Shown piece by piece: positions 1 to 64,000 of a stretch of DNA of 64,000 nucleotides. The translations under genes were made by a program, and so were the position numbers. The notes under the pieces were generated by a model. That model ran no database searches, was not told the origin of the DNA, and saw only the letters and a program-made list of their open reading frames with translations. The stretch is from assembly GCA_039028615.1 (NCBI GenBank), contig JBCCHT010000015.1:128001-192000 (forward strand). Direction: 5' to 3'. Positions within the stretch are counted from its first letter, which is position 1; every line of letters begins with the position of its first letter. This stretch comes from Myxococcota bacterium (GTDB lineage: Bacteria > Myxococcota_A > Polyangia > Nannocystales > Nannocystaceae).

Positions 1-1
1 C

Positions 2-1888
2 GACGAGAGCTGCTTCGACGCCGAAGACACGCTCGCGGCCTGCCTCGTGGACGACGACCGGGTCACCCACGTCTACCTGGCCATCCAGAAGGACAAGAAG
101 GCCGCGTTCGGTACCGACCTCTACGTCGAGTTTCGTGGCCTGCTGGCCACGCTGTCGATGGACGAGATCAACGCGATCCGCAAGTCGTGCCCGCATGACG
201 ACCAGGACTCCTTGTTCGAGTGCCTGGTCGCCGACGAACTCGTGGATGAGATCATCGGCGAGTTCTCGGAATCGGCCGAGGAGGTCGTCACCGAGATCGA
301 GGGGGAGCTGAACGCCGCGGGCGCTCCGCTGTCCGCCGAACAAAAGGAGCACTACACCGAAGCATTCATCGACCTGTTCCTGACCTTTCCCGCCAAGGCG
401 CTCGACTCGTTGACGCAAGACTGCGAGTCGAAGAACCCCGCCCTGGAGACGATTCGTCAGGTCTCCGACATCGATGCGCTCCTCACCTGTCTCGACGAAG
501 GCTCCGACACGGATCCCGTGGCGAACCCCGCGTTCATCTCCAAGGAGCGCCTGCGGGCGTGGCTGGAGATTGCACGCCACAAGGTCAGCGGGGCGCTGCA
601 CGAGAAGGAGCGGGAGGCACAACGTCGTACCTCGGCGCTGATCGTGAAGATCCTGGCCGTGATCGCGGGTGTCGGTTTCTTCGTGGTGCTGTTGCTCCCG
701 CTGCGCAACCGCAAGAGCTACCCCGGGCCGGCCTCCGAGCTATGGAAGGCCAGCGCGATTGCGGCCGTAACCTTCGTGCTCACCATCGCGCTACTCGGCT
801 GCACGCTGCTGGTGATGCGCACCGTGCAGGGGAGGGTCGCGACCGAATCCACCAGTCCGAAGATGGTGATCGCCAACGGGGTGTTCGACGTGCTCGAGCG
901 CGATGAACACATCCAGCAGTTCAGCGACATGTCCAAGCAGCGGCTGGACTTCATCAAGACCCCGCTGCGGCACCTGGTCGAGCCCGATGCGACCGTGTCC
1001 GAGGAGGAGTCCGAGCGAGCTCTGGCGTTCTCCGCCTATCTGTCGGAGCACTGGGTCGACCAGCTGCAGCAGCCCGAGCTCAAGCCGCTCATCAAGAACG
1101 CCACGATGCTCAAGAAGCACGTCGAGTCGTTCAAGACGGTCTTCGAGCTGTATCGCAAGGTCGACTGGCTGATGGGCTACGTGCCCATCGTGATGTCGCT
1201 GCTGGCGGTGTTGCTGTACATGCTGCCGCTCAAGGACACGTTGATCACGATCGCGACCGCCCCGAGCCGGGCCGCGGAAGACCCGGGGAACACCGGGGTG
1301 TTCAGGCGGGCCATGGGCACGGTGGCCGCGGAGCTGAAGCTGCTGGTGCCCTTCCTCGGGGTGATGGTGGTCTTGCTCTTCGTCACCGGGATCTTCCTGT
1401 CGATCGCGGTCGAGCCGTTCATCGAGGTGCTGATGCGCTTCTCGTTGCTGACGGTGATGTACATCCTGATGACGGAGGCCTCGGCCTTCGTGCTCTACGC
1501 GACGCTGGGCGGGTCGATCCTGCTGCTGGTGGCGTGCGTGGCCATGTACATCGTCGCGATGACCTTCTTCTTGGGCACGGTCCGCAAGATCCTTCGGGCT
1601 CGGTTCCACTGGGGGCAACCGCTGAGCCGACACCGCTCGTTCGCCATCTACGGCAGCCTCGCCGCGTTCGTGGTGATGGTGTTCCCCGTGATCTATGCGC
1701 TGGTCGTGCAGTCGATGGCGGTCCGCGGCATGAGCGTGGAGCTGAGCAACGGCGGCGACATTGCGGCCAGCGACATGCTCATCGTGCCCTTCGGGGGGCT
1801 GATCTTGATGCTGCCCGTGCTGTGGCTGGCGCGGGGGTTCAAGGCGCTCGGGTACATCAAGAAGTACCCGGTCGTGAAGGACGAGTAG
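2..1888 (+). CDS. Multi-pass membrane protein with an acidic, Cys-containing N-terminal region (5' partial)
   Basis: Frame is open from base 2. About 8 hydrophobic segments in the C-terminal two-thirds; strong GC3 bias. Confidence 0.75.
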   Translation, partial: DESCFDAEDTLAACLVDDDRVTHVYLAIQKDKKAAFGTDLYVEFRGLLATLSMDEINAIRKSCPHDDQDSLFECLVADELVDEIIGEFSESAEEVVTEIEGELNAAGAPLSAEQKEHYTEAFIDLFLTFPAKALDSLTQDCESKNPALETIRQVSDIDALLTCLDEGSDTDPVANPAFISKERLRAWLEIARHKVSGALHEKEREAQRRTSALIVKILAVIAGVGFFVVLLLPLRNRKSYPGPASELWKASAIAAVTFVLTIALLGCTLLVMRTVQGRVATESTSPKMVIANGVFDVLERDEHIQQFSDMSKQRLDFIKTPLRHLVEPDATVSEEESERALAFSAYLSEHWVDQLQQPELKPLIKNATMLKKHVESFKTVFELYRKVDWLMGYVPIVMSLLAVLLYMLPLKDTLITIATAPSRAAEDPGNTGVFRRAMGTVAAELKLLVPFLGVMVVLLFVTGIFLSIAVEPFIEVLMRFSLLTVMYILMTEASAFVLYATLGGSILLLVACVAMYIVAMTFFLGTVRKILRARFHWGQPLSRHRSFAIYGSLAAFVVMVFPVIYALVVQSMAVRGMSVELSNGGDIAASDMLIVPFGGLILMLPVLWLARGFKALGYIKKYPVVKDE

Positions 1889-1918
1889 GGGCGACGCGCG
1901 GCGACCACGAACCCGGAC

Positions 1919-2830
1919 TCACGGACAGAACACCACGTCGTAGTCCGGGTTCTGGTCGCAGCTGAACGCGGTGCCATCTTCGGGATCGGTGATGGCATCG
2001 GGGCACAGGCTCTTCCACACCATCGTGTACTCGTTGGGCTCGCACTGCTGTCCCGTGCAACACAGGTCGGAGATCGGGGCGCAGGGATCGCAGACGGGGG
2101 TGCCCACGTCGCCGCAGCTCGTGCACCCGGGGCACTCGTCGCAGGCATCGCAGGGGCTCGCGCAGTAGGCGATGTCGCCGTCGGTGCCCGTTCGGACGAG
2201 GCCATCGGGGCACACCACGTTGAGGTCGGCGGCGCAGCTGGCGATGGGGCACTGGTCGGCGACGGGGGATTGATCGATGCCGACGGGGACGAGGGCCATG
2301 GGGACGTTGAACCCGCGCACCAGGCTGACGTCGTAGACGTCGTCCGCTTCGGGGCGCAGCGTCAGCTGGATGAGGCTGCCGCGCCCGTCGTTGCCGTTGC
2401 TGTCGCAGGCGTCTTCATCGCAGCCGCGGGCGGCGAAAGCCCGACCGGCAATGAGCTCGTTGATGGTGACGGCGACGCACTCGCCGGGGGCCAAGGGCAT
2501 GAACAGGTCGATGTCGGCTCCGTTGTCGGAACCGGTGAGGCCGGCGTCGAGGGGCTCGTCGCAGGCGTTGACGAGGCGAACGCAGCGTTGGCCCGCCTCG
2601 AGGCCCTCGCAGGTGCAGGACGACGGGGTGCCGGTCGAGTCGCTGGCGTCGGCGGTACCCGTGGACGAAACGACGCCCATGGAGGTGGAGTCGAGGCCGT
2701 CGTCGGTGGACGTGGAGGCCATGGAGGTGGAGCCGGTCGAGCCCGCGATCGGCGCTCCCACGAGGGGCTCGCCGTCGACGAAGCCGCAGCCGAGCGCCAT
2801 CGTGACCAACAGTGCGGCGGGTCTCACCAT
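1919..2830 (-). CDS. Thaumatin-like (PR-5) domain lipoprotein
   Basis: Lipobox-like ALGC and S/T linker, then LVNAC, GRAFAARGC, DVYDVSLVRGFNVPM, SCAADLNVVCP, CCTG, KSLCPDA and terminal YDVVFCP, which follow the thaumatin pattern. Confidence 0.85.
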   Translation of the reverse strand: MVRPAALLVTMALGCGFVDGEPLVGAPIAGSTGSTSMASTSTDDGLDSTSMGVVSSTGTADASDSTGTPSSCTCEGLEAGQRCVRLVNACDEPLDAGLTGSDNGADIDLFMPLAPGECVAVTINELIAGRAFAARGCDEDACDSNGNDGRGSLIQLTLRPEADDVYDVSLVRGFNVPMALVPVGIDQSPVADQCPIASCAADLNVVCPDGLVRTGTDGDIAYCASPCDACDECPGCTSCGDVGTPVCDPCAPISDLCCTGQQCEPNEYTMVWKSLCPDAITDPEDGTAFSCDQNPDYDVVFCP

Positions 2831-3846
2831 GCGATGACTCCGATCCCCGCCGACCCGAGCACATGAGGGCGACACCACTGGGCGACCGAGCGCCCGTCGA
2901 AGCGAACCCGGATGGTGCGGGCACAGGCCGCGGCCGCTGCATCGAGGCGAAGGCGAACCCGGGGGGACACCGCGAACTCGAGACCGAATGCCCCCTCGAA
3001 CACGGCATCGGCCACGCGAGTGGACACCGCCCGGAACCCCGGCTCGGGGATGCCCTGCATGTCGATGATGGCGACCCCGGCGGTGAGGGAGAGAGCGGGG
3101 ACGACGGTGGCGTCGGGTTTGCGAAGGGCGAGCCGAGGACCGATGCCCAGCCAACCCGCCCGGACACGCGCCTGGCCTTCGATCGCCTCCACGGTGGGAG
3201 CGTGGAGCGGCACGTTGCCGACGAGCACGACCCCGAGCAGGGGATGGGGGGTGGCCCTCACCTGCAGCCGAGCGTGGGTCGCCACAGGCACCCCGCCCGG
3301 CGCACCACCGACGGCGATGCCCGCTCCGAGGGCGATGCGAGGGTCGGGGCGACGAAGCGCGCGGCGAGCCGGGGCGCTGACCTCGACCTCGGCCTCGGGC
3401 GGCGGAGGGGCTCGTTCGACCTCGAGCAGGCTGGCGCGCAGCAACTCGACCGCCCGCACCGCGACCTCCCGAGGATCGACATCGTCGGGGTCATCGAGGG
3501 CCAGGGTTCGCGAGACCGTCTTCCCCGTGACGCGATCGATGATCGTGATCTCGACCTGACCGCCCGCATTGTCGACGGCGATGACGGCCGCGACCGCATC
3601 GGTCGAGGTGGGCTCGCCGTTGGGATCCGAGACCTCCGGGGCAAAGCCGAGAAAGCGGAGCTCCGCGACGATGCGCGCGGTGATCTCGGACTCACTCGGC
3701 GCCTGGATCGCGATGCGTTCACCCGTCGGTCGCTGCGCATTTGGGGGGGCCGACGATGCCTCGCCCGGCACGAGCGCAGCGGTGACCAACGCCCCGGCCA
3801 CGAGCCAGGGACGGGCTACAGAGCCCTTCGCAACCGCGGGCCTCAC
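2824..3846 (-). CDS. Secreted hypothetical protein, probably with a C-terminal outer-membrane beta-barrel
   Basis: GTG start overlaps the upstream stop (GTGA). Signal peptide, alternating beta-strand pattern, C-terminal Trp. Confidence 0.6.
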   Translation of the reverse strand: MRPAVAKGSVARPWLVAGALVTAALVPGEASSAPPNAQRPTGERIAIQAPSESEITARIVAELRFLGFAPEVSDPNGEPTSTDAVAAVIAVDNAGGQVEITIIDRVTGKTVSRTLALDDPDDVDPREVAVRAVELLRASLLEVERAPPPPEAEVEVSAPARRALRRPDPRIALGAGIAVGGAPGGVPVATHARLQVRATPHPLLGVVLVGNVPLHAPTVEAIEGQARVRAGWLGIGPRLALRKPDATVVPALSLTAGVAIIDMQGIPEPGFRAVSTRVADAVFEGAFGLEFAVSPRVRLRLDAAAAACARTIRVRFDGRSVAQWCRPHVLGSAGIGVIAW

Positions 3847-5018
3847 GGACTCGAGCCGGGCTCCTCGTTCGGCTCGGTCGTGCACTCCCGCAGTCGTTGC
3901 CGGGCCGCCTTGGCCATCGAGCCGTGGGGGCGCTCTTGCAGGTAGGTCTGAAACCACCGCGAGGTGCCGGTACATCCGGCGCCCAGACGCCCGAGATCGA
4001 ACGCGGCCGTGGCCGCGGCATTCGTGCCGGGGAAGCGCCGTCGTAGGCTCTGGAGGGCCTCCCGTGCTCGGCTCTTGCGTCCGGCGTAGCGGGCGACGTC
4101 GGCCAGCTCGAGCAGGGCCGATGCGCTCAGACCGTTGCACAGCTTCGAGAAACCACTCGCTTCTGCTGCTTCGAGCGCGGCGGCGTGGTTGCCGTCGCGC
4201 GCGAGTGCACGCCAGTCGACCGCGGCCTTCCCGGGGCTGCGAGAGGCGCCCTTCGCTCGGCCCGAGCGGCGTGGACGAGAGGGCTCGGCAAGCTCCGGTT
4301 GCGCCGCAGAGGCCACGGGCTCCGCCTTCGCGGGTGCAGGACCTTCCGATTCGGGGGCCGTGGCCGGGACCACGGCGCGCGGCGACTCACTGGCGCCGAG
4401 CACCATCGCCTCGCCCGCCGTCGCCTCGCGAACCCCCTCGAGCCCCGGGCCCTCGACCATCGCGCGGCCCTCGCGAACGTCCAGCGTGAAGGTCTGCGCA
4501 TCGGGGTCCCAGCGCAGCACCAAGTCGGCCCCTTCGGCGCGCACCCGGAACGGCCCCGCCTCGATCGACCACGTGGAGGCAGAGGGGCGAAGCTTCAGGT
4601 CGAGCGCACCCGACTCGAGCACCAGCCCGGCCGCGTCGCTGCCCAAGACCGCCACTCGCATGCGCGCCCGCGGCCGCAGCTTCACCACGCTGCCATCGGA
4701 GAACGACAACGCGAGCGGTTCGTCGTCGGTGGCGCTGAAGAACGCAGCGGCGGTCTCCGCCCGTGCCGTAGGCCCGACCTCGAAGGTCAGCGGCTGCGGA
4801 CGCAGGGCCCACAGCACCACGAGGACGAGCGCGACCATGGCCACTGCACCCGTGACCGGCCAGACCGCAGCTCGCCACCGCGGCGGCGAGTCGGTCCCGT
4901 CGTCCGTGGCCAGCAGCTGCTCGCGCATTCGCTGATGCCGTTGCTCCCGGCCTCGTGCTCGCGTCTGCTCCTGCAGCGTCGCCATGTGGTCGGCGAGGGT
5001 GTCGACCAGTTCACTCAT
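3843..5018 (-). CDS. FecR-like anti-sigma factor with C-terminal TPR-like region
   Basis: Single TM helix, FecR-like segment (LSFSDGSVVKLRP...LVLESG...IEAGPFRV...LDVREGR). ATGA overlap with the ECF sigma gene. Confidence 0.8.
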   Translation of the reverse strand: MSELVDTLADHMATLQEQTRARGREQRHQRMREQLLATDDGTDSPPRWRAAVWPVTGAVAMVALVLVVLWALRPQPLTFEVGPTARAETAAAFFSATDDEPLALSFSDGSVVKLRPRARMRVAVLGSDAAGLVLESGALDLKLRPSASTWSIEAGPFRVRAEGADLVLRWDPDAQTFTLDVREGRAMVEGPGLEGVREATAGEAMVLGASESPRAVVPATAPESEGPAPAKAEPVASAAQPELAEPSRPRRSGRAKGASRSPGKAAVDWRALARDGNHAAALEAAEASGFSKLCNGLSASALLELADVARYAGRKSRAREALQSLRRRFPGTNAAATAAFDLGRLGAGCTGTSRWFQTYLQERPHGSMAKAARQRLRECTTEPNEEPGSSP

Positions 5019-5629
5019 CGGCGGTCCTCCGTTTCGAATCGGTCTCGCAGAAGAGCATCACCCGCGGCGAGTCGGCTGAATCGCTCGCGGGCGCTTCGGA
5101 TCCTTCGTTTGGCGGTGGCCAGCGACACGCCGAGGTCGTGCGCCACTTCTTCGAGCTGCATGCCCTCGATGAAGCGCAGACCAAAGGCGGCGCGCTCGAC
5201 CGCGGGCAGGCGGTCGAGCAGGGCGTAGGCCCGGCGCAGCGCCGCTTGGGTGTCGGTCTCCGTGACCGCGTGCAGGGTGTCCATGGCGTCGGTGCCCTGG
5301 CGGCCGAGCCAACGTCGAGTCCGACGCCACCGGATCTTCTTGAGGGCCAGGCGCACCGCGATCCCGCGGACCCATGCCCCCAGCGTGGCGTCGTTGCCTC
5401 GGAAGCCGTCGAGGCCCCGCAGCGCAGCGACGAACGCGTCCTGGACGACGTCTTCGGCTTCGGAGTCCGGGCCGAGCACGCCCGCCACGGCGCGCTCGAC
5501 GGCCGACACGTTGCGGTCGAACAAGCGCCCCTTGGCCGCCGGGTCTCCGGCACGCAAGCCCTCGAGCAGCGAGCCCTCCGGGCGGAGGGGCACCACACGG
5601 GCCACGGGAGACGAGGAGCGACGAGCCAT
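5015..5629 (-). CDS. ECF-family RNA polymerase sigma factor
   Basis: Region 2 EAEDVVQDAFV...WVRGIA; region 4 LDRLPAVERAAFGLRFIEGMQLEEVAHDLGVSLATAKRR. Confidence 0.92.
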   Translation of the reverse strand: MARRSSSPVARVVPLRPEGSLLEGLRAGDPAAKGRLFDRNVSAVERAVAGVLGPDSEAEDVVQDAFVAALRGLDGFRGNDATLGAWVRGIAVRLALKKIRWRRTRRWLGRQGTDAMDTLHAVTETDTQAALRRAYALLDRLPAVERAAFGLRFIEGMQLEEVAHDLGVSLATAKRRIRSARERFSRLAAGDALLRDRFETEDRR

Positions 5630-5651
5630 CGACGAACAAATGGGTGAAGGG

Positions 5652-6857
5652 TCAGCCCGGCGGCGGGTGACCCGGGACGACTTCGAAATCGTCTCCGATG
5701 GTATCGCACCCATCACCGGTTTTGGGGTCGACGCTACAGCTGTAGACGCGCACGTAGTCGACGGTCAGCTCTTGGGGGAACACCGACGCATCGATGCCCC
5801 CCGCGTTGACGTTGGCCGCCCACGCACCACCGACCGCGAGGTTGAGGATGAGATGGAAGCTCTCGTCGAAGGGGGCCGCCCCTTCACCGATGACCAGCTC
5901 ACCGCCGTCGTTGGTGTACTGCGTGTACCAACCGTCTTGTCGCTGTGTGGCGAAGTGGTGGTCGTCGAGATACCAGCGAATCTCGCCTTGCTCCCACTCG
6001 ACCGCGTAGTCGTGGAAGTCGTCGGCCGGGTTGGCACCGTCGGGGAGCGTGGTCTCGATGCCGCTGTGTACGTTGTTCGGCCAGTACGACCCGTAGTGCA
6101 GCGTGCCGTGGACACGGTTCTCACCGTCGACGCCCAGGTTGACCGCCTCCATGATGTCGATTTCTCCCGAGGCCGCCCAACCACCGTAGACCCGCGCGGT
6201 GGGGAGCATCCAGATCGCGGGCCAGGTGCCCTGACCGAAGGGCAGGCGTGCGCGCACCTCGATGCGACCGAAACGCCAGTCGCCCATGTCGCGGGTGCGC
6301 AGGCGGGCCGACGCGTAGGGCAGGGTCACGGAGGTATCGCTGGGATCGTACGCCGGGTCGTCGTCGTTGACCGCGGGCCCGCTCGTGCTCTCGTTGCGAG
6401 CGACGATATGCAGCATGCCGTCCGCCACGAACGAGCCGGCCGGGTCGTCGTTGTAGCACTGCTGCTCTCCGTTGCCGCCGCCCCAGCAGTTGCTCTCGTG
6501 GGCCCAGCGGGTCGGGTCGATCGCATCGCCGTCGAACTCGTCCGACCACACCAGCACCCAGCCTTCTTCCGTACCGCCCGCGGTGGTTTCGTCGCTGGAG
6601 CTGCCGTCGTCGGGATCGACCGGCCCGTCGGTGGTGCTGCCCGAGGTGTCTTCGCCCGGCGGATCGTCGGTGGTCGCGGCGCCGCTGGTCGTGGCCTCGG
6701 GCTCGGTCGGCACCGCGCCGACGTCCTCGGTCGCCTGGGGCGTGCTGGTTTGTTCGGTGGGGTCGTCGTCGGTGCCCGTGCACGCGACCGCGAGGGCGAG
6801 CCCCATGCACGTCGTCAGTCGCGTGGCTCCTGCCGTTCGCTGGTGCGTCCGCTTCAT
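5652..6857 (-). CDS. GH16 beta-1,3-glucanase (laminarinase-like) lipoprotein
   Basis: Lipobox AVAC; WSDEFDG, WPAIWML, intact catalytic EIDIME, VDYVRVY. Confidence 0.92.
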   Translation of the reverse strand: MKRTHQRTAGATRLTTCMGLALAVACTGTDDDPTEQTSTPQATEDVGAVPTEPEATTSGAATTDDPPGEDTSGSTTDGPVDPDDGSSSDETTAGGTEEGWVLVWSDEFDGDAIDPTRWAHESNCWGGGNGEQQCYNDDPAGSFVADGMLHIVARNESTSGPAVNDDDPAYDPSDTSVTLPYASARLRTRDMGDWRFGRIEVRARLPFGQGTWPAIWMLPTARVYGGWAASGEIDIMEAVNLGVDGENRVHGTLHYGSYWPNNVHSGIETTLPDGANPADDFHDYAVEWEQGEIRWYLDDHHFATQRQDGWYTQYTNDGGELVIGEGAAPFDESFHLILNLAVGGAWAANVNAGGIDASVFPQELTVDYVRVYSCSVDPKTGDGCDTIGDDFEVVPGHPPPG

Positions 6858-7076
6858 CGGTCCAATGTTCCGCACGCCTCCAAAAACGGCTCAACAAAAT
6901 CGCCCTGGGCCGAAAATAGCCGATAGAGGCCTCTACGAGCCTGTTCTTCGCCGGGCAGGGCGCGAACGTGCGCGCGCGTCGACGCCGCGAGCTTCGGCGT
7001 GCGACCGCGAAAATTGCCTGAGCCGTTGGCGGTGGCTGGGGGAACGGGACACGGCATGACGGCGCACGACGGTTGG

Positions 7077-9263
7077 ATGAAGGCGATGCGATGGCCCGGG
7101 CACTGGGCGTGCCTGTTGTTGGCCGGGGTGGGCTGTACGGGCGGCGACGTCGAACGCCCCGCGGGCATGGGGGAGGGCACTTCGGGCGGAGGAGCCTCGT
7201 TCGGCTCGTCGGGCGCGAGCCTCGACGAGGGCAGCGACGACGAGACCGGGGGCGGGGAGACGGGGGACGCGGGTAGCGACGGCAACGAAACCGGATCGGA
7301 CACGGGCGACGACGACACCGAGGTCGTCCCGCTCTTCGACGAGACCACGGTGCTCGAGCCCGAGGTCCACTTCGATCGAGGCGATGCCATCGTGACCCGC
7401 TTGTCCGACCGAGGCCGAGACCGCCACGCCCGCGAGGACCAGTTCCAGAGCTACGACCACTACCTGCCGCTGTATTGGGAGCACCGCACGGCGCGAATGC
7501 AACTCGTGGACACGGTCGCGAAGGGCGGTACCACCATCGACGTTTCGTTCGTGACCGAGTGGCCGCTGGGTCCCATCGAGTTTCGGGCCTGGTACAGCGG
7601 CCTGCATACGGTGGCTCAATACGGGGGCAACTATGGCTTCTTGTTCACGGAAGAAGGCCCCGGCACCTTCGACAACGAGCACCAACCGGTGAGCGACGAG
7701 GGCACCCAGTACAAGTACACGTACACCATCGATTCCGCGATCACGCTCGATGGACAGGTCGTGCCCCTGGCCGAGGGGCAGTTCATGGAGTTCGAGAACA
7801 GCATGTTTCTCGATGCACCGCCGCAGGGGCGCGCGAACTACTACGGCACGACGTTCTTGTACGAGGTCGGCCGAGGCGGGATGGTGCCCTGGTACACGGT
7901 GGGCGAGTTCGAGGATCCAGGCTCCGAACGGGAGAACTCGCATCCGCTCGACGAGGCGGCGTGGCTCGGGGGGCGCACGACGTTGCCCCATATGTACTCC
8001 GAAGAGCCGGACAACCACTTCATGCAGATGGCCACCAACCTGTCGAGCGTCAACGGCCAGGCGTTCATGCGGGGGCGTCGAGTCCATCACACGGACATGG
8101 TGACCGGGGCGCACGACGAGAGCCCGGACAACGGCACCTTCGACGAGCTGGCCGGGCTCGCCGGGCCGAACTACGTCAATGCCTCGTGCGACGGCTGTCA
8201 TCACCGCAATGGTCGAGCGCCCGTGGCTGCGCCGGGTGAGCCGCTCGATCGATGGGTGTTCAAGGTCGCGGCCGAGGACGGGAGCCCCGATCCGGCAGTG
8301 GGGGCCGTGCTGCAGCCTCACGCGACGGACGGGGGCCCGGGCGAGGGTGACGTTACCCTCGCGGAGTGGGTCGAAGACGGTGAGGGCCTGCGATCTCCGG
8401 TCTACGCGTTCTCCCAGGATCGACCGGCGCGGTTCTCCGCTCGGCTCGCCCCGCCGCTGGTCGGCATGGGGCTCATCGAAGCGATCGCCGAGTCCACCGT
8501 GCTCGCGTGGGCCGACCCCGACGATGCGGATGGCGACGGGATTTCGGGGCGGGTGCAGGTCGTGCCGGATCCGGTCACCGCCGAGCCGCGAATGGGGCGC
8601 TTCGGCTGGAAGGCGGGCGCCGGCAGCTTGCCGCATCAGGTCGCCGCCGCGCTGAATACCGACATGGGCGTGATGACGTCGATCTTCGATACGCCCGACT
8701 GTGGCGCGGCGCAGACGGGCTGCGGCAACGCCCAAGGGCCCGAGCTCGCCGACGAGCACCTCGACGAGCTGGTCAAGTACGTGGCGTTGCTCGGCGTGCG
8801 GGCGCGTCGTTCGATCGATGACCCCCAAGCGCTCGCGGGCGAGCAGCTGTTCTCCGAGCTCGGCTGCGGCGACTGTCATCGCGCCGACATCATCACCAGC
8901 CCGTATCATCCCTTCGCCGAGCTTCGCAGCCAGGTGATCCACCCCTACACCGATCTGTTGCTGCACGACATGGGAGAGGGGCTGGCCGACGACCTCTGGG
9001 AAGGGCTCGCGTCGGGAGCCGAGTGGCGGACCACGCCGCTATGGGGGCTGGGCCTCGGTGCCTGCGTCACGGGCGGAGTGGAGGGTCCGTTCCAGGATCA
9101 GGTCTGCACGCCTCACGAGAGCTACCTGCACGACGGCCGCGCCCGAACCATCGACGAGGCCATCCGATGGCACGGCGGCGAAGCTGAGGCGGCCGCACAA
9201 GGGTACGAGGCGCTGCCCGAGGACCAACGCCAGGCCCTGCTGCGGTTCCTCGAGTCCCTGTAG
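7077..9263 (+). CDS. Di-haem oxidoreductase (DHOR-family) lipoprotein
   Basis: Two CxxCH motifs (CDGCH, CGDCH); GRFGWKA, PYTDLLLHDMG, EWRTTPLWGLG, YLHDGRART; lipobox GVGC. Start is approximate. Confidence 0.88.
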   Translation: MKAMRWPGHWACLLLAGVGCTGGDVERPAGMGEGTSGGGASFGSSGASLDEGSDDETGGGETGDAGSDGNETGSDTGDDDTEVVPLFDETTVLEPEVHFDRGDAIVTRLSDRGRDRHAREDQFQSYDHYLPLYWEHRTARMQLVDTVAKGGTTIDVSFVTEWPLGPIEFRAWYSGLHTVAQYGGNYGFLFTEEGPGTFDNEHQPVSDEGTQYKYTYTIDSAITLDGQVVPLAEGQFMEFENSMFLDAPPQGRANYYGTTFLYEVGRGGMVPWYTVGEFEDPGSERENSHPLDEAAWLGGRTTLPHMYSEEPDNHFMQMATNLSSVNGQAFMRGRRVHHTDMVTGAHDESPDNGTFDELAGLAGPNYVNASCDGCHHRNGRAPVAAPGEPLDRWVFKVAAEDGSPDPAVGAVLQPHATDGGPGEGDVTLAEWVEDGEGLRSPVYAFSQDRPARFSARLAPPLVGMGLIEAIAESTVLAWADPDDADGDGISGRVQVVPDPVTAEPRMGRFGWKAGAGSLPHQVAAALNTDMGVMTSIFDTPDCGAAQTGCGNAQGPELADEHLDELVKYVALLGVRARRSIDDPQALAGEQLFSELGCGDCHRADIITSPYHPFAELRSQVIHPYTDLLLHDMGEGLADDLWEGLASGAEWRTTPLWGLGLGACVTGGVEGPFQDQVCTPHESYLHDGRARTIDEAIRWHGGEAEAAAQGYEALPEDQRQALLRFLESL

Positions 9264-9270
9264 CCGAAGC

Positions 9271-10257
9271 TCAGGTGGGTGGCCACATGCAGATGGGCCA
9301 CCCATTGTTGGTCATGTAGCACTCCATCGACTCGGGGCAGGGCGGATCCCCGTCGCCGCAGGGCACGTGGCACTCGTTGCCGACCGGAGGGTGCATGACG
9401 CCCTGGCAGGTCAGGCCCACGTCGGGTCCGGGGATGTCGTCGGAGCAGTCGCTGGAACCTCCGCTGCAGCTGCCCACGCACATGTTGTAGCCGTTTTCGA
9501 TGATGCACTGCGACCCCGGCTCGCACGGGGCGTCCACGTGCACGCAGTCTCCGTACATCGGCACGGGGCTGGTCACGGCAGTCATGCACACGGTGCCGTC
9601 GAGGCAGGCCATGCCATCGGGGCAGACTTCGCCGTCGTCGCACGCCAGGATGCAGTCACCGCCGCCGTCACCGTCGATGTCTTGGCAGCGGGGCTTGGCC
9701 GTCCCCGTGATCTCGGGAAACGGGCAGTCGCAGACGTCCGTGCACTGCCGGGCGCAGGCTCCCGCCTGCAGCGGGTCGCCGAGCGTGAGACAGCCGTGGT
9801 CGGGTCCGCAGATGTTCTCCGTATCGAAACCGCCGTGGTCGCTGATGCAGCGCTCGTAGGTGCCGTCTTCCCACGTGCCGGGCTGGCAGATGTACACGCA
9901 CACGCCGTCTTCGCAGGTACGGAAGTTGGGGCAATCGTCGTTCCCGAGGCAACGAGGCGGTGGGCCTTCATCGGTCGAGCTTGATCCTGAGCCTGAACCG
10001 GAGTCGGACGTCGCGGTCGAGCTGCCGGACGTGGACGTGGTGGTGCTGGAGCCGCTGGAGCTCATCGCGTGGGTGGTCGTGGAGTCGAGACCGGTCGTCG
10101 TAGAGTCGGCGACGACGGTGGGCGTGGCGGTGGAGTCCCCCGTCGATGCCTCGGTGCCTTCGGGAGACGCGGTCGTTCGCCCGGAGCACGCCGCGAGGCA
10201 CAGCAAAAGCCACCACCCGAACCCCGTGAGCTTCGCCCGCGGATCGCGGCGGACCAT
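9271..10257 (-). CDS. Cys-rich lipoprotein with S/T linker
   Basis: Lipobox LAAC, long S/T/G linker, densely Cys-patterned C-terminus. Confidence 0.75.
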   Translation of the reverse strand: MVRRDPRAKLTGFGWWLLLCLAACSGRTTASPEGTEASTGDSTATPTVVADSTTTGLDSTTTHAMSSSGSSTTTSTSGSSTATSDSGSGSGSSSTDEGPPPRCLGNDDCPNFRTCEDGVCVYICQPGTWEDGTYERCISDHGGFDTENICGPDHGCLTLGDPLQAGACARQCTDVCDCPFPEITGTAKPRCQDIDGDGGGDCILACDDGEVCPDGMACLDGTVCMTAVTSPVPMYGDCVHVDAPCEPGSQCIIENGYNMCVGSCSGGSSDCSDDIPGPDVGLTCQGVMHPPVGNECHVPCGDGDPPCPESMECYMTNNGWPICMWPPT

Positions 10258-10408
10258 GAACGCGTCGATGCCGTGCCCCATCGCGTTCGATCCTAGCGCA
10301 CTGCTGCCGGCTAGGGTCGAAGCACCACAGGGACGGCGACGGGGCGCCCCCGAGCCGGTCGTTTGGCCACTGTCGTCGATGTCATGGCTCGCGCGAGACT
10401 GGTGAACG

Positions 10409-10855
10409 ATGACGATGAAACTCCCATCTTTGTTTGCCGTGGCACTGTCAGTGACGCTCGGCGCATGTGTCAGTGTCGAGGAGACGGCGACCTTCGACGA
10501 CATCGAAGAGGACTCGGACGGCGCGGAGGACGACGAGTTTCGCTACGTGCCGATCTTCGACTCCTGTGGCGATCACGAGCAGGAGTGCATCCAGGGGTGC
10601 CACGATGATTTTCACGACATTTGTATGCCGACCGCGCGCGCCATTCTCTACGGTGGTTGCCGCTCCGCGGCCGAGCAGACCTCCGGGGCGCCCGACTGCT
10701 TCGACCCGGAGGGAGTCCCCTTCAACGTCGATCTATGCCTGGACCTGTACTGGAGTTGCCTCGACGGGCAGTGGCGTCCCGACATCAAGAATGCCCACGA
10801 CACCTGGGCCTCCAACTGCGAGGTCGGCCGTTTGGTGTGTCTGAGCGCGTGCTGA
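10409..10855 (+). CDS. Small Cys-rich lipoprotein
   Basis: MKLPSLFAVALSVTLGAC lipobox; many Cys residues. Confidence 0.7.
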   Translation: MTMKLPSLFAVALSVTLGACVSVEETATFDDIEEDSDGAEDDEFRYVPIFDSCGDHEQECIQGCHDDFHDICMPTARAILYGGCRSAAEQTSGAPDCFDPEGVPFNVDLCLDLYWSCLDGQWRPDIKNAHDTWASNCEVGRLVCLSAC

Positions 10856-10861
10856 GCCGTT

Positions 10862-11779
10862 TTACAGCCCACGCCGTAGCGGGGTCTCGTCGCCCGAGTC
10901 GATGCGTTTGCCATCCACGAACACGGTATTGACGAAGCTGCCTCCGCGCGCCACGTAGCCGTGCTCTCGCATCAAGTCGAGAGTCCCGCCGACCAGGCCC
11001 TTCGTGCCGAAGCGTAGGGTCTCCACGCAGAACACGGCGGGGCGCGATCGGGTGAAATCGAAGGTGCGGAGAATCTCGAGGTCGAGTCCCTCCACGTCGA
11101 TGGAGACGAGGTCGGGCGGGGCGTCGGCGAAGTGTTCCGCGATGATCTCCATGATCGGTCGCAGCGGCATGTCGAGCGTCTGCTCGACGACCTCGCGGCC
11201 TTGCTCGGCCCGGTAGCGGTCGACCTGCTCCTTCGAAAAGGTATTGAGCTGCGGGCGATCGCGGATGAGGTAGTAGGGGGCGCTGCGCTGCTCATCGATG
11301 CCGACACCCGCCTCGAGGATGGTGTCTTGCGGTCGCAGCTCGCGGAGCATCTGGGTCATCATGGGGTTGGGCTCGACGAGCACGCCCCGGGCCCCCATCG
11401 AGTACAGCAAGTAGGTGTTGCTCCCGATCGTCGGATGAAAGGCGCCGACGTCGAGGTAGCGGGGGCGCCGGATCCCGAGCGACTCGAGCACGTTGGCGAT
11501 GACCAGGTCCTCGCCCTGCTGCGCGTAGGAGACGATGCGCCCGTCCGGCGGCTGCGGTCCGAGGGGAGGTGGCTCGGGCTTGACCCGTCCCGAAGGAGCG
11601 ACCTCGGCGGACTGGTTCTTCGACGCCTCAGGGTTTTCCCCCTTCACGGCAGCCTCGTCGGAATCGCTCGGGGCCTCGCGGTCTTCGGTCGCAGCCCGCA
11701 GCTTCTGAGACGCCAACGCGACCCCCGCTCCCAGCCCAACCCCGGTCAGTCCGCCGAACAAGAAGCTGCGTCGTTCCAC
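10862..11779 (-). CDS. FkbM-family SAM methyltransferase with a twin-arginine-like leader
   Basis: SYAQQGED, YLDVGAFHP...SNT, GVLVEPNP, DLVSIDVEGLD; N-terminal ERRSFL followed by a hydrophobic stretch. Confidence 0.88.
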   Translation of the reverse strand: MERRSFLFGGLTGVGLGAGVALASQKLRAATEDREAPSDSDEAAVKGENPEASKNQSAEVAPSGRVKPEPPPLGPQPPDGRIVSYAQQGEDLVIANVLESLGIRRPRYLDVGAFHPTIGSNTYLLYSMGARGVLVEPNPMMTQMLRELRPQDTILEAGVGIDEQRSAPYYLIRDRPQLNTFSKEQVDRYRAEQGREVVEQTLDMPLRPIMEIIAEHFADAPPDLVSIDVEGLDLEILRTFDFTRSRPAVFCVETLRFGTKGLVGGTLDLMREHGYVARGGSFVNTVFVDGKRIDSGDETPLRRGL

Positions 11780-11913
11780 CGTCGTCGATGGTACCCCGCG
11801 GCGCTGGAGCCCGACACGGCCGAGGAAACGGGGTTCGCCCCGCGCACGTCGATTTCGCCGCGAAACCCCCGTGCCCGCGTCAGATCGAAACCCCTCACCG
11901 TGGAGGGCCCCAC

Positions 11914-12834
11914 ATGCTCCGGTCGGCCGTCCTCGCCCTCGCCCTGTCCACCGCGTTTGCTCCGCGAGCGAACGTGAGCTCGACCTCTCCGCGCTCGGGT
12001 CGGGGTCATCTTCGCTCGCAGGTGACCTACGCCATGTCCCACAGCACGGCCGACTACGACACCAACGCCATCGGGGCCGTCGGCAACTGGGATCACTACG
12101 GCTACAAGTGGAAGTCGCTGCACGACACCAACGTGGGCGCCGTGCTCCACGGCTCGCAGGCGCTGCACTCGTTGCCCTACACCCCGCGCGCGGGGGTGGA
12201 GTCGGGGCTCAACGTCAACGAGACCCATGCCTACACCAATACGATGGGCGGGCAGTACGACGCGGCGGGGTCCTGGCATAGCCGGGACATCGACGACCCG
12301 ATGACCGGCCTGGTGTTCGCGGCGCTCGTCATGCACTACTTCGACAGCCCGGTGCTGCTCAGCGGGGCCTGGACTCCGCCCAAGGCGGTGGCGCCCAGCG
12401 GCACCTGGTACCAGACCATTGCCCTCGAGTCGCTGGTGTTCGAGGTGCCCGGGGCCAGCAGCCTGCACGCCGCGTGCGGCCTCAACCCGGCGGCCACGCC
12501 CGTGCAAGCCGCGGCGTCGCTGTCGAGCTGCAACCTGTCGAGCGGGAAGCTCGTCTCGGCCACAGCCTCGCTGTGGGTGGGCGCCAACAGCCCCTCCGGC
12601 GCGCCGGACTTCATGATGCACCGCCCGCTGTCCGGCGCGGCGCTGCTCGACGCGTATGCGGCCGGCTTCTCCTACGGACCCACGAACCCCAGCGGGCAGG
12701 GCGGGGAGATGGTGTTCTCCGCCCCCGACAACGTGACGCCTCAGGACATCGCCGCGTTGGTGACGATGGCTGGGGTCATCGCGGCCGATCTCGAGCCGGC
12801 CAATACCGCGTCGGGGGCCAGCGACGTCCAGTAG
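11914..12834 (+). CDS. Secreted hypothetical protein
   Basis: GGAGG upstream of the ATG, signal peptide MLRSAVLALALSTAFA, coding-like GC3. No family recognised. Confidence 0.65.
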   Translation: MLRSAVLALALSTAFAPRANVSSTSPRSGRGHLRSQVTYAMSHSTADYDTNAIGAVGNWDHYGYKWKSLHDTNVGAVLHGSQALHSLPYTPRAGVESGLNVNETHAYTNTMGGQYDAAGSWHSRDIDDPMTGLVFAALVMHYFDSPVLLSGAWTPPKAVAPSGTWYQTIALESLVFEVPGASSLHAACGLNPAATPVQAAASLSSCNLSSGKLVSATASLWVGANSPSGAPDFMMHRPLSGAALLDAYAAGFSYGPTNPSGQGGEMVFSAPDNVTPQDIAALVTMAGVIAADLEPANTASGASDVQ

Positions 12835-12849
12835 GGCCGCGGACTGCCG

Positions 12850-14220
12850 TCAGCCGGAGTCGGCGTCGGCGGGGCTCGACGCTCGCAGCACGAGCAGACC
12901 CACGATGCCCGCGATGGCCGAGGCCACGAGGATGCCGAGCTTGGCGGCGTCGAGATCGGCTTGGCTCGAGAAGGCCAGGCCCGCGATGAACAGGGCCATG
13001 GTGAAGCCCACGCCGCCGAGCAGGCCGATGCCGACCACGTGACCCCAGCGCACGCCGGCGGGGAGGTCGGCGAGGCCGAGCTTCACCGCCAGCCAGGTGA
13101 ACGCGAAGATGCCGACGGTCTTGCCGATCACCAGGCCCACCATGATGCCGAGCGCGATGCCTCCGGCGAGAGCATCGAAGCCGACCCCTTCGAGGCTCAC
13201 GCCCGCGTTGGCGAGGGCGAAGATCGGCAGCACCAGGAAGGTGACCACCGGAGCCAGCGCGTGCTCGAGGTCGAGCAGCGGCGCCGAGGCGGCGTTGCGA
13301 ATGCTGGCGACCTCGTCGAGTACGTGCTGCTGATCGTGCGAGTTGAGGCCCGCGTCACTGGGGGCCCCGATCTCGTGGAGGTGGTGCAGCGTGCCCTCGA
13401 GGCGCCGCACGAGGCGGTTGCCGTAGATCCGGGTACGCGCGGGAATGGTGAAGGCCATGAGCAGCGCGGCGATGGTGGCGTGCACACCCGACTTGAGGAA
13501 CGCCAGCCACACGATGAAGCCCACGATGAAGTAGGCCAGGCCGTTGCGTACGCCGGCTCGTGCCATGAGCAGGGACAGCACCACGCCCACCAAGCCGATC
13601 ACCAGGCTCGCGGTGGCGATCTGGTCCGTATAGAACACCGCGATGACGAGGACGGCTCCGATGTCGTCGACGATGGCGAGCGCGGTGAGCATGACCTTGA
13701 GGCCCAGCGGGGCTCGGGTGCCGAGCACGGCCAGCACACCGAGGGCGAAGGCGATGTCGGTGGCCATGGGGATGCCCCAGCCGTCGCGCAGCGGAGGCTC
13801 GGGGTTGATGGCCACGTAGAGCGCGGCGGGCAGGATCATGCCGCCGATGGCCGCGAGGGCCGGCAGCGAGGCCTTGCGCGCCGAGCTGAGCTCACCCACC
13901 AGCAGCTCGCGCTTGATCTCCAGGCCGACGAGGAAGAAGAACACCCCCATCAGACCGTCGTTGATGAGGTGGTGCACCGACTTGGTCAGCCCGATGCCGC
14001 CCATCGAGACGGTGACGTCGGCGTGCAGCGCATGGTGATAGACCTCGGCCCACGGTGAGTTCGCCCAGACGAGGGCGATGAGCGTGGCCAGCAGCAGCAG
14101 GCCGGCGCCTGCGAGCTTGTGCTGCGCAAAGAGCTTGACCGGTTCGAGCATCCGGTCGATCGGCATGACGATCGACTGCTCGGCCGAGTCGTGGTCGTGG
14201 TCGTTGGGCGTCGAGGCCAT
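12850..14220 (-). CDS. nhaA: Na+/H+ antiporter NhaA
   Basis: INDGLMGVFFFLVGLEIKRE, GWGIPMATDIAFA, LAIVDDIGAV, KSGVHAT, GFTMALFI. Confidence 0.96.
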   Translation of the reverse strand: MASTPNDHDHDSAEQSIVMPIDRMLEPVKLFAQHKLAGAGLLLLATLIALVWANSPWAEVYHHALHADVTVSMGGIGLTKSVHHLINDGLMGVFFFLVGLEIKRELLVGELSSARKASLPALAAIGGMILPAALYVAINPEPPLRDGWGIPMATDIAFALGVLAVLGTRAPLGLKVMLTALAIVDDIGAVLVIAVFYTDQIATASLVIGLVGVVLSLLMARAGVRNGLAYFIVGFIVWLAFLKSGVHATIAALLMAFTIPARTRIYGNRLVRRLEGTLHHLHEIGAPSDAGLNSHDQQHVLDEVASIRNAASAPLLDLEHALAPVVTFLVLPIFALANAGVSLEGVGFDALAGGIALGIMVGLVIGKTVGIFAFTWLAVKLGLADLPAGVRWGHVVGIGLLGGVGFTMALFIAGLAFSSQADLDAAKLGILVASAIAGIVGLLVLRASSPADADSG

Positions 14221-14778
14221 GACGACCCGCACCTTGCCATGGCGAGCACCGCTGGCAAATGGGGAAAGACGCCACAGGGGCGTTTCGGGCCGGTGTACGG
14301 GGTTTCTCGGAGGTTTTCCGCGGCTGCGGGCCGAACTTCGACGCGATGGGGTCCGCGGTGGCCCGGCGCAAACGAAGGACCGGTGCCGGGGAGCCGTCCA
14401 TCGAGCCGAGCCGATCGCGTCACGGCGACGCCATCGAAGCCGTCGCGATCGCGGCGGGCTCGTCGACGGCGTGACCCACCGAGTCGGTGGTTTTCCAAGG
14501 GCGAGTCGCGGCGTCGAGTCGCGAAGTGATCGTGACGATCGAAGCGTCGTCGAGCTCGTTTCGCGAGCGACTGCTCGTGGTGCGGTTCCGTGTCGCGAAG
14601 TCGCGCATCATCGCGGTGTCGAAAACGAGCATGCGCGTGCCGGGCCGTCGGCGGACATGACTCTTCCTCTGACGCGAATCACCCCTCGGCGTACGGCAAC
14701 GTGGTCGAAGAGCGTGGCGCCGCCACCGACGATTCCGCTCGTAGTCACTGGTTGGGGGGACGTCTACAGTCCCCCGCC

Positions 14779-15801
14779 ATGTGCCGTGCTCAGGCTTTTT
14801 CTTCCCTTTGTGCCTTGCTGCTGAGTGCGGGTTGCTTCGACCCGCAAGACTCCGATCCGGGGTCCTCCGACAGCACGAGCAATGCCTCCACGACCTCCGT
14901 CGGAGCCACCTCCGTAGACTCGCCCATGCCCGGCTCGAGCACGACGGAGTCCCCGGGAGGGCACACCGACGCCTCCACTTCGGGCGTTGCCCCGACGGAT
15001 ACCGAGGCCGATCCCGACACTTCGGGCGACGGCGGTTCGAGCAGCGGCAGTCCATCCAGCTGCGGTGACACGCCGGGCATGGTGTGTGTGTTCGCGGGCG
15101 AGTTCATTCGCGGCAGCGACGACCCGCGGGTCCCCTCGGACGAGGTTCCACAGACGACGATTTTCCTCGACGAGTTCGAGATCGACGAGTTCGAGGTCAC
15201 GGTGGCCGAGTACGTCGCTTGCTTCGAGGCGGGGGCGTGCTCCGAGCCCGGCGATGCCTTCGGCGACGGTTCGGACTGCAACTGGATGCGCGCCGGGCTG
15301 GACGAGCACCCCATCAACTGCATCGACTGGTTTCAGGCCGACGACTACTGCACGTGGGCGGACAAGCGCCTCCCGACCGAGGCCGAGTGGGAGAAGGCGG
15401 CGCGCGGTGTCGATGGCCGTACCCACCCTTGGGGCGAGGATGAGCCCACCTGCAACCTCGCGGTCATGAACGACGGCGGCTTCGGCTGCGGTATTGGAAC
15501 CCCCTCGCTTCCCGTGGGCAGCCGCTCGCCCGACGGGGACTCGCCCTACGGCCTCAAGGACGCGGCCGGGAACGTGTGGGAGTGGGTCGCGGACTGGTAC
15601 GACCCCGAATACTACCCGCGAGCACCGACCGAAAACCCGATGGGCCCGGGTAACGGCACGGCCAAGATCGTGCGCGGGGGAGGGTGGATCAACACCCACG
15701 ACTCGGCGAATACCGGGCTGCGCATGGCGGACCGGGCGGAGAGCAACCCCGTCAACGGCTCGACGGTCTACGGCATCCGCTGCGCACGTACGCCCCGGTA
15801 G
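14779..15801 (+). CDS. FGE-sulfatase (SUMF1) domain lipoprotein
   Basis: Lipobox SAGC; RLPTEAEWEKAARG, SPYGLKDAAGNVWEWVADWY, GIRCAR. Confidence 0.92.
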   Translation: MCRAQAFSSLCALLLSAGCFDPQDSDPGSSDSTSNASTTSVGATSVDSPMPGSSTTESPGGHTDASTSGVAPTDTEADPDTSGDGGSSSGSPSSCGDTPGMVCVFAGEFIRGSDDPRVPSDEVPQTTIFLDEFEIDEFEVTVAEYVACFEAGACSEPGDAFGDGSDCNWMRAGLDEHPINCIDWFQADDYCTWADKRLPTEAEWEKAARGVDGRTHPWGEDEPTCNLAVMNDGGFGCGIGTPSLPVGSRSPDGDSPYGLKDAAGNVWEWVADWYDPEYYPRAPTENPMGPGNGTAKIVRGGGWINTHDSANTGLRMADRAESNPVNGSTVYGIRCARTPR

Positions 15802-15842
15802 ATCATCGCCGCCCCGCGGGCGGCTCGCGCATCGCTGCCTCT

Positions 15843-15890
15843 CGACGGCTGCGGTTTGGCCCACGGTGCCAGCTGCAGCCGTCGTTTTTT
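15843..15890 (+). terminator. Intrinsic terminator after the FGE gene
   Basis: CGACGGCTGC (15843-15852) pairs with GCAGCCGTCG (15875-15884), with an inner TGGC/GCCA stem, followed directly by TTTTTT. Confidence 0.8.
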
Positions 15891-15933
15891 GTTGTCGGTG
15901 GTGGTTTGTTTGCTGGTGAGAGCTCGTTCGTTG

Positions 15934-15994
15934 AATTGTTCAATTGTCGATATTGGCTATTTGATGAATTGAATGATCGTTAATTGGTCAATTG
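15934..15994. promoter_or_regulatory. Two AATTG-N2-CAATT palindromes, candidate operator upstream of the eCIS operon
   Basis: AATTGTTCAATTG at 15934 and AATTGGTCAATTG at 15982, inside an AT-rich patch. Confidence 0.5.
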
Positions 15995-16494
15995 AAACCG
16001 CCTGCACCTGTGCTTTCAATCGCAATGCCATCGCACGGGTTCCCCTCGATGGAAGAGGTGAGGTCTTGGTCGGGATCGAAACCGGCCTGCGGGTTTAGTC
16101 GTGCTCGAAGTCGAGCGATTTGAAATCGAGACTCTATGGTGCTTCAGGTGCTCGAATTCGGCAGTTTTAATAGACGGGCGGTTTCGTCCTGATTTCAATG
16201 TCGGCCGAAATGCAGGAACGCTCTCGAGGAGGTGATCGGATCGTCCCAACATAGGACGTCGTCCATCGGGCTTGCGAAAGTGGCCATGGATTTCACAAGT
16301 GCTCGAAATATTTCACTCGTCGATCATACGTTGTTTGTCCGCGGTGATGCCCGCATTTGAATAGTTTCCGAGCTCATGTGCGATTGGTGATTGCTCCTGG
16401 ACCGAGGCTGGGCGTACTGTCGGGTCGGTCGTCGAGCAGGGGGCACTCTACGCACCCACCCGGTCCCCTTCCCCCAAGGACAGGCTGACAACGT

Positions 16495-18231
16495 ATGGCA
16501 TCCGCACCACCCGTCACGGTGAGCTATCCCGGAGTCTATCTCCAGGAGGTCACGAATACCGCCGTCAATGTGACCCCGGCATCCACCTCGGACGCCGCAT
16601 TCATCGATTGGTTCCCGCAGGGGCCCACCGATGAGGCGGTGCAGATCACGAGCTTGCAGGAGTTCAACAGCACCTTCGGGGGCCTGAACTGGAACTCGCC
16701 GGCCAGCTACGCCATCCAGCAGTTCTTCCTCAACGGCGGGTCGGTGGCCTGGGTCGTCCGCATCGTGCCGAGTTCGACCACGACTCCCGCCGCCGGGCGA
16801 GCAGCCGTGGCGGCCAGCCTCTCGTTCGACTTCAGCCAGACCTCGCCTCCCGTCGTGACCAGCAGCCCCCCGGGTGCGCCCTCGGTCATCACGTTCTCCG
16901 CCAATAGCGAAGGCACGTGGGGCAACTCGTACGGGGTTCAGTTCACGCCCACGCCCGCCTCGATGGCGCCGGCCGGCGTTCAGGACCCGTTCAACCTCAC
17001 CATTCAGCAGAACGTGGGCACCACCGCCAAGCCGATCTGGGCGGTGGTCGAGAGCTACTACAACGTCACGCTCGACCCCACGAGCCCGAACTACATCGTG
17101 AATGTGGTCACCCAGGGGTCGAACTTCGTGGTCGCCACGGCGGCCACGGGCAGCGTGCGCAGCCAGGCCGCAAAGTTCAGCACCCCGAGCGCCCCCGTGA
17201 ACCCCGAGGCGCTGGAGAACGGCGACGATGGCCAGTGGGGCTCGAGCTCCGCGAACGCGGCGGCCGCCTACGCTGCCTCGGTCGAGGCGCAGGTCACCAC
17301 CGGTTCCGCGTTGCTCGACGGCATCGCGCCCAACCACTTCAACATCATGTGCTTGCCGGGGGTGAGCCTGCTGAGCACCAACTCGCAGGAGGCACCCCTG
17401 ACGGCGGCGTTGCAGTACTGCCAAGACAATCAGGCGTTCCTCATCGTCGATCCGTCGCCGCCCACCAACATCACCCAGACCATCGGCAACCCCAGCTTCT
17501 TCAGCACCAGCTCCTTCGTCGACGACGTGAGTCAGATGGTCGACTGGGCGGCTTCGTGGACCAACGCCGAGAACATCGCGGGGGCGACCTATTATCCCTG
17601 GCTGCTCGTTCCCGATCCGCTCAACCAGAACAACCCGCGCCTGGTGCCACCCAGCGGCACGATCGCGGGGATCTACGCGGCTACCGACGCCTCGCGGGGC
17701 GTGTGGAAGGCTCCGGCGGGGGTCGACGCGGTGCTCGGCGGCATCCTGGGGTTGGCCGATGCCACGCTGACCGACACCGACAGCGGCACGCTCAATACCC
17801 TGGGCATCAACGCCCTGCGCACGTTCCCGATCTACGGCAACGTGGTCTGGGGCACGCGAACCCTGGCGGGGGCCGATCTGCTGCAGAGCTCGTTCAAGTA
17901 CGTCGACGTGCGGCGGCTGACCGACTTCATCGAGCAGAGCCTCACCCAGAGCCTCAAGTGGGCGGTGTTCGAGCCCAACGCCGCGCCGCTGTGGGCCACC
18001 ATCACCTCGGAGGTCAGCGCGTTCATGGCCTCGCTGTACACCGACGGGGCGTTCGGAGGGTCGACGGCGGCCCAGGCCTATCAAGTGTTGTGCGACGCGA
18101 CCACGACGACGCCGACCGACATCGAAAACGGCATCGTCAACGTGGTGGTGGCGTTCCAGCCGGTACTCCCGGCCGAGTTCGTCGTCCTCCAGATCCAGAT
18201 CAACTCTCCCACCACCGCGACCTCGCCCTAG
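16495..18231 (+). CDS. Contractile tail sheath protein (Afp2/3/4-like)
   Basis: YPGVYLQE, FFLNGG, PPSGTIAGIYA-TD--RGVWKAPAG, LGINALR, VWGTRTL, YVDVRRL, WAVFEPN, PAEFVV. Confidence 0.95.
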   Translation: MASAPPVTVSYPGVYLQEVTNTAVNVTPASTSDAAFIDWFPQGPTDEAVQITSLQEFNSTFGGLNWNSPASYAIQQFFLNGGSVAWVVRIVPSSTTTPAAGRAAVAASLSFDFSQTSPPVVTSSPPGAPSVITFSANSEGTWGNSYGVQFTPTPASMAPAGVQDPFNLTIQQNVGTTAKPIWAVVESYYNVTLDPTSPNYIVNVVTQGSNFVVATAATGSVRSQAAKFSTPSAPVNPEALENGDDGQWGSSSANAAAAYAASVEAQVTTGSALLDGIAPNHFNIMCLPGVSLLSTNSQEAPLTAALQYCQDNQAFLIVDPSPPTNITQTIGNPSFFSTSSFVDDVSQMVDWAASWTNAENIAGATYYPWLLVPDPLNQNNPRLVPPSGTIAGIYAATDASRGVWKAPAGVDAVLGGILGLADATLTDTDSGTLNTLGINALRTFPIYGNVVWGTRTLAGADLLQSSFKYVDVRRLTDFIEQSLTQSLKWAVFEPNAAPLWATITSEVSAFMASLYTDGAFGGSTAAQAYQVLCDATTTTPTDIENGIVNVVVAFQPVLPAEFVVLQIQINSPTTATSP

Positions 18232-18243
18232 GAGTCACGACCC

Positions 18244-18777
18244 ATGGCAAGCACAACCATTTCCACCAGTCGCGTCGATCCGTTCCTGACCTACAACTTC
18301 CAGGTCAAGTGGGACAACAACTACGTCGCGGCGGTGAGCAAGGCCAGCGGCCTCAGCCGCACGACCGATGTCGTTCCGTTTCGCTCGGGCGGGCAGCCGC
18401 AGAGCATGTACAAGATCCCGGGGCAGACCGACTACGGCGCGCTGACCCTGGAGCAGGGGGTCACCTTCGACACTACGTTCGAGCAGTGGGCCAACAAGGT
18501 CTGGTACTACCCCAATACCTCGAAGTTCGGGCAGGAGGTCTCGCTCAAGGACTTCCGCAAGAACCTGCAGCTCGAGATGTACAACCAGGCCGGGCAGCTG
18601 GTCATGCGGTACAACATCTACAACTGCTGGCCGTCGGAGTACACGCCGCTGCCCGAGCTGAGCGCCGAGGCCAACGTGGTGGCGTTCGCCAGTCTCACGC
18701 TGCAAAACGAGGGCTGGTCACGCGACACGTCGGTCACGCCACCCACGCTGCCCAGCTTCAACGAGCCTTCGAACTGA
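18244..18777 (+). CDS. Tail tube protein (T4 gp19/Afp1-like)
   Basis: DPFLTYNFQV, SGL, KIPGQTDY-ALTLEQG, FRKN-QLE-YNQAG, NCWPSEY; AGGAG ribosome-binding site. Confidence 0.93.
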   Translation: MASTTISTSRVDPFLTYNFQVKWDNNYVAAVSKASGLSRTTDVVPFRSGGQPQSMYKIPGQTDYGALTLEQGVTFDTTFEQWANKVWYYPNTSKFGQEVSLKDFRKNLQLEMYNQAGQLVMRYNIYNCWPSEYTPLPELSAEANVVAFASLTLQNEGWSRDTSVTPPTLPSFNEPSN

Positions 18778-18787
18778 GCCTCGCGTC

Positions 18788-19531
18788 ATGACGGCGCTCG
18801 GTTCCGAACAGCTCCTGCAGACGTGGGAGCGAGCGCAGGCGCATGGACCCATCGAGCGGGCACTGGTGCTGTTGTCCCAGGCCCGCACGCACTGGGATCG
18901 CGATCGCTTGCGCCACGTGCCGCTGGGGCAGCGCGATCGATGCGTGCTGGAGCTGCGCGAGCAGCTGGTCGGCACGCGGGTCCAAGGGCATCTTCGCTGC
19001 CCGGCGTGCGGCGAGCTGCTCGAGTTCTCCGTCGATCTGGCCCAGCTGCTGTTCGCCGCGCTGCCGGAACACCCCTCGTCGCCTACGGTGGAGCTGGCGG
19101 TTCGAGACTACGAAGTGCAGGCGCGGGCTCCGAATAGCGAGGACATGGCGCTGGCCTCGTGTCGGCACGATGTCGAGGCGGCGCGGGGCTTGTTGCTGCG
19201 GCGATGTGTGCTCTCGGCTCGCCGCGAGGGCGTCGCGGTCGAGCCGAGCGAGCTGCCAGACGAGGTCGTGCACGAAATCGGAGAGGCGATCCTGCGCGAG
19301 GATCCGCAGGCCGAGGTCTATCTCGATTTGTCGTGTGCCCGCTGCGGGGCCGCGGTCCACAGCCTCTTCGACGCGCCCGCGTTCGTGTGGGGCGAGCTCG
19401 ACGAGATGGCCGAGACGCTCCTGGAGGAGGTCGAAGTCCTCGCCCGCGAGTACGGGTGGCGCGAGGTCGACATCTTGGCCATGACCCCCACTCGGCGGCG
19501 GCGCTACATGGAGCGGTGCCGCGATGGATGA
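18788..19531 (+). CDS. CxxC-containing tail/baseplate assembly chaperone
   Basis: Two CxxC motifs (CPAC, CARC); C-terminal LAREYGWREVDILAM---RRRRY; position directly after the tube gene. Confidence 0.75.
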   Translation: MTALGSEQLLQTWERAQAHGPIERALVLLSQARTHWDRDRLRHVPLGQRDRCVLELREQLVGTRVQGHLRCPACGELLEFSVDLAQLLFAALPEHPSSPTVELAVRDYEVQARAPNSEDMALASCRHDVEAARGLLLRRCVLSARREGVAVEPSELPDEVVHEIGEAILREDPQAEVYLDLSCARCGAAVHSLFDAPAFVWGELDEMAETLLEEVEVLAREYGWREVDILAMTPTRRRRYMERCRDG

Positions 19532-22019
19532 TCTGTTCGAGCGGTTGGCTCGACGGGCACTCGGCCTGACTTCCGGGGTCGTCAAGCCGGGGCGGGCGCT
19601 TCCCTTCTCGCAGGGCGCGGCCCCGCAGGAGGAGCTGGGGTCGTTGCTCGGCGGCGTGGCGGAGCGACGGCCGGGGCAGCGGCCCGTGTTGCCGGCGTTG
19701 CGGGATCGCCAGGTCGCGGACGCGGCGGAGCTAGGGCGGCCGGCAGACCCCGGGCGGGTGGACCTGCCGGGGCTCGAGGAACTCGGGCGGTCGCAGGGGA
19801 GTGATGGTGAGCGGTCGGAACGGCAGCCTCCCGCGGAAGAAACCGTCACGCCGAGTTCGGTCGAGGCGTCGGAGCCTGCGGAGACCTCGAAGCCCGCGGA
19901 GACCGAATCGAGGGCGGCGGAGCGAGGAGAGGGCAGGGCTCGGGAGGCCGAGGAGCGCCGGACCACGGAACGGAGGGCCGAGCGCGAGGAGCCGACCGCC
20001 GATCGGGGAGCCCGGGGGCGAACGGATGCCGAGGTCGAGCCGGTCGAGAGTGACGGGCGAGAGGGCTCGACGTCGAAGCGGGAACCTCGAGGTAAGGAGC
20101 CGAGTGCCGAATCGAGGGCGGCCGACGAGGGCGTTGGGCAGCGCCGGTTGTCGAAGTCGCGGCGGACGGCTCGGGAAACCTCGAGGGGACCCTCGGACGA
20201 GGGGGTAGGGCGATCGGCCGACCGCGTGCCCGCCGAGAAGGCGACCCGCGGCGAAGGAGCCGACGCGCTCGGGAGCGTCCGTGACACGGCGAGAACCGAA
20301 ACACGGGAGAACGTCGAAGCACCACGACGAGGGGCGCATTCTCCCGAAGCCGAACTGCCCGCGAAGGCGGGTGCTCGGGCGAAGGTCGAAGCACCGAAGG
20401 GGGTCGGTCGTCCCGCGAACGCCCGGCTGCCTGCGATGGGCAACGGTGTCGAGCGCGTTGGGGTACCTGCGGATATCAACGAGTCGCTCGACGCCATCGA
20501 GCGCATCGATGATGGGGAGCCGTTGACCGCCAGGGAGCCGGCGAAAAGGTCGGCCCCGGCGAAGGCCGCGGACTCGAGTTCACTCGATGCTCCCGTTGCA
20601 GTCGAGTTGGGCACGGGCGATCGGACGTCGACTTCAAACAACCCCACGTCTGGCGATTCACGCTCGCGGCCTGGCGCGGCTGAGGCGGCTCTGGGCCATG
20701 AGGCAGCGAGGGCCGAAGCCGTTCCTCCGGGAGTGCCGGACCACGCAGCGGAGCGACCCGCGGATAAATCCGAGGCGAGGCGGGGCGATGCTGCTTCGCC
20801 GTCGGCCTTGCGGGATCGACAGCGCGGGCGGGAGCAGGGCGCCGATACTGCGGCTCGAGAACCACTGCGGTCGGAATCGGCTCGAGCGGTCCTGCGCGAT
20901 CGGGTGAAGCCGGCCGAGCTGGAGTCGCCCCGGCGTTCCTTCGAGCGCGACGGGGCCAGGCCTTCGCCAGATCGAACCGCCAGCTCGGAGGTTGCGCCCG
21001 TCGTTGCTCCGACGGAGGCTCAGAGTGGACAGGCGACCGTCGAGCCTTCCGACCAGGCCTCCGCTACGCATCCCCGCGAGGCGCTGCCGGATGCGCGGCC
21101 GTCACCCCGGGCACGGCGTGCCGCGGATCGATCGACCATGAGCGAGTCGGCCGACGATCCTCGCACCCGGATGCCGGCCGGTACCCCGGAGTCCCGAGGA
21201 GAAGGGGCCGCTGCGCCGCGGCCCCGCGCCCAGGCCCCAGACCACGCTCGCCTCGAGAACGCCGAGCCGCCCGAGTCGCTCGAACAACGCCTCTCGACCC
21301 ACAGGGAGGGTCCTCGCCGAGAACAGAGCACACCTACGCTCCAGGCGCCCCGGCACGACTCGCCGTTGCCCGTCGATCCCGTGGTGCAACGCGTCGCTCG
21401 TCGGAACGGCGAGGCGGACGTCGGTGGCGAGGCCTTCGACCGGCCGCGCGCGACCGAGTCCAGTGCACCCTCGGCCGCCCGAGCGGGTCGTCGGTCTTCC
21501 GCGCTGCAACAACCGACCCGCGTTCCCGAACTCACCGATCGCAGCGAGCGAGCGAGCACTCCTGGGCCTACGGAGCGACTGCCCTCGATTGCGGTGGAGT
21601 CGACCGAACTCGCTGATGCCCCACGTCGCCCGCAGCCCCCCGAGCCCAGCCCGCGCGCGAAGACGAAACACCCGCCGACGGAGCCGCGCTCGCGGTGGGT
21701 CTCCGTGCCCGACGTGAGCGCCACGGTCCCCACCTCCCGCGCGTCCGAACCCACGACGACCGCGCCCCGACCTCGTGCCGTCGAGGAGCGAACCTCCGCC
21801 GTATCTCCGTCCCAACCAACCCTCGCCGCGGTACGAACCCAGACCCGTCGCGAGCGCTCCAATCCCTCGAAGCCCAAGGACGCCCCGGTCCAAGTCCACA
21901 TCGGGGTCATCGAGGTCGTCACGATGGACGGCGCCGCGACCCCCGGACTTCGCGCTCCCTCCCGCCAGGCCCCCGTGTCGCTCGCCGACTACCTCGCTCG
22001 TAGGAGGGGTCGCGGATGA
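19524..22019 (+). CDS. Long disordered protein, candidate tape measure
   Basis: R/E/P/A/S-rich low complexity; ordered ends (LFERLARRALG; VQVHIGVIEV...SLADYL); overlaps both neighbours. Confidence 0.65.
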   Translation: MDDLFERLARRALGLTSGVVKPGRALPFSQGAAPQEELGSLLGGVAERRPGQRPVLPALRDRQVADAAELGRPADPGRVDLPGLEELGRSQGSDGERSERQPPAEETVTPSSVEASEPAETSKPAETESRAAERGEGRAREAEERRTTERRAEREEPTADRGARGRTDAEVEPVESDGREGSTSKREPRGKEPSAESRAADEGVGQRRLSKSRRTARETSRGPSDEGVGRSADRVPAEKATRGEGADALGSVRDTARTETRENVEAPRRGAHSPEAELPAKAGARAKVEAPKGVGRPANARLPAMGNGVERVGVPADINESLDAIERIDDGEPLTAREPAKRSAPAKAADSSSLDAPVAVELGTGDRTSTSNNPTSGDSRSRPGAAEAALGHEAARAEAVPPGVPDHAAERPADKSEARRGDAASPSALRDRQRGREQGADTAAREPLRSESARAVLRDRVKPAELESPRRSFERDGARPSPDRTASSEVAPVVAPTEAQSGQATVEPSDQASATHPREALPDARPSPRARRAADRSTMSESADDPRTRMPAGTPESRGEGAAAPRPRAQAPDHARLENAEPPESLEQRLSTHREGPRREQSTPTLQAPRHDSPLPVDPVVQRVARRNGEADVGGEAFDRPRATESSAPSAARAGRRSSALQQPTRVPELTDRSERASTPGPTERLPSIAVESTELADAPRRPQPPEPSPRAKTKHPPTEPRSRWVSVPDVSATVPTSRASEPTTTAPRPRAVEERTSAVSPSQPTLAAVRTQTRRERSNPSKPKDAPVQVHIGVIEVVTMDGAATPGLRAPSRQAPVSLADYLARRRGRG

Positions 22020-23251
22020 GCAACTATCAGGCCGTCGCGGTGGTCACCGCCACCTTGCGCTACCTCCTGCACGAGGCGGTCAAGAACGCCCTGCCGGAGG
22101 CGCAGGTCACCCTCAAGCGTCCAGAGGAGGACGGAGGAGGAGCCGACCGCGATCGACCTCGGATCAACCTGTTTTTGTTCCAGACCCTGGACAGCCCCAC
22201 TGCGCGCAACTCCGACCTGCCCACGCGAAACCCGGGCGGTGGCTTGACCCGTCGCCCTCGCGTCGCCCTGAATCTCAACTACCTGCTGACCTTCTTCGGG
22301 GACGCGGAGAACAGCCACCTGTTGCTCGGGCTGGCCACCACCGCGCTACACCAGCATGCGTTCCTGACTCCGCAGGACATCCAGGATGCGACGAGCAGCA
22401 AGCCGTCGCTCCAAGGCTCGGGGCTCGATCAGCAACAGCCACCGGTTCGGGTGGCGCCGCTGACCTTCTCCTTCGACGAGTTCTCGAAGTTCTGGTCGGG
22501 CTTCTTTCAGATCCCGTACTCACTCTCCGTGGCGTACCAGGCCTCGGTGGTGCTGATGGACAGCCCCATCGAGCCCGTCGCCACCTTGCCCGTACGCCAG
22601 GTGGGCTCGCGTGGAGTCCCACGGCCCACGCCCCGGCTGGGACCTCTGGCTCCGGTCTCGTTTCCCGCCAGTGGTGCACCGCCGACGATCGACGTCGAGG
22701 GCGATGGGCTGGTTCGCGGCGACATGCTCGAGGTCGGTGGCACGCTGCTCACCATCGGCGCGGGGCCGAGCGGTGGGTTGTCGGTCACGCTCCCTGCAAC
22801 GCTCTCACCCGGCCCGCACCCGGTTCGCGTGGGCATCACCGTGTCGCTGGGTAACCCACCCACGCCGCATACGGTGCTCTCGTCCACCGAGCGAGAGCTG
22901 AAGGTCCGTCCCACCATCGCGACCATCAGTTTCAACGCGGCCACGCCTGCGGTCGTGTTTCCTCCCTCGCCGGGGGCTCCGGCCACGATCACGGTGCAGG
23001 TGGTGCCGCCATTGCGTGCGGGGCAAGTGGCGACGCTCTCGCTGTTTCCCACGGCGACCTCGCCTGGAGCCGGAGCGAAGTCGCTGGTCCTCGACGGCGC
23101 GACACAGGAAACCCCTGGCGTGCTCTCCATCGCCGTGCCCGCCAACGTGACCGGGACCTTCTTCGCCCGGCTCGGTGTCGACGGGGTGGACTCCGAGCTC
23201 GGGGTCGACAGCAGCGGCCGCTTCACGGGACCGGAGGTCACGATCCCATGA
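22016..23251 (+). CDS. Pvc16/DUF4255 tail terminator (cap) protein with Ig-like C-terminal extension
   Basis: MSNYQAVAVVTATLR, RINLFLFQ, LNLNYLLTFFG, KFWS-F---YSLSVAYQASVVL. Confidence 0.88.
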   Translation: MSNYQAVAVVTATLRYLLHEAVKNALPEAQVTLKRPEEDGGGADRDRPRINLFLFQTLDSPTARNSDLPTRNPGGGLTRRPRVALNLNYLLTFFGDAENSHLLLGLATTALHQHAFLTPQDIQDATSSKPSLQGSGLDQQQPPVRVAPLTFSFDEFSKFWSGFFQIPYSLSVAYQASVVLMDSPIEPVATLPVRQVGSRGVPRPTPRLGPLAPVSFPASGAPPTIDVEGDGLVRGDMLEVGGTLLTIGAGPSGGLSVTLPATLSPGPHPVRVGITVSLGNPPTPHTVLSSTERELKVRPTIATISFNAATPAVVFPPSPGAPATITVQVVPPLRAGQVATLSLFPTATSPGAGAKSLVLDGATQETPGVLSIAVPANVTGTFFARLGVDGVDSELGVDSSGRFTGPEVTIP

Positions 23252-25275
23252 ACGACGTCGATCGCTGGCAGGAGCGCAACCGCGAGCTGCTGATCGCCGC
23301 ATTGGCCGATCTGGGCACGCGCATGGCCGTGCACTTGGGCGTGGAGTCCGAGACCCGGGCGGTCGTGGCGGAATGGGTCGAGACCGCGGTCATGGACGCG
23401 CTGCGAGCGGAGTCGCGGGCACCGATGGCGCTCGACCTGTTCGTCGAGGCGCTGGGGCTCGATGCATTCGAACGAGACGTCGTCCTGTTGTGTGCGGGCT
23501 TCGAACTGCATGCGCCCTTCGTGGAAATCTGCCATCGCTTCGCAGGCCAGAGCGTCACGAGGCCCACCTGGAGCTTCGTGCTGTCGTCGATCCCCGGCGC
23601 GGAGTGGTCGGCGTTGGCTCCCAGCGCTCCGCTACGGGCGTGGCACGTCCTACGCCTCGAGCCGGGCCCATCGTTGGTGCAGCAGCCCATTCGGCTCGAC
23701 GAACAGATCCTGCACTACCTGCTCGGCATGGGCATCGATCTGCACCTCGATCGGCCCTTGTCGATGGTCGACGTCGACCTCGAAGAACAGGGGAGCGAGC
23801 AGCTCCATGCCATCGCCGCTCGCCTCAAGGCCGGCCTGGAGCGGGTGAGCGCCAACGCCGATGCGGTGCCCGCCGTGCAGCTGTTCGGCCCCGAGGCGGG
23901 GCTGCGCAAGGTCGTGGCCTACGATGTCTCGCAGAGTCTCGGGCTCAACTTGGTCGAGGTGGCGCTGGCCGACCTGGGGCCCGCCGATGCTGCCCTCGAT
24001 GCCTTGCTCGATCGCTGGGAACGCAACGCCCTGGTGGCGCGCAGTGCCTTGCTGGTGACCCTCGACGACGACGGCAAGGCGGACGGCACTCGGGATCCGC
24101 GGCTGCGACGGCTCATGGGGCGACTTCGGCAGGTGCCGGTCTTCGTGTCCGGGCGCGTCGTCCCGCCGCTGGCCCTCGAGCGCCCCTTGCTGTCGGCCGA
24201 AGTCCCGGCTCCCAGCCCCATGCGACGGCTGCAGCTGTGGGAGCGTGCGCTCGGACCCTTGGCGGAGACCCTGGGAGACAGCCTCGACTCGCTCGCCTCG
24301 CAGTTCCTGATGGACGCCCGCGAGATCGATGCCGCCGTGGGCACGGCCCTGGGACAGCTGCACGCCGAGGAGCCCGAGCGAACCCTGGAGGGGCCTGCCT
24401 TGGCCGATGCATTGTGGAGTGCATCCCGTGGCCATGGCCGGCCGCGCCTGGACTCCCTCGCCCAGCGACTCCGGGTGGCGGAGCGCAGCGACGACGACTC
24501 GGGCTGGGAGGGCCTCGTGCTGCCGCCGCAGCAGCTCGCGCAGCTGCAACAGATCGAGGCCCACGTGCGCTACAGCTTCCAGGTCTGGGATCGCTGGGGC
24601 TTCGATCGCGGCGGGGCGCGTGGCGTGGGCGTCAGCGCGCTATTCTACGGCGAGAGCGGCACGGGCAAGACCCACGCCGCGGAGCGACTGGCGGCGCGTC
24701 TGCGGCTCGACCTGTACCGGGTCGACCTGGCCAGCATCGTGAGCAAGTACATCGGCGAGACGGAGAAGAACCTGCGCCAGATCTTCGACGCCGCCGACGA
24801 GGGCGGGGTGCTGCTGCTCTTCGACGAGGCCGATGCCGTGTTCGGGCGCCGCAGCGACGTCAAGGACAGCCACGATCGCTACGCCAACATGGAGGTCAGC
24901 TACCTGCTGCAGCGCATCGAGACGGCGCGCGGGATTTCCATCCTCACCACCAACCTACGCGATGCCATCGACACCGCCTTCCAGCGTCGCCTGCGGTTCG
25001 TGGTCGAGTTTCCGTTCCCGGCGCAGCCGCAGCGCGCGGAGATCTGGCGGCAGATTTTCCCCGCTGCGACGCCGACCGAGGGCCTGCAGTTCGACAAGCT
25101 CTCGCGGCTCAACGTGACGGGCGGCAACATTCGCAACATCGCGCTCAACGGCATGTTCCTCGCGGCCGAGGCGGGGGAGCCGGTGCAGATGCGACACCTG
25201 CTGGCCGCGACGCGTAGCGAGTACGAGAAGCTCGACAAGCCGCTCAGCCAATCCGACGTGGGGGACTGGGCATGA
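23248..25275 (+). CDS. AAA+ ATPase (Afp15-like)
   Basis: Walker A GESGTGKT, VSKYIGETEKNL, Walker B LLFDEAD, DSHDRYAN-EVSYLLQR. Confidence 0.95.
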   Translation: MNDVDRWQERNRELLIAALADLGTRMAVHLGVESETRAVVAEWVETAVMDALRAESRAPMALDLFVEALGLDAFERDVVLLCAGFELHAPFVEICHRFAGQSVTRPTWSFVLSSIPGAEWSALAPSAPLRAWHVLRLEPGPSLVQQPIRLDEQILHYLLGMGIDLHLDRPLSMVDVDLEEQGSEQLHAIAARLKAGLERVSANADAVPAVQLFGPEAGLRKVVAYDVSQSLGLNLVEVALADLGPADAALDALLDRWERNALVARSALLVTLDDDGKADGTRDPRLRRLMGRLRQVPVFVSGRVVPPLALERPLLSAEVPAPSPMRRLQLWERALGPLAETLGDSLDSLASQFLMDAREIDAAVGTALGQLHAEEPERTLEGPALADALWSASRGHGRPRLDSLAQRLRVAERSDDDSGWEGLVLPPQQLAQLQQIEAHVRYSFQVWDRWGFDRGGARGVGVSALFYGESGTGKTHAAERLAARLRLDLYRVDLASIVSKYIGETEKNLRQIFDAADEGGVLLLFDEADAVFGRRSDVKDSHDRYANMEVSYLLQRIETARGISILTTNLRDAIDTAFQRRLRFVVEFPFPAQPQRAEIWRQIFPAATPTEGLQFDKLSRLNVTGGNIRNIALNGMFLAAEAGEPVQMRHLLAATRSEYEKLDKPLSQSDVGDWA

Positions 25276-25550
25276 GCGCGCCCTACCAGCTCCGCATCGA
25301 TCGCCTGCGCGTGCCCGGGCTCGAGCCGCATGAGCACGACGCGATGCATCGCGCGCTCGAGCGAGAGCTGGGGCGTCTGAGCACTCGACACGGTCTCCCG
25401 CGGCGGGTCGCCCAGGGGCCGGCATGGACGCCCGGAGGCGTGGTGGAGGTCCCCTCCGGGGCGAGCCCGTCCGAAATCGGCGTCCACATGGCGCGCTTCA
25501 TCCACTCCAGCCTCGGCGGCTTCATCCCTCACGAAGAGCAGCGCCCATGA
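25272..25550 (+). CDS. Small eCIS-associated protein
   Basis: ATGA overlaps on both sides; LRIDRLRVPG...ALERELGRL pattern. Confidence 0.65.
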   Translation: MSAPYQLRIDRLRVPGLEPHEHDAMHRALERELGRLSTRHGLPRRVAQGPAWTPGGVVEVPSGASPSEIGVHMARFIHSSLGGFIPHEEQRP

Positions 25551-26218
25551 CCACCGTTCCTCCCCAACCGCCGCCTCCCGGCACGATCAACCTGGTGCGT
25601 GGTGCTCTGGTCACCGTAGGCAACGGCACGCAGCGCAACACGATCGCGTTTCAGTACAACCCCACGACGCTGCGACGATCGCTGCAGTCCAACACGGTGG
25701 GCGGGGCGGAAGGTGATCGGGCGGAAGCCGTACGCTTCGTGGGGGCAGCGGTCGAGACGGTCACCCTCGATGCGCAGTTCGATGCCACCGACGGACTCGA
25801 CGCGGGCGACCCGACGACCGTCTCGATGGGTATCTACCCCACGTTGTCGGCGCTCGCGTTGCTGGTCTATCCGTCCACGACCGACGTTCGTAGCGCCCAG
25901 CAGAAGCTCCAGCAAGGGCAGATCGAGGTGATGCCGGCCCTCGCTCCCAACGTGCTGTTCGTCTGGGGCAAGCGCCGCGTGCTTCCGGTTCGCGTGGCGC
26001 AGATGAACATCACCGAGCAGTTCTTCGACTCCAACCTCAACCCCATCCAGGCCACGGTGTCGCTGACCTTGCGGGTGATGACCTACTCCGACCTGCTGCC
26101 GTCGAACCCCGGCTACCAGGAGTTCCTCACTTACCAGCAGGGGCTGGAGGCGATGGCTCCCGAGGGCTTCACCAACAACGCCAGCCAGGTCACGGGCGTG
26201 GACCTCAACAAGATCTAG
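25547..26218 (+). CDS. Tube initiator / CIS tube protein (Afp7 N-terminal-like)
   Basis: IAFQYNPTTLRRSL, LFVWGKRRVLPVR, ITEQFFD-NLNPIQA-VSL-LRV. Confidence 0.85.
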   Translation: MTTVPPQPPPPGTINLVRGALVTVGNGTQRNTIAFQYNPTTLRRSLQSNTVGGAEGDRAEAVRFVGAAVETVTLDAQFDATDGLDAGDPTTVSMGIYPTLSALALLVYPSTTDVRSAQQKLQQGQIEVMPALAPNVLFVWGKRRVLPVRVAQMNITEQFFDSNLNPIQATVSLTLRVMTYSDLLPSNPGYQEFLTYQQGLEAMAPEGFTNNASQVTGVDLNKI

Positions 26219-26225
26219 GAGTCTC

Positions 26226-26540
26226 ATGGCCAACGGTCCCAACTTCTTCGGCAAGAGCAGCGCGTACGCCAACGCCAAGACCCACGTCTACGTGACGCCG
26301 GACGGGCGCCGCATCGAGTACGTGCAGCCGCGGGTCCTGCCGCAGCCCGACTCGGTGCCGCTCCAGGGCTTCACGCGGGTGCAGGACTCCACCGCGCAGC
26401 GCCTCGACTTGGTGTCGTTCCAGACCCTCGGCAACGCGCTGCTCGCCTGGCGGGTCGCCGATGCGAACGGCGCGATGGACCCCTTCGACCTCGTGACTCG
26501 CGTCGGTCGCACGCTTCGGGTCCCCGATCCCACTGCTTGA
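26226..26540 (+). CDS. LysM/gp53-like baseplate protein
   Basis: RLDLVSFQTLGNALLAWRVADAN...GRTLRVP; AGGAG ribosome-binding site. Confidence 0.85.
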   Translation: MANGPNFFGKSSAYANAKTHVYVTPDGRRIEYVQPRVLPQPDSVPLQGFTRVQDSTAQRLDLVSFQTLGNALLAWRVADANGAMDPFDLVTRVGRTLRVPDPTA

Positions 26541-26549
26541 GCGCTCGTC

Positions 26550-27719
26550 ATGCCCAACGGTCCCTCCATCGGTAGCGTCGTCGTGAGCCTGAAGATTGGC
26601 TCCGAGCTGCCCACGCCTGCGCCCGCATCGTTGATGCAGGCGCTGCAGAAGGTGGAGGTGACACAGACCGACGAGGTGCCCTCGGGGTTCCAGCTGACCT
26701 TCCACACCGAGATCGACAACACCACGTCGCAGGACTACGCGGTGGTGCAGGACGACCTGCTCCAGCTCTTCAATCGCGTGGTGATAAGCGTGGTCGTCAA
26801 CGGGGTCTCCACCACGCTGATGGATGGCTTCATCACCGGGCAGCAGCTGGTGCCGAGCGGTCGCCCCGGCGGCTCGATGTTCGTGGTCACGGGGGAGGAC
26901 ATCAGCGTCAAGATGGACGCGGTCGAGTACTCGCTGGAGTACCCGGCCCTGGGCGACGCGGCCATCGTCGCGGTCGTGCTGGCCAAGTACCTGTTCCTCG
27001 GGGTCATCCCCGAGGTCATCCCCACCATCAGCGGCGCGGTGCCCTTCGGCTGGACCCCGCTGCAAAACTGCAGCGATCGCGCTTGGGTCAGCTCTCTGGC
27101 GCAGCAAAACGGCGCGCTCTTCTACGTCACGCCCGGCCCGGCTCCGATGACCAACGTCGCGTACTGGGGCCCGCCGAAGCTCTCGGAGCCGCTGCAGGAC
27201 CCGCTCAACGTCAACATGGGGCCGTTCACCAACGTCGAACAAATCTCGTTCGGGATCGACGGACTCAAGCCCTTCTTCGTCGTCGGCTCGGTCCTCGAGA
27301 CGCTCACCGACCCTTACTTGCCCGTGCCGGTCGCGACCTTGTCCAGTACCCGCGAGCCCGCGCTGGCCACCAAGCCCGTGCTGGAGCCCAGCGCCCTGGT
27401 CTCGCTGTCGGTCAAGAAGAAGCTGTGGATCGACCAGGGCTTCAACCCGGTGAAGTCGGCCGCCGTCGCGCAGGGGATGACCGACCTGTCCACCGACCAG
27501 GTCGTCACCGCGACCGGGCGGCTCGATGTCTCCCGCTACGCCAACGTCCTCACGGCACCGGGCATGGTCGGCGTGCGGGGCACGGGCACGAACTACGACG
27601 GCAAGTACTACGTCAAGTCCGTACAGCACCAGATCAGCACGCGAAGCGGTGACTGGAGCTACCTGCAGGATTTCACCCTCAACCGCGAAGGCCTGGGCAC
27701 CACCACCCGGCGCGTTTGA
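26550..27719 (+). CDS. Baseplate hub (gp27/late-control-D, VgrG N-terminal-like)
   Basis: SGFQLTF, LMDGFIT, VTGEDISV-MD, AYWGP, VGVRG-G--YDG-YYVKSV-H, FTLNREG. Confidence 0.85.
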   Translation: MPNGPSIGSVVVSLKIGSELPTPAPASLMQALQKVEVTQTDEVPSGFQLTFHTEIDNTTSQDYAVVQDDLLQLFNRVVISVVVNGVSTTLMDGFITGQQLVPSGRPGGSMFVVTGEDISVKMDAVEYSLEYPALGDAAIVAVVLAKYLFLGVIPEVIPTISGAVPFGWTPLQNCSDRAWVSSLAQQNGALFYVTPGPAPMTNVAYWGPPKLSEPLQDPLNVNMGPFTNVEQISFGIDGLKPFFVVGSVLETLTDPYLPVPVATLSSTREPALATKPVLEPSALVSLSVKKKLWIDQGFNPVKSAAVAQGMTDLSTDQVVTATGRLDVSRYANVLTAPGMVGVRGTGTNYDGKYYVKSVQHQISTRSGDWSYLQDFTLNREGLGTTTRRV

Positions 27720-27740
27720 CCGCGCGGAGGGAGTTTGAAC

Positions 27741-28700
27741 ATGGACGGATCGAGTCGAGATTCATGTGGAGCGCAGCCCCCCAACGCGATGGGCACGGGG
27801 CCGCGGCATTTCGGCAAGTACCGGGGCACGGTCATCGACAACATCGATCCGACGCAGCAGGCGCGGCTGTTGTGCATCGTGCCCGCGTTCTCCGGGATGA
27901 AGCTTTCTTGGGCTTTGCCCTGTGTGCCCTACGCGGGACCCGAGGTGGGCTTTTTCGCCATCCCGCCCATCGGCGCCAACGTGTGGGTCGAGTTCGAGGG
28001 CGGCAACCTCGACTTTCCCATCTGGAGCGGTTGTTTCTGGGAGAAGGGCGAGCTGCCCCCCGAGGTCGAGCTCTCGCCCGAGGACCCCGCCCTGGTGAAG
28101 GTGTGGAAGACCCCGTTCTGCACGCTGATGCTCAACGACACACCCGCCGAAGGCGGCATCACGTTGTCGGTCATCGATGCCGCGGTGGAGGTCCCGATCA
28201 CGATGACCTTCACTTCGGCCGGGGTGGAGATCAACACCGGGGTCACCACCCTGACCATGAACGCGGAGACGGGAACCAACCTGCTGGTGGCGGAGAGCAC
28301 AGTGACGCTCACCGAGGCGGAGATGAGCGTCGAGACCCCGGACGTGAACATCACCGCCAACGTCAACGTCACGGGGCCGGTCGAGATCGAGGGCAACGTC
28401 GACATCACGGGGGCGGTGGAGATCACGGGCAACACGGAGATCGGCGGCGCGCTCGAGGTCGAAGGCGAGACCAACCTGCTGGCGGAGACGACCTGCGAGG
28501 GCGACGTGAACATCGCGGGGGCCTGCACGGTCGAAGGCGCGGTCGAGCTCGCGGGCGCGCTCGCGGTCGAGGGCGAGTCCAACTTCCTCGGCCTGGTCAC
28601 CATCGAAGGCGACCAGAACATCCTGGGCGGCGGCCAGGTCGAGGGCAACTTTGCGGTGCTCGGCGTCATCGAGGGCGTCGTCGTGCCGCCGCTTCTATGA
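27741..28700 (+). CDS. Spike protein (gp5/gpV OB-fold plus beta-helix)
   Basis: FGKYRGTV-DN-DP, WALPCVPYAG, PPIGANVWVEFEGG--DFPIWSGCFW; C-terminal Gly-initiated hexad repeats. Confidence 0.9.
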   Translation: MDGSSRDSCGAQPPNAMGTGPRHFGKYRGTVIDNIDPTQQARLLCIVPAFSGMKLSWALPCVPYAGPEVGFFAIPPIGANVWVEFEGGNLDFPIWSGCFWEKGELPPEVELSPEDPALVKVWKTPFCTLMLNDTPAEGGITLSVIDAAVEVPITMTFTSAGVEINTGVTTLTMNAETGTNLLVAESTVTLTEAEMSVETPDVNITANVNVTGPVEIEGNVDITGAVEITGNTEIGGALEVEGETNLLAETTCEGDVNIAGACTVEGAVELAGALAVEGESNFLGLVTIEGDQNILGGGQVEGNFAVLGVIEGVVVPPLL

Positions 28701-28715
28701 GGGGACGACGCGGGC

Positions 28716-29069
28716 ATGATGTACCTGAAGTTCCCCTTGCAAGTCGGCCCCGATGGGCTGCCCGCGCGTGCCAGCTACGCCGATCACGTCCTGCAGATGA
28801 TCGAGGAGCTGCTGTTCACCAACCCGGGAGAGCGGCTCAATCGGCCGCGCTTCGGGGTGGGGCTGTTGCAGCTGGTCTTCGGCCCCAACGACGAGGAAAT
28901 CGCGACCGCCACCCAGTTCCTAATCCAAAACGAGCTCCAGACCTGGCTGAGCGAGCACATCCAGGTGACCTCGGTGCAGGCGACGAATATCGAGAGCAGC
29001 CTCGAGATCACCATCGAATACACCCTGGTGAAGACCGGGCAGTCGCAGCGGGCGACCTTCGTACGGTAG
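28716..29069 (+). CDS. gp25/GPW sheath-initiator baseplate protein
   Basis: HVLQMIEELLFTNPGERLNRP-FGVGL-QLVF. Confidence 0.92.
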   Translation: MMYLKFPLQVGPDGLPARASYADHVLQMIEELLFTNPGERLNRPRFGVGLLQLVFGPNDEEIATATQFLIQNELQTWLSEHIQVTSVQATNIESSLEITIEYTLVKTGQSQRATFVR

Positions 29070-29073
29070 GACC

Positions 29074-31515
29074 ATGAACGGCGCAATTCAGCCTCTCGCG
29101 GTCCTCGACGACGCGGCCTTTGCCGCTCGCCGGGCCGCGGTGCGCCAGAGCCCACGGGTGATGGGGGTGTCGCACATCGAGGTCGTCTCGGTCGAAGACG
29201 ACGTCGTCGAGCTGCGGGTCGTGTTCCTCACCGCCGTCGACGGGACTCTGAGCGCGACGGGCCGTTCGATCCTCGAGGCGGTGACCCCTGCCAATGTCTC
29301 CGTGTCGCCCACGACCGAGGAGGAGCAGCCGCTGCGGGTGGTCACCGTGATGCCCGACGACAAGGCGCCGCACGTGCTGTGCCTGAAGGTCGTCGGGGGC
29401 GCGGCGCTGCCCTCCAGCCTCGTCGCGACCTACCGCGTGGACGTCTTCGGGGTCGAGGGGATCGACCCGTACTTTTCCACGGCCGAGGTCGTCATCGACC
29501 AGCCTCCGTCCGACCTTCCCGCGTCTCCGAGTCCCCAGGGCGACGCCGCGCAGCCGCATGTCGACGGCAACATCGACTATCGAGCGAAGGACTACGAGTC
29601 GTTTCGCGACACCATGCTCCGCAGCCTCAGCCGGGTCATCCCGCAGTGGCAAGAGCGAAGCCCCGCGGCGCAGAGCGTGGCCCTGGTCGAAGCGCTCGCG
29701 TACCTGGCCAACGACCTCAGCTACTTCCAGGACGCGGTCGCGACCGAGGCGTTCCTGGGGACGGCCCGGCGGCGAATCTCGGCCACACGTCACGCCACCC
29801 TCGTCGACTACCGACCCTCGCAGGGCGTCAACGCCCGGATGTGGGCGCGCATCGTCGTCGAAGACGGCAAACACCTCGAGCTGAAGGCCGGCACTCCGCT
29901 GCTGACGCGCATCGCCGACCTGCCCGTGGTGTTGACCCAGCCCGAGGAGGTCCAGGCCGCGCTCCAGGCGGGTTCCGTCGTATTCGAGACGATGGAGGCG
30001 GTGCGCCTCGACGCGGCGAAAAACCGGCTGCAGTTTTATGCCGCGGGCGCCCGCAAGGCGAAGCTACCCGCCGGAGCGACCCGGGCCTGGCTCCGCGGTC
30101 GGCACCCCGAGCTCGTGGCCGGCGATGTCCTGGCGTTGCATCGAGCGGACTCCGACGTCGCCGAGGTCGTTGGGGGGCACGGGGGCCATGTGATTCGTCT
30201 GTCCCGCGTGGGCGCTGCGAAGAAGGACGGGCCCTACGACGTCTGGATCACCGAGATCGAGTGGTTCGAGGGCGACGCACTGCCCCGGGCGATCGAGGTC
30301 GTGGCTCCCGATCCCGACGGCACGGTGCGCGGAGGCGTGGTGGCTCACGGCAATGTGGTGTTGGCCGACCACGGCCGGACCGTGCCCGGCCGAGCGGCGC
30401 CCGACATCCACCCGTCGCAGCTCGAGCTCCCGGCGGTGCCAGAGGGCGGCCACTACGAGCCTGCGCTGCCCCTGCTCGACCCCACGTTCCGGGTCGACTT
30501 CCGGCCGCGCACGGCTCGACAGGAGTCGGCGAAGCGAGCGTTGCAGCAGGACCCCCGCGCGGCCACGCCTGCGGTGAGCATCCAACAGGACGAGCTCGAC
30601 CTGGGCACGCGGCCGTGGAACCTCCGCCCGGATCTGTTCGAGAGCGGCCCCTTTGCTCCCGACTTCGTGGTGGAGATGGCCGAAGACACCCTGGCCCAGC
30701 TGCGCTTCGGCGATGGCATCAACGGCCTGCGACCGGCACCAGGGGCCCGGTTCGCCGTATCCATGAGAGTCGGTAACGGGGTGCGGGGCAACGTGGGCTT
30801 CGGGGCGCTGGGGCACGTGGTGCTCGAGCGCGACCCCGGGACGATCGTGGCGGTGACCAATCCCACTGGCGGCCGGGGAGGGGAGAACGCGGAGAGCCTC
30901 AGCCGGATCAAGACCGACGCACCGACGTCGTACTTCTCGCAACAACGGGCGGTCACGGCCGATGACATCGCTCGGCTGGCGCGACGCGTCGACGGGGTGA
31001 CGACGTCGGCGGCGCACTTCTCGACCACGGGCAGCTACTCCGTCGCGATGCTCTACGTACGGCAAGGGCGTCGGTGGACGCTGGCCCCTTCCTTCGTCGA
31101 GCGCGTGCGAGACCACGTCGCGCCGCGGCTGGTGATGGGCAGTGACCTCGAGGTGTGTCCTCCCGTACCGCTGCCGCTCGACATCGTCATCGCCGTGCGG
31201 CTTCGACGTCACACGCTGCGCGTCAGCGTCGTCTCCGCGCTCGAGAGCGAGTTCTCGCCCTCGGCGATGTTCGGCCCCGATGCCTACGGATTCGGGCAGC
31301 CCCTGTACCTCAGTACGATCATCAGCGCTGCCTCCAAGGTCGAGGGGGTGTTCGAGGTGGAGGCCACTCGGTTCCAGCGCTGGGGGCACGCCGCGGCGGG
31401 AGAGCTCGCGGCGGGGGTCGTTCGTCCGGGGCCCAACCAGATCATCCGCGTCGACAACAACCCACGGATGCCATCCCACGGGACGATTCGTTTCGAGATC
31501 GCGGGGGGACGATGA
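29074..31515 (+). CDS. Baseplate J-like wedge protein 1
   Basis: IDYRAKDYESFR, LSYFQDAVATEAFLGTARRR-S--RHA-LVDY, LRFGDG-NG, RVGNG--GNVG, QQRAVT-DD. Confidence 0.9.
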   Translation: MNGAIQPLAVLDDAAFAARRAAVRQSPRVMGVSHIEVVSVEDDVVELRVVFLTAVDGTLSATGRSILEAVTPANVSVSPTTEEEQPLRVVTVMPDDKAPHVLCLKVVGGAALPSSLVATYRVDVFGVEGIDPYFSTAEVVIDQPPSDLPASPSPQGDAAQPHVDGNIDYRAKDYESFRDTMLRSLSRVIPQWQERSPAAQSVALVEALAYLANDLSYFQDAVATEAFLGTARRRISATRHATLVDYRPSQGVNARMWARIVVEDGKHLELKAGTPLLTRIADLPVVLTQPEEVQAALQAGSVVFETMEAVRLDAAKNRLQFYAAGARKAKLPAGATRAWLRGRHPELVAGDVLALHRADSDVAEVVGGHGGHVIRLSRVGAAKKDGPYDVWITEIEWFEGDALPRAIEVVAPDPDGTVRGGVVAHGNVVLADHGRTVPGRAAPDIHPSQLELPAVPEGGHYEPALPLLDPTFRVDFRPRTARQESAKRALQQDPRAATPAVSIQQDELDLGTRPWNLRPDLFESGPFAPDFVVEMAEDTLAQLRFGDGINGLRPAPGARFAVSMRVGNGVRGNVGFGALGHVVLERDPGTIVAVTNPTGGRGGENAESLSRIKTDAPTSYFSQQRAVTADDIARLARRVDGVTTSAAHFSTTGSYSVAMLYVRQGRRWTLAPSFVERVRDHVAPRLVMGSDLEVCPPVPLPLDIVIAVRLRRHTLRVSVVSALESEFSPSAMFGPDAYGFGQPLYLSTIISAASKVEGVFEVEATRFQRWGHAAAGELAAGVVRPGPNQIIRVDNNPRMPSHGTIRFEIAGGR

Positions 31516-34500
31516 GTCGGCGTCCCATCTTCAATCCTCCGTACTTGCCGGAGATCCGCTATCGCATCGGCGACTTCTCGTCGTTCTTCGACCGGCTGCT
31601 CGAAGACCTGCCCCAGCAACAGGTGCCCGGGGAGCGCATGCCTCCGCTGGCCAACCTCTACCTGCAATCGGAAGAGGACTGGATTCGCGCCTTGTGTCAG
31701 GTCTGGGCCGAGGTCGGCGAGATTCTGGTGTTCTACCAGGAGCGCATCGCCAACGAGGGTTATCTGGGCACGGCGACCCAGGCCGAGTCGGTGCAGCGCA
31801 TCCTGCAATCGGTCGGCTACGACGTGCCGACCCATGTCGCGGCCGAGACGGCGCTGACCTACTTCGTGGGGCTCGATGGCGCTGGAGTCGAGCGGGTGGC
31901 CCGGCGCGCGGGGACGCCCACGGGTCGAGCGAATCGCGGTCGACGGGCAGGGACCGGCGGAGGCGCGGGGCGCAGGACCAACCCGAGCGGCGGCGGAGGT
32001 GCGACCCCCAATGGTGGTGGGGCCTCGCCAGCCGGGGGCGGTGGCACGGGCGCGGGTCGGCTTCCCTTGTCCGGTGGAGGTACGACCACCGTCCCTTCGG
32101 GGGCCGAGACGCAGAGCATCGCCGAAGCGGCTGGGCTGCCGCAGATCTTCAGCCTGTTGAAGTCGGTGTTGGCCGCGGGGTCGCTCAATCAGCTGCAGCC
32201 CAATGTGCCGTCGGCTCCCGTGGCACCGGTCTTGACGGCGGACACGACCGTCCTTCGACTCGCTGGCACGCGGACCGGGCTGCAAGCGGGCGACCCGATC
32301 CTCATCGCCGGCACCGACCCCGAACGCGGTACGCCGGTCTCGTGGATCCGCTTTGTGGAGTCGGTCACGCCCAACTCCAACCCCAGCTACACCACGGTCA
32401 CGTGGCAGCCGCCGCTGGGCCAGCCGAGCGAGGACGTGGCCCCGCCTTTGCCGTCGGTGGTCAACGGCCCGCAGGTGTTCGGCTTCGCCAAGAGTGCGAG
32501 CCTGTTCGGCAACACCGCGGCGAAGTGGTCGACCCTGCGCGACACCGTCAAGGTGACCCTCGCTCCGCCGATGGGGGGCGTGCTGGTGTCCGCCGACGGA
32601 GGAAGCACCTGGGCGGGGCAGACGTCGGGGCTCCCGATGGAGACGCCCACCGCGGTGCTGACCAGCGGCGATACGACCTTCGTCGCGCTGACCAACAAGG
32701 GCCTCTACCGCAGCGATGGTGGCTCGTTCGTCGCGGCCAACGGCGGGATCAGCCAACGCAGCATCTTCACCGTGGCGGGTCGCAGCGACGACTTCATGGT
32801 GGGAGCGGCCAGCGGCAAGGCCTACGGCTCGGTCGACGGTGGCGAGTCCTGGGACCCGATCATGGGCGGCCCACCGGTCTTGTCGGGGCGGGGACGCAAG
32901 CGACAGGTCACCCAGACGCAGCTGCCCTCGACCAACGTCCGAGCGCTGCTGTCGGTCAAAGACGAGATCCACGCCGGGACCGATCGGGGCGCCTTCGTCT
33001 ATGACGGCACCAACTGGGCGCCCGACGGGACGCTCACCACCCCCGTGTTCGCCCTGGTGAACGGCAAGCACGGGGTGACGGCAGCGACCTCGACCGGCGT
33101 GGTGTCCCTGCAGTCGCGGGGCAAGTGGAAGCCGGTCGGCAAGGGGCTACCGAAGGCCGCCGTCGTCGGGCTGGCCGAGGGCAACGACTTGGTCGCCGCC
33201 ACCGCGACCGGAGTCTGGTTCCTCAGCGGCAAGACGTGGACGGAGAACAACGGGACGGCTCCGAACGCATTGCCCTCCGGTGTGACCATCACCGCCGTCG
33301 CGGCCACGGGCGGGACGGCCTGGGTGGGGACGAAGGCACAGGGCCTGTACCGCTCGACCGACGGCGGCTCGAGCTGGCAGCGGGTGGATGTGCAGCAGCT
33401 GTTCACCGCGCCGTCGTCCGACGCTCCCACGAGCACCACCATCCCGGAATCGCTGGCCGTCGAGTTCAGTCGACAGGGCTATCCGCTCACGCGCAAGGCC
33501 ACGCTCGCCAAGTCCGGCTCGAGCTGGACGATCACCGACGGAACGCTGGCCTACACCCTGGTCCCCGACAGCAGCGGCGTAGCGGTGTCGCTGACCGATG
33601 CGTTGCCGTCGGTCAGCGCGCTGAGTGTCGATGGGCAGACGGTGGTGGCCGTCGGTGCGTTCAACGGTTTTGCGGCGGAGCAGTGGCCGGGCTTCGAGCT
33701 GTCGCGCACCGTCGACTTGTCGAAGGTCAACAACGAGATCGTGGCCAACGGCTGGGTCGTGCTGGCGCAGAACACCTCGGCCGGGGCGCTGTCGGCCGCG
33801 TACCAGGTGGACGAGGTGCTCGGCGTGTCTCGCTCCGCGTTCGGGGTCTCCGGCGAGATCACACGCTTGAAGGTGACGCCCACCACGGGGCTACCCGAGT
33901 TCGACCTCCGCAATGCGGACGCGTGGGTCCAGAGCACGCGGCTGTCCCTCTACAGCCCGGTGACCAGCACGCTGACGCCGATCTCGGGCACCACGATCGA
34001 ACTCGACCAGCAGCTCGACACGGCCCTGCCCCTGCCACGTGCAGCGGTGGTGGAGGGCAAGGCGGTCAACGCCGCCATCGTGCCCGTGGGCGGGGTCTTG
34101 GCGTGGCAGGGCTCCTCGTGGCAGCGACGGGCCTTGGCTCAGGCGGATGTCCGGGCGCTGGCGGTCGATGCTCAGGGCAACACCTACGTCGGCACCAAGG
34201 GCAGCGGGGCGTTCGTGCTGCCCCAGTCCGCGACCACGACGACACCGCTGGCCTCGGGACTGTCGGCGAAGACGGTCGAGGCGATGTCCACCGTGCGCAT
34301 CGATGCCCACACCGAGGTGGTGCTCGCGGGAAGCTCCGATGGGGTCTCGATGCGCACGGGCGTCAGTGGGGCGTGGACCCCTGCCGGGCTCGACGGGCGG
34401 AGCGTTTCGGTGCTGGCGACCGGCAGCCACGCGAAGGTCTACGCGGGCACCAGTACCGGTGGCGTGTACTCGGCCACGATTGGGAGTTCGAGCGCGGCGC

Positions 34501-36629
34501 CCTCGTGGAGCACCTCTCCCAGCCTCGGCGAGGCGGTCACGGCCATCGCCATCTCGGGCGGAGGCACGGCCTACGCAGGCACGGCCAAGGGGGTCTTCGT
34601 GCTCGATGGAGGCACGTGGCGAGCGCTGACCCAGGGCCTGAGCGATACCCGGGTGTGCGACCTCGTGTTCGATGCCTCCGGCACCTTGCTCGCGGCCACC
34701 CAGGGCGGTGTCTTCAGCTATTCCGTGTCGCGGCGCGAATGGGATGCGCAACGGAACGGCCTGCCCGTCGTGCCCGTGCAGACGCTGTTGGTGGTGGGCC
34801 ATGAGCTGTACGCGGGCACGCGAGGGGCGGGGGTGTATCGTCGCGCGTCGTCGGGGCGGCGGTGGTCGGCGGTGCCCACGGGCGCTTCCAACGATGTCCG
34901 GGTGCTCATCGAGGGCCCCGACGGGAAGCCGTGGTACGGGGCGCGCAACGTGGCCGTCCTCATCGGCGAGGATCAGCGCCGCGTCGAGTTGGCGCAGCCG
35001 TTTTTGTTCTCGACCACCAGCGTGGACACCACCGGGTTCGGCATGCTCGACCAGGGAATGATCCCGGACACGGTCACCGATGCGTTCACGCAGGAGAAGA
35101 TCCAGCTCGATGCCGCGGCGACCGTGCTGCCGCTCGAACTCGGGGCCACGTGGCTCGTCACCAGTCAGAGCACGCTGTACGTGTTGGCGCTGTGGCAGGC
35201 GGTGGCGACCGGCGCTCCGCTCCAGGTGTATCGCAACGCCACGGTCGCCTCCGTCACCGATGCGCCGACCGGGAAGGGGGCGGTGCAGACGTACCGCCTG
35301 CAGGACAAGCTGGGCGCCTCGGGGTCGCTGTCGGCCACGGCCAGCGAGGTCCAGCTGCAGCCGGCCGCGAGCGGTGACGCGACCCTGAAGGAGCACATCC
35401 AGGTGACCGGCCAGAGTCCAGACCCGGGCCGCGACTCGACCGACGTTCCCTCGGACACCACGCTCACCACGCTGACGCTGAAAAAACCGCTTCGGCACTA
35501 CTACGACGCCTCGACGGTGAGCATTCACGCCAACGTCGGGGCGGCGCGCCACGGCACCGCAGCGAAGCAGGTCATCGGGAGCGGCGACTCGAGCCAAGCC
35601 AACCAGACCTTCGACGTTCCCGGTCCGGTCGCGGCCACGGGCTCCGAGCCGACCTCGACGACGGCCGCGGACGATGCTCATCCGCTCGTCGGGATGCCCA
35701 AGACCACGCTGAGCATCGACGTGTCGGGGCAGCAGTGGAAACAGGTGCAGTCCTTCGCCCACAGCGGGCCCGACGATCGCCACTACGTCGTCCATCATCA
35801 AGCCGATGGATCTGCTCGTGTCACCTTCGGCGACGGTGATCACGGCGCTCGCCTGCCGACCGGGCGAGAGAACGTCACCGCTCGCTACACCCGCGGCGGC
35901 GGGCCGCAGGGCGAGGTGGGAGCGGGTCGGGTCCAGCAGCTTCGCACGCAGCCACAGCTCGTGCAGCGGGGACACAACCCCACTGCGGCCACGATCCCGG
36001 CGACCTCCGGCCGACGCGATCAGGTGGCCGCGTCGATCCAGGCGCTCGGGCGGGTTGTCTCCATCCAAGACATCCGGGACTATGGCCTGGCATATCCCGG
36101 AGTCGGCAAGGCGCGGGTCGATGTGGTGCGAACGCCCAACGGCCGCACGCTGGTGCTCACCGTCGTGGGCAAGGGCAAGGACCTCGAGGAGGACCTCGCG
36201 GCGGCCATCGCTTCGGTGCGGGGTCCGGGGTTGCCGCTGCGAGTCCTGAAGGCACGCCATCGTCACTTTCGCGTGGCGGCGACGCTCTACACCGACCCCG
36301 GGGTGAACCTCGAGCACTCCGCTCGGGCGGCGATCGAGCACGCCTACGATGCCCGCGCCCGGCAGATCGGTCAGGACGTCACGTCTTCCGAGATCGTCGC
36401 GACGCTGCAGGCCATCGACGGCGTCCGGGGCGTGGAACTCACCGCGTTGTATCGACTCGAAGATTCGCCCTCCGTGGAGCCCGTGATCGAGGCCGAGGGC
36501 GCGCGGTGGAGTGCGGCCAGCCAAAGGGTGCGCGGCGGTGTCGTGCTCCAGGTCGAGTCTTCACCCCACGCGATCGAGCTGAAGGTCGTGTCCGAGCCCG
36601 CGCAACCCTTCGACGGAGACCCGCCATGA
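31512..36629 (+). CDS. Baseplate J-like wedge protein 2 with beta-propeller insertions (1705 aa)
   Basis: FYQERIANEGYLGTA, V-FGDG-HGARLPTG-ENV-A-Y--GGG, LGRVVS-QD; Asp-box motifs (SADGGSTW, SVDGGESW, STDGGSSW). ATG at 31512 overlaps the upstream stop. Confidence 0.88.
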   Translation: MSRRPIFNPPYLPEIRYRIGDFSSFFDRLLEDLPQQQVPGERMPPLANLYLQSEEDWIRALCQVWAEVGEILVFYQERIANEGYLGTATQAESVQRILQSVGYDVPTHVAAETALTYFVGLDGAGVERVARRAGTPTGRANRGRRAGTGGGAGRRTNPSGGGGATPNGGGASPAGGGGTGAGRLPLSGGGTTTVPSGAETQSIAEAAGLPQIFSLLKSVLAAGSLNQLQPNVPSAPVAPVLTADTTVLRLAGTRTGLQAGDPILIAGTDPERGTPVSWIRFVESVTPNSNPSYTTVTWQPPLGQPSEDVAPPLPSVVNGPQVFGFAKSASLFGNTAAKWSTLRDTVKVTLAPPMGGVLVSADGGSTWAGQTSGLPMETPTAVLTSGDTTFVALTNKGLYRSDGGSFVAANGGISQRSIFTVAGRSDDFMVGAASGKAYGSVDGGESWDPIMGGPPVLSGRGRKRQVTQTQLPSTNVRALLSVKDEIHAGTDRGAFVYDGTNWAPDGTLTTPVFALVNGKHGVTAATSTGVVSLQSRGKWKPVGKGLPKAAVVGLAEGNDLVAATATGVWFLSGKTWTENNGTAPNALPSGVTITAVAATGGTAWVGTKAQGLYRSTDGGSSWQRVDVQQLFTAPSSDAPTSTTIPESLAVEFSRQGYPLTRKATLAKSGSSWTITDGTLAYTLVPDSSGVAVSLTDALPSVSALSVDGQTVVAVGAFNGFAAEQWPGFELSRTVDLSKVNNEIVANGWVVLAQNTSAGALSAAYQVDEVLGVSRSAFGVSGEITRLKVTPTTGLPEFDLRNADAWVQSTRLSLYSPVTSTLTPISGTTIELDQQLDTALPLPRAAVVEGKAVNAAIVPVGGVLAWQGSSWQRRALAQADVRALAVDAQGNTYVGTKGSGAFVLPQSATTTTPLASGLSAKTVEAMSTVRIDAHTEVVLAGSSDGVSMRTGVSGAWTPAGLDGRSVSVLATGSHAKVYAGTSTGGVYSATIGSSSAAPSWSTSPSLGEAVTAIAISGGGTAYAGTAKGVFVLDGGTWRALTQGLSDTRVCDLVFDASGTLLAATQGGVFSYSVSRREWDAQRNGLPVVPVQTLLVVGHELYAGTRGAGVYRRASSGRRWSAVPTGASNDVRVLIEGPDGKPWYGARNVAVLIGEDQRRVELAQPFLFSTTSVDTTGFGMLDQGMIPDTVTDAFTQEKIQLDAAATVLPLELGATWLVTSQSTLYVLALWQAVATGAPLQVYRNATVASVTDAPTGKGAVQTYRLQDKLGASGSLSATASEVQLQPAASGDATLKEHIQVTGQSPDPGRDSTDVPSDTTLTTLTLKKPLRHYYDASTVSIHANVGAARHGTAAKQVIGSGDSSQANQTFDVPGPVAATGSEPTSTTAADDAHPLVGMPKTTLSIDVSGQQWKQVQSFAHSGPDDRHYVVHHQADGSARVTFGDGDHGARLPTGRENVTARYTRGGGPQGEVGAGRVQQLRTQPQLVQRGHNPTAATIPATSGRRDQVAASIQALGRVVSIQDIRDYGLAYPGVGKARVDVVRTPNGRTLVLTVVGKGKDLEEDLAAAIASVRGPGLPLRVLKARHRHFRVAATLYTDPGVNLEHSARAAIEHAYDARARQIGQDVTSSEIVATLQAIDGVRGVELTALYRLEDSPSVEPVIEAEGARWSAASQRVRGGVVLQVESSPHAIELKVVSEPAQPFDGDPP

Positions 36630-38767
36630 GCACGCAGGAACGACTCTACCCGCTGCTCCCGGTCTACTTTCGCCAGCGCGATCTCGAGGTGGGTCAGCCG
36701 CTTCGCGCGTTGATGGCGGTGCTTCAGCAGCAGGGCGAAGCGCTGCACGGCAACATCGCGGAGCTGTACCGGGACTGGTTCATCGCGACCTGCTCCGAGT
36801 GGGCGGTGCCCTATATCGGTGAGGCGATCGGCATCTCGGGGCTCGAGGACAGCCGCAGCGTCTCGTTCAGTCAGCGCGCCCGCGTGGCCCACACCATTCG
36901 GGATCGTCGTCGCAAGGGGCGACTGTCGACGCTCGCCTGGGCGCTGCACGATGCGAGCGGATGGTCGGTCTACGCACGGGTCGCGTTTCCCGTGGTGGCG
37001 ACGACGCAGTCGCTTCAGCACCTGCGCCTCGATCGAGGCCGCCTGGTCGACGTTCGCGATACCGAAGCGTTGGTCGAGCTCGAGCAGCCGTGGAGCGAGA
37101 CGGCCCGCACGGTGTCGATCACCGGACGATCACAGGCGGAGTCGGGAGCCGTGATCGGTGGGGTGGGGCAGTCGTTTGCGCCCTACAACTTGCCGGACAT
37201 CGCGGTGTCGATCTGGCGGCTGACGAGCTACCAGGTTCGAGGCGCGACGGCGGCCCGAGTCGTGGTCCCGCCGCGTCGAGGCCGGGGACCCTCGGGGCAG
37301 TGCTTCACCTTCGATGCGCTCGGCTTCGACGTCCCGCTGTTCCTGTTGCCCCGGACACGAACCGACCAACAGCTGCCGCCCACGCCCGCGGACCTCTGTC
37401 GCCCCATGACGCGAAACGACCTGCGGCAGGCGCTGAACGAGGCCCGTGCGGCCGTGGACGGGACCGACCACGAGGTCGGCCTGTCGATCACGCTGGTGGG
37501 GTCGAGAGGCCAACGGCAGCCGGTCTCGCCCGAGAAGATCGTGGCCGCCAACCTCGACGATTGGCGCCCGCCCCCGGTGTCGCCGCCGACCACGGCCGAT
37601 CGCTCGCCCTTCGTCGCCGTGGATCCCGAACGCGGTCGGTTGATGGTGCTGGGCGCGACCGTTGCCAGCGTCGTGGTCGGCTATGCCTACGGCTTTTCGG
37701 GCGACGTCGGCGGAGGCCCATACTCGCGCGCCTCCCAGTGGGAAAGCGCCGCCGAGGGCACCTGGGTCGCCTGCGTGGGGCGGGGCCAGGGCTACGGGGG
37801 GCGGGTCTTCTCCACGCTCCAGGCCGCGCTCGCGGCGTGGCCCTCCAAGGAAAAATCGGCCCGGATCACGTTCATCGACAGCGGCACCTACGAGGCGCCC
37901 AAGCCGGCCGAGGTCTTCGGCATCACCCTCGGGGCAGGCCGGAGTCTTCACATCACGACCGCCGCGGGAGAGCGACCCACGCTGGTAGGCACGCTGTCGG
38001 TCACGACCGCGCAGTCGGGGGCGCTCATCCTCGAGGGGCTGTGCATCGACGGCACGGTGAAGGCCACCGGACGGCTGGCGCTCGAGGTTCGGCACTGCAC
38101 GCTCGTGCCCCGCACGGAGCCAGCGGGCCGCGGTGTCGCGCCGCGCCCCGGCGTCGTCTTGCAGGATCCCTTCGCCAGCCTGCGCCTCAGCTACAGCATC
38201 AGCGGCCCGCTCCTGGGCACCGACGAGACGCTGATGGCCCTCGAACGCTCGATCATCGATGCTGGCAGCGCGGACGCCTGGGCCCTGTCGGCGGGGCCCC
38301 ACAGCGGCGGGGCCCCGATGGAGGTCATCGCCAACTCGTGCACGGTGCTCGGGCGCACGGCGGCGGCGCGGCTGTGTGCGACCGGCTGCATCTTCACCGG
38401 GACCCTCGAGGTCGAGCAGACGGCCCACGGATCGATCGACGACAGCTGGGTGCCTCCCGGGTCGACCACGCCGCCGCTGCATCGCACGCAGCCGGCCATG
38501 GCCCTCGCGGGTATCCGCGACCCGGCGGTGCGACGGCGAGTGCGGCTGCGCACCGCCCCGGTCTTCACCTCCACCCAGTACGGGCAGCCCGGCTACGCCC
38601 AGCTGGGGGAAGCCAGCACGATGCCGATCCGAACGGGGGGCGAAGACCGACGCCAGATGGGCGTGTGGTCGTTCCTCGAGCAGCCCTACCGGGAAACCGC
38701 GGTCATCTCGACGGCGGAGACCTACCAGCCCAACGAGCTCATCTCGAGCCTGCACTACCGGTCCTGA
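36626..38767 (+). CDS. Phage tail protein I-like baseplate wedge protein with C-terminal beta-helix-like region
   Basis: LYPLLP-YFR-RD, LY-DWFI-TC-EW-VPYIG, RRRKG, AVDPERGR, YGFSGDVGGGPY, P-FTS--YGQPGYAQL. Confidence 0.82.
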   Translation: MSTQERLYPLLPVYFRQRDLEVGQPLRALMAVLQQQGEALHGNIAELYRDWFIATCSEWAVPYIGEAIGISGLEDSRSVSFSQRARVAHTIRDRRRKGRLSTLAWALHDASGWSVYARVAFPVVATTQSLQHLRLDRGRLVDVRDTEALVELEQPWSETARTVSITGRSQAESGAVIGGVGQSFAPYNLPDIAVSIWRLTSYQVRGATAARVVVPPRRGRGPSGQCFTFDALGFDVPLFLLPRTRTDQQLPPTPADLCRPMTRNDLRQALNEARAAVDGTDHEVGLSITLVGSRGQRQPVSPEKIVAANLDDWRPPPVSPPTTADRSPFVAVDPERGRLMVLGATVASVVVGYAYGFSGDVGGGPYSRASQWESAAEGTWVACVGRGQGYGGRVFSTLQAALAAWPSKEKSARITFIDSGTYEAPKPAEVFGITLGAGRSLHITTAAGERPTLVGTLSVTTAQSGALILEGLCIDGTVKATGRLALEVRHCTLVPRTEPAGRGVAPRPGVVLQDPFASLRLSYSISGPLLGTDETLMALERSIIDAGSADAWALSAGPHSGGAPMEVIANSCTVLGRTAAARLCATGCIFTGTLEVEQTAHGSIDDSWVPPGSTTPPLHRTQPAMALAGIRDPAVRRRVRLRTAPVFTSTQYGQPGYAQLGEASTMPIRTGGEDRRQMGVWSFLEQPYRETAVISTAETYQPNELISSLHYRS

Positions 38768-38790
38768 CCACGAGACCCGAAGAACGCATC

Positions 38791-41700
38791 ATGAAGCACG
38801 GACTCAAATACGGGACCATGTACGGGGACTTCTCTCGGCTCCCGGAGGGGTTGTTCGAGCCGTTCACCAACGTGTGGATGCAGCAGGGGAGGGTGCAGCT
38901 CGACTCCGACTGGAACGCCCAAGCGGCGCTGACTCGACAGCGCGCGGCGATCGGGCTGACCGACATCATCGGTCGCACCGGGGCCCCCGCCGTGTCGCCC
39001 GGGTTCGGTGTGCGGCCGATGTTCGGGGTCGAGCTGGGTCTTCACGGCTACCTCGAGGTGCACGACGCGGCCCCGTTCGCGTTCGAAGGCACTCAGCCCT
39101 TCACCCTCGAGGCCTGGGTCGACCTGTCGCCGCTCGACGGTGGGGGCACCGTGCTCACCTGCGCCTCGCCGATGGCCGATGGTGGCTACTCGCTGTTCAT
39201 TCGCGACACGCTGGTCCGCTTCGGTCGCTGGGAGCTCGACGAGCGCGGGGAGGCTTCGTGGCAGCTGCTCGAGGCCCGACGCCCGCTGACCCCCGGCCGC
39301 TTCATGCACGTGGCGGCGGTCTACGACGGTCGGGTGTCGCGGGTCTACGTCGGCGGTAAGCTGGCGGGGGAGGGCGCCGCGGGGCCGGGGGCTTCGGGGG
39401 CGTCACAGCTGTTCCTCGGTGGAGTGCCCGAGGACTCGGGGGTGCCGGGCGAGTCGCTCGATGGAGCGATGGCCGGGGTTCGGATCTGGTCGCGGGCCCG
39501 GTCGCGGGCCGAGATTGCCCGCGATGTCGCTCGGGACCGTCGGGGGCTGGCGGACGAGCGAGCGGAGCACCTGATCGCCCATTGGCCTCTCGACCAGGGG
39601 CACGGCGAACGGGCACAAAACGACGTCGGTGCTCGCTACGCCACGTTGCGCGACGGGGCGAGCTGGCGGTTGTTCGACCTGGCGATCGAGCCGGGTCGCT
39701 ACTACGTCGACGGGGCCATCGCCGAGCTTCATCGTGGCGAGCGCTACACACAGCAGCACGCATACCCGGGGGCCCGGCTGCCTACGCATCCGGGGCTCTA
39801 CGCCATCGTGCTCGAGCTGTGGGAGCGGTCGATCAACCCCATCGAGGACCCGACCCTCCGCGAGATTGCGCTGGGCGGGCCCACCACCACGACCCGCAGC
39901 GCCTTGGTGCCCGCGGTGCGGCTGATCTCGTTGCCGCGGGCTCAGGCCGACCTGCTGAAGCTCGACCACGACGAGACGGCCCGTCGCATCGAGTCCGCGG
40001 TCGACTCGCTCACTCGCAGCACGGCCCGGATGTCGGCACGCCTGCGCCCCTCGGGGCCCGTGGGCAACTACCTGTATCGGGTGGAGGTTCACGACCCCGG
40101 GGTCCTGGGCGAGAGCCTGCCGAGCGAGCTCATCGAGCTCGAGGTCGTCCGGGTCGCGGCCGAGGTCTCCGAGCTGCACCTCGGCGATGTGGACCTCGAG
40201 ATCGTCGACTTCACCATCGACGAGTACGTCGAGCTGACCAGCGGCTCGGGTGAGCTGCGCGTGCACGCCCGGGTGCTGCACTGGCATGGGGAGCGGGGGG
40301 CCCTCGGGATCGAGATCGACGTCGAGACCCTCCAGATCCTCGAGGCCGACGGCCCGACGACCCTGCGTCGGTCTCGAGGTCCCACCTTCAAGTGGTCCCG
40401 GACCAACGGGTCGACGGTGGAGGCGATCGAGCCCATCGAAGGCGACGGCAAGACCCTCGTCGTCACCGGGTGGACGGACGGCCGCATGCCCATCTCCGCG
40501 GGCGATTGGCTCGAGATCGTCGACGATCGCTACACGCTGCGCAACGAGCCCGCGCACCTGGTGCAGGTGGCTCGGGTCTCTTCCCAGCAGCGTCGCATCG
40601 AGCTGGTCGAGCCGGCTCCCTCGGGGGTCGGGCGCAACGGGTCGTTGCATCCCTTCGTGCGGCGGTGGGACCAGCACGCCACGGAAGCCACCCAGCTGCG
40701 AGGCGGCGCGGTGGTCATCGACCGTAACCAGTGGATCGCGCTCGAGCACGGCCTCTCGGTCTCGTTCGAGGCCGGGACCTACCGCCGGGGCGACTACTGG
40801 TGGGTCACGGCGCGCGCCGACAGCCAGTCGATCGAGTGGCCCACCCGCGACGACGAGCCGCTGTCTCAGCCTCCCTTGGGGGTCGCGCGCTCGCGGGCCG
40901 TGCTCGGGTTGTTCGCTCAGGGCAAGGGGGCCGCGGTCGTTCGCGATCTTCGTCGAGTCTTCGCCACGCTGCCCTTCCATGGGGGGGTGCCGCACGGGGA
41001 CACCGACGGCGACGGCATCGAGGACGAGGCCATCCCGCTCGAGCCCGAGGTCATTCCCGAGACGCGAACGGAAGAGCCCGAGCCGTCGCCGAGCTTCGCC
41101 GAAGGTGGCGAGATCATCCTTCGTACCGTCGACGAGCCGCCCCTGAACTACCACCGCACGGGCGACCGCATCGAACTCGAAGGGCCCACGCCGCACTGGG
41201 ATCACGATGCGCTGGAGGGCATGGGAGCGGACTGCGAAGGCGTGACCGAGGTGGGCGGTGTTGCGTTCGTGCTCTCGGCCGAGGCCATCTTCCGCGTGGC
41301 GGACAACGGCGCGCTCGCCCAAGGGGCACGGATGCCGGCGCTGCGTCGGGCGTTCGGCTTGACCGCGTGCCGGGGTCGCATCTTCGTGATCGGTGGTGTC
41401 GACGATCGAGGTCGGCGGGTCGATACCGTGTTCGCCTACGATCCGAGCGCCGATCAATGGGAGACGCGAGCGCCCCTGCCTCGCGAGCGCAGTCACCTCG
41501 GAGCGACGGACGTCGACGGCAAGATCTACGCGGTCGGCGGCATCGAGTCGTTCCTTTGGCTCTTCGAGCGGGCCAGCGATCGCCTCGACATCTACGACCC
41601 CGAGCACGATCGCTGGTCGGAGGGCCCCACGGCGCCGCATCGTCGCAGCGAGCTCGGGGTCGCGACCTTGGGCTCGCAGGTACACGCGGTGGGAGGCAGC

Positions 41701-43008
41701 CGTCGGTCGTGGGGCAAGGACCAGGAGACCGATACCCACCAGATCTACGACGTCGCTCGCAAGACCTGGGTCGAAGGGGAGCCGCTGCCGCTGCGGGTCG
41801 CCGCGATGGCGGTGGCGGTGCACCACGGGCATCTACAGGTGGTCGGTGGTCGCAACCGTCGCGGCTGGCTCGCTCGCGCGAACGCCTACGACCCGGCCTT
41901 TGCCACCTGGAGCGCCGCCCCACGCTTGGCGATCGCGGTCGAGTTCCCGCACGGGGCGGCGGTTCGCTCGCAGCCGTGGGTGCTCGGTCGGGCGGGCGCA
42001 GAGTCGTCGAGCGTGGTGCGGCAGCGGCTCGCGGCGCGTCCCGTGCTCTACGTGTTTGCCCGGGATGAACCCGATGCGGTCGGTCGTGGGGATGCTGCGA
42101 GTCGATTGCCGCCGCCGGTCAGTCGAGGCATGCGCCCCGCCGGGTCCGACCGTGCCCCCGAGGGCCATCGGCGCAAGCCTCGAGCGCGGAGGGCCCTCGA
42201 GATCGCGACGGCGGGCACCCTCACCCTCGGAGGTGGCGGTGGGACGGCGTGGTGGCTGCTGCCGAACGGCGAATCCTCGGGCACGGGCACGGAGGCTGGC
42301 GCCGAAGGAGGCAGCGCTGCGCTCGAGCCAGTGGCGTCCATCGGGCGTCGCCAGGTCCATCGCGTGACCTCGTTCGGCTTCGTGTTGTTCGAGTCGGGTC
42401 TGACGGTCGCGGCCAACGGAGCCCCGGAAGCGTTCCACCCCGACGGGGCGCCGGGCCTGGATGCCCTCACCGACGCGGGGCGCCCCGGCGACTGGTGGGC
42501 CCTGGTGACGGAAGGGGGAGGCTCGCGCGGCACGCCCATCGTGCAGGGCGAAGAGGACCCGGCGCCCGGCTTCTACATCTCGAGTACCGCACTGGTCGAT
42601 GCCGAGCGGCGCCAGGACGACCCGCGGCGCTACGTCGATGCCTCGCAGATCCCGTACGTGGCGCTCCCCGGAGGGCACGACTTGTTCGGAGCGCAGCTGG
42701 GCGACGTCGCCACGGTGCTGCACCTCGACAGCGGCATGGTGGCCCACGCCATCGTGGCGGACGAAGGCCCGCCCGACCTGCTCGGCACGGGGTCGATCGC
42801 GTTGGCGAATTCCTTAGAGCTCGACGCCGACCCGCGCGACGGCGGAGCCTCGTCCGGGGTGGTGTACCTGGTCTATCCGGGCACGGGAGACGGCAAGCCC
42901 CGGTCGGCGGAGGAGATCGACGAAATCGGTGCCCGTGAACTCGAGCGCCTGGGAGGCCGTGCCGAGCTCGAGCGCCTGGCCGAGCTTCATCGAGGGTCGA
43001 CGCCATGA
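38791..43008 (+). CDS. DUF6519 tail-fibre-type protein with LamG, Kelch and GH75-like domains
   Basis: GDFSR...MQQGRVQLDSDWN, GRYYVDG, NYLYRVEVH, FKWSR-NGS; LamG FTLEAWV/HVAAVYDG/RIWSRARS; Kelch IFVIGG/IYAVGG; C-terminal DPAPGFYISSTAL...YVDASQIPYVALP. Start could be 38818. Confidence 0.85.
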   Translation: MKHGLKYGTMYGDFSRLPEGLFEPFTNVWMQQGRVQLDSDWNAQAALTRQRAAIGLTDIIGRTGAPAVSPGFGVRPMFGVELGLHGYLEVHDAAPFAFEGTQPFTLEAWVDLSPLDGGGTVLTCASPMADGGYSLFIRDTLVRFGRWELDERGEASWQLLEARRPLTPGRFMHVAAVYDGRVSRVYVGGKLAGEGAAGPGASGASQLFLGGVPEDSGVPGESLDGAMAGVRIWSRARSRAEIARDVARDRRGLADERAEHLIAHWPLDQGHGERAQNDVGARYATLRDGASWRLFDLAIEPGRYYVDGAIAELHRGERYTQQHAYPGARLPTHPGLYAIVLELWERSINPIEDPTLREIALGGPTTTTRSALVPAVRLISLPRAQADLLKLDHDETARRIESAVDSLTRSTARMSARLRPSGPVGNYLYRVEVHDPGVLGESLPSELIELEVVRVAAEVSELHLGDVDLEIVDFTIDEYVELTSGSGELRVHARVLHWHGERGALGIEIDVETLQILEADGPTTLRRSRGPTFKWSRTNGSTVEAIEPIEGDGKTLVVTGWTDGRMPISAGDWLEIVDDRYTLRNEPAHLVQVARVSSQQRRIELVEPAPSGVGRNGSLHPFVRRWDQHATEATQLRGGAVVIDRNQWIALEHGLSVSFEAGTYRRGDYWWVTARADSQSIEWPTRDDEPLSQPPLGVARSRAVLGLFAQGKGAAVVRDLRRVFATLPFHGGVPHGDTDGDGIEDEAIPLEPEVIPETRTEEPEPSPSFAEGGEIILRTVDEPPLNYHRTGDRIELEGPTPHWDHDALEGMGADCEGVTEVGGVAFVLSAEAIFRVADNGALAQGARMPALRRAFGLTACRGRIFVIGGVDDRGRRVDTVFAYDPSADQWETRAPLPRERSHLGATDVDGKIYAVGGIESFLWLFERASDRLDIYDPEHDRWSEGPTAPHRRSELGVATLGSQVHAVGGSRRSWGKDQETDTHQIYDVARKTWVEGEPLPLRVAAMAVAVHHGHLQVVGGRNRRGWLARANAYDPAFATWSAAPRLAIAVEFPHGAAVRSQPWVLGRAGAESSSVVRQRLAARPVLYVFARDEPDAVGRGDAASRLPPPVSRGMRPAGSDRAPEGHRRKPRARRALEIATAGTLTLGGGGGTAWWLLPNGESSGTGTEAGAEGGSAALEPVASIGRRQVHRVTSFGFVLFESGLTVAANGAPEAFHPDGAPGLDALTDAGRPGDWWALVTEGGGSRGTPIVQGEEDPAPGFYISSTALVDAERRQDDPRRYVDASQIPYVALPGGHDLFGAQLGDVATVLHLDSGMVAHAIVADEGPPDLLGTGSIALANSLELDADPRDGGASSGVVYLVYPGTGDGKPRSAEEIDEIGARELERLGGRAELERLAELHRGSTP

Positions 43009-45293
43009 CCGAGGCGGTGGTCCAGAGCACGCCGCTGGTCTCCACGTCGGGCGAGGCGCTGCCGCTGGTCTCGTGCATCATGCCGACCAAGGACCGTCGC
43101 CCCTACGTCGCGGGCGCGATCGAGTACTTCTTGCGGCAGGACTACCCGAACCGTGAGCTCATCATCCTCGACAGCGGCGAGGATGCGGTGGCGGACCTGG
43201 TGCCCGAGCACCCGATGATTCACTACGTCCGCTGCGAGGTCGGCTTGTGCCTCGGCAGCAAGCGCAACTTGGCGTGCGAGCGGGCCCGCGGGGAGCTCAT
43301 TTCGCACTGGGACGACGACGACTGGAGCGCGCCCTGGCGGCTGCGGGTGCAGGTGCAGCAGCTGCTCGCCGACGATGCGGACATGTGTGGGCTGGCGAGC
43401 ATGCTCTACTACGACGCCCAGACCAAGGCGGCGTGGCGCTACGAGTATCCGAAGGGCGACCGGCCGTGGGTCGGCGGCTGTACCATGCTCTACCGCCGCG
43501 ATCTGTGGCTCTCGCAGCGCTTCGAGGACCTGCACAGCGGCGAGGACAACCGCTTCGTGTGGCGAGACCCCGCGCCGCGTATCGCGATACCCGAGGACGG
43601 GTCCTTCCATGTCGCGCTGGTACACGGCGGCAACGCGAGCCCGAAGCACACCAATACCGTGCGCTGGCGACCGATTCCGATCGAGCGCATCGAAGAGGTC
43701 ATGGGTTCGGATTTTCGCCACCACGGCCGAGCGCGACCGAGCCGCCCCGCGGTCTCGGCCTCCTCATCGGCCGCTACCCCTGCGCCGCGCCCGGCGGCCT
43801 CGGGCTTTCGCAATCTGTACGCGTGCCTCGTGCACGAGCGGCCGGACTGCGTCGCCGACCTCGTTCGAAACCTTCGCTATCTCGACCCGCAGGCGCACGT
43901 CCTGCTCTACGACGGAAGCCCCCGCAGCAGCCTGCTGCGAGGCGGGCACCTCGAGGGGCTCGGCGCGATGGTTCACCCCACGCCGCGCCCCATGAAGTGG
44001 GGCTACCTCCACGACTTCGCCCTCGACTGCATGCGCTACGGCCTGCAGGCGATGAGCTTCGATGCGCTGACCATCGTCGACTCGGACCAGCTGGCCATCC
44101 GCTCCGGGTTCACCCCGCGACTCGGCGAGTACCTGGCGGAGCACGAAGACGCCGGCATCCTCACCTGCGCTCCGCACCCGCAGCGGGCGGCCACCGCCGC
44201 CGACCCGGCCAAGACGGCGCTGCGCGAGAACAACCTGTGGCAGTCGTTCTTCGAGCGCTATCCGGGGCCCGAGCAGGAGCGCTGGTACTGGACCTTCTGG
44301 CCCACGACGGTCTTCACCGCCAAGGCGGCGCGGGACCTGCTGGCGATCTTCGAGGACGAGCAGCTGCGCTCGATCCTGGGGCGCTCGCGGCTATGGGCGA
44401 CCGAGGAGGTCTTGTTTCCCACCCTGACCGCGCTGCTCGGCCACGACGTACTCGCCAACCCCGGTAGCTACGACTACGTGAAGTATCGAGCGCGCTACTC
44501 CGTGGCCGACCTCGATGCGGCGATGGGCTCCGATGATTGTTTCTGGGTGCACCCGGTGCCGCGGGACTACGACGATCCGCTGCGCCGTTACATTCGCGAA
44601 CGTCACGGGGACTACGTCCGGCCCGCGTCCGAAGACGAGGCGTCGGTCGAGTCGAGGCCGGCCGACGAACGCCGGGAGGGTCCCCCCGTCTTGCGGACGC
44701 TGCCCATCGTGCGAGCCATTCGCCCGCTGAAGGGGTGGCTCGACGATGATGAGGCCGATCTGCTGGTGGCCACGACGCGCGAGGCGCTGGCGCTGCCGGG
44801 CGCACCCAACGTGGTGGAGGTGGGGAGCTTCTGTGGTCGCGCCACGGTGGCCATGGGGATGGTCGCGCGCACCGTCGATGCCGCCCACGTGTTCGCCGTC
44901 GATGCCTTCGATGGGGTGGTCGGGGCGGCGGGCGATCGCCTGGAGCACTTCGGCCCCACGCTCGAGCGCTTCACCGCCAATGTCGATCGGGCTGGCCTGC
45001 AGCGCTGGGTCACCGCCGTACCCACCGAGGGACAGCGCCCCGAGTGGAGCGCGTCGCTGGCCATGCTCGTCGTGGACGGACTACACGACTACGCGAACGT
45101 CTCCGCCGATCTCGAGCACTTCGAGCGGTGGCTTCGTCCCGGGGGCTACCTGGTGTTCCACGATTACGCGCCCTACTTCCCCGGAGTGACGACCCTGGTG
45201 GACGAGGTGCTCGCTCGCGGCGACTACGGGTGGGTGGCGCAGGCGTCCACGCTGGTCGTGTTGCGCAAGCGCGAGCCGAAGGAGGACGACTGA
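43005..45293 (+). CDS. GT2 glycosyltransferase + second GT-like domain + class I SAM methyltransferase fusion
   Basis: PLVSCIMPT-DR, QDYPN-ELII-D, HWDDDDW; central IVDSDQL; C-terminal VVEVGSFCGR, VVDGLHDY, LRPGGYLVFHDY. Confidence 0.85.
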   Translation: MTEAVVQSTPLVSTSGEALPLVSCIMPTKDRRPYVAGAIEYFLRQDYPNRELIILDSGEDAVADLVPEHPMIHYVRCEVGLCLGSKRNLACERARGELISHWDDDDWSAPWRLRVQVQQLLADDADMCGLASMLYYDAQTKAAWRYEYPKGDRPWVGGCTMLYRRDLWLSQRFEDLHSGEDNRFVWRDPAPRIAIPEDGSFHVALVHGGNASPKHTNTVRWRPIPIERIEEVMGSDFRHHGRARPSRPAVSASSSAATPAPRPAASGFRNLYACLVHERPDCVADLVRNLRYLDPQAHVLLYDGSPRSSLLRGGHLEGLGAMVHPTPRPMKWGYLHDFALDCMRYGLQAMSFDALTIVDSDQLAIRSGFTPRLGEYLAEHEDAGILTCAPHPQRAATAADPAKTALRENNLWQSFFERYPGPEQERWYWTFWPTTVFTAKAARDLLAIFEDEQLRSILGRSRLWATEEVLFPTLTALLGHDVLANPGSYDYVKYRARYSVADLDAAMGSDDCFWVHPVPRDYDDPLRRYIRERHGDYVRPASEDEASVESRPADERREGPPVLRTLPIVRAIRPLKGWLDDDEADLLVATTREALALPGAPNVVEVGSFCGRATVAMGMVARTVDAAHVFAVDAFDGVVGAAGDRLEHFGPTLERFTANVDRAGLQRWVTAVPTEGQRPEWSASLAMLVVDGLHDYANVSADLEHFERWLRPGGYLVFHDYAPYFPGVTTLVDEVLARGDYGWVAQASTLVVLRKREPKEDD

Positions 45294-46084
45294 TGCGTTG
45301 GTCTCGGCACGCCGCCGCGATCACCGTGATCGTGGTCGCGATGTCGGCCGCGGGGTGTCGCGATCGGCAAGACGATTCGGGACGCGGCGCCGCGGCGGGG
45401 GATGCCACCGACGATTCCTCTTCGTTCGAGCTCCTCCCCGGCACCATCACTCCGCTGAAGCCTGGAGCGCGCGGTGTCGATCGCCTGGGCGCAATCAATG
45501 CCCGACGCGCCCGGGCCCTGCGTGCCGACGGGATCGACTTCGCGGTCCGCTATGTCCGCCACGCGTCGTCCAACGCCTCGCTGACGACCCGCAAGGAAGC
45601 AGAGGGCATCTTGGGGGCGGGCCTGACCCTGATGCTCGTGCAGGAAGGTCGAGGGTTTCGCCAAACCCGGCCCTCGGCGGAGCTGGGCGAGCGCGATGCT
45701 CGAGCGGCGGTCGCCCATGCCGAGCACCTCGGCTATCCACGCCAGGGAACGCTGTGGCTGGACATGGAGGCCATCACCGCGCCCGGTACGACCGCGGACG
45801 ACGTCATGAACTACGCGCGTCGATGGCATGAGGTCGTTGATGAGCACTACTCGCCGGGCTACTACGTGGGCCCGGTGGGCAAGCTCGACGGTGACCAGCT
45901 GGGGTCGCTGCCCTTCGAGCACTTTTGGAAATCCGCGGCTCGGGTGCCGACACCCACCGGGCGCGGCTACCAGCTCCTCCAGGGGCATCATCGCGAGATC
46001 GCGGGCGTGGTGGTGGACCCGGATACCGCCCAGGACGACGATCAGGGCGGCCGCGCGCTCGGACTCTCGCCTCCATCTCGATGA
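45293..46084 (+). CDS. DUF1906 (Rv2525c-like, GH25-related) glycoside hydrolase lipoprotein
   Basis: TGATG coupling; lipobox AAGC; GVD, GIDFAVRY, GLTLMLVQE, G-RDA--AV--A--LG-P, LWLDME. Confidence 0.75.
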   Translation: MRWSRHAAAITVIVVAMSAAGCRDRQDDSGRGAAAGDATDDSSSFELLPGTITPLKPGARGVDRLGAINARRARALRADGIDFAVRYVRHASSNASLTTRKEAEGILGAGLTLMLVQEGRGFRQTRPSAELGERDARAAVAHAEHLGYPRQGTLWLDMEAITAPGTTADDVMNYARRWHEVVDEHYSPGYYVGPVGKLDGDQLGSLPFEHFWKSAARVPTPTGRGYQLLQGHHREIAGVVVDPDTAQDDDQGGRALGLSPPSR

Positions 46085-46165
46085 GCGGCACCTCGGAGCC
46101 CACGCCTAAATCACCCAGAATCCGCTCGTAATCCGCTATCCTGACCCCAGGAGACGACGCCCTCG

Positions 46166-47509
46166 ATGCCCCATCAACGAGTTGCCGCGCGAGCGAAAGC
46201 TGCTGGAGATCCGCAGCCCGTACGCCCGGTGCAGCGCGTCGATGCTCCCGCGATGGAGGGATCACCCGGGATGTTCGGCATGAGCCTGAGCACCATGAAG
46301 GTCGGCCGCTCGCGCTCCACGAACCTGCCCGATCGCTTGCGCGCGGGCATCGAGTCGCTGAGCGGCATGTCGATGGGCGGAGTACAGGTCCACTACGACT
46401 CGCCGCGGCCGGCTCAGGTCGACGCCTTGGCCTACACACAGGGCCGGGACATCCACCTCGCGCCGGGGCAAGAAGAACACCTCGCCCACGAAGCGTGGCA
46501 CGTCGTGCAGCAGGCGCGGGGGCGCGTGCGGAGCACGGGGACGCTCGACAACGGGGCTCGCGTCAACGAAGACCACGCCCTCGAACGCGAAGCCGACGTG
46601 ATGGGGAAGCGAGCGCAGGGGCACTCGGGGTCCAGCCCCGCGCTCCCGACCGGTGAGAGCCCCGTCTCGTCGCCTCTTGCGCCCGGAACCGCCCAGGGGG
46701 GCTTCGCTCCCGTGCAGCGAAAACCCAAGAGCCTGCGGGCTCGTATTCGGGAGAAGCAGAAGAACAACACGCCGCTGACCGCACGCGAACAGAGGTTTTT
46801 GGATCAGCAGCAGCGAGCCCAGGCTCAGCCGACGCGGACCTTCTTCCACATCACGGGGAGCCCTGGCTTCGCCAATACCCTCGCGGCCGGTCGTCAGCGG
46901 CCAACGCCGCTCACCCATGCGCAGCTTCAAGCCAACCACGGCGTGAGCATCGATCCTCGGTTCACGCAGCGCAGCCGGACGGCCACGAATCCGATCGGGG
47001 ACAGCCTCAGACCAGGAGACGACCTCGGCCCTGGCTTCTATACGACCGACAGCGCGGCCTTCGTCGACCACTACCTGAACGCGAATTTCAGCGGCGGGGG
47101 CAACGAGCACGATGCTCGGATCCTGTCGTTCCAAGTTCCTGCCAATTCGTTTCGGCACTTGGACGTCCAGGACAACCGGCTCGACGACGAGGACACCTTC
47201 CAGCGAAACATGCGGGATGGCTTCGCGACTCAGGACGTTGCGACTCGACAAATCTCATTGCCGCGGCTCGATGCAGGAGTCGGCCACGATATCGTCAGCG
47301 GTCCGATCAATGACGTCGCGACACCGCCGACACGCCCCACCAGCGACGGCACGACGAGATTCAGCCAGGGGACCATCCTCAGGCTGGCCAACGAGACGCC
47401 GCGCCAGCAGAACTTCGCCAGTCGGGCCGCCGTGGACGCGCTGTACGACAACTCCCAGATGAGCGTGTTCAACCTCGAGCAGTGGCGAAAGCACCGCGCA
47501 GCGCGCTGA
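46166..47509 (+). CDS. DUF4157 (eCIS core) protein with C-terminal DUF3990/ART-like domain, candidate effector
   Basis: LPD-LR-GIESLSG, V-VHYDS--PAQV-ALAYTQG-DIH, HLAHEAWHVVQQ, LEREAD-MG, PVQR; then FFHIT, DLGPGFYTT, HDIVSGP. Confidence 0.82.
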   Translation: MPHQRVAARAKAAGDPQPVRPVQRVDAPAMEGSPGMFGMSLSTMKVGRSRSTNLPDRLRAGIESLSGMSMGGVQVHYDSPRPAQVDALAYTQGRDIHLAPGQEEHLAHEAWHVVQQARGRVRSTGTLDNGARVNEDHALEREADVMGKRAQGHSGSSPALPTGESPVSSPLAPGTAQGGFAPVQRKPKSLRARIREKQKNNTPLTAREQRFLDQQQRAQAQPTRTFFHITGSPGFANTLAAGRQRPTPLTHAQLQANHGVSIDPRFTQRSRTATNPIGDSLRPGDDLGPGFYTTDSAAFVDHYLNANFSGGGNEHDARILSFQVPANSFRHLDVQDNRLDDEDTFQRNMRDGFATQDVATRQISLPRLDAGVGHDIVSGPINDVATPPTRPTSDGTTRFSQGTILRLANETPRQQNFASRAAVDALYDNSQMSVFNLEQWRKHRAAR

Positions 47510-47511
47510 CC

Positions 47512-47970
47512 ATGGCGACGATCATTACTGCGGTCCGAGCGTGCCTCGAACAGGATGGGCTCCGCTACGAGCTCGATGAGCAGGGACAGGCGTTGCGCTT
47601 CGGGTTTCGCACCGAGGCGCATCGTTGGACGTGCATCGCGCAGAGCGACGAACAGCGACGACGCCTCGCCTTCTTCAGCATCGTGCTCGCGCCAGTCGAA
47701 CGAGAGCGACGCGGGGCGGTGATGGAGCTGCTGTCGCGCATCAACTGGGGGTTGTTCCTCGGGAGTTTCGATATCGAGCTCGACACCGGTCGGGTTCGCC
47801 TGCGGACCTCGGTCGACTTCGGGGAGGAGCCGCCAACGACCGGCCTGGTGCAGCCGCTCATCCACGCCAACCTGGCCACCATGTCGACGAACATGACGGC
47901 GATTGATCGGGTGATGGGGGGCCAAGCCTCGCCCGCGGAGGCGTTGCGAGAGCGCGACGGCCCGCCGTAG
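47512..47970 (+). CDS. YbjN-like (secretion chaperone fold) protein, candidate immunity protein or chaperone
   Basis: ERRGAVMELLSRINWGLFLGSFDIE-DTG-VR-RTS; starts 2 nt after the effector stop. Confidence 0.78.
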   Translation: MATIITAVRACLEQDGLRYELDEQGQALRFGFRTEAHRWTCIAQSDEQRRRLAFFSIVLAPVERERRGAVMELLSRINWGLFLGSFDIELDTGRVRLRTSVDFGEEPPTTGLVQPLIHANLATMSTNMTAIDRVMGGQASPAEALRERDGPP

Positions 47971-48059
47971 GCATCGGGGCGAGGAGACACTGGTCTCGTA
48001 TTGCAGGTGCCCACCTGCGGACTCGCGCCGAGACCCCATGACCATGGGGGCGGGCCTCC

Positions 48060-48150
48060 GTCGCGGCCGGACTGACCGTCGACGTGGCGCTGGTGGATCT
48101 GGGGCTGCCCGACATGCGCGGCACCGCTCTATGGCGTCGAGCCGCCCGCG
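48060..48150 (+). pseudogene. Response-regulator receiver-domain remnant
   Basis: VDVALVDLGLPDMRGTAL matches the phospho-Asp core of a receiver domain. In-frame stop at 48039; no receiver-like sequence on either side. Confidence 0.5.
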
Positions 48151-48231
48151 CTGCCGCTGAGTACAGAGGCGGTCGAGTCGACCCTGGTCGTCCAGGCATC
48201 GCTCGACTGGTCGTGAGCCCTCCGTGCGCGG

Positions 48232-49761
48232 TCACTCGGCCGCGCGGTCGCCGGGAGCCCGACCCTTCGGTCGCAGATGCTCGGGTACCCGGTCTCGACG
48301 GAACACATCGTCCATCGTCTCGGCACGCCGGATCACGTGAGCCTCTTCCCCGTTCACGAGAATCGAGGCCGGCCTCGCCATGGCATTGAAGTTGCTCGCG
48401 CTGACCTCCTGATAGGCCCCCGTATCGAGCAGCGCGAGGACATCCCCGACCTCGAGCTCCGGCAAGGGAACCCGGCCGAGCAATCGATCGCCATAGCAGC
48501 TACGTCCGGTCACGTCGGCGTGCTGAGCGATGGGCGCGTTCATCTTGTTGGCGACTACGTAGTCGTGCAGGTGGTGCTCGAAGCGGCCGCCCGCGAGCCA
48601 GAACTCGGAGGTGTCGATGACCACGTGTCGCCACGGCACCGGGGCATCCATCGACTTGAGCGCTTGCACGGACGCCAGGTGTACGCCCGCGTTGCCGTGG
48701 ATGGAGCGGCCCGGCTCGAGCTGCAGGCGGACGCCATCGAGGGACAGGCCTTCGGCGTCGAGGGTGTCGCGCAGCGCTCGGGTGGTGGCTGCGGCGTAGT
48801 CCTCGATGGAGGGAGCCGCCCGTTGGTTGGGCTGGTCGGAGGCCAGCGACAGCAGCGGTCGCAGCAGGCGGTAGCGAACCGCCCGACCCAGCGCCTTCAG
48901 CCCCCAGGAGACCGCGTACAGGGCCCCCAGCTGCAGCGGAGCGAGGTAGTCGGTCGCGGCGTTGTGCGGGTCGCGGGGGATGGCGAAGCCGCCTCCGATG
49001 TCGATTTCCTGCGGCCGCAGGTTGCCCAGGGCTCGGCTCACGCGGCCGATCTCGCGCCCGTACGCTCGCATCTGGGCGCTCCACAAGTCCGTGGAGGGAT
49101 GGTGCCGACCGTGGTGCTGGTGAAAGCCCACGATGCTCAGCCCGCGCATGTCCGCGATGCGCCGCCCCGCCTCGATCGCTTCGTCGGTGGACAGCCCGCC
49201 CTTGTACATCAGCGCGACGAGGTCGGTGGGGGCGAGCCCTTGGGGCACGAAGCCGCTGGGGCGGTTGAAGTCGCTGACGGTGGGCCGTAGCCGCAGCGCG
49301 ACCCGGCCGGAACGAGCGCCATCGCAGGTGAGGTCTTCGAGAATGTCCACGTCGCGGAGGCTGTCGACGGTGATCCGGGCCCCGACCTCCAGCGCCCGAT
49401 CGATGTGGTCCAGGGACTTGGGCACGCCGTTGACCGACATCTGGGCCGGGTCGATGCCGACCCGCAGCGCGACCTCGAGCTCACCCTCGGAGTAGATGTC
49501 CGCGCCGCAGCCCTCGTCGGCCAGGACGGCTTGAATCGCCTGGGCCCAGTTGGCTTTGACCGCAGGCATGACCGTGACCGGGCCGCAGTCCCAGCCTTGG
49601 CTGAAGGATCGCTGGAAGCGTCGGACGTTGCGCCGCAGCTGATCCTCGGAGAACACGAACAGCGGCGAGCCGAAGCGCATGAGCAGGGCGGTGGCGTCCA
49701 GCTCCTCGATGTAGAGGCGACCATCACGTTCGGAGAGACATTCATCGATGGGATTGGTCAC
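48232..49761 (-). CDS. PLP-dependent fold-III decarboxylase (diaminopimelate decarboxylase-like)
   Basis: FGSPLFV, AVKAN, S-GEL, IDIGGGF, LEPGRSI, VTGRSCY-D, DTGAY, NFNAM-RP. Confidence 0.85.
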   Translation of the reverse strand: MTNPIDECLSERDGRLYIEELDATALLMRFGSPLFVFSEDQLRRNVRRFQRSFSQGWDCGPVTVMPAVKANWAQAIQAVLADEGCGADIYSEGELEVALRVGIDPAQMSVNGVPKSLDHIDRALEVGARITVDSLRDVDILEDLTCDGARSGRVALRLRPTVSDFNRPSGFVPQGLAPTDLVALMYKGGLSTDEAIEAGRRIADMRGLSIVGFHQHHGRHHPSTDLWSAQMRAYGREIGRVSRALGNLRPQEIDIGGGFAIPRDPHNAATDYLAPLQLGALYAVSWGLKALGRAVRYRLLRPLLSLASDQPNQRAAPSIEDYAAATTRALRDTLDAEGLSLDGVRLQLEPGRSIHGNAGVHLASVQALKSMDAPVPWRHVVIDTSEFWLAGGRFEHHLHDYVVANKMNAPIAQHADVTGRSCYGDRLLGRVPLPELEVGDVLALLDTGAYQEVSASNFNAMARPASILVNGEEAHVIRRAETMDDVFRRDRVPEHLRPKGRAPGDRAAE

Positions 49762-50181
49762 GGTTCGGCCTCTGCACCACGATAGGCCGCATTCGCGGCG
49801 ATGGGGAACCGCGGTCAGGCCCGAGGCCGAACCCGACTGCGAAGCGGTGCGTTCGTGGGCGGCAGGACTCCCCGACTCCGAGCCCGCGCGGATCGCCGCG
49901 CTGGCCGATCGAGTTCAGGGGGACTCCGACGAGGACGCCATCATGGCCGCCCGGGCCTTGGCGATGACTGGTACGGCAGACGCCCGCATTGCCCTACAAC
50001 CTGCGCTCGATCTTCCCGTTCGGAGCCCCGAGGTCATCGCGAAGATCCACGCGGCCTGGTCACAATACGCACCGCGGTGACGCGGATGAGGGGTCGTCCC
50101 CCCACATCGTGGGGGGAGCCTACGACGGTCGTAACGCGGCTGGTGTGATCGGGGCTCTGCGTCCTAACCTTCAGGGTGCAT

Positions 50182-51357
50182 ATGCGCTCATTCTCGTTTT
50201 CGGTCTCTATGGGGTTGTTCGGAATCTTCGGGCTGATGGCTTCGGCCTGCGGCACCGAAGGGGGGCGTCAAGACGAGAGCGGCGGCATTGCGAGCATCGG
50301 ACCGGGCGGGACGGGGGCGACCTCGGGCATGACTGCCACCGACGACGCGGGCACTGGGGGCCCGACCGGAGGGGGCAGCGGCTCCGACGACGACGCGAGT
50401 AACGACGATACGGGCAGCACTCCGGTGTTCGACGTCGGAGAGCCGGCCGGGACCGAGGGCAGCATGCCCTGCGAAGTCATGCAGCCGACCCTGACCTATG
50501 TCGAGCCGATCATGCTGTTGGTGCTCGACAAGTCGGGCAGCATGTCGATCAACCAGTTCGACGCGGGCGGCGGCTCCATCACCCGCTGGAACGCGCTGCA
50601 CAACACCGTGACCTCGCTGCTCGGCACCTATCAGTCCCAGATCGCGTTCGGGTCGAAGCTGTTCCCCTCGGCCAACGGGTGCAACGTGAACGCAGGGCTC
50701 GACGTCGACCCGCTGGTGAACAACGAGGCGGCGATCATCGCCTCCATTCCGCCGCCCGGGGCCGACCTGAACTCGGGGGGCACCTCGCAGACGCCAGTGC
50801 AGCGGGGCATGGAGGAGGCCTCGGCCGCGATGCTCTCGTACGACCCCGAGGTGCCCAAGGCGGTCATGCTCATCTTGGATGGTGGGGTGAGCACGACCTG
50901 CGGAGGCAATACCGTCGCGGGGACCGACGGGGTCATCAGCACGCTGTGGAACACGCACGGGATCCCGACCTACGTGGTGGGCGTAGACATCGACTCGTCC
51001 ACCGTCAGCGACATGAACACCTACGCGGTGTCCGGTGGCGTGCCCACGGGCAACCCCGCGGAGCAGTTCTACAACGCCACCAACACGGCGCAGCTCGAGA
51101 TGTTCATGGACGGCATCGTCTCCGAGATCCTCAGCTGCGACATCGCGCTGGACACCGAGCCGCAGTTCCCCGAGCTCACCCAGATCTCCGTGGACGGCAT
51201 GGAGTACTTCGAGATCGATCAGGCCGCCTGCGAAGCGGGGAACCCCGGCTGGTACTGGAGCGAGGAGTACAGCCTGATCACGCTGTGCGGAGCGGCGTGC
51301 GACGAGTTCCTCGTGGTGCAGTCCGCCGACGTGGCGTTCTTCTGCCCGGAGGGCTGA
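50182..51357 (+). CDS. vWA-domain lipoprotein (similar in architecture to CglB)
   Basis: Lipobox ASAC, MIDAS LVLDKSGSM, LILDG, IPTYVVG, C-terminal ITLCGAAC...FFCP. Confidence 0.85.
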   Translation: MRSFSFSVSMGLFGIFGLMASACGTEGGRQDESGGIASIGPGGTGATSGMTATDDAGTGGPTGGGSGSDDDASNDDTGSTPVFDVGEPAGTEGSMPCEVMQPTLTYVEPIMLLVLDKSGSMSINQFDAGGGSITRWNALHNTVTSLLGTYQSQIAFGSKLFPSANGCNVNAGLDVDPLVNNEAAIIASIPPPGADLNSGGTSQTPVQRGMEEASAAMLSYDPEVPKAVMLILDGGVSTTCGGNTVAGTDGVISTLWNTHGIPTYVVGVDIDSSTVSDMNTYAVSGGVPTGNPAEQFYNATNTAQLEMFMDGIVSEILSCDIALDTEPQFPELTQISVDGMEYFEIDQAACEAGNPGWYWSEEYSLITLCGAACDEFLVVQSADVAFFCPEG

Positions 51358-51367
51358 GCGGCACGCT

Positions 51368-51781
51368 TCAGCGGGCCGCGGCCCGGCGCTTGACCTCCAT
51401 ACGCCCGGCCAGCCACGCGACCACGATGTACAGCGGCAGCTCGATGTACATGAACGCGGGGTGGTCGAGCTGCGCCATGTTGGCGATGCCGCCCGCCAGC
51501 GACAGCGCACCGACGATCATCGCCAGCAGCATGGGCTTGGACGCCCCGAGTCGCGCGGCCGTCCACGCGCCCGTGAACGACTGGCTGATGTGCGCCGCGA
51601 TCACGATGAGGAACGCCTGCCACGGCAGGGTGGCGATATAGGCGTTCATCTGAGCGTTGTCGTACATGTCCAGGCCCTCGGGCACCGGATAGAGCACGGC
51701 GGTGTTGAGCATGATGAGGGCCATGTTGATGGCCATGCCCACGGTGAGGCCGACGACGACGGCGATGACGTTGCGAATCAT
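51368..51781 (-). CDS. Small four-TM membrane protein
   Basis: MIRNVIAVVVG start, four hydrophobic segments, GGAG upstream. Confidence 0.75.
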   Translation of the reverse strand: MIRNVIAVVVGLTVGMAINMALIMLNTAVLYPVPEGLDMYDNAQMNAYIATLPWQAFLIVIAAHISQSFTGAWTAARLGASKPMLLAMIVGALSLAGGIANMAQLDHPAFMYIELPLYIVVAWLAGRMEVKRRAAAR

Positions 51782-51923
51782 GGGGGGACTCCAGGCAGGA
51801 CCGGGCCAACTATGACACGAGTGCAGACCCATGACCGATGCCGTCGCGGGCCGGGCCGTCCCCACGGCGTTTACTCCGTCGGGGACCCCATGATCGCGGG
51901 CGTGGCCTGATATCGTCGCGAGC

Positions 51924-53726
51924 GTGACCGACGTGCTCGCCCGTGCCGCCGATGCCGTGTGGTCCTATCCCGTGGTCGGGCTGTGCCTGCTGTCGGCGCT
52001 GTTCTTCACCGTGTTCCTCCGCTTCGTGCAGCTGCGGGCGCTGCCTCATGCCATCGCGCTGCTGCTGGGGCGCTACGACTCCGAGGACGAGACGGGGAGC
52101 ATCTCGCACTTCCAGGCGCTGGCCGCCGCGCTGTCGGGGACCATCGGCATCGGCAATATCGCCGGGGTCGCGATCGCGATCGCGGTGGGGGGTCCGGGTG
52201 CGGTGCTGTGGATGTGGGTCACCGGCTTGCTCGGCATGGCCACCAAGTTCGTCGAGTGCACGCTGGGCACCACCTACCGCGAGGTCGACCCGGCGACGGG
52301 CAAGGCCCGCGGCGGCCCGATGTTCTACATCCTGGCCGGGCTGGGGGAGCGCTGGCGGCCGATGGCGGTGGTCTACGCCCTCATCATCGCCTTCGCCGGG
52401 TTCGGCTTCACGTGCATGTTCCAGAGCAACCAGGCCGCGGCCGCGCTGCTGACCCACTTCGCCATCCCGACCTATGTCACCGGGCTGGCGCTGGCCGTGC
52501 TCACCGGGGCGGTCATCATCGGGGGGATCGAGAGCATCGGTCGGTGGGCGGCGCGGATCGTCCCCACGATGTGCATCATCTACGTGGGGGGCTCGGTGTT
52601 CATCTGCCTGTGGCAGTACGAGCTCATGCCGCAGGTGCTCGGGATCATCGTGCGGGACGGCATGTCGGGCGAGGCAGCGGCCGGCGGGGCTCTCGGCGCG
52701 ATGATCATGTGGGGCGTTCGTCGGGCGATCTTCTCGAACGAGGCGGGTCTGGGGTCTGCCTCCATCGCCCACGCCGCGGTCAAGACGGACGAGCCGGTTC
52801 GCGAGGGGGTCGTGGCGTCGCTGGGGCCGCTCATCGACACCGTGATCGTGTCCGGGGCGACGGCCTTCGTGATCGTGCTTTCGGGGAACTATGGGGCGCT
52901 CAAGGACGGCAGCGTGCAGCGCCTGGCTGCGGCCGAGACGAGCGCGGCGGTTGGGTCCGCGACGCTCGAGGACGCCGCGGCCGATACCAGCACCTTCGGC
53001 GATCGGCTGGACGGGGTGACGGTGCACGCGGTCGAGGAGGGGAAGGCCGAGCCGTCCACGCTGAGCTTTCCGCTGCCCGCGGGAGCGATGAAGCACCATG
53101 GCATTCGCATCCCCGCGACGCTCCGGGCGGGTCGTTTGGAAGCCTCGCTGCGTACCGACCGGGACGTGCTGGCGACGCTCGGCATCGAGCCGGGTGCAGG
53201 TGGGCGGGTATGGGAGGCCCACACGCTGGCCTTCACCAAGGCGATGCGAGAGCAGGCGGGCGATGCCGCGATTCGGCTGGAGCTGGTCGCCATCGGCCCC
53301 GCAGCGACGGGGGAGGGGACGCCCTGGGCCTTCGTGGCCGCGCCGAGCTTGCTGGAGGAGCGCACGGGCATTTCCCTGAGCGCCGCCTCTTTCGATCGCT
53401 TCATCCCCGGGTTCGGCTCCATCTTCATCTCGATCGCCGGGTTCCTGTTCGCCCTGTCGACGATGATCACGTGGTCGTACTACGGGGAGACCGCGAGCAC
53501 CTGGGTGCTGGGCCCCCGCATGCTGACGCCCTACCGGGTGGTCTTCGTGGTCCTGGCGTTCGTGGGGGCCGTGCGCAAGCTCGAAGCGGTCATCAGCATC
53601 TCGGACCTGTTGGTGGGCCTTTTGGTGATCCCCAACGTCATCGCCTTGTTGCTGCTGTCCCCCAAGGTGGCGAAGTGGTCGCGCGAGTACTTCCAGCGAC
53701 TCGCCGCGGGGGAGTTCGATCGCTAG
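51924..53726 (+). CDS. Alanine/glycine:cation symporter (AGCS family)
   Basis: ISHFQAL-AALSGTIGIGNIAGVA, GGPGAV-WMW, GGPMFYI, FSNEAGLGSA-IAHA, FALSTMITWSYYGE. Confidence 0.94.
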   Translation: MTDVLARAADAVWSYPVVGLCLLSALFFTVFLRFVQLRALPHAIALLLGRYDSEDETGSISHFQALAAALSGTIGIGNIAGVAIAIAVGGPGAVLWMWVTGLLGMATKFVECTLGTTYREVDPATGKARGGPMFYILAGLGERWRPMAVVYALIIAFAGFGFTCMFQSNQAAAALLTHFAIPTYVTGLALAVLTGAVIIGGIESIGRWAARIVPTMCIIYVGGSVFICLWQYELMPQVLGIIVRDGMSGEAAAGGALGAMIMWGVRRAIFSNEAGLGSASIAHAAVKTDEPVREGVVASLGPLIDTVIVSGATAFVIVLSGNYGALKDGSVQRLAAAETSAAVGSATLEDAAADTSTFGDRLDGVTVHAVEEGKAEPSTLSFPLPAGAMKHHGIRIPATLRAGRLEASLRTDRDVLATLGIEPGAGGRVWEAHTLAFTKAMREQAGDAAIRLELVAIGPAATGEGTPWAFVAAPSLLEERTGISLSAASFDRFIPGFGSIFISIAGFLFALSTMITWSYYGETASTWVLGPRMLTPYRVVFVVLAFVGAVRKLEAVISISDLLVGLLVIPNVIALLLLSPKVAKWSREYFQRLAAGEFDR

Positions 53727-54256
53727 CGGTCGAGCAGCCAGCCGAGCCCGCGTTCGAAATGGTCGAGCGACAGCGGGCTCGGCCGCGATGCGCCGGCCGA
53801 AAACGCGAAGCCGTGGGTGTAGTCGATGATGACGCCCAGGGCGGTCTCGAGCTCGGCTTCGGGGACGCCCCGTTCCCGTAGCTGCACGCGGACCCGCTCG
53901 GTCAGCGTGGTCAGCTCGTCGCTCATCAGCGAGAGGTCGGACAGGACGTACGCGGCCAGGTTCGGGTGGGCGACGACGCGCTGGCAGTAGCGCATGAGCA
54001 GCGCGACCAACGGTCGTCCTGCGTCACCGACCTCGACTTCGGAGGCAACCCCCGCGTAGACGCGCTCCACGAGGCTCGCGAACAATTCCCGACGTGTGCC
54101 CACGTGGTAGGCGATGGACCGCGGGGTGACGCCCAGCGCCGACGCCAGCGCCCGGAACGTGACGCTCCGTTCGCCCTGCTCGTCGAGGCGAAGCAGCGCC
54201 GCGTCGAGGATCGACGCCTCGTTCAGCCGGGCGGCGCCCTTTTTAGGACGTCCGAT
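53723..54256 (-). CDS. TetR-family regulator (TetR_C-like) with an apparent ATC start
   Basis: Frame reads IGRPKKGAARLNEASILDAALLRLDEQGERSVTFRALASALGVTPRSIAYHVGTRREL, a complete TetR HTH. AGGAGG lies 6 nt before the ATC at 54256. Confidence 0.8.
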   Translation of the reverse strand: MGRPKKGAARLNEASILDAALLRLDEQGERSVTFRALASALGVTPRSIAYHVGTRRELFASLVERVYAGVASEVEVGDAGRPLVALLMRYCQRVVAHPNLAAYVLSDLSLMSDELTTLTERVRVQLRERGVPEAELETALGVIIDYTHGFAFSAGASRPSPLSLDHFERGLGWLLDR

Positions 54257-54812
54257 CTCGAGCCTCCTCTGGGTACGTTGGAATGAGGCGATACTCGAGC
54301 TGGACCAGCCCGTTGTCGAAGCTCGTCGAGTCGCGCAGCTCGAGGTCGATGTCCTGCGGCAGCGACCCGAACAATCGCAGCCCTTCGCCGATCAAGATGG
54401 GCACGATGCTCAGCACGATGTCCTCCACGAGCCCGGCGCGAATGAAGGACTGCACGAGCCGGCCCCCGTCGACGTAGGCCCGCGACCAACCCTCCTCATC
54501 GAGCTGCTGCATCAAGGCGGCTGGTTCGAGGGTAGAGAGGCGGACGACGTCCTTCAGCTCGGGCGGGATGTCGTCCGGCTTCAGGCTCTTGCTCATGACG
54601 ACCGCTGGCTTGTCGTAGGGCCAGTCTCCGAACTCCAGCACCGTCTCGAACGAGCCTCGCCCCATGACGATGCCATCCACGCTGGCCGCGAAGGCCTTGT
54701 ACCCGTAGTCGCTGCCGACCGACGGGAGCTTGGTGAGCCAGTCGATGCCGTGGTTCGGGCGGGCGACGAACCCATCGAGTGACTGCGCCATGAACACGTG
54801 TCCGGTGGTCAT
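54243..54812 (-). CDS. RibD C-terminal / dihydrofolate reductase family protein
   Basis: FMAQSLDGFVA, IVMGRGSFE, YVDGGRLVQSF, P-LIGEG-RLF, GLVQLEY. Confidence 0.92.
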   Translation of the reverse strand: MTTGHVFMAQSLDGFVARPNHGIDWLTKLPSVGSDYGYKAFAASVDGIVMGRGSFETVLEFGDWPYDKPAVVMSKSLKPDDIPPELKDVVRLSTLEPAALMQQLDEEGWSRAYVDGGRLVQSFIRAGLVEDIVLSIVPILIGEGLRLFGSLPQDIDLELRDSTSFDNGLVQLEYRLIPTYPEEARDRTS

Positions 54813-54814
54813 GG

Positions 54815-54847
54815 TGCAGTTTATTACACTTAGTATAATAAACTGCA
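54815..54847. promoter_or_regulatory. 33-bp palindromic operator/promoter, probably for the adjacent TetR
   Basis: TGCAGTTTATTA-C-ACT-T-AGT-A-TAATAAACTGCA, ending 2 nt from the ATG of the RibD-like gene. Confidence 0.8.
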
Positions 54848-54866
54848 AACAGGCTGCTACGGGCCG

Positions 54867-55325
54867 TCAGCGGGGCCCGAGAAGCTCGATGCTCAGCGCG
54901 CGGAGTTCTTTTTCGGTGGCGCGGAACGACTCGGCGAAGTCGCAGCTCACGCTCACCTCGGCTGCCTCCCCGAGCTGTTCTTGCAGGCTCTCGACGGTGG
55001 GGATCGCCTTGCGAATGGCCGCGTCGGCGCGGGCCCGCTCCGACTCGTTCATGCTCCCCTTGCCCAGGCGACCGAAGTGCCAGTGCATGTCGTCGAACGC
55101 CTTGCGGGTGAGTACCTCGCGGCACGGGGCTTCGGGCGCGGGCGCGTCTTTGGCCTCTTCGGGCGACTCGGCGGCGGGGGCCGGGGCAGGGTCCGCCTTG
55201 GCGGCGGCCGGAGCCTTGGCGGCGGGAGCCGACTGGGCCTTGGACCCGTCGTCGCATCCGGTCACGATGCCGCCCAGACCGAGCAGGAGTACGGAGATAC
55301 GAAAGAACGTGGAGCCGCGCCGCAT
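54867..55325 (-). CDS. Hypothetical lipoprotein
   Basis: Lipobox VTGC, A/P/K linker, helical C-terminus. Confidence 0.7.
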   Translation of the reverse strand: MRRGSTFFRISVLLLGLGGIVTGCDDGSKAQSAPAAKAPAAAKADPAPAPAAESPEEAKDAPAPEAPCREVLTRKAFDDMHWHFGRLGKGSMNESERARADAAIRKAIPTVESLQEQLGEAAEVSVSCDFAESFRATEKELRALSIELLGPR

Positions 55326-55457
55326 GAAGTGTCGATGGACGCGGAGGTGTCCACGGGTATTCCAACAAAGGGCGAGTTTCGACCAATCCATCCCATGTTT
55401 CGCGCAGACCGTCCCTTGCTGGAGGCAAGCGGTCATGGTGCTGACTACGCTGCCACT

Positions 55458-56675
55458 GTGAATCGTAGATTCGTGGTGTGGATGGCGGCCGGGCTGGCTT
55501 CGCTCGGTGTCGGATGCGATGGCTGTGGGGGGTCCGGTGGGCTCGGTACCTTCACGGGGGGAGGCAGCGGAGGCGACTTCGACTCCGACCGTCGGCCCTA
55601 TCGCGACGAGTGGCGCCTCGAGGCCGAGATCGACTTCCCGACCGAGGAGATCGTCGAACTCGTGGTCGGAGGCACCCGCTTCAACGACAACTTCGGCAAC
55701 AACGGCGACATCATCGTCCGCTTCGACGGGCCGCCCGATCTCATGACGGTGGAGCTTCGTCGCTTCACCACGACCACGTCCCAGGCCCTGGCCGAGCTCG
55801 ACTACGCCGATTTGCACCTGTGGGCGTACTCGGGGGCCCTGGCGCATCCCGAGTCCAAGACGGCCGAGGAAGACTGCGTGCTCCAGGGGTGGAGCTCGAG
55901 CTGTGCGCTGCGGGTGCACTACGACGGGCTGTCTCAGCTGGTGCGCTCGGGCGCCGACATTCGCGTCACGCTGCCGCCTGATTTCCGCAATCGCTTGTCG
56001 TTGACCACCGAGGACAACACCGCGGGCACCGGCTACCACAACCGCGGCGATGTCTGCATCGAGGGGCTCAACGCCAGCGCCGACATCGAGCTCGGCAGTG
56101 GGCGCGTGTTCGTGGCCATGGATCCGGCGATCACTCCGGCACCGCGATGCACCGCCGAGCAGGTCGCGGCGTGCGAGAACTGGACGACGACCAACGAGCA
56201 GGGCCAGACGGTGCCCGCACCGTGGGACCTGCAGTGCGACTGCCTCGTTCAGCTCGACGGAGCGTTCGGCAACTTGACCGTGGACGGGCGGGATGCCAAC
56301 TCCACCGAGATCACCATCGACATGCCCGCGGATCTATGGAGCTCCATCCGGGTCGGCAACGATGGTCAGGGGCAGTCTCGTGACGGGGTGCACTGCGATG
56401 CCGCCGTCGAGGTGCCCGGGTGGGAGGAGGCCGACATCGGCAACGAATTCCCCTGGGAAGCGCGCGGCTTCACCAACTATCCGGGCGAGCCCGCGACCAC
56501 GGGCGCTGGCTACTCGGTGCTCGCGACCTCGGCCGCCTGCGGCCCGGTGAGCCACACCAACAGTCCCGAGGAGTTCGTGGGCGAGGACGGTGAGCAGGAG
56601 GTCTTCGATCGCGGCAACATCCAGATCTGCTCCGGCTGCATCGCGCTGGGCTGCGACGACCTGCTCGACGATTGA
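55458..56675 (+). CDS. Hypothetical Cys-containing acidic lipoprotein
   Basis: Lipobox GVGC, beta-rich acidic body, coding-like GC3. Start is approximate. Confidence 0.7.
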   Translation: MNRRFVVWMAAGLASLGVGCDGCGGSGGLGTFTGGGSGGDFDSDRRPYRDEWRLEAEIDFPTEEIVELVVGGTRFNDNFGNNGDIIVRFDGPPDLMTVELRRFTTTTSQALAELDYADLHLWAYSGALAHPESKTAEEDCVLQGWSSSCALRVHYDGLSQLVRSGADIRVTLPPDFRNRLSLTTEDNTAGTGYHNRGDVCIEGLNASADIELGSGRVFVAMDPAITPAPRCTAEQVAACENWTTTNEQGQTVPAPWDLQCDCLVQLDGAFGNLTVDGRDANSTEITIDMPADLWSSIRVGNDGQGQSRDGVHCDAAVEVPGWEEADIGNEFPWEARGFTNYPGEPATTGAGYSVLATSAACGPVSHTNSPEEFVGEDGEQEVFDRGNIQICSGCIALGCDDLLDD

Positions 56676-56694
56676 AGCCGCTCCTGGTTCGGGC

Positions 56695-58203
56695 TCAGCC
56701 GGGCGGGACCGCGAAGGGCGGCCGCGACAGGCCTGCCGTGCAGGCATCGTCGAGGGCGGCGGGCTCGGGGTTCTCGAAGAACCGCCCGGTGAGCGAGGAC
56801 TCGCACTCACGGGCATTCGAAGTGCCGTGACCCACGTTGGGCAGCGCCACCACCCGCGAGTTGGACAGGGTCGAGGCGGCGCTACGAGCCGTGGCCGGAG
56901 GCGTGACCGGGTCGAGCTCGCCGGCCATCAGCAGCACGGGCACGTCGCTGGTCACGGGTTCGAGGTACTCCGTGGGCAACGCGGCGCGGGGCCAGGGCTC
57001 GCACGCGTGACGCAGGCCGTCGAGTGGGGCCGTGCCCATGAACGTTCCCCGGGCCGCGTCGTCGGTGGCCGTGGTCAGCAGCGGAATGTCTTCGGAACAG
57101 GCGACCGACAAGAACATGCCCAGGTGGATCTGGCTGATGATGGCGACCGTGAGCGGCACCATGAGTGAGAGCATGGGCTCGTAGTTGCCCGCATCGGCGG
57201 CGGTCAACATCGCGGGGAGCCCGGCCGACCACGACGCGTCGTAGAGCGTCAGGCGCAGGCCATCGGCGAACATCTCCCGGGTGAGGGTGATGGTGGCCGG
57301 CTGCTTGGTGCGTGGATCGGTGACGGTGACCTCGGCGGGCGCCTTGGCGAGCCGGTCGAGGATGCGATCGAGGGTGGCGGCACCGTCGGGTAGAACGCGG
57401 GCGCACCCCGCATCGGCGGCACAGTCGGCGATGAGCCGCTCGAAGGCCGCTTGGCCAACGGGGGCGAAGGTGGCGGGGAAGGGCTGTCCGGGAGGGGCGA
57501 CGCCCCACAGCACCGCGCTGCGCACGTGCTCGCCGTGCTGCCGGATGTAAGCGAGGCCCGCCCGGGTCCCGTACGAACCGCCCCACAGGTTGATGGTGTC
57601 GTAGCCCAGGGCGGCTCGCACATCGTCGAGGTCGTCCATGGCGGTGGGGGTGGCGTACTGGGTGAGGTCGGCGGGCAGCTCGTCGCGACACTGTCTCAGG
57701 AACGCGTGGTTGTCGGGGTGCCAGGGGCCGCGCAGCATGGCGTCGAGGGACTCGGGGACGCACTGCAGGCCGTTGGACGCGCCCGTGCCCCGCTGGTCGA
57801 CGAACACCAGCGGGCGGGTCTCGTTGGCCCGAGCCAGGGAGGCACCCGCGATGGGCAGGGCTTGGGTCGCCGCTTGGCCGGGGCCGCCCGCGAGCACGAA
57901 GACCGGGTCGGGCTGCGCCTCGTCGGCGTTCTTGGGCGGGAGCACGACGAAGGCGAGGTCGATGGTGCGGCCGGAGGCGGTCGCCCGGTTCTCGAAGACC
58001 TTCACCGAGCCGCAGCGCGCCCGCGCGGACAGGCCCCGCGGGCAGTTGGCCTCGGTTACCACCGGACTCGGAGTGGTGGCAGTCTCGGGGGGCTGCGAGC
58101 CCTCGGTGGGGACCGTGACGGCGGTGTCTGGGCGGCACCCCGCCGTCCCGAGGGCGAGGAACAGGCCGTAGTGGGCCAGTCGAGGGCGCGCAGACATTCG
58201 CAT
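56695..58203 (-). CDS. Alpha/beta hydrolase, TAP-like peptidase lipoprotein
   Basis: LAGGPG, DQRGTG, nucleophile WGGSYGT, GELDPVTP, VGHG. Confidence 0.9.
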   Translation of the reverse strand: MRMSARPRLAHYGLFLALGTAGCRPDTAVTVPTEGSQPPETATTPSPVVTEANCPRGLSARARCGSVKVFENRATASGRTIDLAFVVLPPKNADEAQPDPVFVLAGGPGQAATQALPIAGASLARANETRPLVFVDQRGTGASNGLQCVPESLDAMLRGPWHPDNHAFLRQCRDELPADLTQYATPTAMDDLDDVRAALGYDTINLWGGSYGTRAGLAYIRQHGEHVRSAVLWGVAPPGQPFPATFAPVGQAAFERLIADCAADAGCARVLPDGAATLDRILDRLAKAPAEVTVTDPRTKQPATITLTREMFADGLRLTLYDASWSAGLPAMLTAADAGNYEPMLSLMVPLTVAIISQIHLGMFLSVACSEDIPLLTTATDDAARGTFMGTAPLDGLRHACEPWPRAALPTEYLEPVTSDVPVLLMAGELDPVTPPATARSAASTLSNSRVVALPNVGHGTSNARECESSLTGRFFENPEPAALDDACTAGLSRPPFAVPPG

Positions 58204-58264
58204 GGGCCTTTCGACACCGGAGGGTACACGAAGGTTGCACCTCGGCCGGCCGCGCGAATGTGCG

Positions 58265-58930
58265 TCAGGCCGTGGGTTCGAGGGCGGCGACGAGCTCGGC
58301 CCCGTCCTCGTCCTGCTCGTCCTCGGCCTCTTGTTGGGCGCGGGCGGCCTCGAGGGCGCGGACCGCCTGGTTGTGGTCGGCGATGAGGATCGAGCCGCCG
58401 AGGACATCGGTGACCCACATCAGCGCGAGCAGCAGAAACCGCCCCGCCCCGAGGGGCACCAGCATCACCACGAGCAGGGAGAAGAAGAACAACATCCCGG
58501 CACGACGGCTTCTGCCCGCGTGCAGATGGGTGACCCCGAATAGCGGGAGAAAGGGGATGAACAAGATCAGCGGGAGGATCCCCCAGGACTTGCGCTTGGT
58601 CTGAGCCGTCGGCTCGACGCCGTCGTTGGCGGCTACGGGCTCGGCGTTTCGGTACGGCGAACCGGGGGCCGGGTCTTCGCCTTCGCGCTCGGGCTGATCG
58701 AAGGGCCCCACGATGTCTTCCACGACTTCGCGGGCGAGCGCCAGCCCGGCCCGCGGCACGAACACGCGAGGAGGGATCATGGCGCCGTGCAGCGGGCCCA
58801 ACACGCCGTACGCATGTTCGCCGTGGATCTGGCAGGGCACGCCGCGCGCCTCGAGGGTGGCGCGGACCGTCTGCAACTCCGCGATGGAGTGACACTCGAC
58901 CAACAGGACCCAGTCGCGTTCCGACGCCAT
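58265..58930 (-). CDS. DUF2007-like N-terminal domain membrane protein
   Basis: E-QTVRATLEARGVPC-I-GE...RVFVP; SPYR linker; C-terminal TM helices. Confidence 0.7.
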   Translation of the reverse strand: MASERDWVLLVECHSIAELQTVRATLEARGVPCQIHGEHAYGVLGPLHGAMIPPRVFVPRAGLALAREVVEDIVGPFDQPEREGEDPAPGSPYRNAEPVAANDGVEPTAQTKRKSWGILPLILFIPFLPLFGVTHLHAGRSRRAGMLFFFSLLVVMLVPLGAGRFLLLALMWVTDVLGGSILIADHNQAVRALEAARAQQEAEDEQDEDGAELVAALEPTA

Positions 58931-59175
58931 CGACCCGACTATAGTGATCGCCGACCGCAATCTCTGACACTCTCTCGCCGCAGCCGCCGTCGATTTCGAA
59001 CGGCAGGCCACGGGACCCGCTGGCACGGACTCGGGGAACGAACACCGTTGGTCCGCTACGCACCTCGGACTCGACGCGACGAGCCGAGCGCGCGTCGTTC
59101 CGCGGTATCGTTCGTGGCCGGGTCTGGTGAAGACCGGCCCGTCTACTGTCACAACCCGCTCCCATCGAGGACCCC

Positions 59176-60120
59176 ATGCCCGATCCGACCTCGAGTGCTC
59201 CCTCTCGAGACAAGGCCGTGTATCACGCCCACAAGCTGCGTCACGGCATCACTCACACCTTCCCCGACGGCGGCGTACCGGAGATGACCGTGCTGCTCGG
59301 ACCGCTGGCGACTCGGCCGGGGCAGGACGTCAACCTCTCGCTCGTCTATCCCGCCCTCGACGATCGACCCGCGCCCACGATCCGAGTTCGCTTCGTCACG
59401 AAGAAGCAGTTTCCCGAGATCATTCAGTGCGGACCAGATGCCCCCGCGGTCCCGGCTGGGTTTCACCAGTGGCCCACCGTGCCCGTCGAAGAGCGACAGG
59501 GCCGCGACGAGGTCGTGCTGGACGACGAAGCGCCCGGGCAGATGAAGGACAGCTGGCGCCGACGCATGCAGGTGCCGGAACAAGAGCCCATGCCCGAGGC
59601 GGTCGCGGTGGCCCAGCACGCGCTGCGCTTCGTCGCCGACGAGCGCGAAGGCGTCTACGTGATCGAGGTCGATTGCGGCGAGCAGCCCGAAGGGCCCTAC
59701 GAAGGAGCGCGGCACGTGCACTACGTCGACCACGTGTTCCTGTACAACCGGGCGCCCTCCAAGTTCCCCACGCCGGAGGTGGAGGACCTCGGCGAGCTGC
59801 TGCGCGATGCGGTCAACTTGTCGACCAAGCACGGCTACGTGTGGTTCGTGCATCCCATCTTCGTGGCCGAGCAGATGCTCAATGTCACCGTCGCGAAGGA
59901 GGTCCGCGAAGAGACCTGCTACTGCGAAGACCTGCCCGACGATCTCCCGGCATACGACGACCAGCTGCTCGGGCTCATCTACGGGCGGACGCTGGCCGGC
60001 ATGCAGCGGATCTGCCTCGACCTCGACGTCGAAGCGGACGAGTGCGTGGAGACGGACGCCATGGCGGTACAGGTCGACAACCCGGTCGAACTGACCAAGC
60101 TCTTCGAGGAGATGCGCTGA
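59176..60120 (+). CDS. Hypothetical acidic cytoplasmic protein
   Basis: GAGGA upstream of the ATG, strong GC3 bias, coupled to the next gene by TGATG. Confidence 0.75.
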   Translation: MPDPTSSAPSRDKAVYHAHKLRHGITHTFPDGGVPEMTVLLGPLATRPGQDVNLSLVYPALDDRPAPTIRVRFVTKKQFPEIIQCGPDAPAVPAGFHQWPTVPVEERQGRDEVVLDDEAPGQMKDSWRRRMQVPEQEPMPEAVAVAQHALRFVADEREGVYVIEVDCGEQPEGPYEGARHVHYVDHVFLYNRAPSKFPTPEVEDLGELLRDAVNLSTKHGYVWFVHPIFVAEQMLNVTVAKEVREETCYCEDLPDDLPAYDDQLLGLIYGRTLAGMQRICLDLDVEADECVETDAMAVQVDNPVELTKLFEEMR

Positions 60121-61565
60121 TGGCCTTCTCTCCCGGAACCTTCGACATCTTGGCCGAGGTGCATCCCGCGGCGCTCGACGTGGTGATCGACATCATCCTC
60201 GAGCAGCTGCGTGCCCAGGGCAAGACCACCTTCACCCAGACCATCGGCAGCAGCGGCACCGCAATTGGGGGCCAGGTCGACGTGGAACTCACCGACCTCA
60301 GCGTACCCGGCGTGCGCAGCCTCGATCTGGCCGATCGCTTCAAGCCGGGCAACACACTGGCGAGCTTCCGCGTCGATGCGCAGCTCCAGGTCACCGTGAC
60401 CGTCTTCGGCTTGACCAATACCCTGACCGAGAGCTTCTTCATCTCGCTGGTCGACCTGCAGTTCGGCATCTTCACCACGCCGGGCGGGCTGCCCGTGGGG
60501 GTCTCGCTCGGACTTCAGCAGATCGACATCGACGCCGGAGGGCTCCAGACGCTGCGGGCCCTCAACCCTGCGCTCGACGTGTTGGCCGACTTCATCGCGC
60601 TCGGTGTGCGGACCCTGCTGTCGCCGCTGGGGCTGGTGCCGATTCCGATCCTGCAGTTCGCGGATGCGTTCGTGCAGCTGGGGCTCTCGTTCGAGCCTCC
60701 CTCGCCGCACCTGGGCACCAACCAGGCCGGGGATGCGCTGGCCATCGCGGCGGACTTCAAGGCGGCGGGCAACAGCAGCGACATCGCCGTCGTCACCGAC
60801 ATCATCCCCGCGGGGAGCCCCTTCAACGTGGCCACCGTGCTGGCGGATCGCCCCATCAACCAGCTTCTGCCCTCGCTGCTGGCCAGCAACCAGCTGCCCC
60901 GCAGCATTCCCACCTCGGGGGCGAACTTCTCGGTGCGGTCCACCAACGTCGCGTTCCTCGATCCCGGGGCGCGGGCGAGCCGGATTCAGGTCGACGCTCA
61001 CGCCTCGGCTCGCATCAAGGTGCGCAAGGGCGGGTTCTTCGGCAGCCTCTTCGGCAAGAAGAAGAAGGTCACCATCCACGCCTACGCCCGGATGACGCTC
61101 GATGCCAGCGTGGTCGATGATCCCGCCACCCAGCTGGCGGTGGTCGATTTTGCCTTCGAGGCGACCTTGCAGGCACGGGCGACGATTCAGAGCGTCCTGG
61201 TGGGCACGCTGACCGTGCTGCTGGCGCCCTTCATCGTGCCGTTTTTCATGCTCCTCAGTCAGGTCATCAACTTCGCCGCCGACCAGCTGTTGCCGCTGAG
61301 CTTCGACTTCAAGGTCAGCGGCTCGGATCTCGAGGTGCGCTTGACCAAGCTCCAGACGAACCTGCGGCTGGCCTCGGCCGGCTTCACCGAGGCGACGGTG
61401 GCGATGCGGCTCGATGCTCGCGGTGATGGTCGATTTGCCCTCGACCACTTCACGCGCCATCAGATCCAGCAGACGGGCATCCCGCTGAAGGTCGGGTACG
61501 AGCCGACCTCGCTGGCCTCTCGGGCGGGCGAGCTGTTCTTGGGCGTGGAGCTGGCCAAGCGCTGA
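60120..61565 (+). CDS. Hypothetical protein with long beta-strands and a hydrophobic helix
   Basis: ATG at 60120 overlaps the previous stop; coding-like GC3. No family recognised. Confidence 0.75.
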   Translation: MAFSPGTFDILAEVHPAALDVVIDIILEQLRAQGKTTFTQTIGSSGTAIGGQVDVELTDLSVPGVRSLDLADRFKPGNTLASFRVDAQLQVTVTVFGLTNTLTESFFISLVDLQFGIFTTPGGLPVGVSLGLQQIDIDAGGLQTLRALNPALDVLADFIALGVRTLLSPLGLVPIPILQFADAFVQLGLSFEPPSPHLGTNQAGDALAIAADFKAAGNSSDIAVVTDIIPAGSPFNVATVLADRPINQLLPSLLASNQLPRSIPTSGANFSVRSTNVAFLDPGARASRIQVDAHASARIKVRKGGFFGSLFGKKKKVTIHAYARMTLDASVVDDPATQLAVVDFAFEATLQARATIQSVLVGTLTVLLAPFIVPFFMLLSQVINFAADQLLPLSFDFKVSGSDLEVRLTKLQTNLRLASAGFTEATVAMRLDARGDGRFALDHFTRHQIQQTGIPLKVGYEPTSLASRAGELFLGVELAKR

Positions 61566-61632
61566 GCGAGGTGGGGCGTCGGGTCGTCGCGAGGCGATGG
61601 ACCCGGCGCCGCGCATGCGCCAGACTGCCGCC

Positions 61633-62082
61633 ATGCCGTCCGCATTCGAGCCCCGCGATCCCGACTGGGAGGGCAAGGTCCGCCGCAGCTTCGAACGCCA
61701 GGGGGTGATGGGCTTGTTCGGCGCGCGCTTGGCCGCGGTTCGACCAGGCAACGTACAGATCGAGGTTCCGTTCGCGCAGAAGCTGTCGCAGCAGCACGGC
61801 TTCTTTCACGCGGGGATCACCTCGACCATCGCCGACTCCGCCTGCGGCTACTCGGCGTTCTCGTTGTTTCCGCCGGCGACCATGGTGCTGACGACGGAGT
61901 TCAAGATCAACCAGCTGGCTCCTGCCGACGGGGAGCGGCTGTTGGCGGTGGGCTCGGTGATCAAGCCGGGGCGGACGCTGACCGTGGTGGAGGCGGAGGT
62001 CTTCGTCGACAAGGGGGAGCGGCGGACGCTGTGCGCGAAGATGTTGGCCAGTGTCATCTGCCGCGAAGGGCAGGACGGGTAG
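61633..62082 (+). CDS. PaaI-family hotdog thioesterase
   Basis: QQHGFFHAG---TIADSACG, VLTTEFKIN-LAPA, KPGRTL. Confidence 0.92.
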   Translation: MPSAFEPRDPDWEGKVRRSFERQGVMGLFGARLAAVRPGNVQIEVPFAQKLSQQHGFFHAGITSTIADSACGYSAFSLFPPATMVLTTEFKINQLAPADGERLLAVGSVIKPGRTLTVVEAEVFVDKGERRTLCAKMLASVICREGQDG

Positions 62083-62095
62083 GGCAGGCGGCGGC

Positions 62096-63169
62096 TCAAA
62101 GCGACATCATGTAGTCGTACATGTCGCGGCGGCCTTCGGCCCATAGCCCGTGCCGTAGCTCGGGAATGCGGCAGTAGGCCACCTCGCCGCCGTCGACGCA
62201 TCCCGTGTATCGCAAGCAGGGCTCGGGATCGCGGGCCTCGGTTTGGTCGCTACAGCCCTGGCGTACCCGATAGCCCTCCCGCGTCGCTTCTTCGTCGGCA
62301 TGACGGGTGGTGTCGTCTTCACCCATCACGCTCAGCACCATCACCTCACCCGCGCAGGTCTGAGCGGCGGCTCCGTTGTACGGATCGCAAAGCCCGGTGC
62401 CGTACGAGAAGCAGCGGCCTCCGTTGGGCACGATGGCTCGAATGCGGTCACCCCGGACGCAGCCGAGGTGAAACGCCATCTGCCCGCCGTTGCTGTTGCC
62501 GATGACGAAGACCCGGTTGAGGTCGATGCAGTAGTCCGCCGCGATCCGGTCGAGCACCTGGTCGAACACCGTGACGCTGTCGTCGAAGCTGAAGGGCACG
62601 AAGTGATTCTCGGGCCAGTTGGGATGCCCCCAGCCCTGGGGCGCGACGTTGATCGAGACTCCGCCGTCGTCTTCGCTGAACACGTCGAGCCGAAACTGGT
62701 TGGTGTTCGCCGTACCGCCGACCCCGTGGTAGCTGAAGATCAACGCATGCGGATGCTCGGTATCGTAGGGCTCGGGCACGAACATGTCGTAGGAACGCTC
62801 GACGCCGCCGACGGTGGTCGTCTCTCCCGCAATCGCCCCGGTGGCGGGGGCTCGCAGACCACAGCCCGCACTCGGCCGGACGGGCGGCGGACCTCCGCCT
62901 CCGGTCGAACCCGTCTCGTCCTCGGAATCTCCGCTCGTGCTCGTCGTGGAAGGACTGTCGTCGTCGGAGCCGGTCTCGGTTTCGTCGGCCGAGCCCGTCG
63001 TCGTGGGCATCGGGGCCTCGGCCGTCGAGGCATCGCCGTCGTTCGGCGATGCCAGGCCCGTGCTCGTGCCGCTGCCTCGGCCGGGGTCGAGCGACCCGTC
63101 GTCTCCACACCCCAAGGGCAGGCACAGCACCCCCGCCGCGACCCCACGCGTCCAACGATCCAACCGCAT
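62096..63169 (-). CDS. Esterase / PHB-depolymerase-like lipoprotein
   Basis: Lipobox PLGC, PSAGCG, LIFSYHG, YCIDLNRVFVIGNSNGG, H-LW. Confidence 0.8.
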   Translation of the reverse strand: MRLDRWTRGVAAGVLCLPLGCGDDGSLDPGRGSGTSTGLASPNDGDASTAEAPMPTTTGSADETETGSDDDSPSTTSTSGDSEDETGSTGGGGPPPVRPSAGCGLRAPATGAIAGETTTVGGVERSYDMFVPEPYDTEHPHALIFSYHGVGGTANTNQFRLDVFSEDDGGVSINVAPQGWGHPNWPENHFVPFSFDDSVTVFDQVLDRIAADYCIDLNRVFVIGNSNGGQMAFHLGCVRGDRIRAIVPNGGRCFSYGTGLCDPYNGAAAQTCAGEVMVLSVMGEDDTTRHADEEATREGYRVRQGCSDQTEARDPEPCLRYTGCVDGGEVAYCRIPELRHGLWAEGRRDMYDYMMSL

Positions 63170-63295
63170 CGACCCCAAGCCTGACACGGGAATTCGGCTC
63201 GCGCCGGTCTCACCGCGCGGTGTTTTTGCGAGGAGTTTTGCTCGCTGATCGCGGCGTAGTGGTCCTGGGTGGCGATACAGACGATGACCGCCCGA

Positions 63296-64000
63296 TCACC
63301 ACGAGCACGCTTGCGCCTGTCCCATCGCGCACAGGTCTGCCATCGCGTCGCGGATCTGCTGCAGGCGTGGATGTTCGTCGCCCAGGCTCGCTCGAAACGC
63401 GACCGCGGCCTCGTTCATTCGGGTGAACGCGGGCTCGTAGTGTCCCTGCGCCAACAATGCCCGACCGATGTCGAAGGTCGTCTGGGCGGTCTCGTGATGC
63501 TGCGGCCCGAGCAGGGCTCGCTGCACCCGGGCCGCCTGCTCGAAGTGGCGTAGTGCGGTCGTGGGCTCTCCGCGTTGCAGCTGCGCCCGACCGATGTCGT
63601 CGAGGATTCGCGCCGCCACGCGATGGTGTCCGCCCACGCTCTTGTCGAGGATGTCGTAGCCCGATTGGAAGTAGCGCAGCGCCTCGTCCAGCTCGCCGCG
63701 GGCCAAGTGTACGCGGCCGATGCTGCTGTGACTGCGCGCGACGTCGGGGTGCCCCGGCCCGAGGCTCTCGCTGCGCACCCGGAGCGCCCGGCGGTGCCAT
63801 CGCGTCGCGTCATCGACTTCCTGCCGCCACAGCGCGAGGTTCCCCAGGTTCGCGTAGCTATGCGCGGCCTCGGGGTGGTCGTCGCTCAAGACCTTCTGCC
63901 GCAGCCCCAGCGCGCGGTGGTGCCACAGCTCGGATGACTCATAGTCGCCGTCGACCTCGTGCACGAGCGCCACGTTGTTGGCCCACTGCGCGGCATCGAG
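63296..64000 (-). CDS. TPR-repeat protein, C-terminal part (5' partial)
   Basis: Repeated ~42-aa units (LG--HP--A-S--N/S-G); frame open to the window edge. Confidence 0.85.
   Translation of the reverse strand, partial: LDAAQWANNVALVHEVDGDYESSELWHHRALGLRQKVLSDDHPEAAHSYANLGNLALWRQEVDDATRWHRRALRVRSESLGPGHPDVARSHSSIGRVHLARGELDEALRYFQSGYDILDKSVGGHHRVAARILDDIGRAQLQRGEPTTALRHFEQAARVQRALLGPQHHETAQTTFDIGRALLAQGHYEPAFTRMNEAAVAFRASLGDEHPRLQQIRDAMADLCAMGQAQACSW

What the first reader, a model, noticed from the sequence alone, without database searches (positions are those of the whole stretch)
16495..47970. eCIS carrying a coupled glycan toolkit: a candidate injection system aimed at cell-walled prey such as fungi
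Seen: a complete co-oriented contractile-tail operon that continues by ATGA/TGATG coupling from the DUF6519 gene into a GT2/GT-like/methyltransferase gene and a DUF1906 hydrolase, followed by a DUF4157 effector and YbjN. The structural proteins themselves carry glycan-associated folds (LamG, GH75-like, Asp-box propellers). Known: eCIS such as Afp, PVC and MAC are released particles that deliver cargo, and many myxobacteria are predators. Inference: this combination may be an undescribed eCIS variant that recognises chitosan- or glucan-type walls. I cannot confirm novelty without a search.
Basis: partly seen in the sequence, partly recalled or inferred. Interest (0 to 1): 0.88.

Follow-up and report, generated by a model that had tools for sequence, protein, structure and literature searches.

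The report
Injection system with own glycosylation enzyme
This marine myxobacterium-like genome encodes a known type of phage-tail injection system whose operon also carries a three-part sugar-adding enzyme found next to such systems in many bacteria, which suggests that these particles can be sugar-coated like some viruses, while the claimed fungal target is not supported.

Summary
The operon is real: a DUF6519 (eBAP5)-fibre eCIS, lacking only a PAAR gene, with the ATGA/TGATG junctions as described. The fungal reading is weak. The fibre's GH75-like tip resembles the viral chitosanase V-Csn (E 4e-33), but three of four active-site acids are gone, including both catalytic ones, while the scaffold is kept: a likely binder, not a chitosanase. 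Its relatives pair mostly with peptidoglycan modules, two related fibres end in GH25 lysozyme instead, and the genome has no GH18 or GH46 hit. LamG-Kelch fibres are common. The stronger finding is the coupled gene: GT2 + GT14-like (no Pfam hit) + sugar O-methyltransferase. It is a single-copy family in eight phyla, lying within 40 kb of a CIS sheath in 43 of 50 genomes tested, yet optional (2 of 29 related loci). It mirrors chlorovirus A064R, which glycosylates capsid protein. Most likely it decorates the particle or its cargo; the acceptor is unshown, and my searches found it only in supplementary tables. The effector has a DUF3990/ADP-ribosyltransferase-like fold. Rival: a membrane-anchored system, as related fibres carry a transmembrane helix before the hydrolase. 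New variant of a known kind.

The parts
16495..18231 (+). contractile sheath, 578 aa, Ser/Thr-rich (20.2%)
   Evidence: Pfam Phage_sheath_1/1C; closest solved chain 8BKY E 2e-53; S+T in top 0.7% of 3390 long ORFs of the genome
18244..18777 (+). inner tube (gp19-like), 177 aa
   Evidence: PF06841 E 1e-38; TIGR02241
18788..19531 (+). T4_baseplate-like protein, 247 aa
   Evidence: PF12322 E 2e-8
19524..22019 (+). 831-aa low-complexity protein, tape-measure-like by position (inference)
   Evidence: no family hit; sequence
22016..23251 (+). Pvc16-type terminator
   Evidence: PF14065 E 4e-41
23248..25275 (+). Afp15/Pvc15-type AAA ATPase
   Evidence: AAA + WHD; same position in related locus G028:C453
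25547..26218 (+). CIS_tube protein (alternative start 25424)
   Evidence: PF19266 E 6e-9
26226..26540 (+). small 104-aa gene in the LysM slot (label by position)
   Evidence: no family hit; 38% identical positional homologue in G028:C453
26550..27719 (+). VgrG-like hub, 389 aa
   Evidence: NF033848 VgrG_rel E 2e-7, under cut-off; positional homologues
27741..28700 (+). spike: OB domain plus long beta-repeat tail, 319 aa; no PAAR gene follows
   Evidence: PF04717 E 7e-19; homologues are 162-170 aa; PAAR 0 in genome
28716..29069 (+). gp25 wedge
   Evidence: PF04965 E 2e-16
29074..31515 (+). baseplate J-like 1, 813 aa
   Evidence: TIGR02243 over cut-off; 9GTP chain E 6e-10
31512..36629 (+). baseplate J-like 2, 1705 aa, with inserted Asp-box/Reg_prop propeller regions (relatives 850-920 aa)
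   Evidence: TIGR02243 under cut-off, NF045728; three Asp boxes; Atlas look-alikes Vps10/BNR/Reg_prop at score 0.78, leads only; lengths
36626..38767 (+). fibre adaptor, Tail_P2_I-like by position, 713 aa
   Evidence: no Pfam hit; homologues followed by a DUF6519-type N-terminus
38791..43008 (+). DUF6519 (eBAP5) tail fibre, 1405 aa: DUF6519 with inserted LamG, Kelch propeller, linker with weak hydrophobic segment, GH75-like tip
39046..39519 (+). LamG domain (fibre residues 86-243)
   Evidence: PF13385 E 5e-21
41344..41850 (+). Kelch propeller (about residues 852-1020)
   Evidence: PF01344 E 6e-30
42193..42261 (+). basic residues then Gly-rich hydrophobic segment (residues 1135-1157), weak transmembrane candidate
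   Evidence: best 19-residue Kyte-Doolittle mean 0.76, against 2.55, 2.32 and 1.56 at the same place in P0272, P0314, P0326
42376..42990 (+). GH75-like domain with A1207, N1209, D1324, T1333 at the four acid positions: predicted non-catalytic
43005..45293 (+). three-domain transferase, 762 aa: GT2, GT14-like (43800-44624), sugar O-methyltransferase; no signal peptide seen
45293..46084 (+). DUF1906 / Rv2525c-like hydrolase with lipoprotein-type signal, 263 aa
   Evidence: PF08924 E 3e-18; sequence; homologues
46166..47509 (+). DUF4157 effector, 447 aa, C-terminal DUF3990/ADP-ribosyltransferase-like domain
   Evidence: PF13699 E 9e-12; Atlas features 0.91 and structure rows DUF3990, under the bar for naming a family
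47512..47970 (+). YbjN-like protein, 152 aa; immunity or chaperone by position only
   Evidence: PF10722 E 2e-10; 2-bp gap

Best explanation
A DUF6519/eBAP5-type extracellular contractile injection system with three accessories. (1) A cytoplasmic GT2 + GT14-like + O-methyltransferase enzyme that builds and methyl-caps a short glycan on the system's own proteins (particle or cargo) during assembly, in the way chlorovirus A064R finishes the capsid glycan. Shown: the folds, conserved motifs and the link to eCIS loci. Inferred: activity and acceptor. (2) A fibre whose tip is a dead GH75 fold, kept as a binder of an amino-sugar wall polymer, more likely bacterial peptidoglycan (perhaps N-deacetylated) than fungal chitosan. 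Shown: targeted loss of the acids. Inferred: binding and ligand. (3) A tube-loaded DUF4157 effector with an ADP-ribosyltransferase-like fold and a YbjN partner, plus an exported DUF1906 lipoprotein acting on peptidoglycan. My odds by step: eCIS 0.97; transferase is an eCIS accessory 0.9; it glycosylates particle or cargo 0.5; tip is non-catalytic 0.9; bacterial rather than fungal target 0.6.
For: Core genes and order. Transferase family: 119 non-self full or multi-domain relatives listed at 41-52% identity; 287 relatives in GTDB, best 80 fetched; 62 of 80 have a hit to a window eCIS-operon protein within 10 kb; 23 of 80 lie within three genes after a DUF6519 fibre, 23 near an Afp15-type AAA, 12 near sheath or tube, 22 other; in 50 genomes with long contigs it is single-copy and 43 have a sheath within 40 kb on the same contig, against about 2% by my arithmetic; 37 of 80 carry further GT/MT genes. 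Domain 2 model pLDDT 93.7; top matches are both GT14 (2GAK Z 18.9, rmsd 3.5, 249 aligned; 6EJ8 protein xylosyltransferase Z 18.8), and giant-virus Core-2/I-branching proteins in BFVD; domain 3 is closest to MeT1 and SpnH (Z 24.1, 21.2). A064R is GT-GT-MT and acts on the capsid glycan (PMC9614988, passages). Unrelated transferases fill the same post-fibre slot in L180, L194 and L215. GH75 tip: 122 of 149 relatives keep all four acids; the fibre departs at 6 of 51 conserved columns, three of them the acids (P 0.004); partners in 50 longer relatives: 9 peptidoglycan-type, 5 LysM, 1 GH18; related fibres P0272 and P0326 end in GH25 with intact motifs.
Against: No acceptor shown. Sheaths beside the transferase are not richer in Ser+Thr than unlinked sheaths of the same genome (higher in 5 of 14). 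The gene is optional: 2 of 29 related adaptor loci with at least 6 kb downstream, none in 400 sampled genomes of the phylum other than G000. Two family members sit beside Tc-toxin-family genes, one in a genome with no sheath match. No sugar-nucleotide synthesis genes in the operon. D36, which also binds the amine in V-Csn, is lost, so the tip may bind nothing. DUF1906 relatives are mostly not beside eCIS core genes. No PAAR gene.
Confidence: 0.5

Rival explanations
1. Membrane-anchored system. The fibre crosses the producer's inner membrane after the Kelch domain, so that the GH75-like domain lies in the periplasm and grips the producer's own peptidoglycan, and the DUF1906 lipoprotein opens the wall locally. 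The system then fires from the cell, as tCIS is held by its fibre helix.
For: Three of 38 Kelch-type fibre relatives have linker + basic residues + hydrophobic helix at the same place (P0272 KD 2.55, P0314 2.32, P0326 1.56), two followed by GH25 and one also by TonB_C, a periplasmic domain. The best GH75 relative P0122 has a hydrophobic segment before its GH75 domains. DUF1906 is an exported lipoprotein. Precedent: Anabaena Cis13 helix anchors tCIS (PMC8894136, passages).
Against: The window's segment is weak (KD 0.76, five Gly in a row). 34 or more of the 38 relatives end after Kelch. A DUF4157 cargo and an Afp15-type ATPase fit a released particle equally well. No trans-envelope genes in the locus.
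Confidence: 0.2
2. One reading: a released eCIS aimed at fungi or other walled eukaryotes, with the dead GH75 tip, LamG and Asp-box propellers binding chitosan or glucan.
For: V-Csn, the closest solved relative, is a tested chitosanase and D148, which binds the amine, is kept. A dead enzyme suits a binder. Streptomyces CIS mutants are invaded more by fungi (PMC8505568, abstract), and the closest solved sheath is the 8BKY entry. A GH16 gene lies 10 kb upstream on the other strand.
Against: Peptidoglycan-type partners outnumber chitinase partners 9 to 1; GH25 in the same slot of related fibres; no GH18 or GH46 in the genome with controls ringing; LamG-Kelch fibres recur, including in Microcystis; propeller look-alikes are Vps10/Reg_prop types with no glycan specificity.
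Confidence: 0.15
3. The transferase does not modify the particle. It changes the producer's own surface or a small molecule, for example masking the receptor so that the particles do not bind kin, or it is itself cargo.
For: Often follows the effector-immunity block or the fibre; no Ser/Thr enrichment in linked sheaths; extra GT32, GT2, FkbM and TylF genes look like a small pathway.
Against: No signal peptide or membrane helix, and no flippase or polymerase among the recurring neighbour clusters scanned (clusters in under 3 loci mostly not scanned). It is conserved at 36-55% identity across eight phyla regardless of fibre type, whereas a receptor mask should track the fibre. It starts almost directly with GT2, with no DUF4157 or long disordered leader, unlike AlgoCIS cargo (bioRxiv 10.64898/2026.05.27.728243, passages).
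Confidence: 0.25
4. The tip is a recent, one-off fusion of a downstream membrane-anchored hydrolase gene that is decaying and has no role.
For: The fusion was found only in this genome; no orthologue in five same-genus genomes.
Against: Decay would not pick out the acids: the other three departures from conserved columns are conservative (P 0.004). Four LysM fusions show the same loss of D34 and E157 with D148 kept.
Confidence: 0.12

Closest known systems
eBAP5 (DUF6519) tail-fibre eCIS of Nachmias et al. 2026 (PMC12923769; read: first three of eight text parts, five supplements searched)
   Same: DUF6519 fibre with an inserted domain, downstream of baseplate-J genes and an adaptor; glycan-type C-terminal domains; one DUF6519+Kelch fibre is in their table.
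   Different: No GH75, Laminin_G_3 or GT2 hit in the supplements searched (one PDF not readable); no coupled transferase discussed in the parts read.
Streptomyces CIS/SLP (PDB 8BKY, 9GTP; assignment of these entries to S. coelicolor is recalled)
   Same: Closest solved sheath (E 2e-53) and baseplate J (E 6e-10).
   Different: This locus has a large fibre, a DUF4157 cargo, a transferase and a lipoprotein hydrolase; host is Gram-negative-type.
Chlorovirus PBCV-1 A064R (PMC9614988, passages)
   Same: One cytoplasmic protein with two glycosyltransferase domains and a sugar O-methyltransferase, encoded with a self-assembling particle.
   Different: Different GT families (here GT2 and GT14-like; the PBCV-1 domain 2P6W scores only Z 12.5 against domain 2); bacterial, eCIS-linked; acceptor untested.
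Mycobacteriophage virion glycosylation (Freeman et al. 2023; original not held, known through PMC11256854 passages)
   Same: Phage-encoded glycosyltransferases put glycans on virion proteins.
   Different: No match for domain 2 in 50,697 phage records; IMG/VR hits are mostly to the methyltransferase domain alone.
GH75 chitosanase V-Csn (PDB 7TVL; PMC9485262, passages)
   Same: Sequence match E 4e-33 over 172 residues; D148 equivalent kept.
   Different: D34, D36 and E157 equivalents lost; fused to a tail fibre.
Anabaena tCIS (PMC8894136, passages)
   Same: Precedent for a CIS held in a membrane by a fibre C-terminal helix.
   Different: Here the helix is weak and followed by a wall-polymer domain; different fibre family.
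eCIStem accessory cluster 633 (Geller et al. 2021, PMC8213781; passages and supplement rows)
   Same: Lists the same GT2 + Methyltransf_24 proteins in Pedobacter and Arcticibacter eCIS loci; the gene table also has Caulobacter and Algoriphagus rows.
   Different: Scored as a one-phylum cluster, middle domain unannotated, not discussed in the text passages found.

Membership tests
eCIS (Afp/PVC/MAC-like) | sheath, tube, gp25, baseplate J, spike/hub, Pvc16 terminator, AAA ATPase in one operon | tested here: met
eCIS (Afp/PVC/MAC-like) | DUF4157 and CIS_tube marker domains | tested here: met
eCIS (Afp/PVC/MAC-like) | PAAR spike tip | tested here: not met
   PF05488 0 matches in G000 (96.7% complete), control 3 of 14; spike is longer than in relatives
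eCIS (Afp/PVC/MAC-like) | no capsid, terminase or integrase beside the tail genes | tested here: met
   none among the 28 flanking ORFs scanned against Pfam; smaller ORFs not scanned
eCIS (Afp/PVC/MAC-like) | released as free particles | not testable with these tools
   needs microscopy
eBAP5 fibre | N-terminal DUF6519 with an inserted domain | tested here: met
   PF20129 E 2e-32 in three stretches with LamG between
eBAP5 fibre | Tail_P2_I adaptor gene directly upstream | tested here: inconclusive
   no Pfam hit; conserved gene in that position
GH75 chitosanase | homology to GH75 fold | tested here: met
   V-Csn E 4e-33; PF07335 E 0.002, under cut-off
GH75 chitosanase | four acids D34, D36, D148, E157 | tested here: not met
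   A, N, D, T
GT14 (Core-2/I-branching, xylosyltransferase) | GT-A fold closest to GT14 structures | tested here: met
   2GAK Z 18.9, 6EJ8 Z 18.8; next family 15.9
GT14 (Core-2/I-branching, xylosyltransferase) | sequence match to a GT14 profile | tested here: inconclusive
   no such Pfam hit for 81 members at E 0.1; 13% identity to 2GAK; CAZy not available
GT14 (Core-2/I-branching, xylosyltransferase) | catalytic Glu at the start of the late helix | tested here: inconclusive
   invariant E467/E468; equivalence to the GT14 base is recalled, not aligned residue by residue
A064R-type particle glycosylation enzyme | GT-GT-methyltransferase in one soluble chain | tested here: met
A064R-type particle glycosylation enzyme | glycosylates a structural protein of the particle | not testable with these tools
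   indirect Ser/Thr test was negative
membrane-anchored CIS (tCIS-like) | transmembrane helix in the fibre | tested here: inconclusive
   KD 0.76 here, 1.6-2.6 in three relatives; no topology predictor available
DUF3990 / ADP-ribosyltransferase-like toxin | fold match of the effector C-terminus | tested here: inconclusive
   Atlas features 0.91 to a cluster with DUF3990 in 33% of members; structure TM 0.45-0.53 by query; no Pfam or PDB sequence hit

The most novel reading that the evidence does not exclude
A lineage-crossing subset of contractile injection systems are glycosylated machines: a dedicated, unclassified GT2-GT14-like-O-methyltransferase family, found beside eCIS in eight phyla, primes, extends and methyl-caps glycans on the particle, as giant viruses do on their capsids. 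In this locus the fibre also ends in a dead GH75 wall-binding module, one of a set of fibres that carry peptidoglycan enzymes beyond a membrane helix.
Probability: 0.45. Interest if true: 0.82.

Novelty: new variant of a known kind. Interest (0 to 1): 0.62.

Why it matters
My searches found no report of a glycosylated CIS particle (open-licence library only). If the transferase decorates the particle, glycosylation becomes a new layer of eCIS biology (stability, protease resistance, target or immune recognition) and matters for eCIS delivery tools made in hosts that lack the enzyme. It also gives a bacterial GT14-like family with no Pfam model a testable role, in cultured strains such as Pedobacter, Mucilaginibacter, Caulobacter and Myxococcus. 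The dead GH75 tip and the GH25-tipped relatives give a direct handle on the open question of what eBAP5 fibres bind and whether some are membrane-anchored.

Tried and rejected
1. Fungal target as the main reading: rejected. The GH19 search was blank but its control was silent too, so it says nothing; likewise PF07335 on the own genome. 2. Ser/Thr enrichment of transferase-linked sheaths: negative, 5 of 14 genomes. The peak Ser/Thr/Pro count per 20 residues was higher in linked sheaths in most pairs, but this was seen after the fact and is confounded with subtype and taxon, so it is not used. 3. Other DUF6519-GH75 fusions: only self among 7998 scored candidates of 772-2459 aa; none among 119 fibre relatives; none of the 50 GH75 relatives scanned has DUF6519. 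4. Effector-YbjN co-folding: no answer, score 0.00, no alignments. 5. Effector C-terminus: no relative in 72 order genomes, plasmids or PDB sequences. 6. Domain 2 in phages: none; plasmids: one weak partial hit. GH75 tip in phage records: none. DUF1906 in viral contigs: none. 7. No RNA holder listed. 8. First metagenome scan with the single adaptor protein found nothing; the alignment did. 9. Fibre orthologues: none in 400 class genomes beyond one partial hit (only 4 candidates scored per genome). 10. No sigma-70 promoter and no plus-strand terminator pattern in 42900-48400. 11. Freeman et al. 2023 is not held. 12. Earlier scan notes: nothing on this locus or gene. Supplements not seen (three files of Geller 2021 not searched and two cut; one PDF of Nachmias 2026; bioRxiv supplements closed) could hold further mention of the transferase or of GH75 fibres.

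Full report
1. Observation. The window is G000:C15:128001-192000 of a 12.3-Mb, 68% G+C genome with 65 MYXO-CTERM matches against 0 in 14 control genomes, so a myxobacterium-like host is reasonable. The only run that holds the DNA is labelled marine metagenome and may be its source. Nineteen plus-strand genes run from 16495 to 47970. Pfam and NCBIfam identify sheath, tube, T4_baseplate, Pvc16_N, AAA, CIS_tube, hub, OB spike, gp25, two baseplate-J proteins, DUF6519, GT2 + Methyltransf_24, DUF1906, DUF4157 and YbjN. The core order matches a locus in another family, G028:C453. The ATGA and TGATG junctions are present, but four other junctions share the -4 overlap. No PAAR gene was found in the genome. 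Contigs of run X1 match 38700-48000 without a difference, which argues against an assembly error but is not independent.

2. The fibre. The 1405-aa gene at 38791-43008 has DUF6519 with an inserted LamG, a Kelch propeller and a C-terminal extension. DUF6519 is the eBAP5 anchor of Nachmias et al. 2026, found in 658 genes, often with lectin-like ends (PMC12923769, text parts 1-3 of 8). Of the best 119 non-self relatives listed (826 hits), 38 share the Kelch region, most with LamG by Pfam, one named from Microcystis; none has GH75. LamG plus Kelch is thus a recurring subtype and says little about prey. The extension ends in a domain matching the viral chitosanase V-Csn (E 4e-33). V-Csn has four family-wide acids; E157 and D36 are the proposed acid and base, D36 and D148 bind the amine, and E157Q nearly abolishes activity (PMC9485262, passages). 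The fibre has A1207, N1209, D1324, T1333. Among the best 149 relatives (1807 hits), 122 keep all four. The fibre departs from consensus at 6 of 51 conserved columns: three are the acids and three are conservative swaps; the chance of at least three of six falling on the four acids is 0.004. This looks like a kept fold with catalysis switched off. I scanned 50 of the longer relatives, picked by length: partners were GH25 (2), PG_binding_1 (5, two with CHAP), SH3_3 (1), Peptidase_M15 (1), LysM (5), GH18 (1) and PAAR (1). Four of the five LysM fusions also lost D34 and E157. Two related fibres, P0272 and P0326, end in GH25 lysozyme with intact-looking motifs (motif knowledge recalled). The genome has no GH18 or GH46 match, with controls ringing. 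Peptidoglycan is therefore at least as likely a ligand as chitosan.

3. A possible membrane anchor. P0272, P0314 and P0326 have basic residues and a hydrophobic helix after Kelch (19-residue Kyte-Doolittle means 2.55, 2.32, 1.56), and P0326 also ends in TonB_C. The window's segment at the same place scores only 0.76. Either the fibre is a weak anchor with a periplasmic tip, as tCIS is held by the Cis13 helix (PMC8894136, passages), or a membrane hydrolase was fused on and lost both helix and catalysis to become a soluble tip. I favour the second.

4. The transferase. The 762-aa gene is single-copy in G000 and belongs to a conserved family: the 119 non-self proteins listed are 41-52% identical. 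A scan of GTDB gave 287 relatives; the best 80 come from record titles that I assign to eight phyla. 62 of 80 have a tblastn hit to a window operon protein within 10 kb (a few of these are AAA, DUF4157 or YbjN alone). 23 lie within three genes after a DUF6519 fibre, 23 near an Afp15-type AAA, 12 near sheath or tube, and 22 show none of these clusters, many on short contigs. For 50 of the 80 (contigs of about 60 kb or more; two Pedobacter loci left out to fit the limit) each genome has one copy and 43 have a sheath within 40 kb on the same contig. Of the other seven, three have baseplate J 18-32 kb away, one has an AAA gene two genes upstream near a contig end, and three show no link. By my arithmetic (80 kb x 1.8 sheath hits / about 6.4 Mb) chance is near 2%. 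Kin are not independent, but linked cases occur in all eight phyla and at three different positions in the operon. The reverse link is loose: of 80 metagenome loci found with the adaptor alignment, 29 have at least 6 kb downstream and 2 carry this family; two more have an unrelated glycosyltransferase as the first gene after the fibre (some of the 29 are near duplicates). It was not found in 400 sampled genomes of the phylum other than G000. It is an optional accessory that is rarely found away from eCIS.

5. What the enzyme is. The model (pLDDT 88.5) has three domains. Domain 1 is GT2 with a DDD motif. Domain 3 is closest to MeT1 (6G7D, Z 24.1) and the rhamnosyl O-methyltransferase SpnH (Z 21.2) (that MeT1 methylates a mannoside is recalled). 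Domain 2 has no Pfam hit in 81 members; folded alone (pLDDT 93.7) it matches the GT14 enzymes C2GnT-L (Z 18.9, rmsd 3.5, 249 aligned) and xylosyltransferase 1 (Z 18.8), ahead of GT31-type enzymes (15.9), and giant-virus Core-2/I-branching proteins. Invariant residues include D359-S-D361 and E467-E468. There is no signal peptide. The same GT-GT-methyltransferase layout in chlorovirus A064R adds two sugars and a methyl cap to the capsid glycan (PMC9614988, passages), and some mycobacteriophages glycosylate their capsids (PMC11256854, passages; the original was not held). 37 of 80 loci add more GT or methyltransferase genes. The acceptor is not shown. This sheath is unusually Ser/Thr-rich (20.2%, top 0.7% of 3390 long ORFs), but linked sheaths were richer than unlinked ones in only 5 of 14 genomes.

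6. The tail of the operon. DUF1906 has a lipoprotein-type signal and a Rv2525c-like domain (peptidoglycan hydrolase role recalled). Relatives occur in 16 of 72 order genomes; none of 19 fetched loci shows an eCIS core gene within 1.5 kb, and one sits in a DUF4157 island; it is absent from the 80 transferase loci. It is a local addition. The DUF4157 protein has a short leader, the core domain, and a C-terminus whose look-alikes are DUF3990/ADP-ribosyltransferase-type clusters (lead strength). YbjN follows after 2 bp; an immunity role is inferred from position only.

7. Against what is known. Searches for DUF6519 gave two versions of one paper. Searches combining eCIS with glycosyltransferase, glycosylation, glycan or methyltransferase gave no paper on particle glycosylation in the listings. 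Term searches in Geller 2021, Danov 2024, a 2023 review and a 2026 preprint found none. The family does appear in Geller's supplements as accessory cluster 633 and in the gene table, without comment. GH75 was not found in the Nachmias supplements searched. One earlier scan note (e1-1529830) suggests a chaperone plus tape-measure-like pair in such loci; I did not test it.

8. Verdict. The system is a member of a known eCIS class. The fungal-prey idea drops to about 0.15. What is new is the eCIS-linked three-domain glycosylation enzyme, with about even odds that it decorates the particle or cargo, and a fibre tip made from a silenced GH75 fold. New variant of a known kind; interest 0.62.

Noticed in passing
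G000:C9:200000-239999 (L246, L247): A second eCIS of another subtype in the same genome: two sheaths, two tubes, AAA, and a 1698-aa DUF4157 protein with an Ntox1 domain; no transferase of this family.
   Followed up: partly
P0272, P0314, P0326: DUF6519-Kelch fibres with a hydrophobic helix after the propeller; two end in intact-looking GH25 lysozyme, one also in TonB_C.
   Followed up: partly
L177, L238, L242, L094: RimK-like ATP-grasp genes among the first genes after the DUF6519 fibre (3 of 29 loci; L094): another possible protein-modifying enzyme in the same slot.
   Followed up: no
L180, L194, L215: Unrelated glycosyltransferases as the first gene after the fibre: Glyco_trans_1_2 proteins (L180 also with Methyltransf_24) and a protein with three GT2 stretches.
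   Followed up: no
L070, L052: Members of the transferase family beside Tc-toxin-family genes rather than an eCIS; the L052 genome has no sheath match.
   Followed up: no
L064, L067, L076, L078, L080, L082: In Pedobacter-type loci the transferase follows a NusG-family gene and leads the eCIS operon, followed by two GT32-like genes.
   Followed up: no
G002:C86 (L316:463-4879): Same-genus island DUF4157, small gene, DUF1906 lipoprotein, DUF1906, DUF4157 with no hit to the window's eCIS core proteins on the 53-kb contig.
   Followed up: partly
P0176, P0198, P0221, P0265: LysM-GH75 fusions that have also lost D34 and E157 but keep D148: a possible class of non-catalytic GH75 binders. P0208 is a PAAR-GH75 fusion.
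   Followed up: partly
window 27741-28700: Spike about twice the length of relatives, with a long beta-repeat tail, in a genome with no PAAR match.
   Followed up: no
window 3843-9263: FecR-like, ECF sigma and GH16 genes (minus strand) facing a di-haem oxidoreductase gene, about 10 kb upstream of the operon.
   Followed up: no
window 15860-16494: AT-rich non-coding stretch before the sheath gene, the likely control region.
   Followed up: no
G000:C2:187074, C23:59746, C27:34337: Two further DUF4157 genes away from either eCIS and a second YbjN gene.
   Followed up: partly
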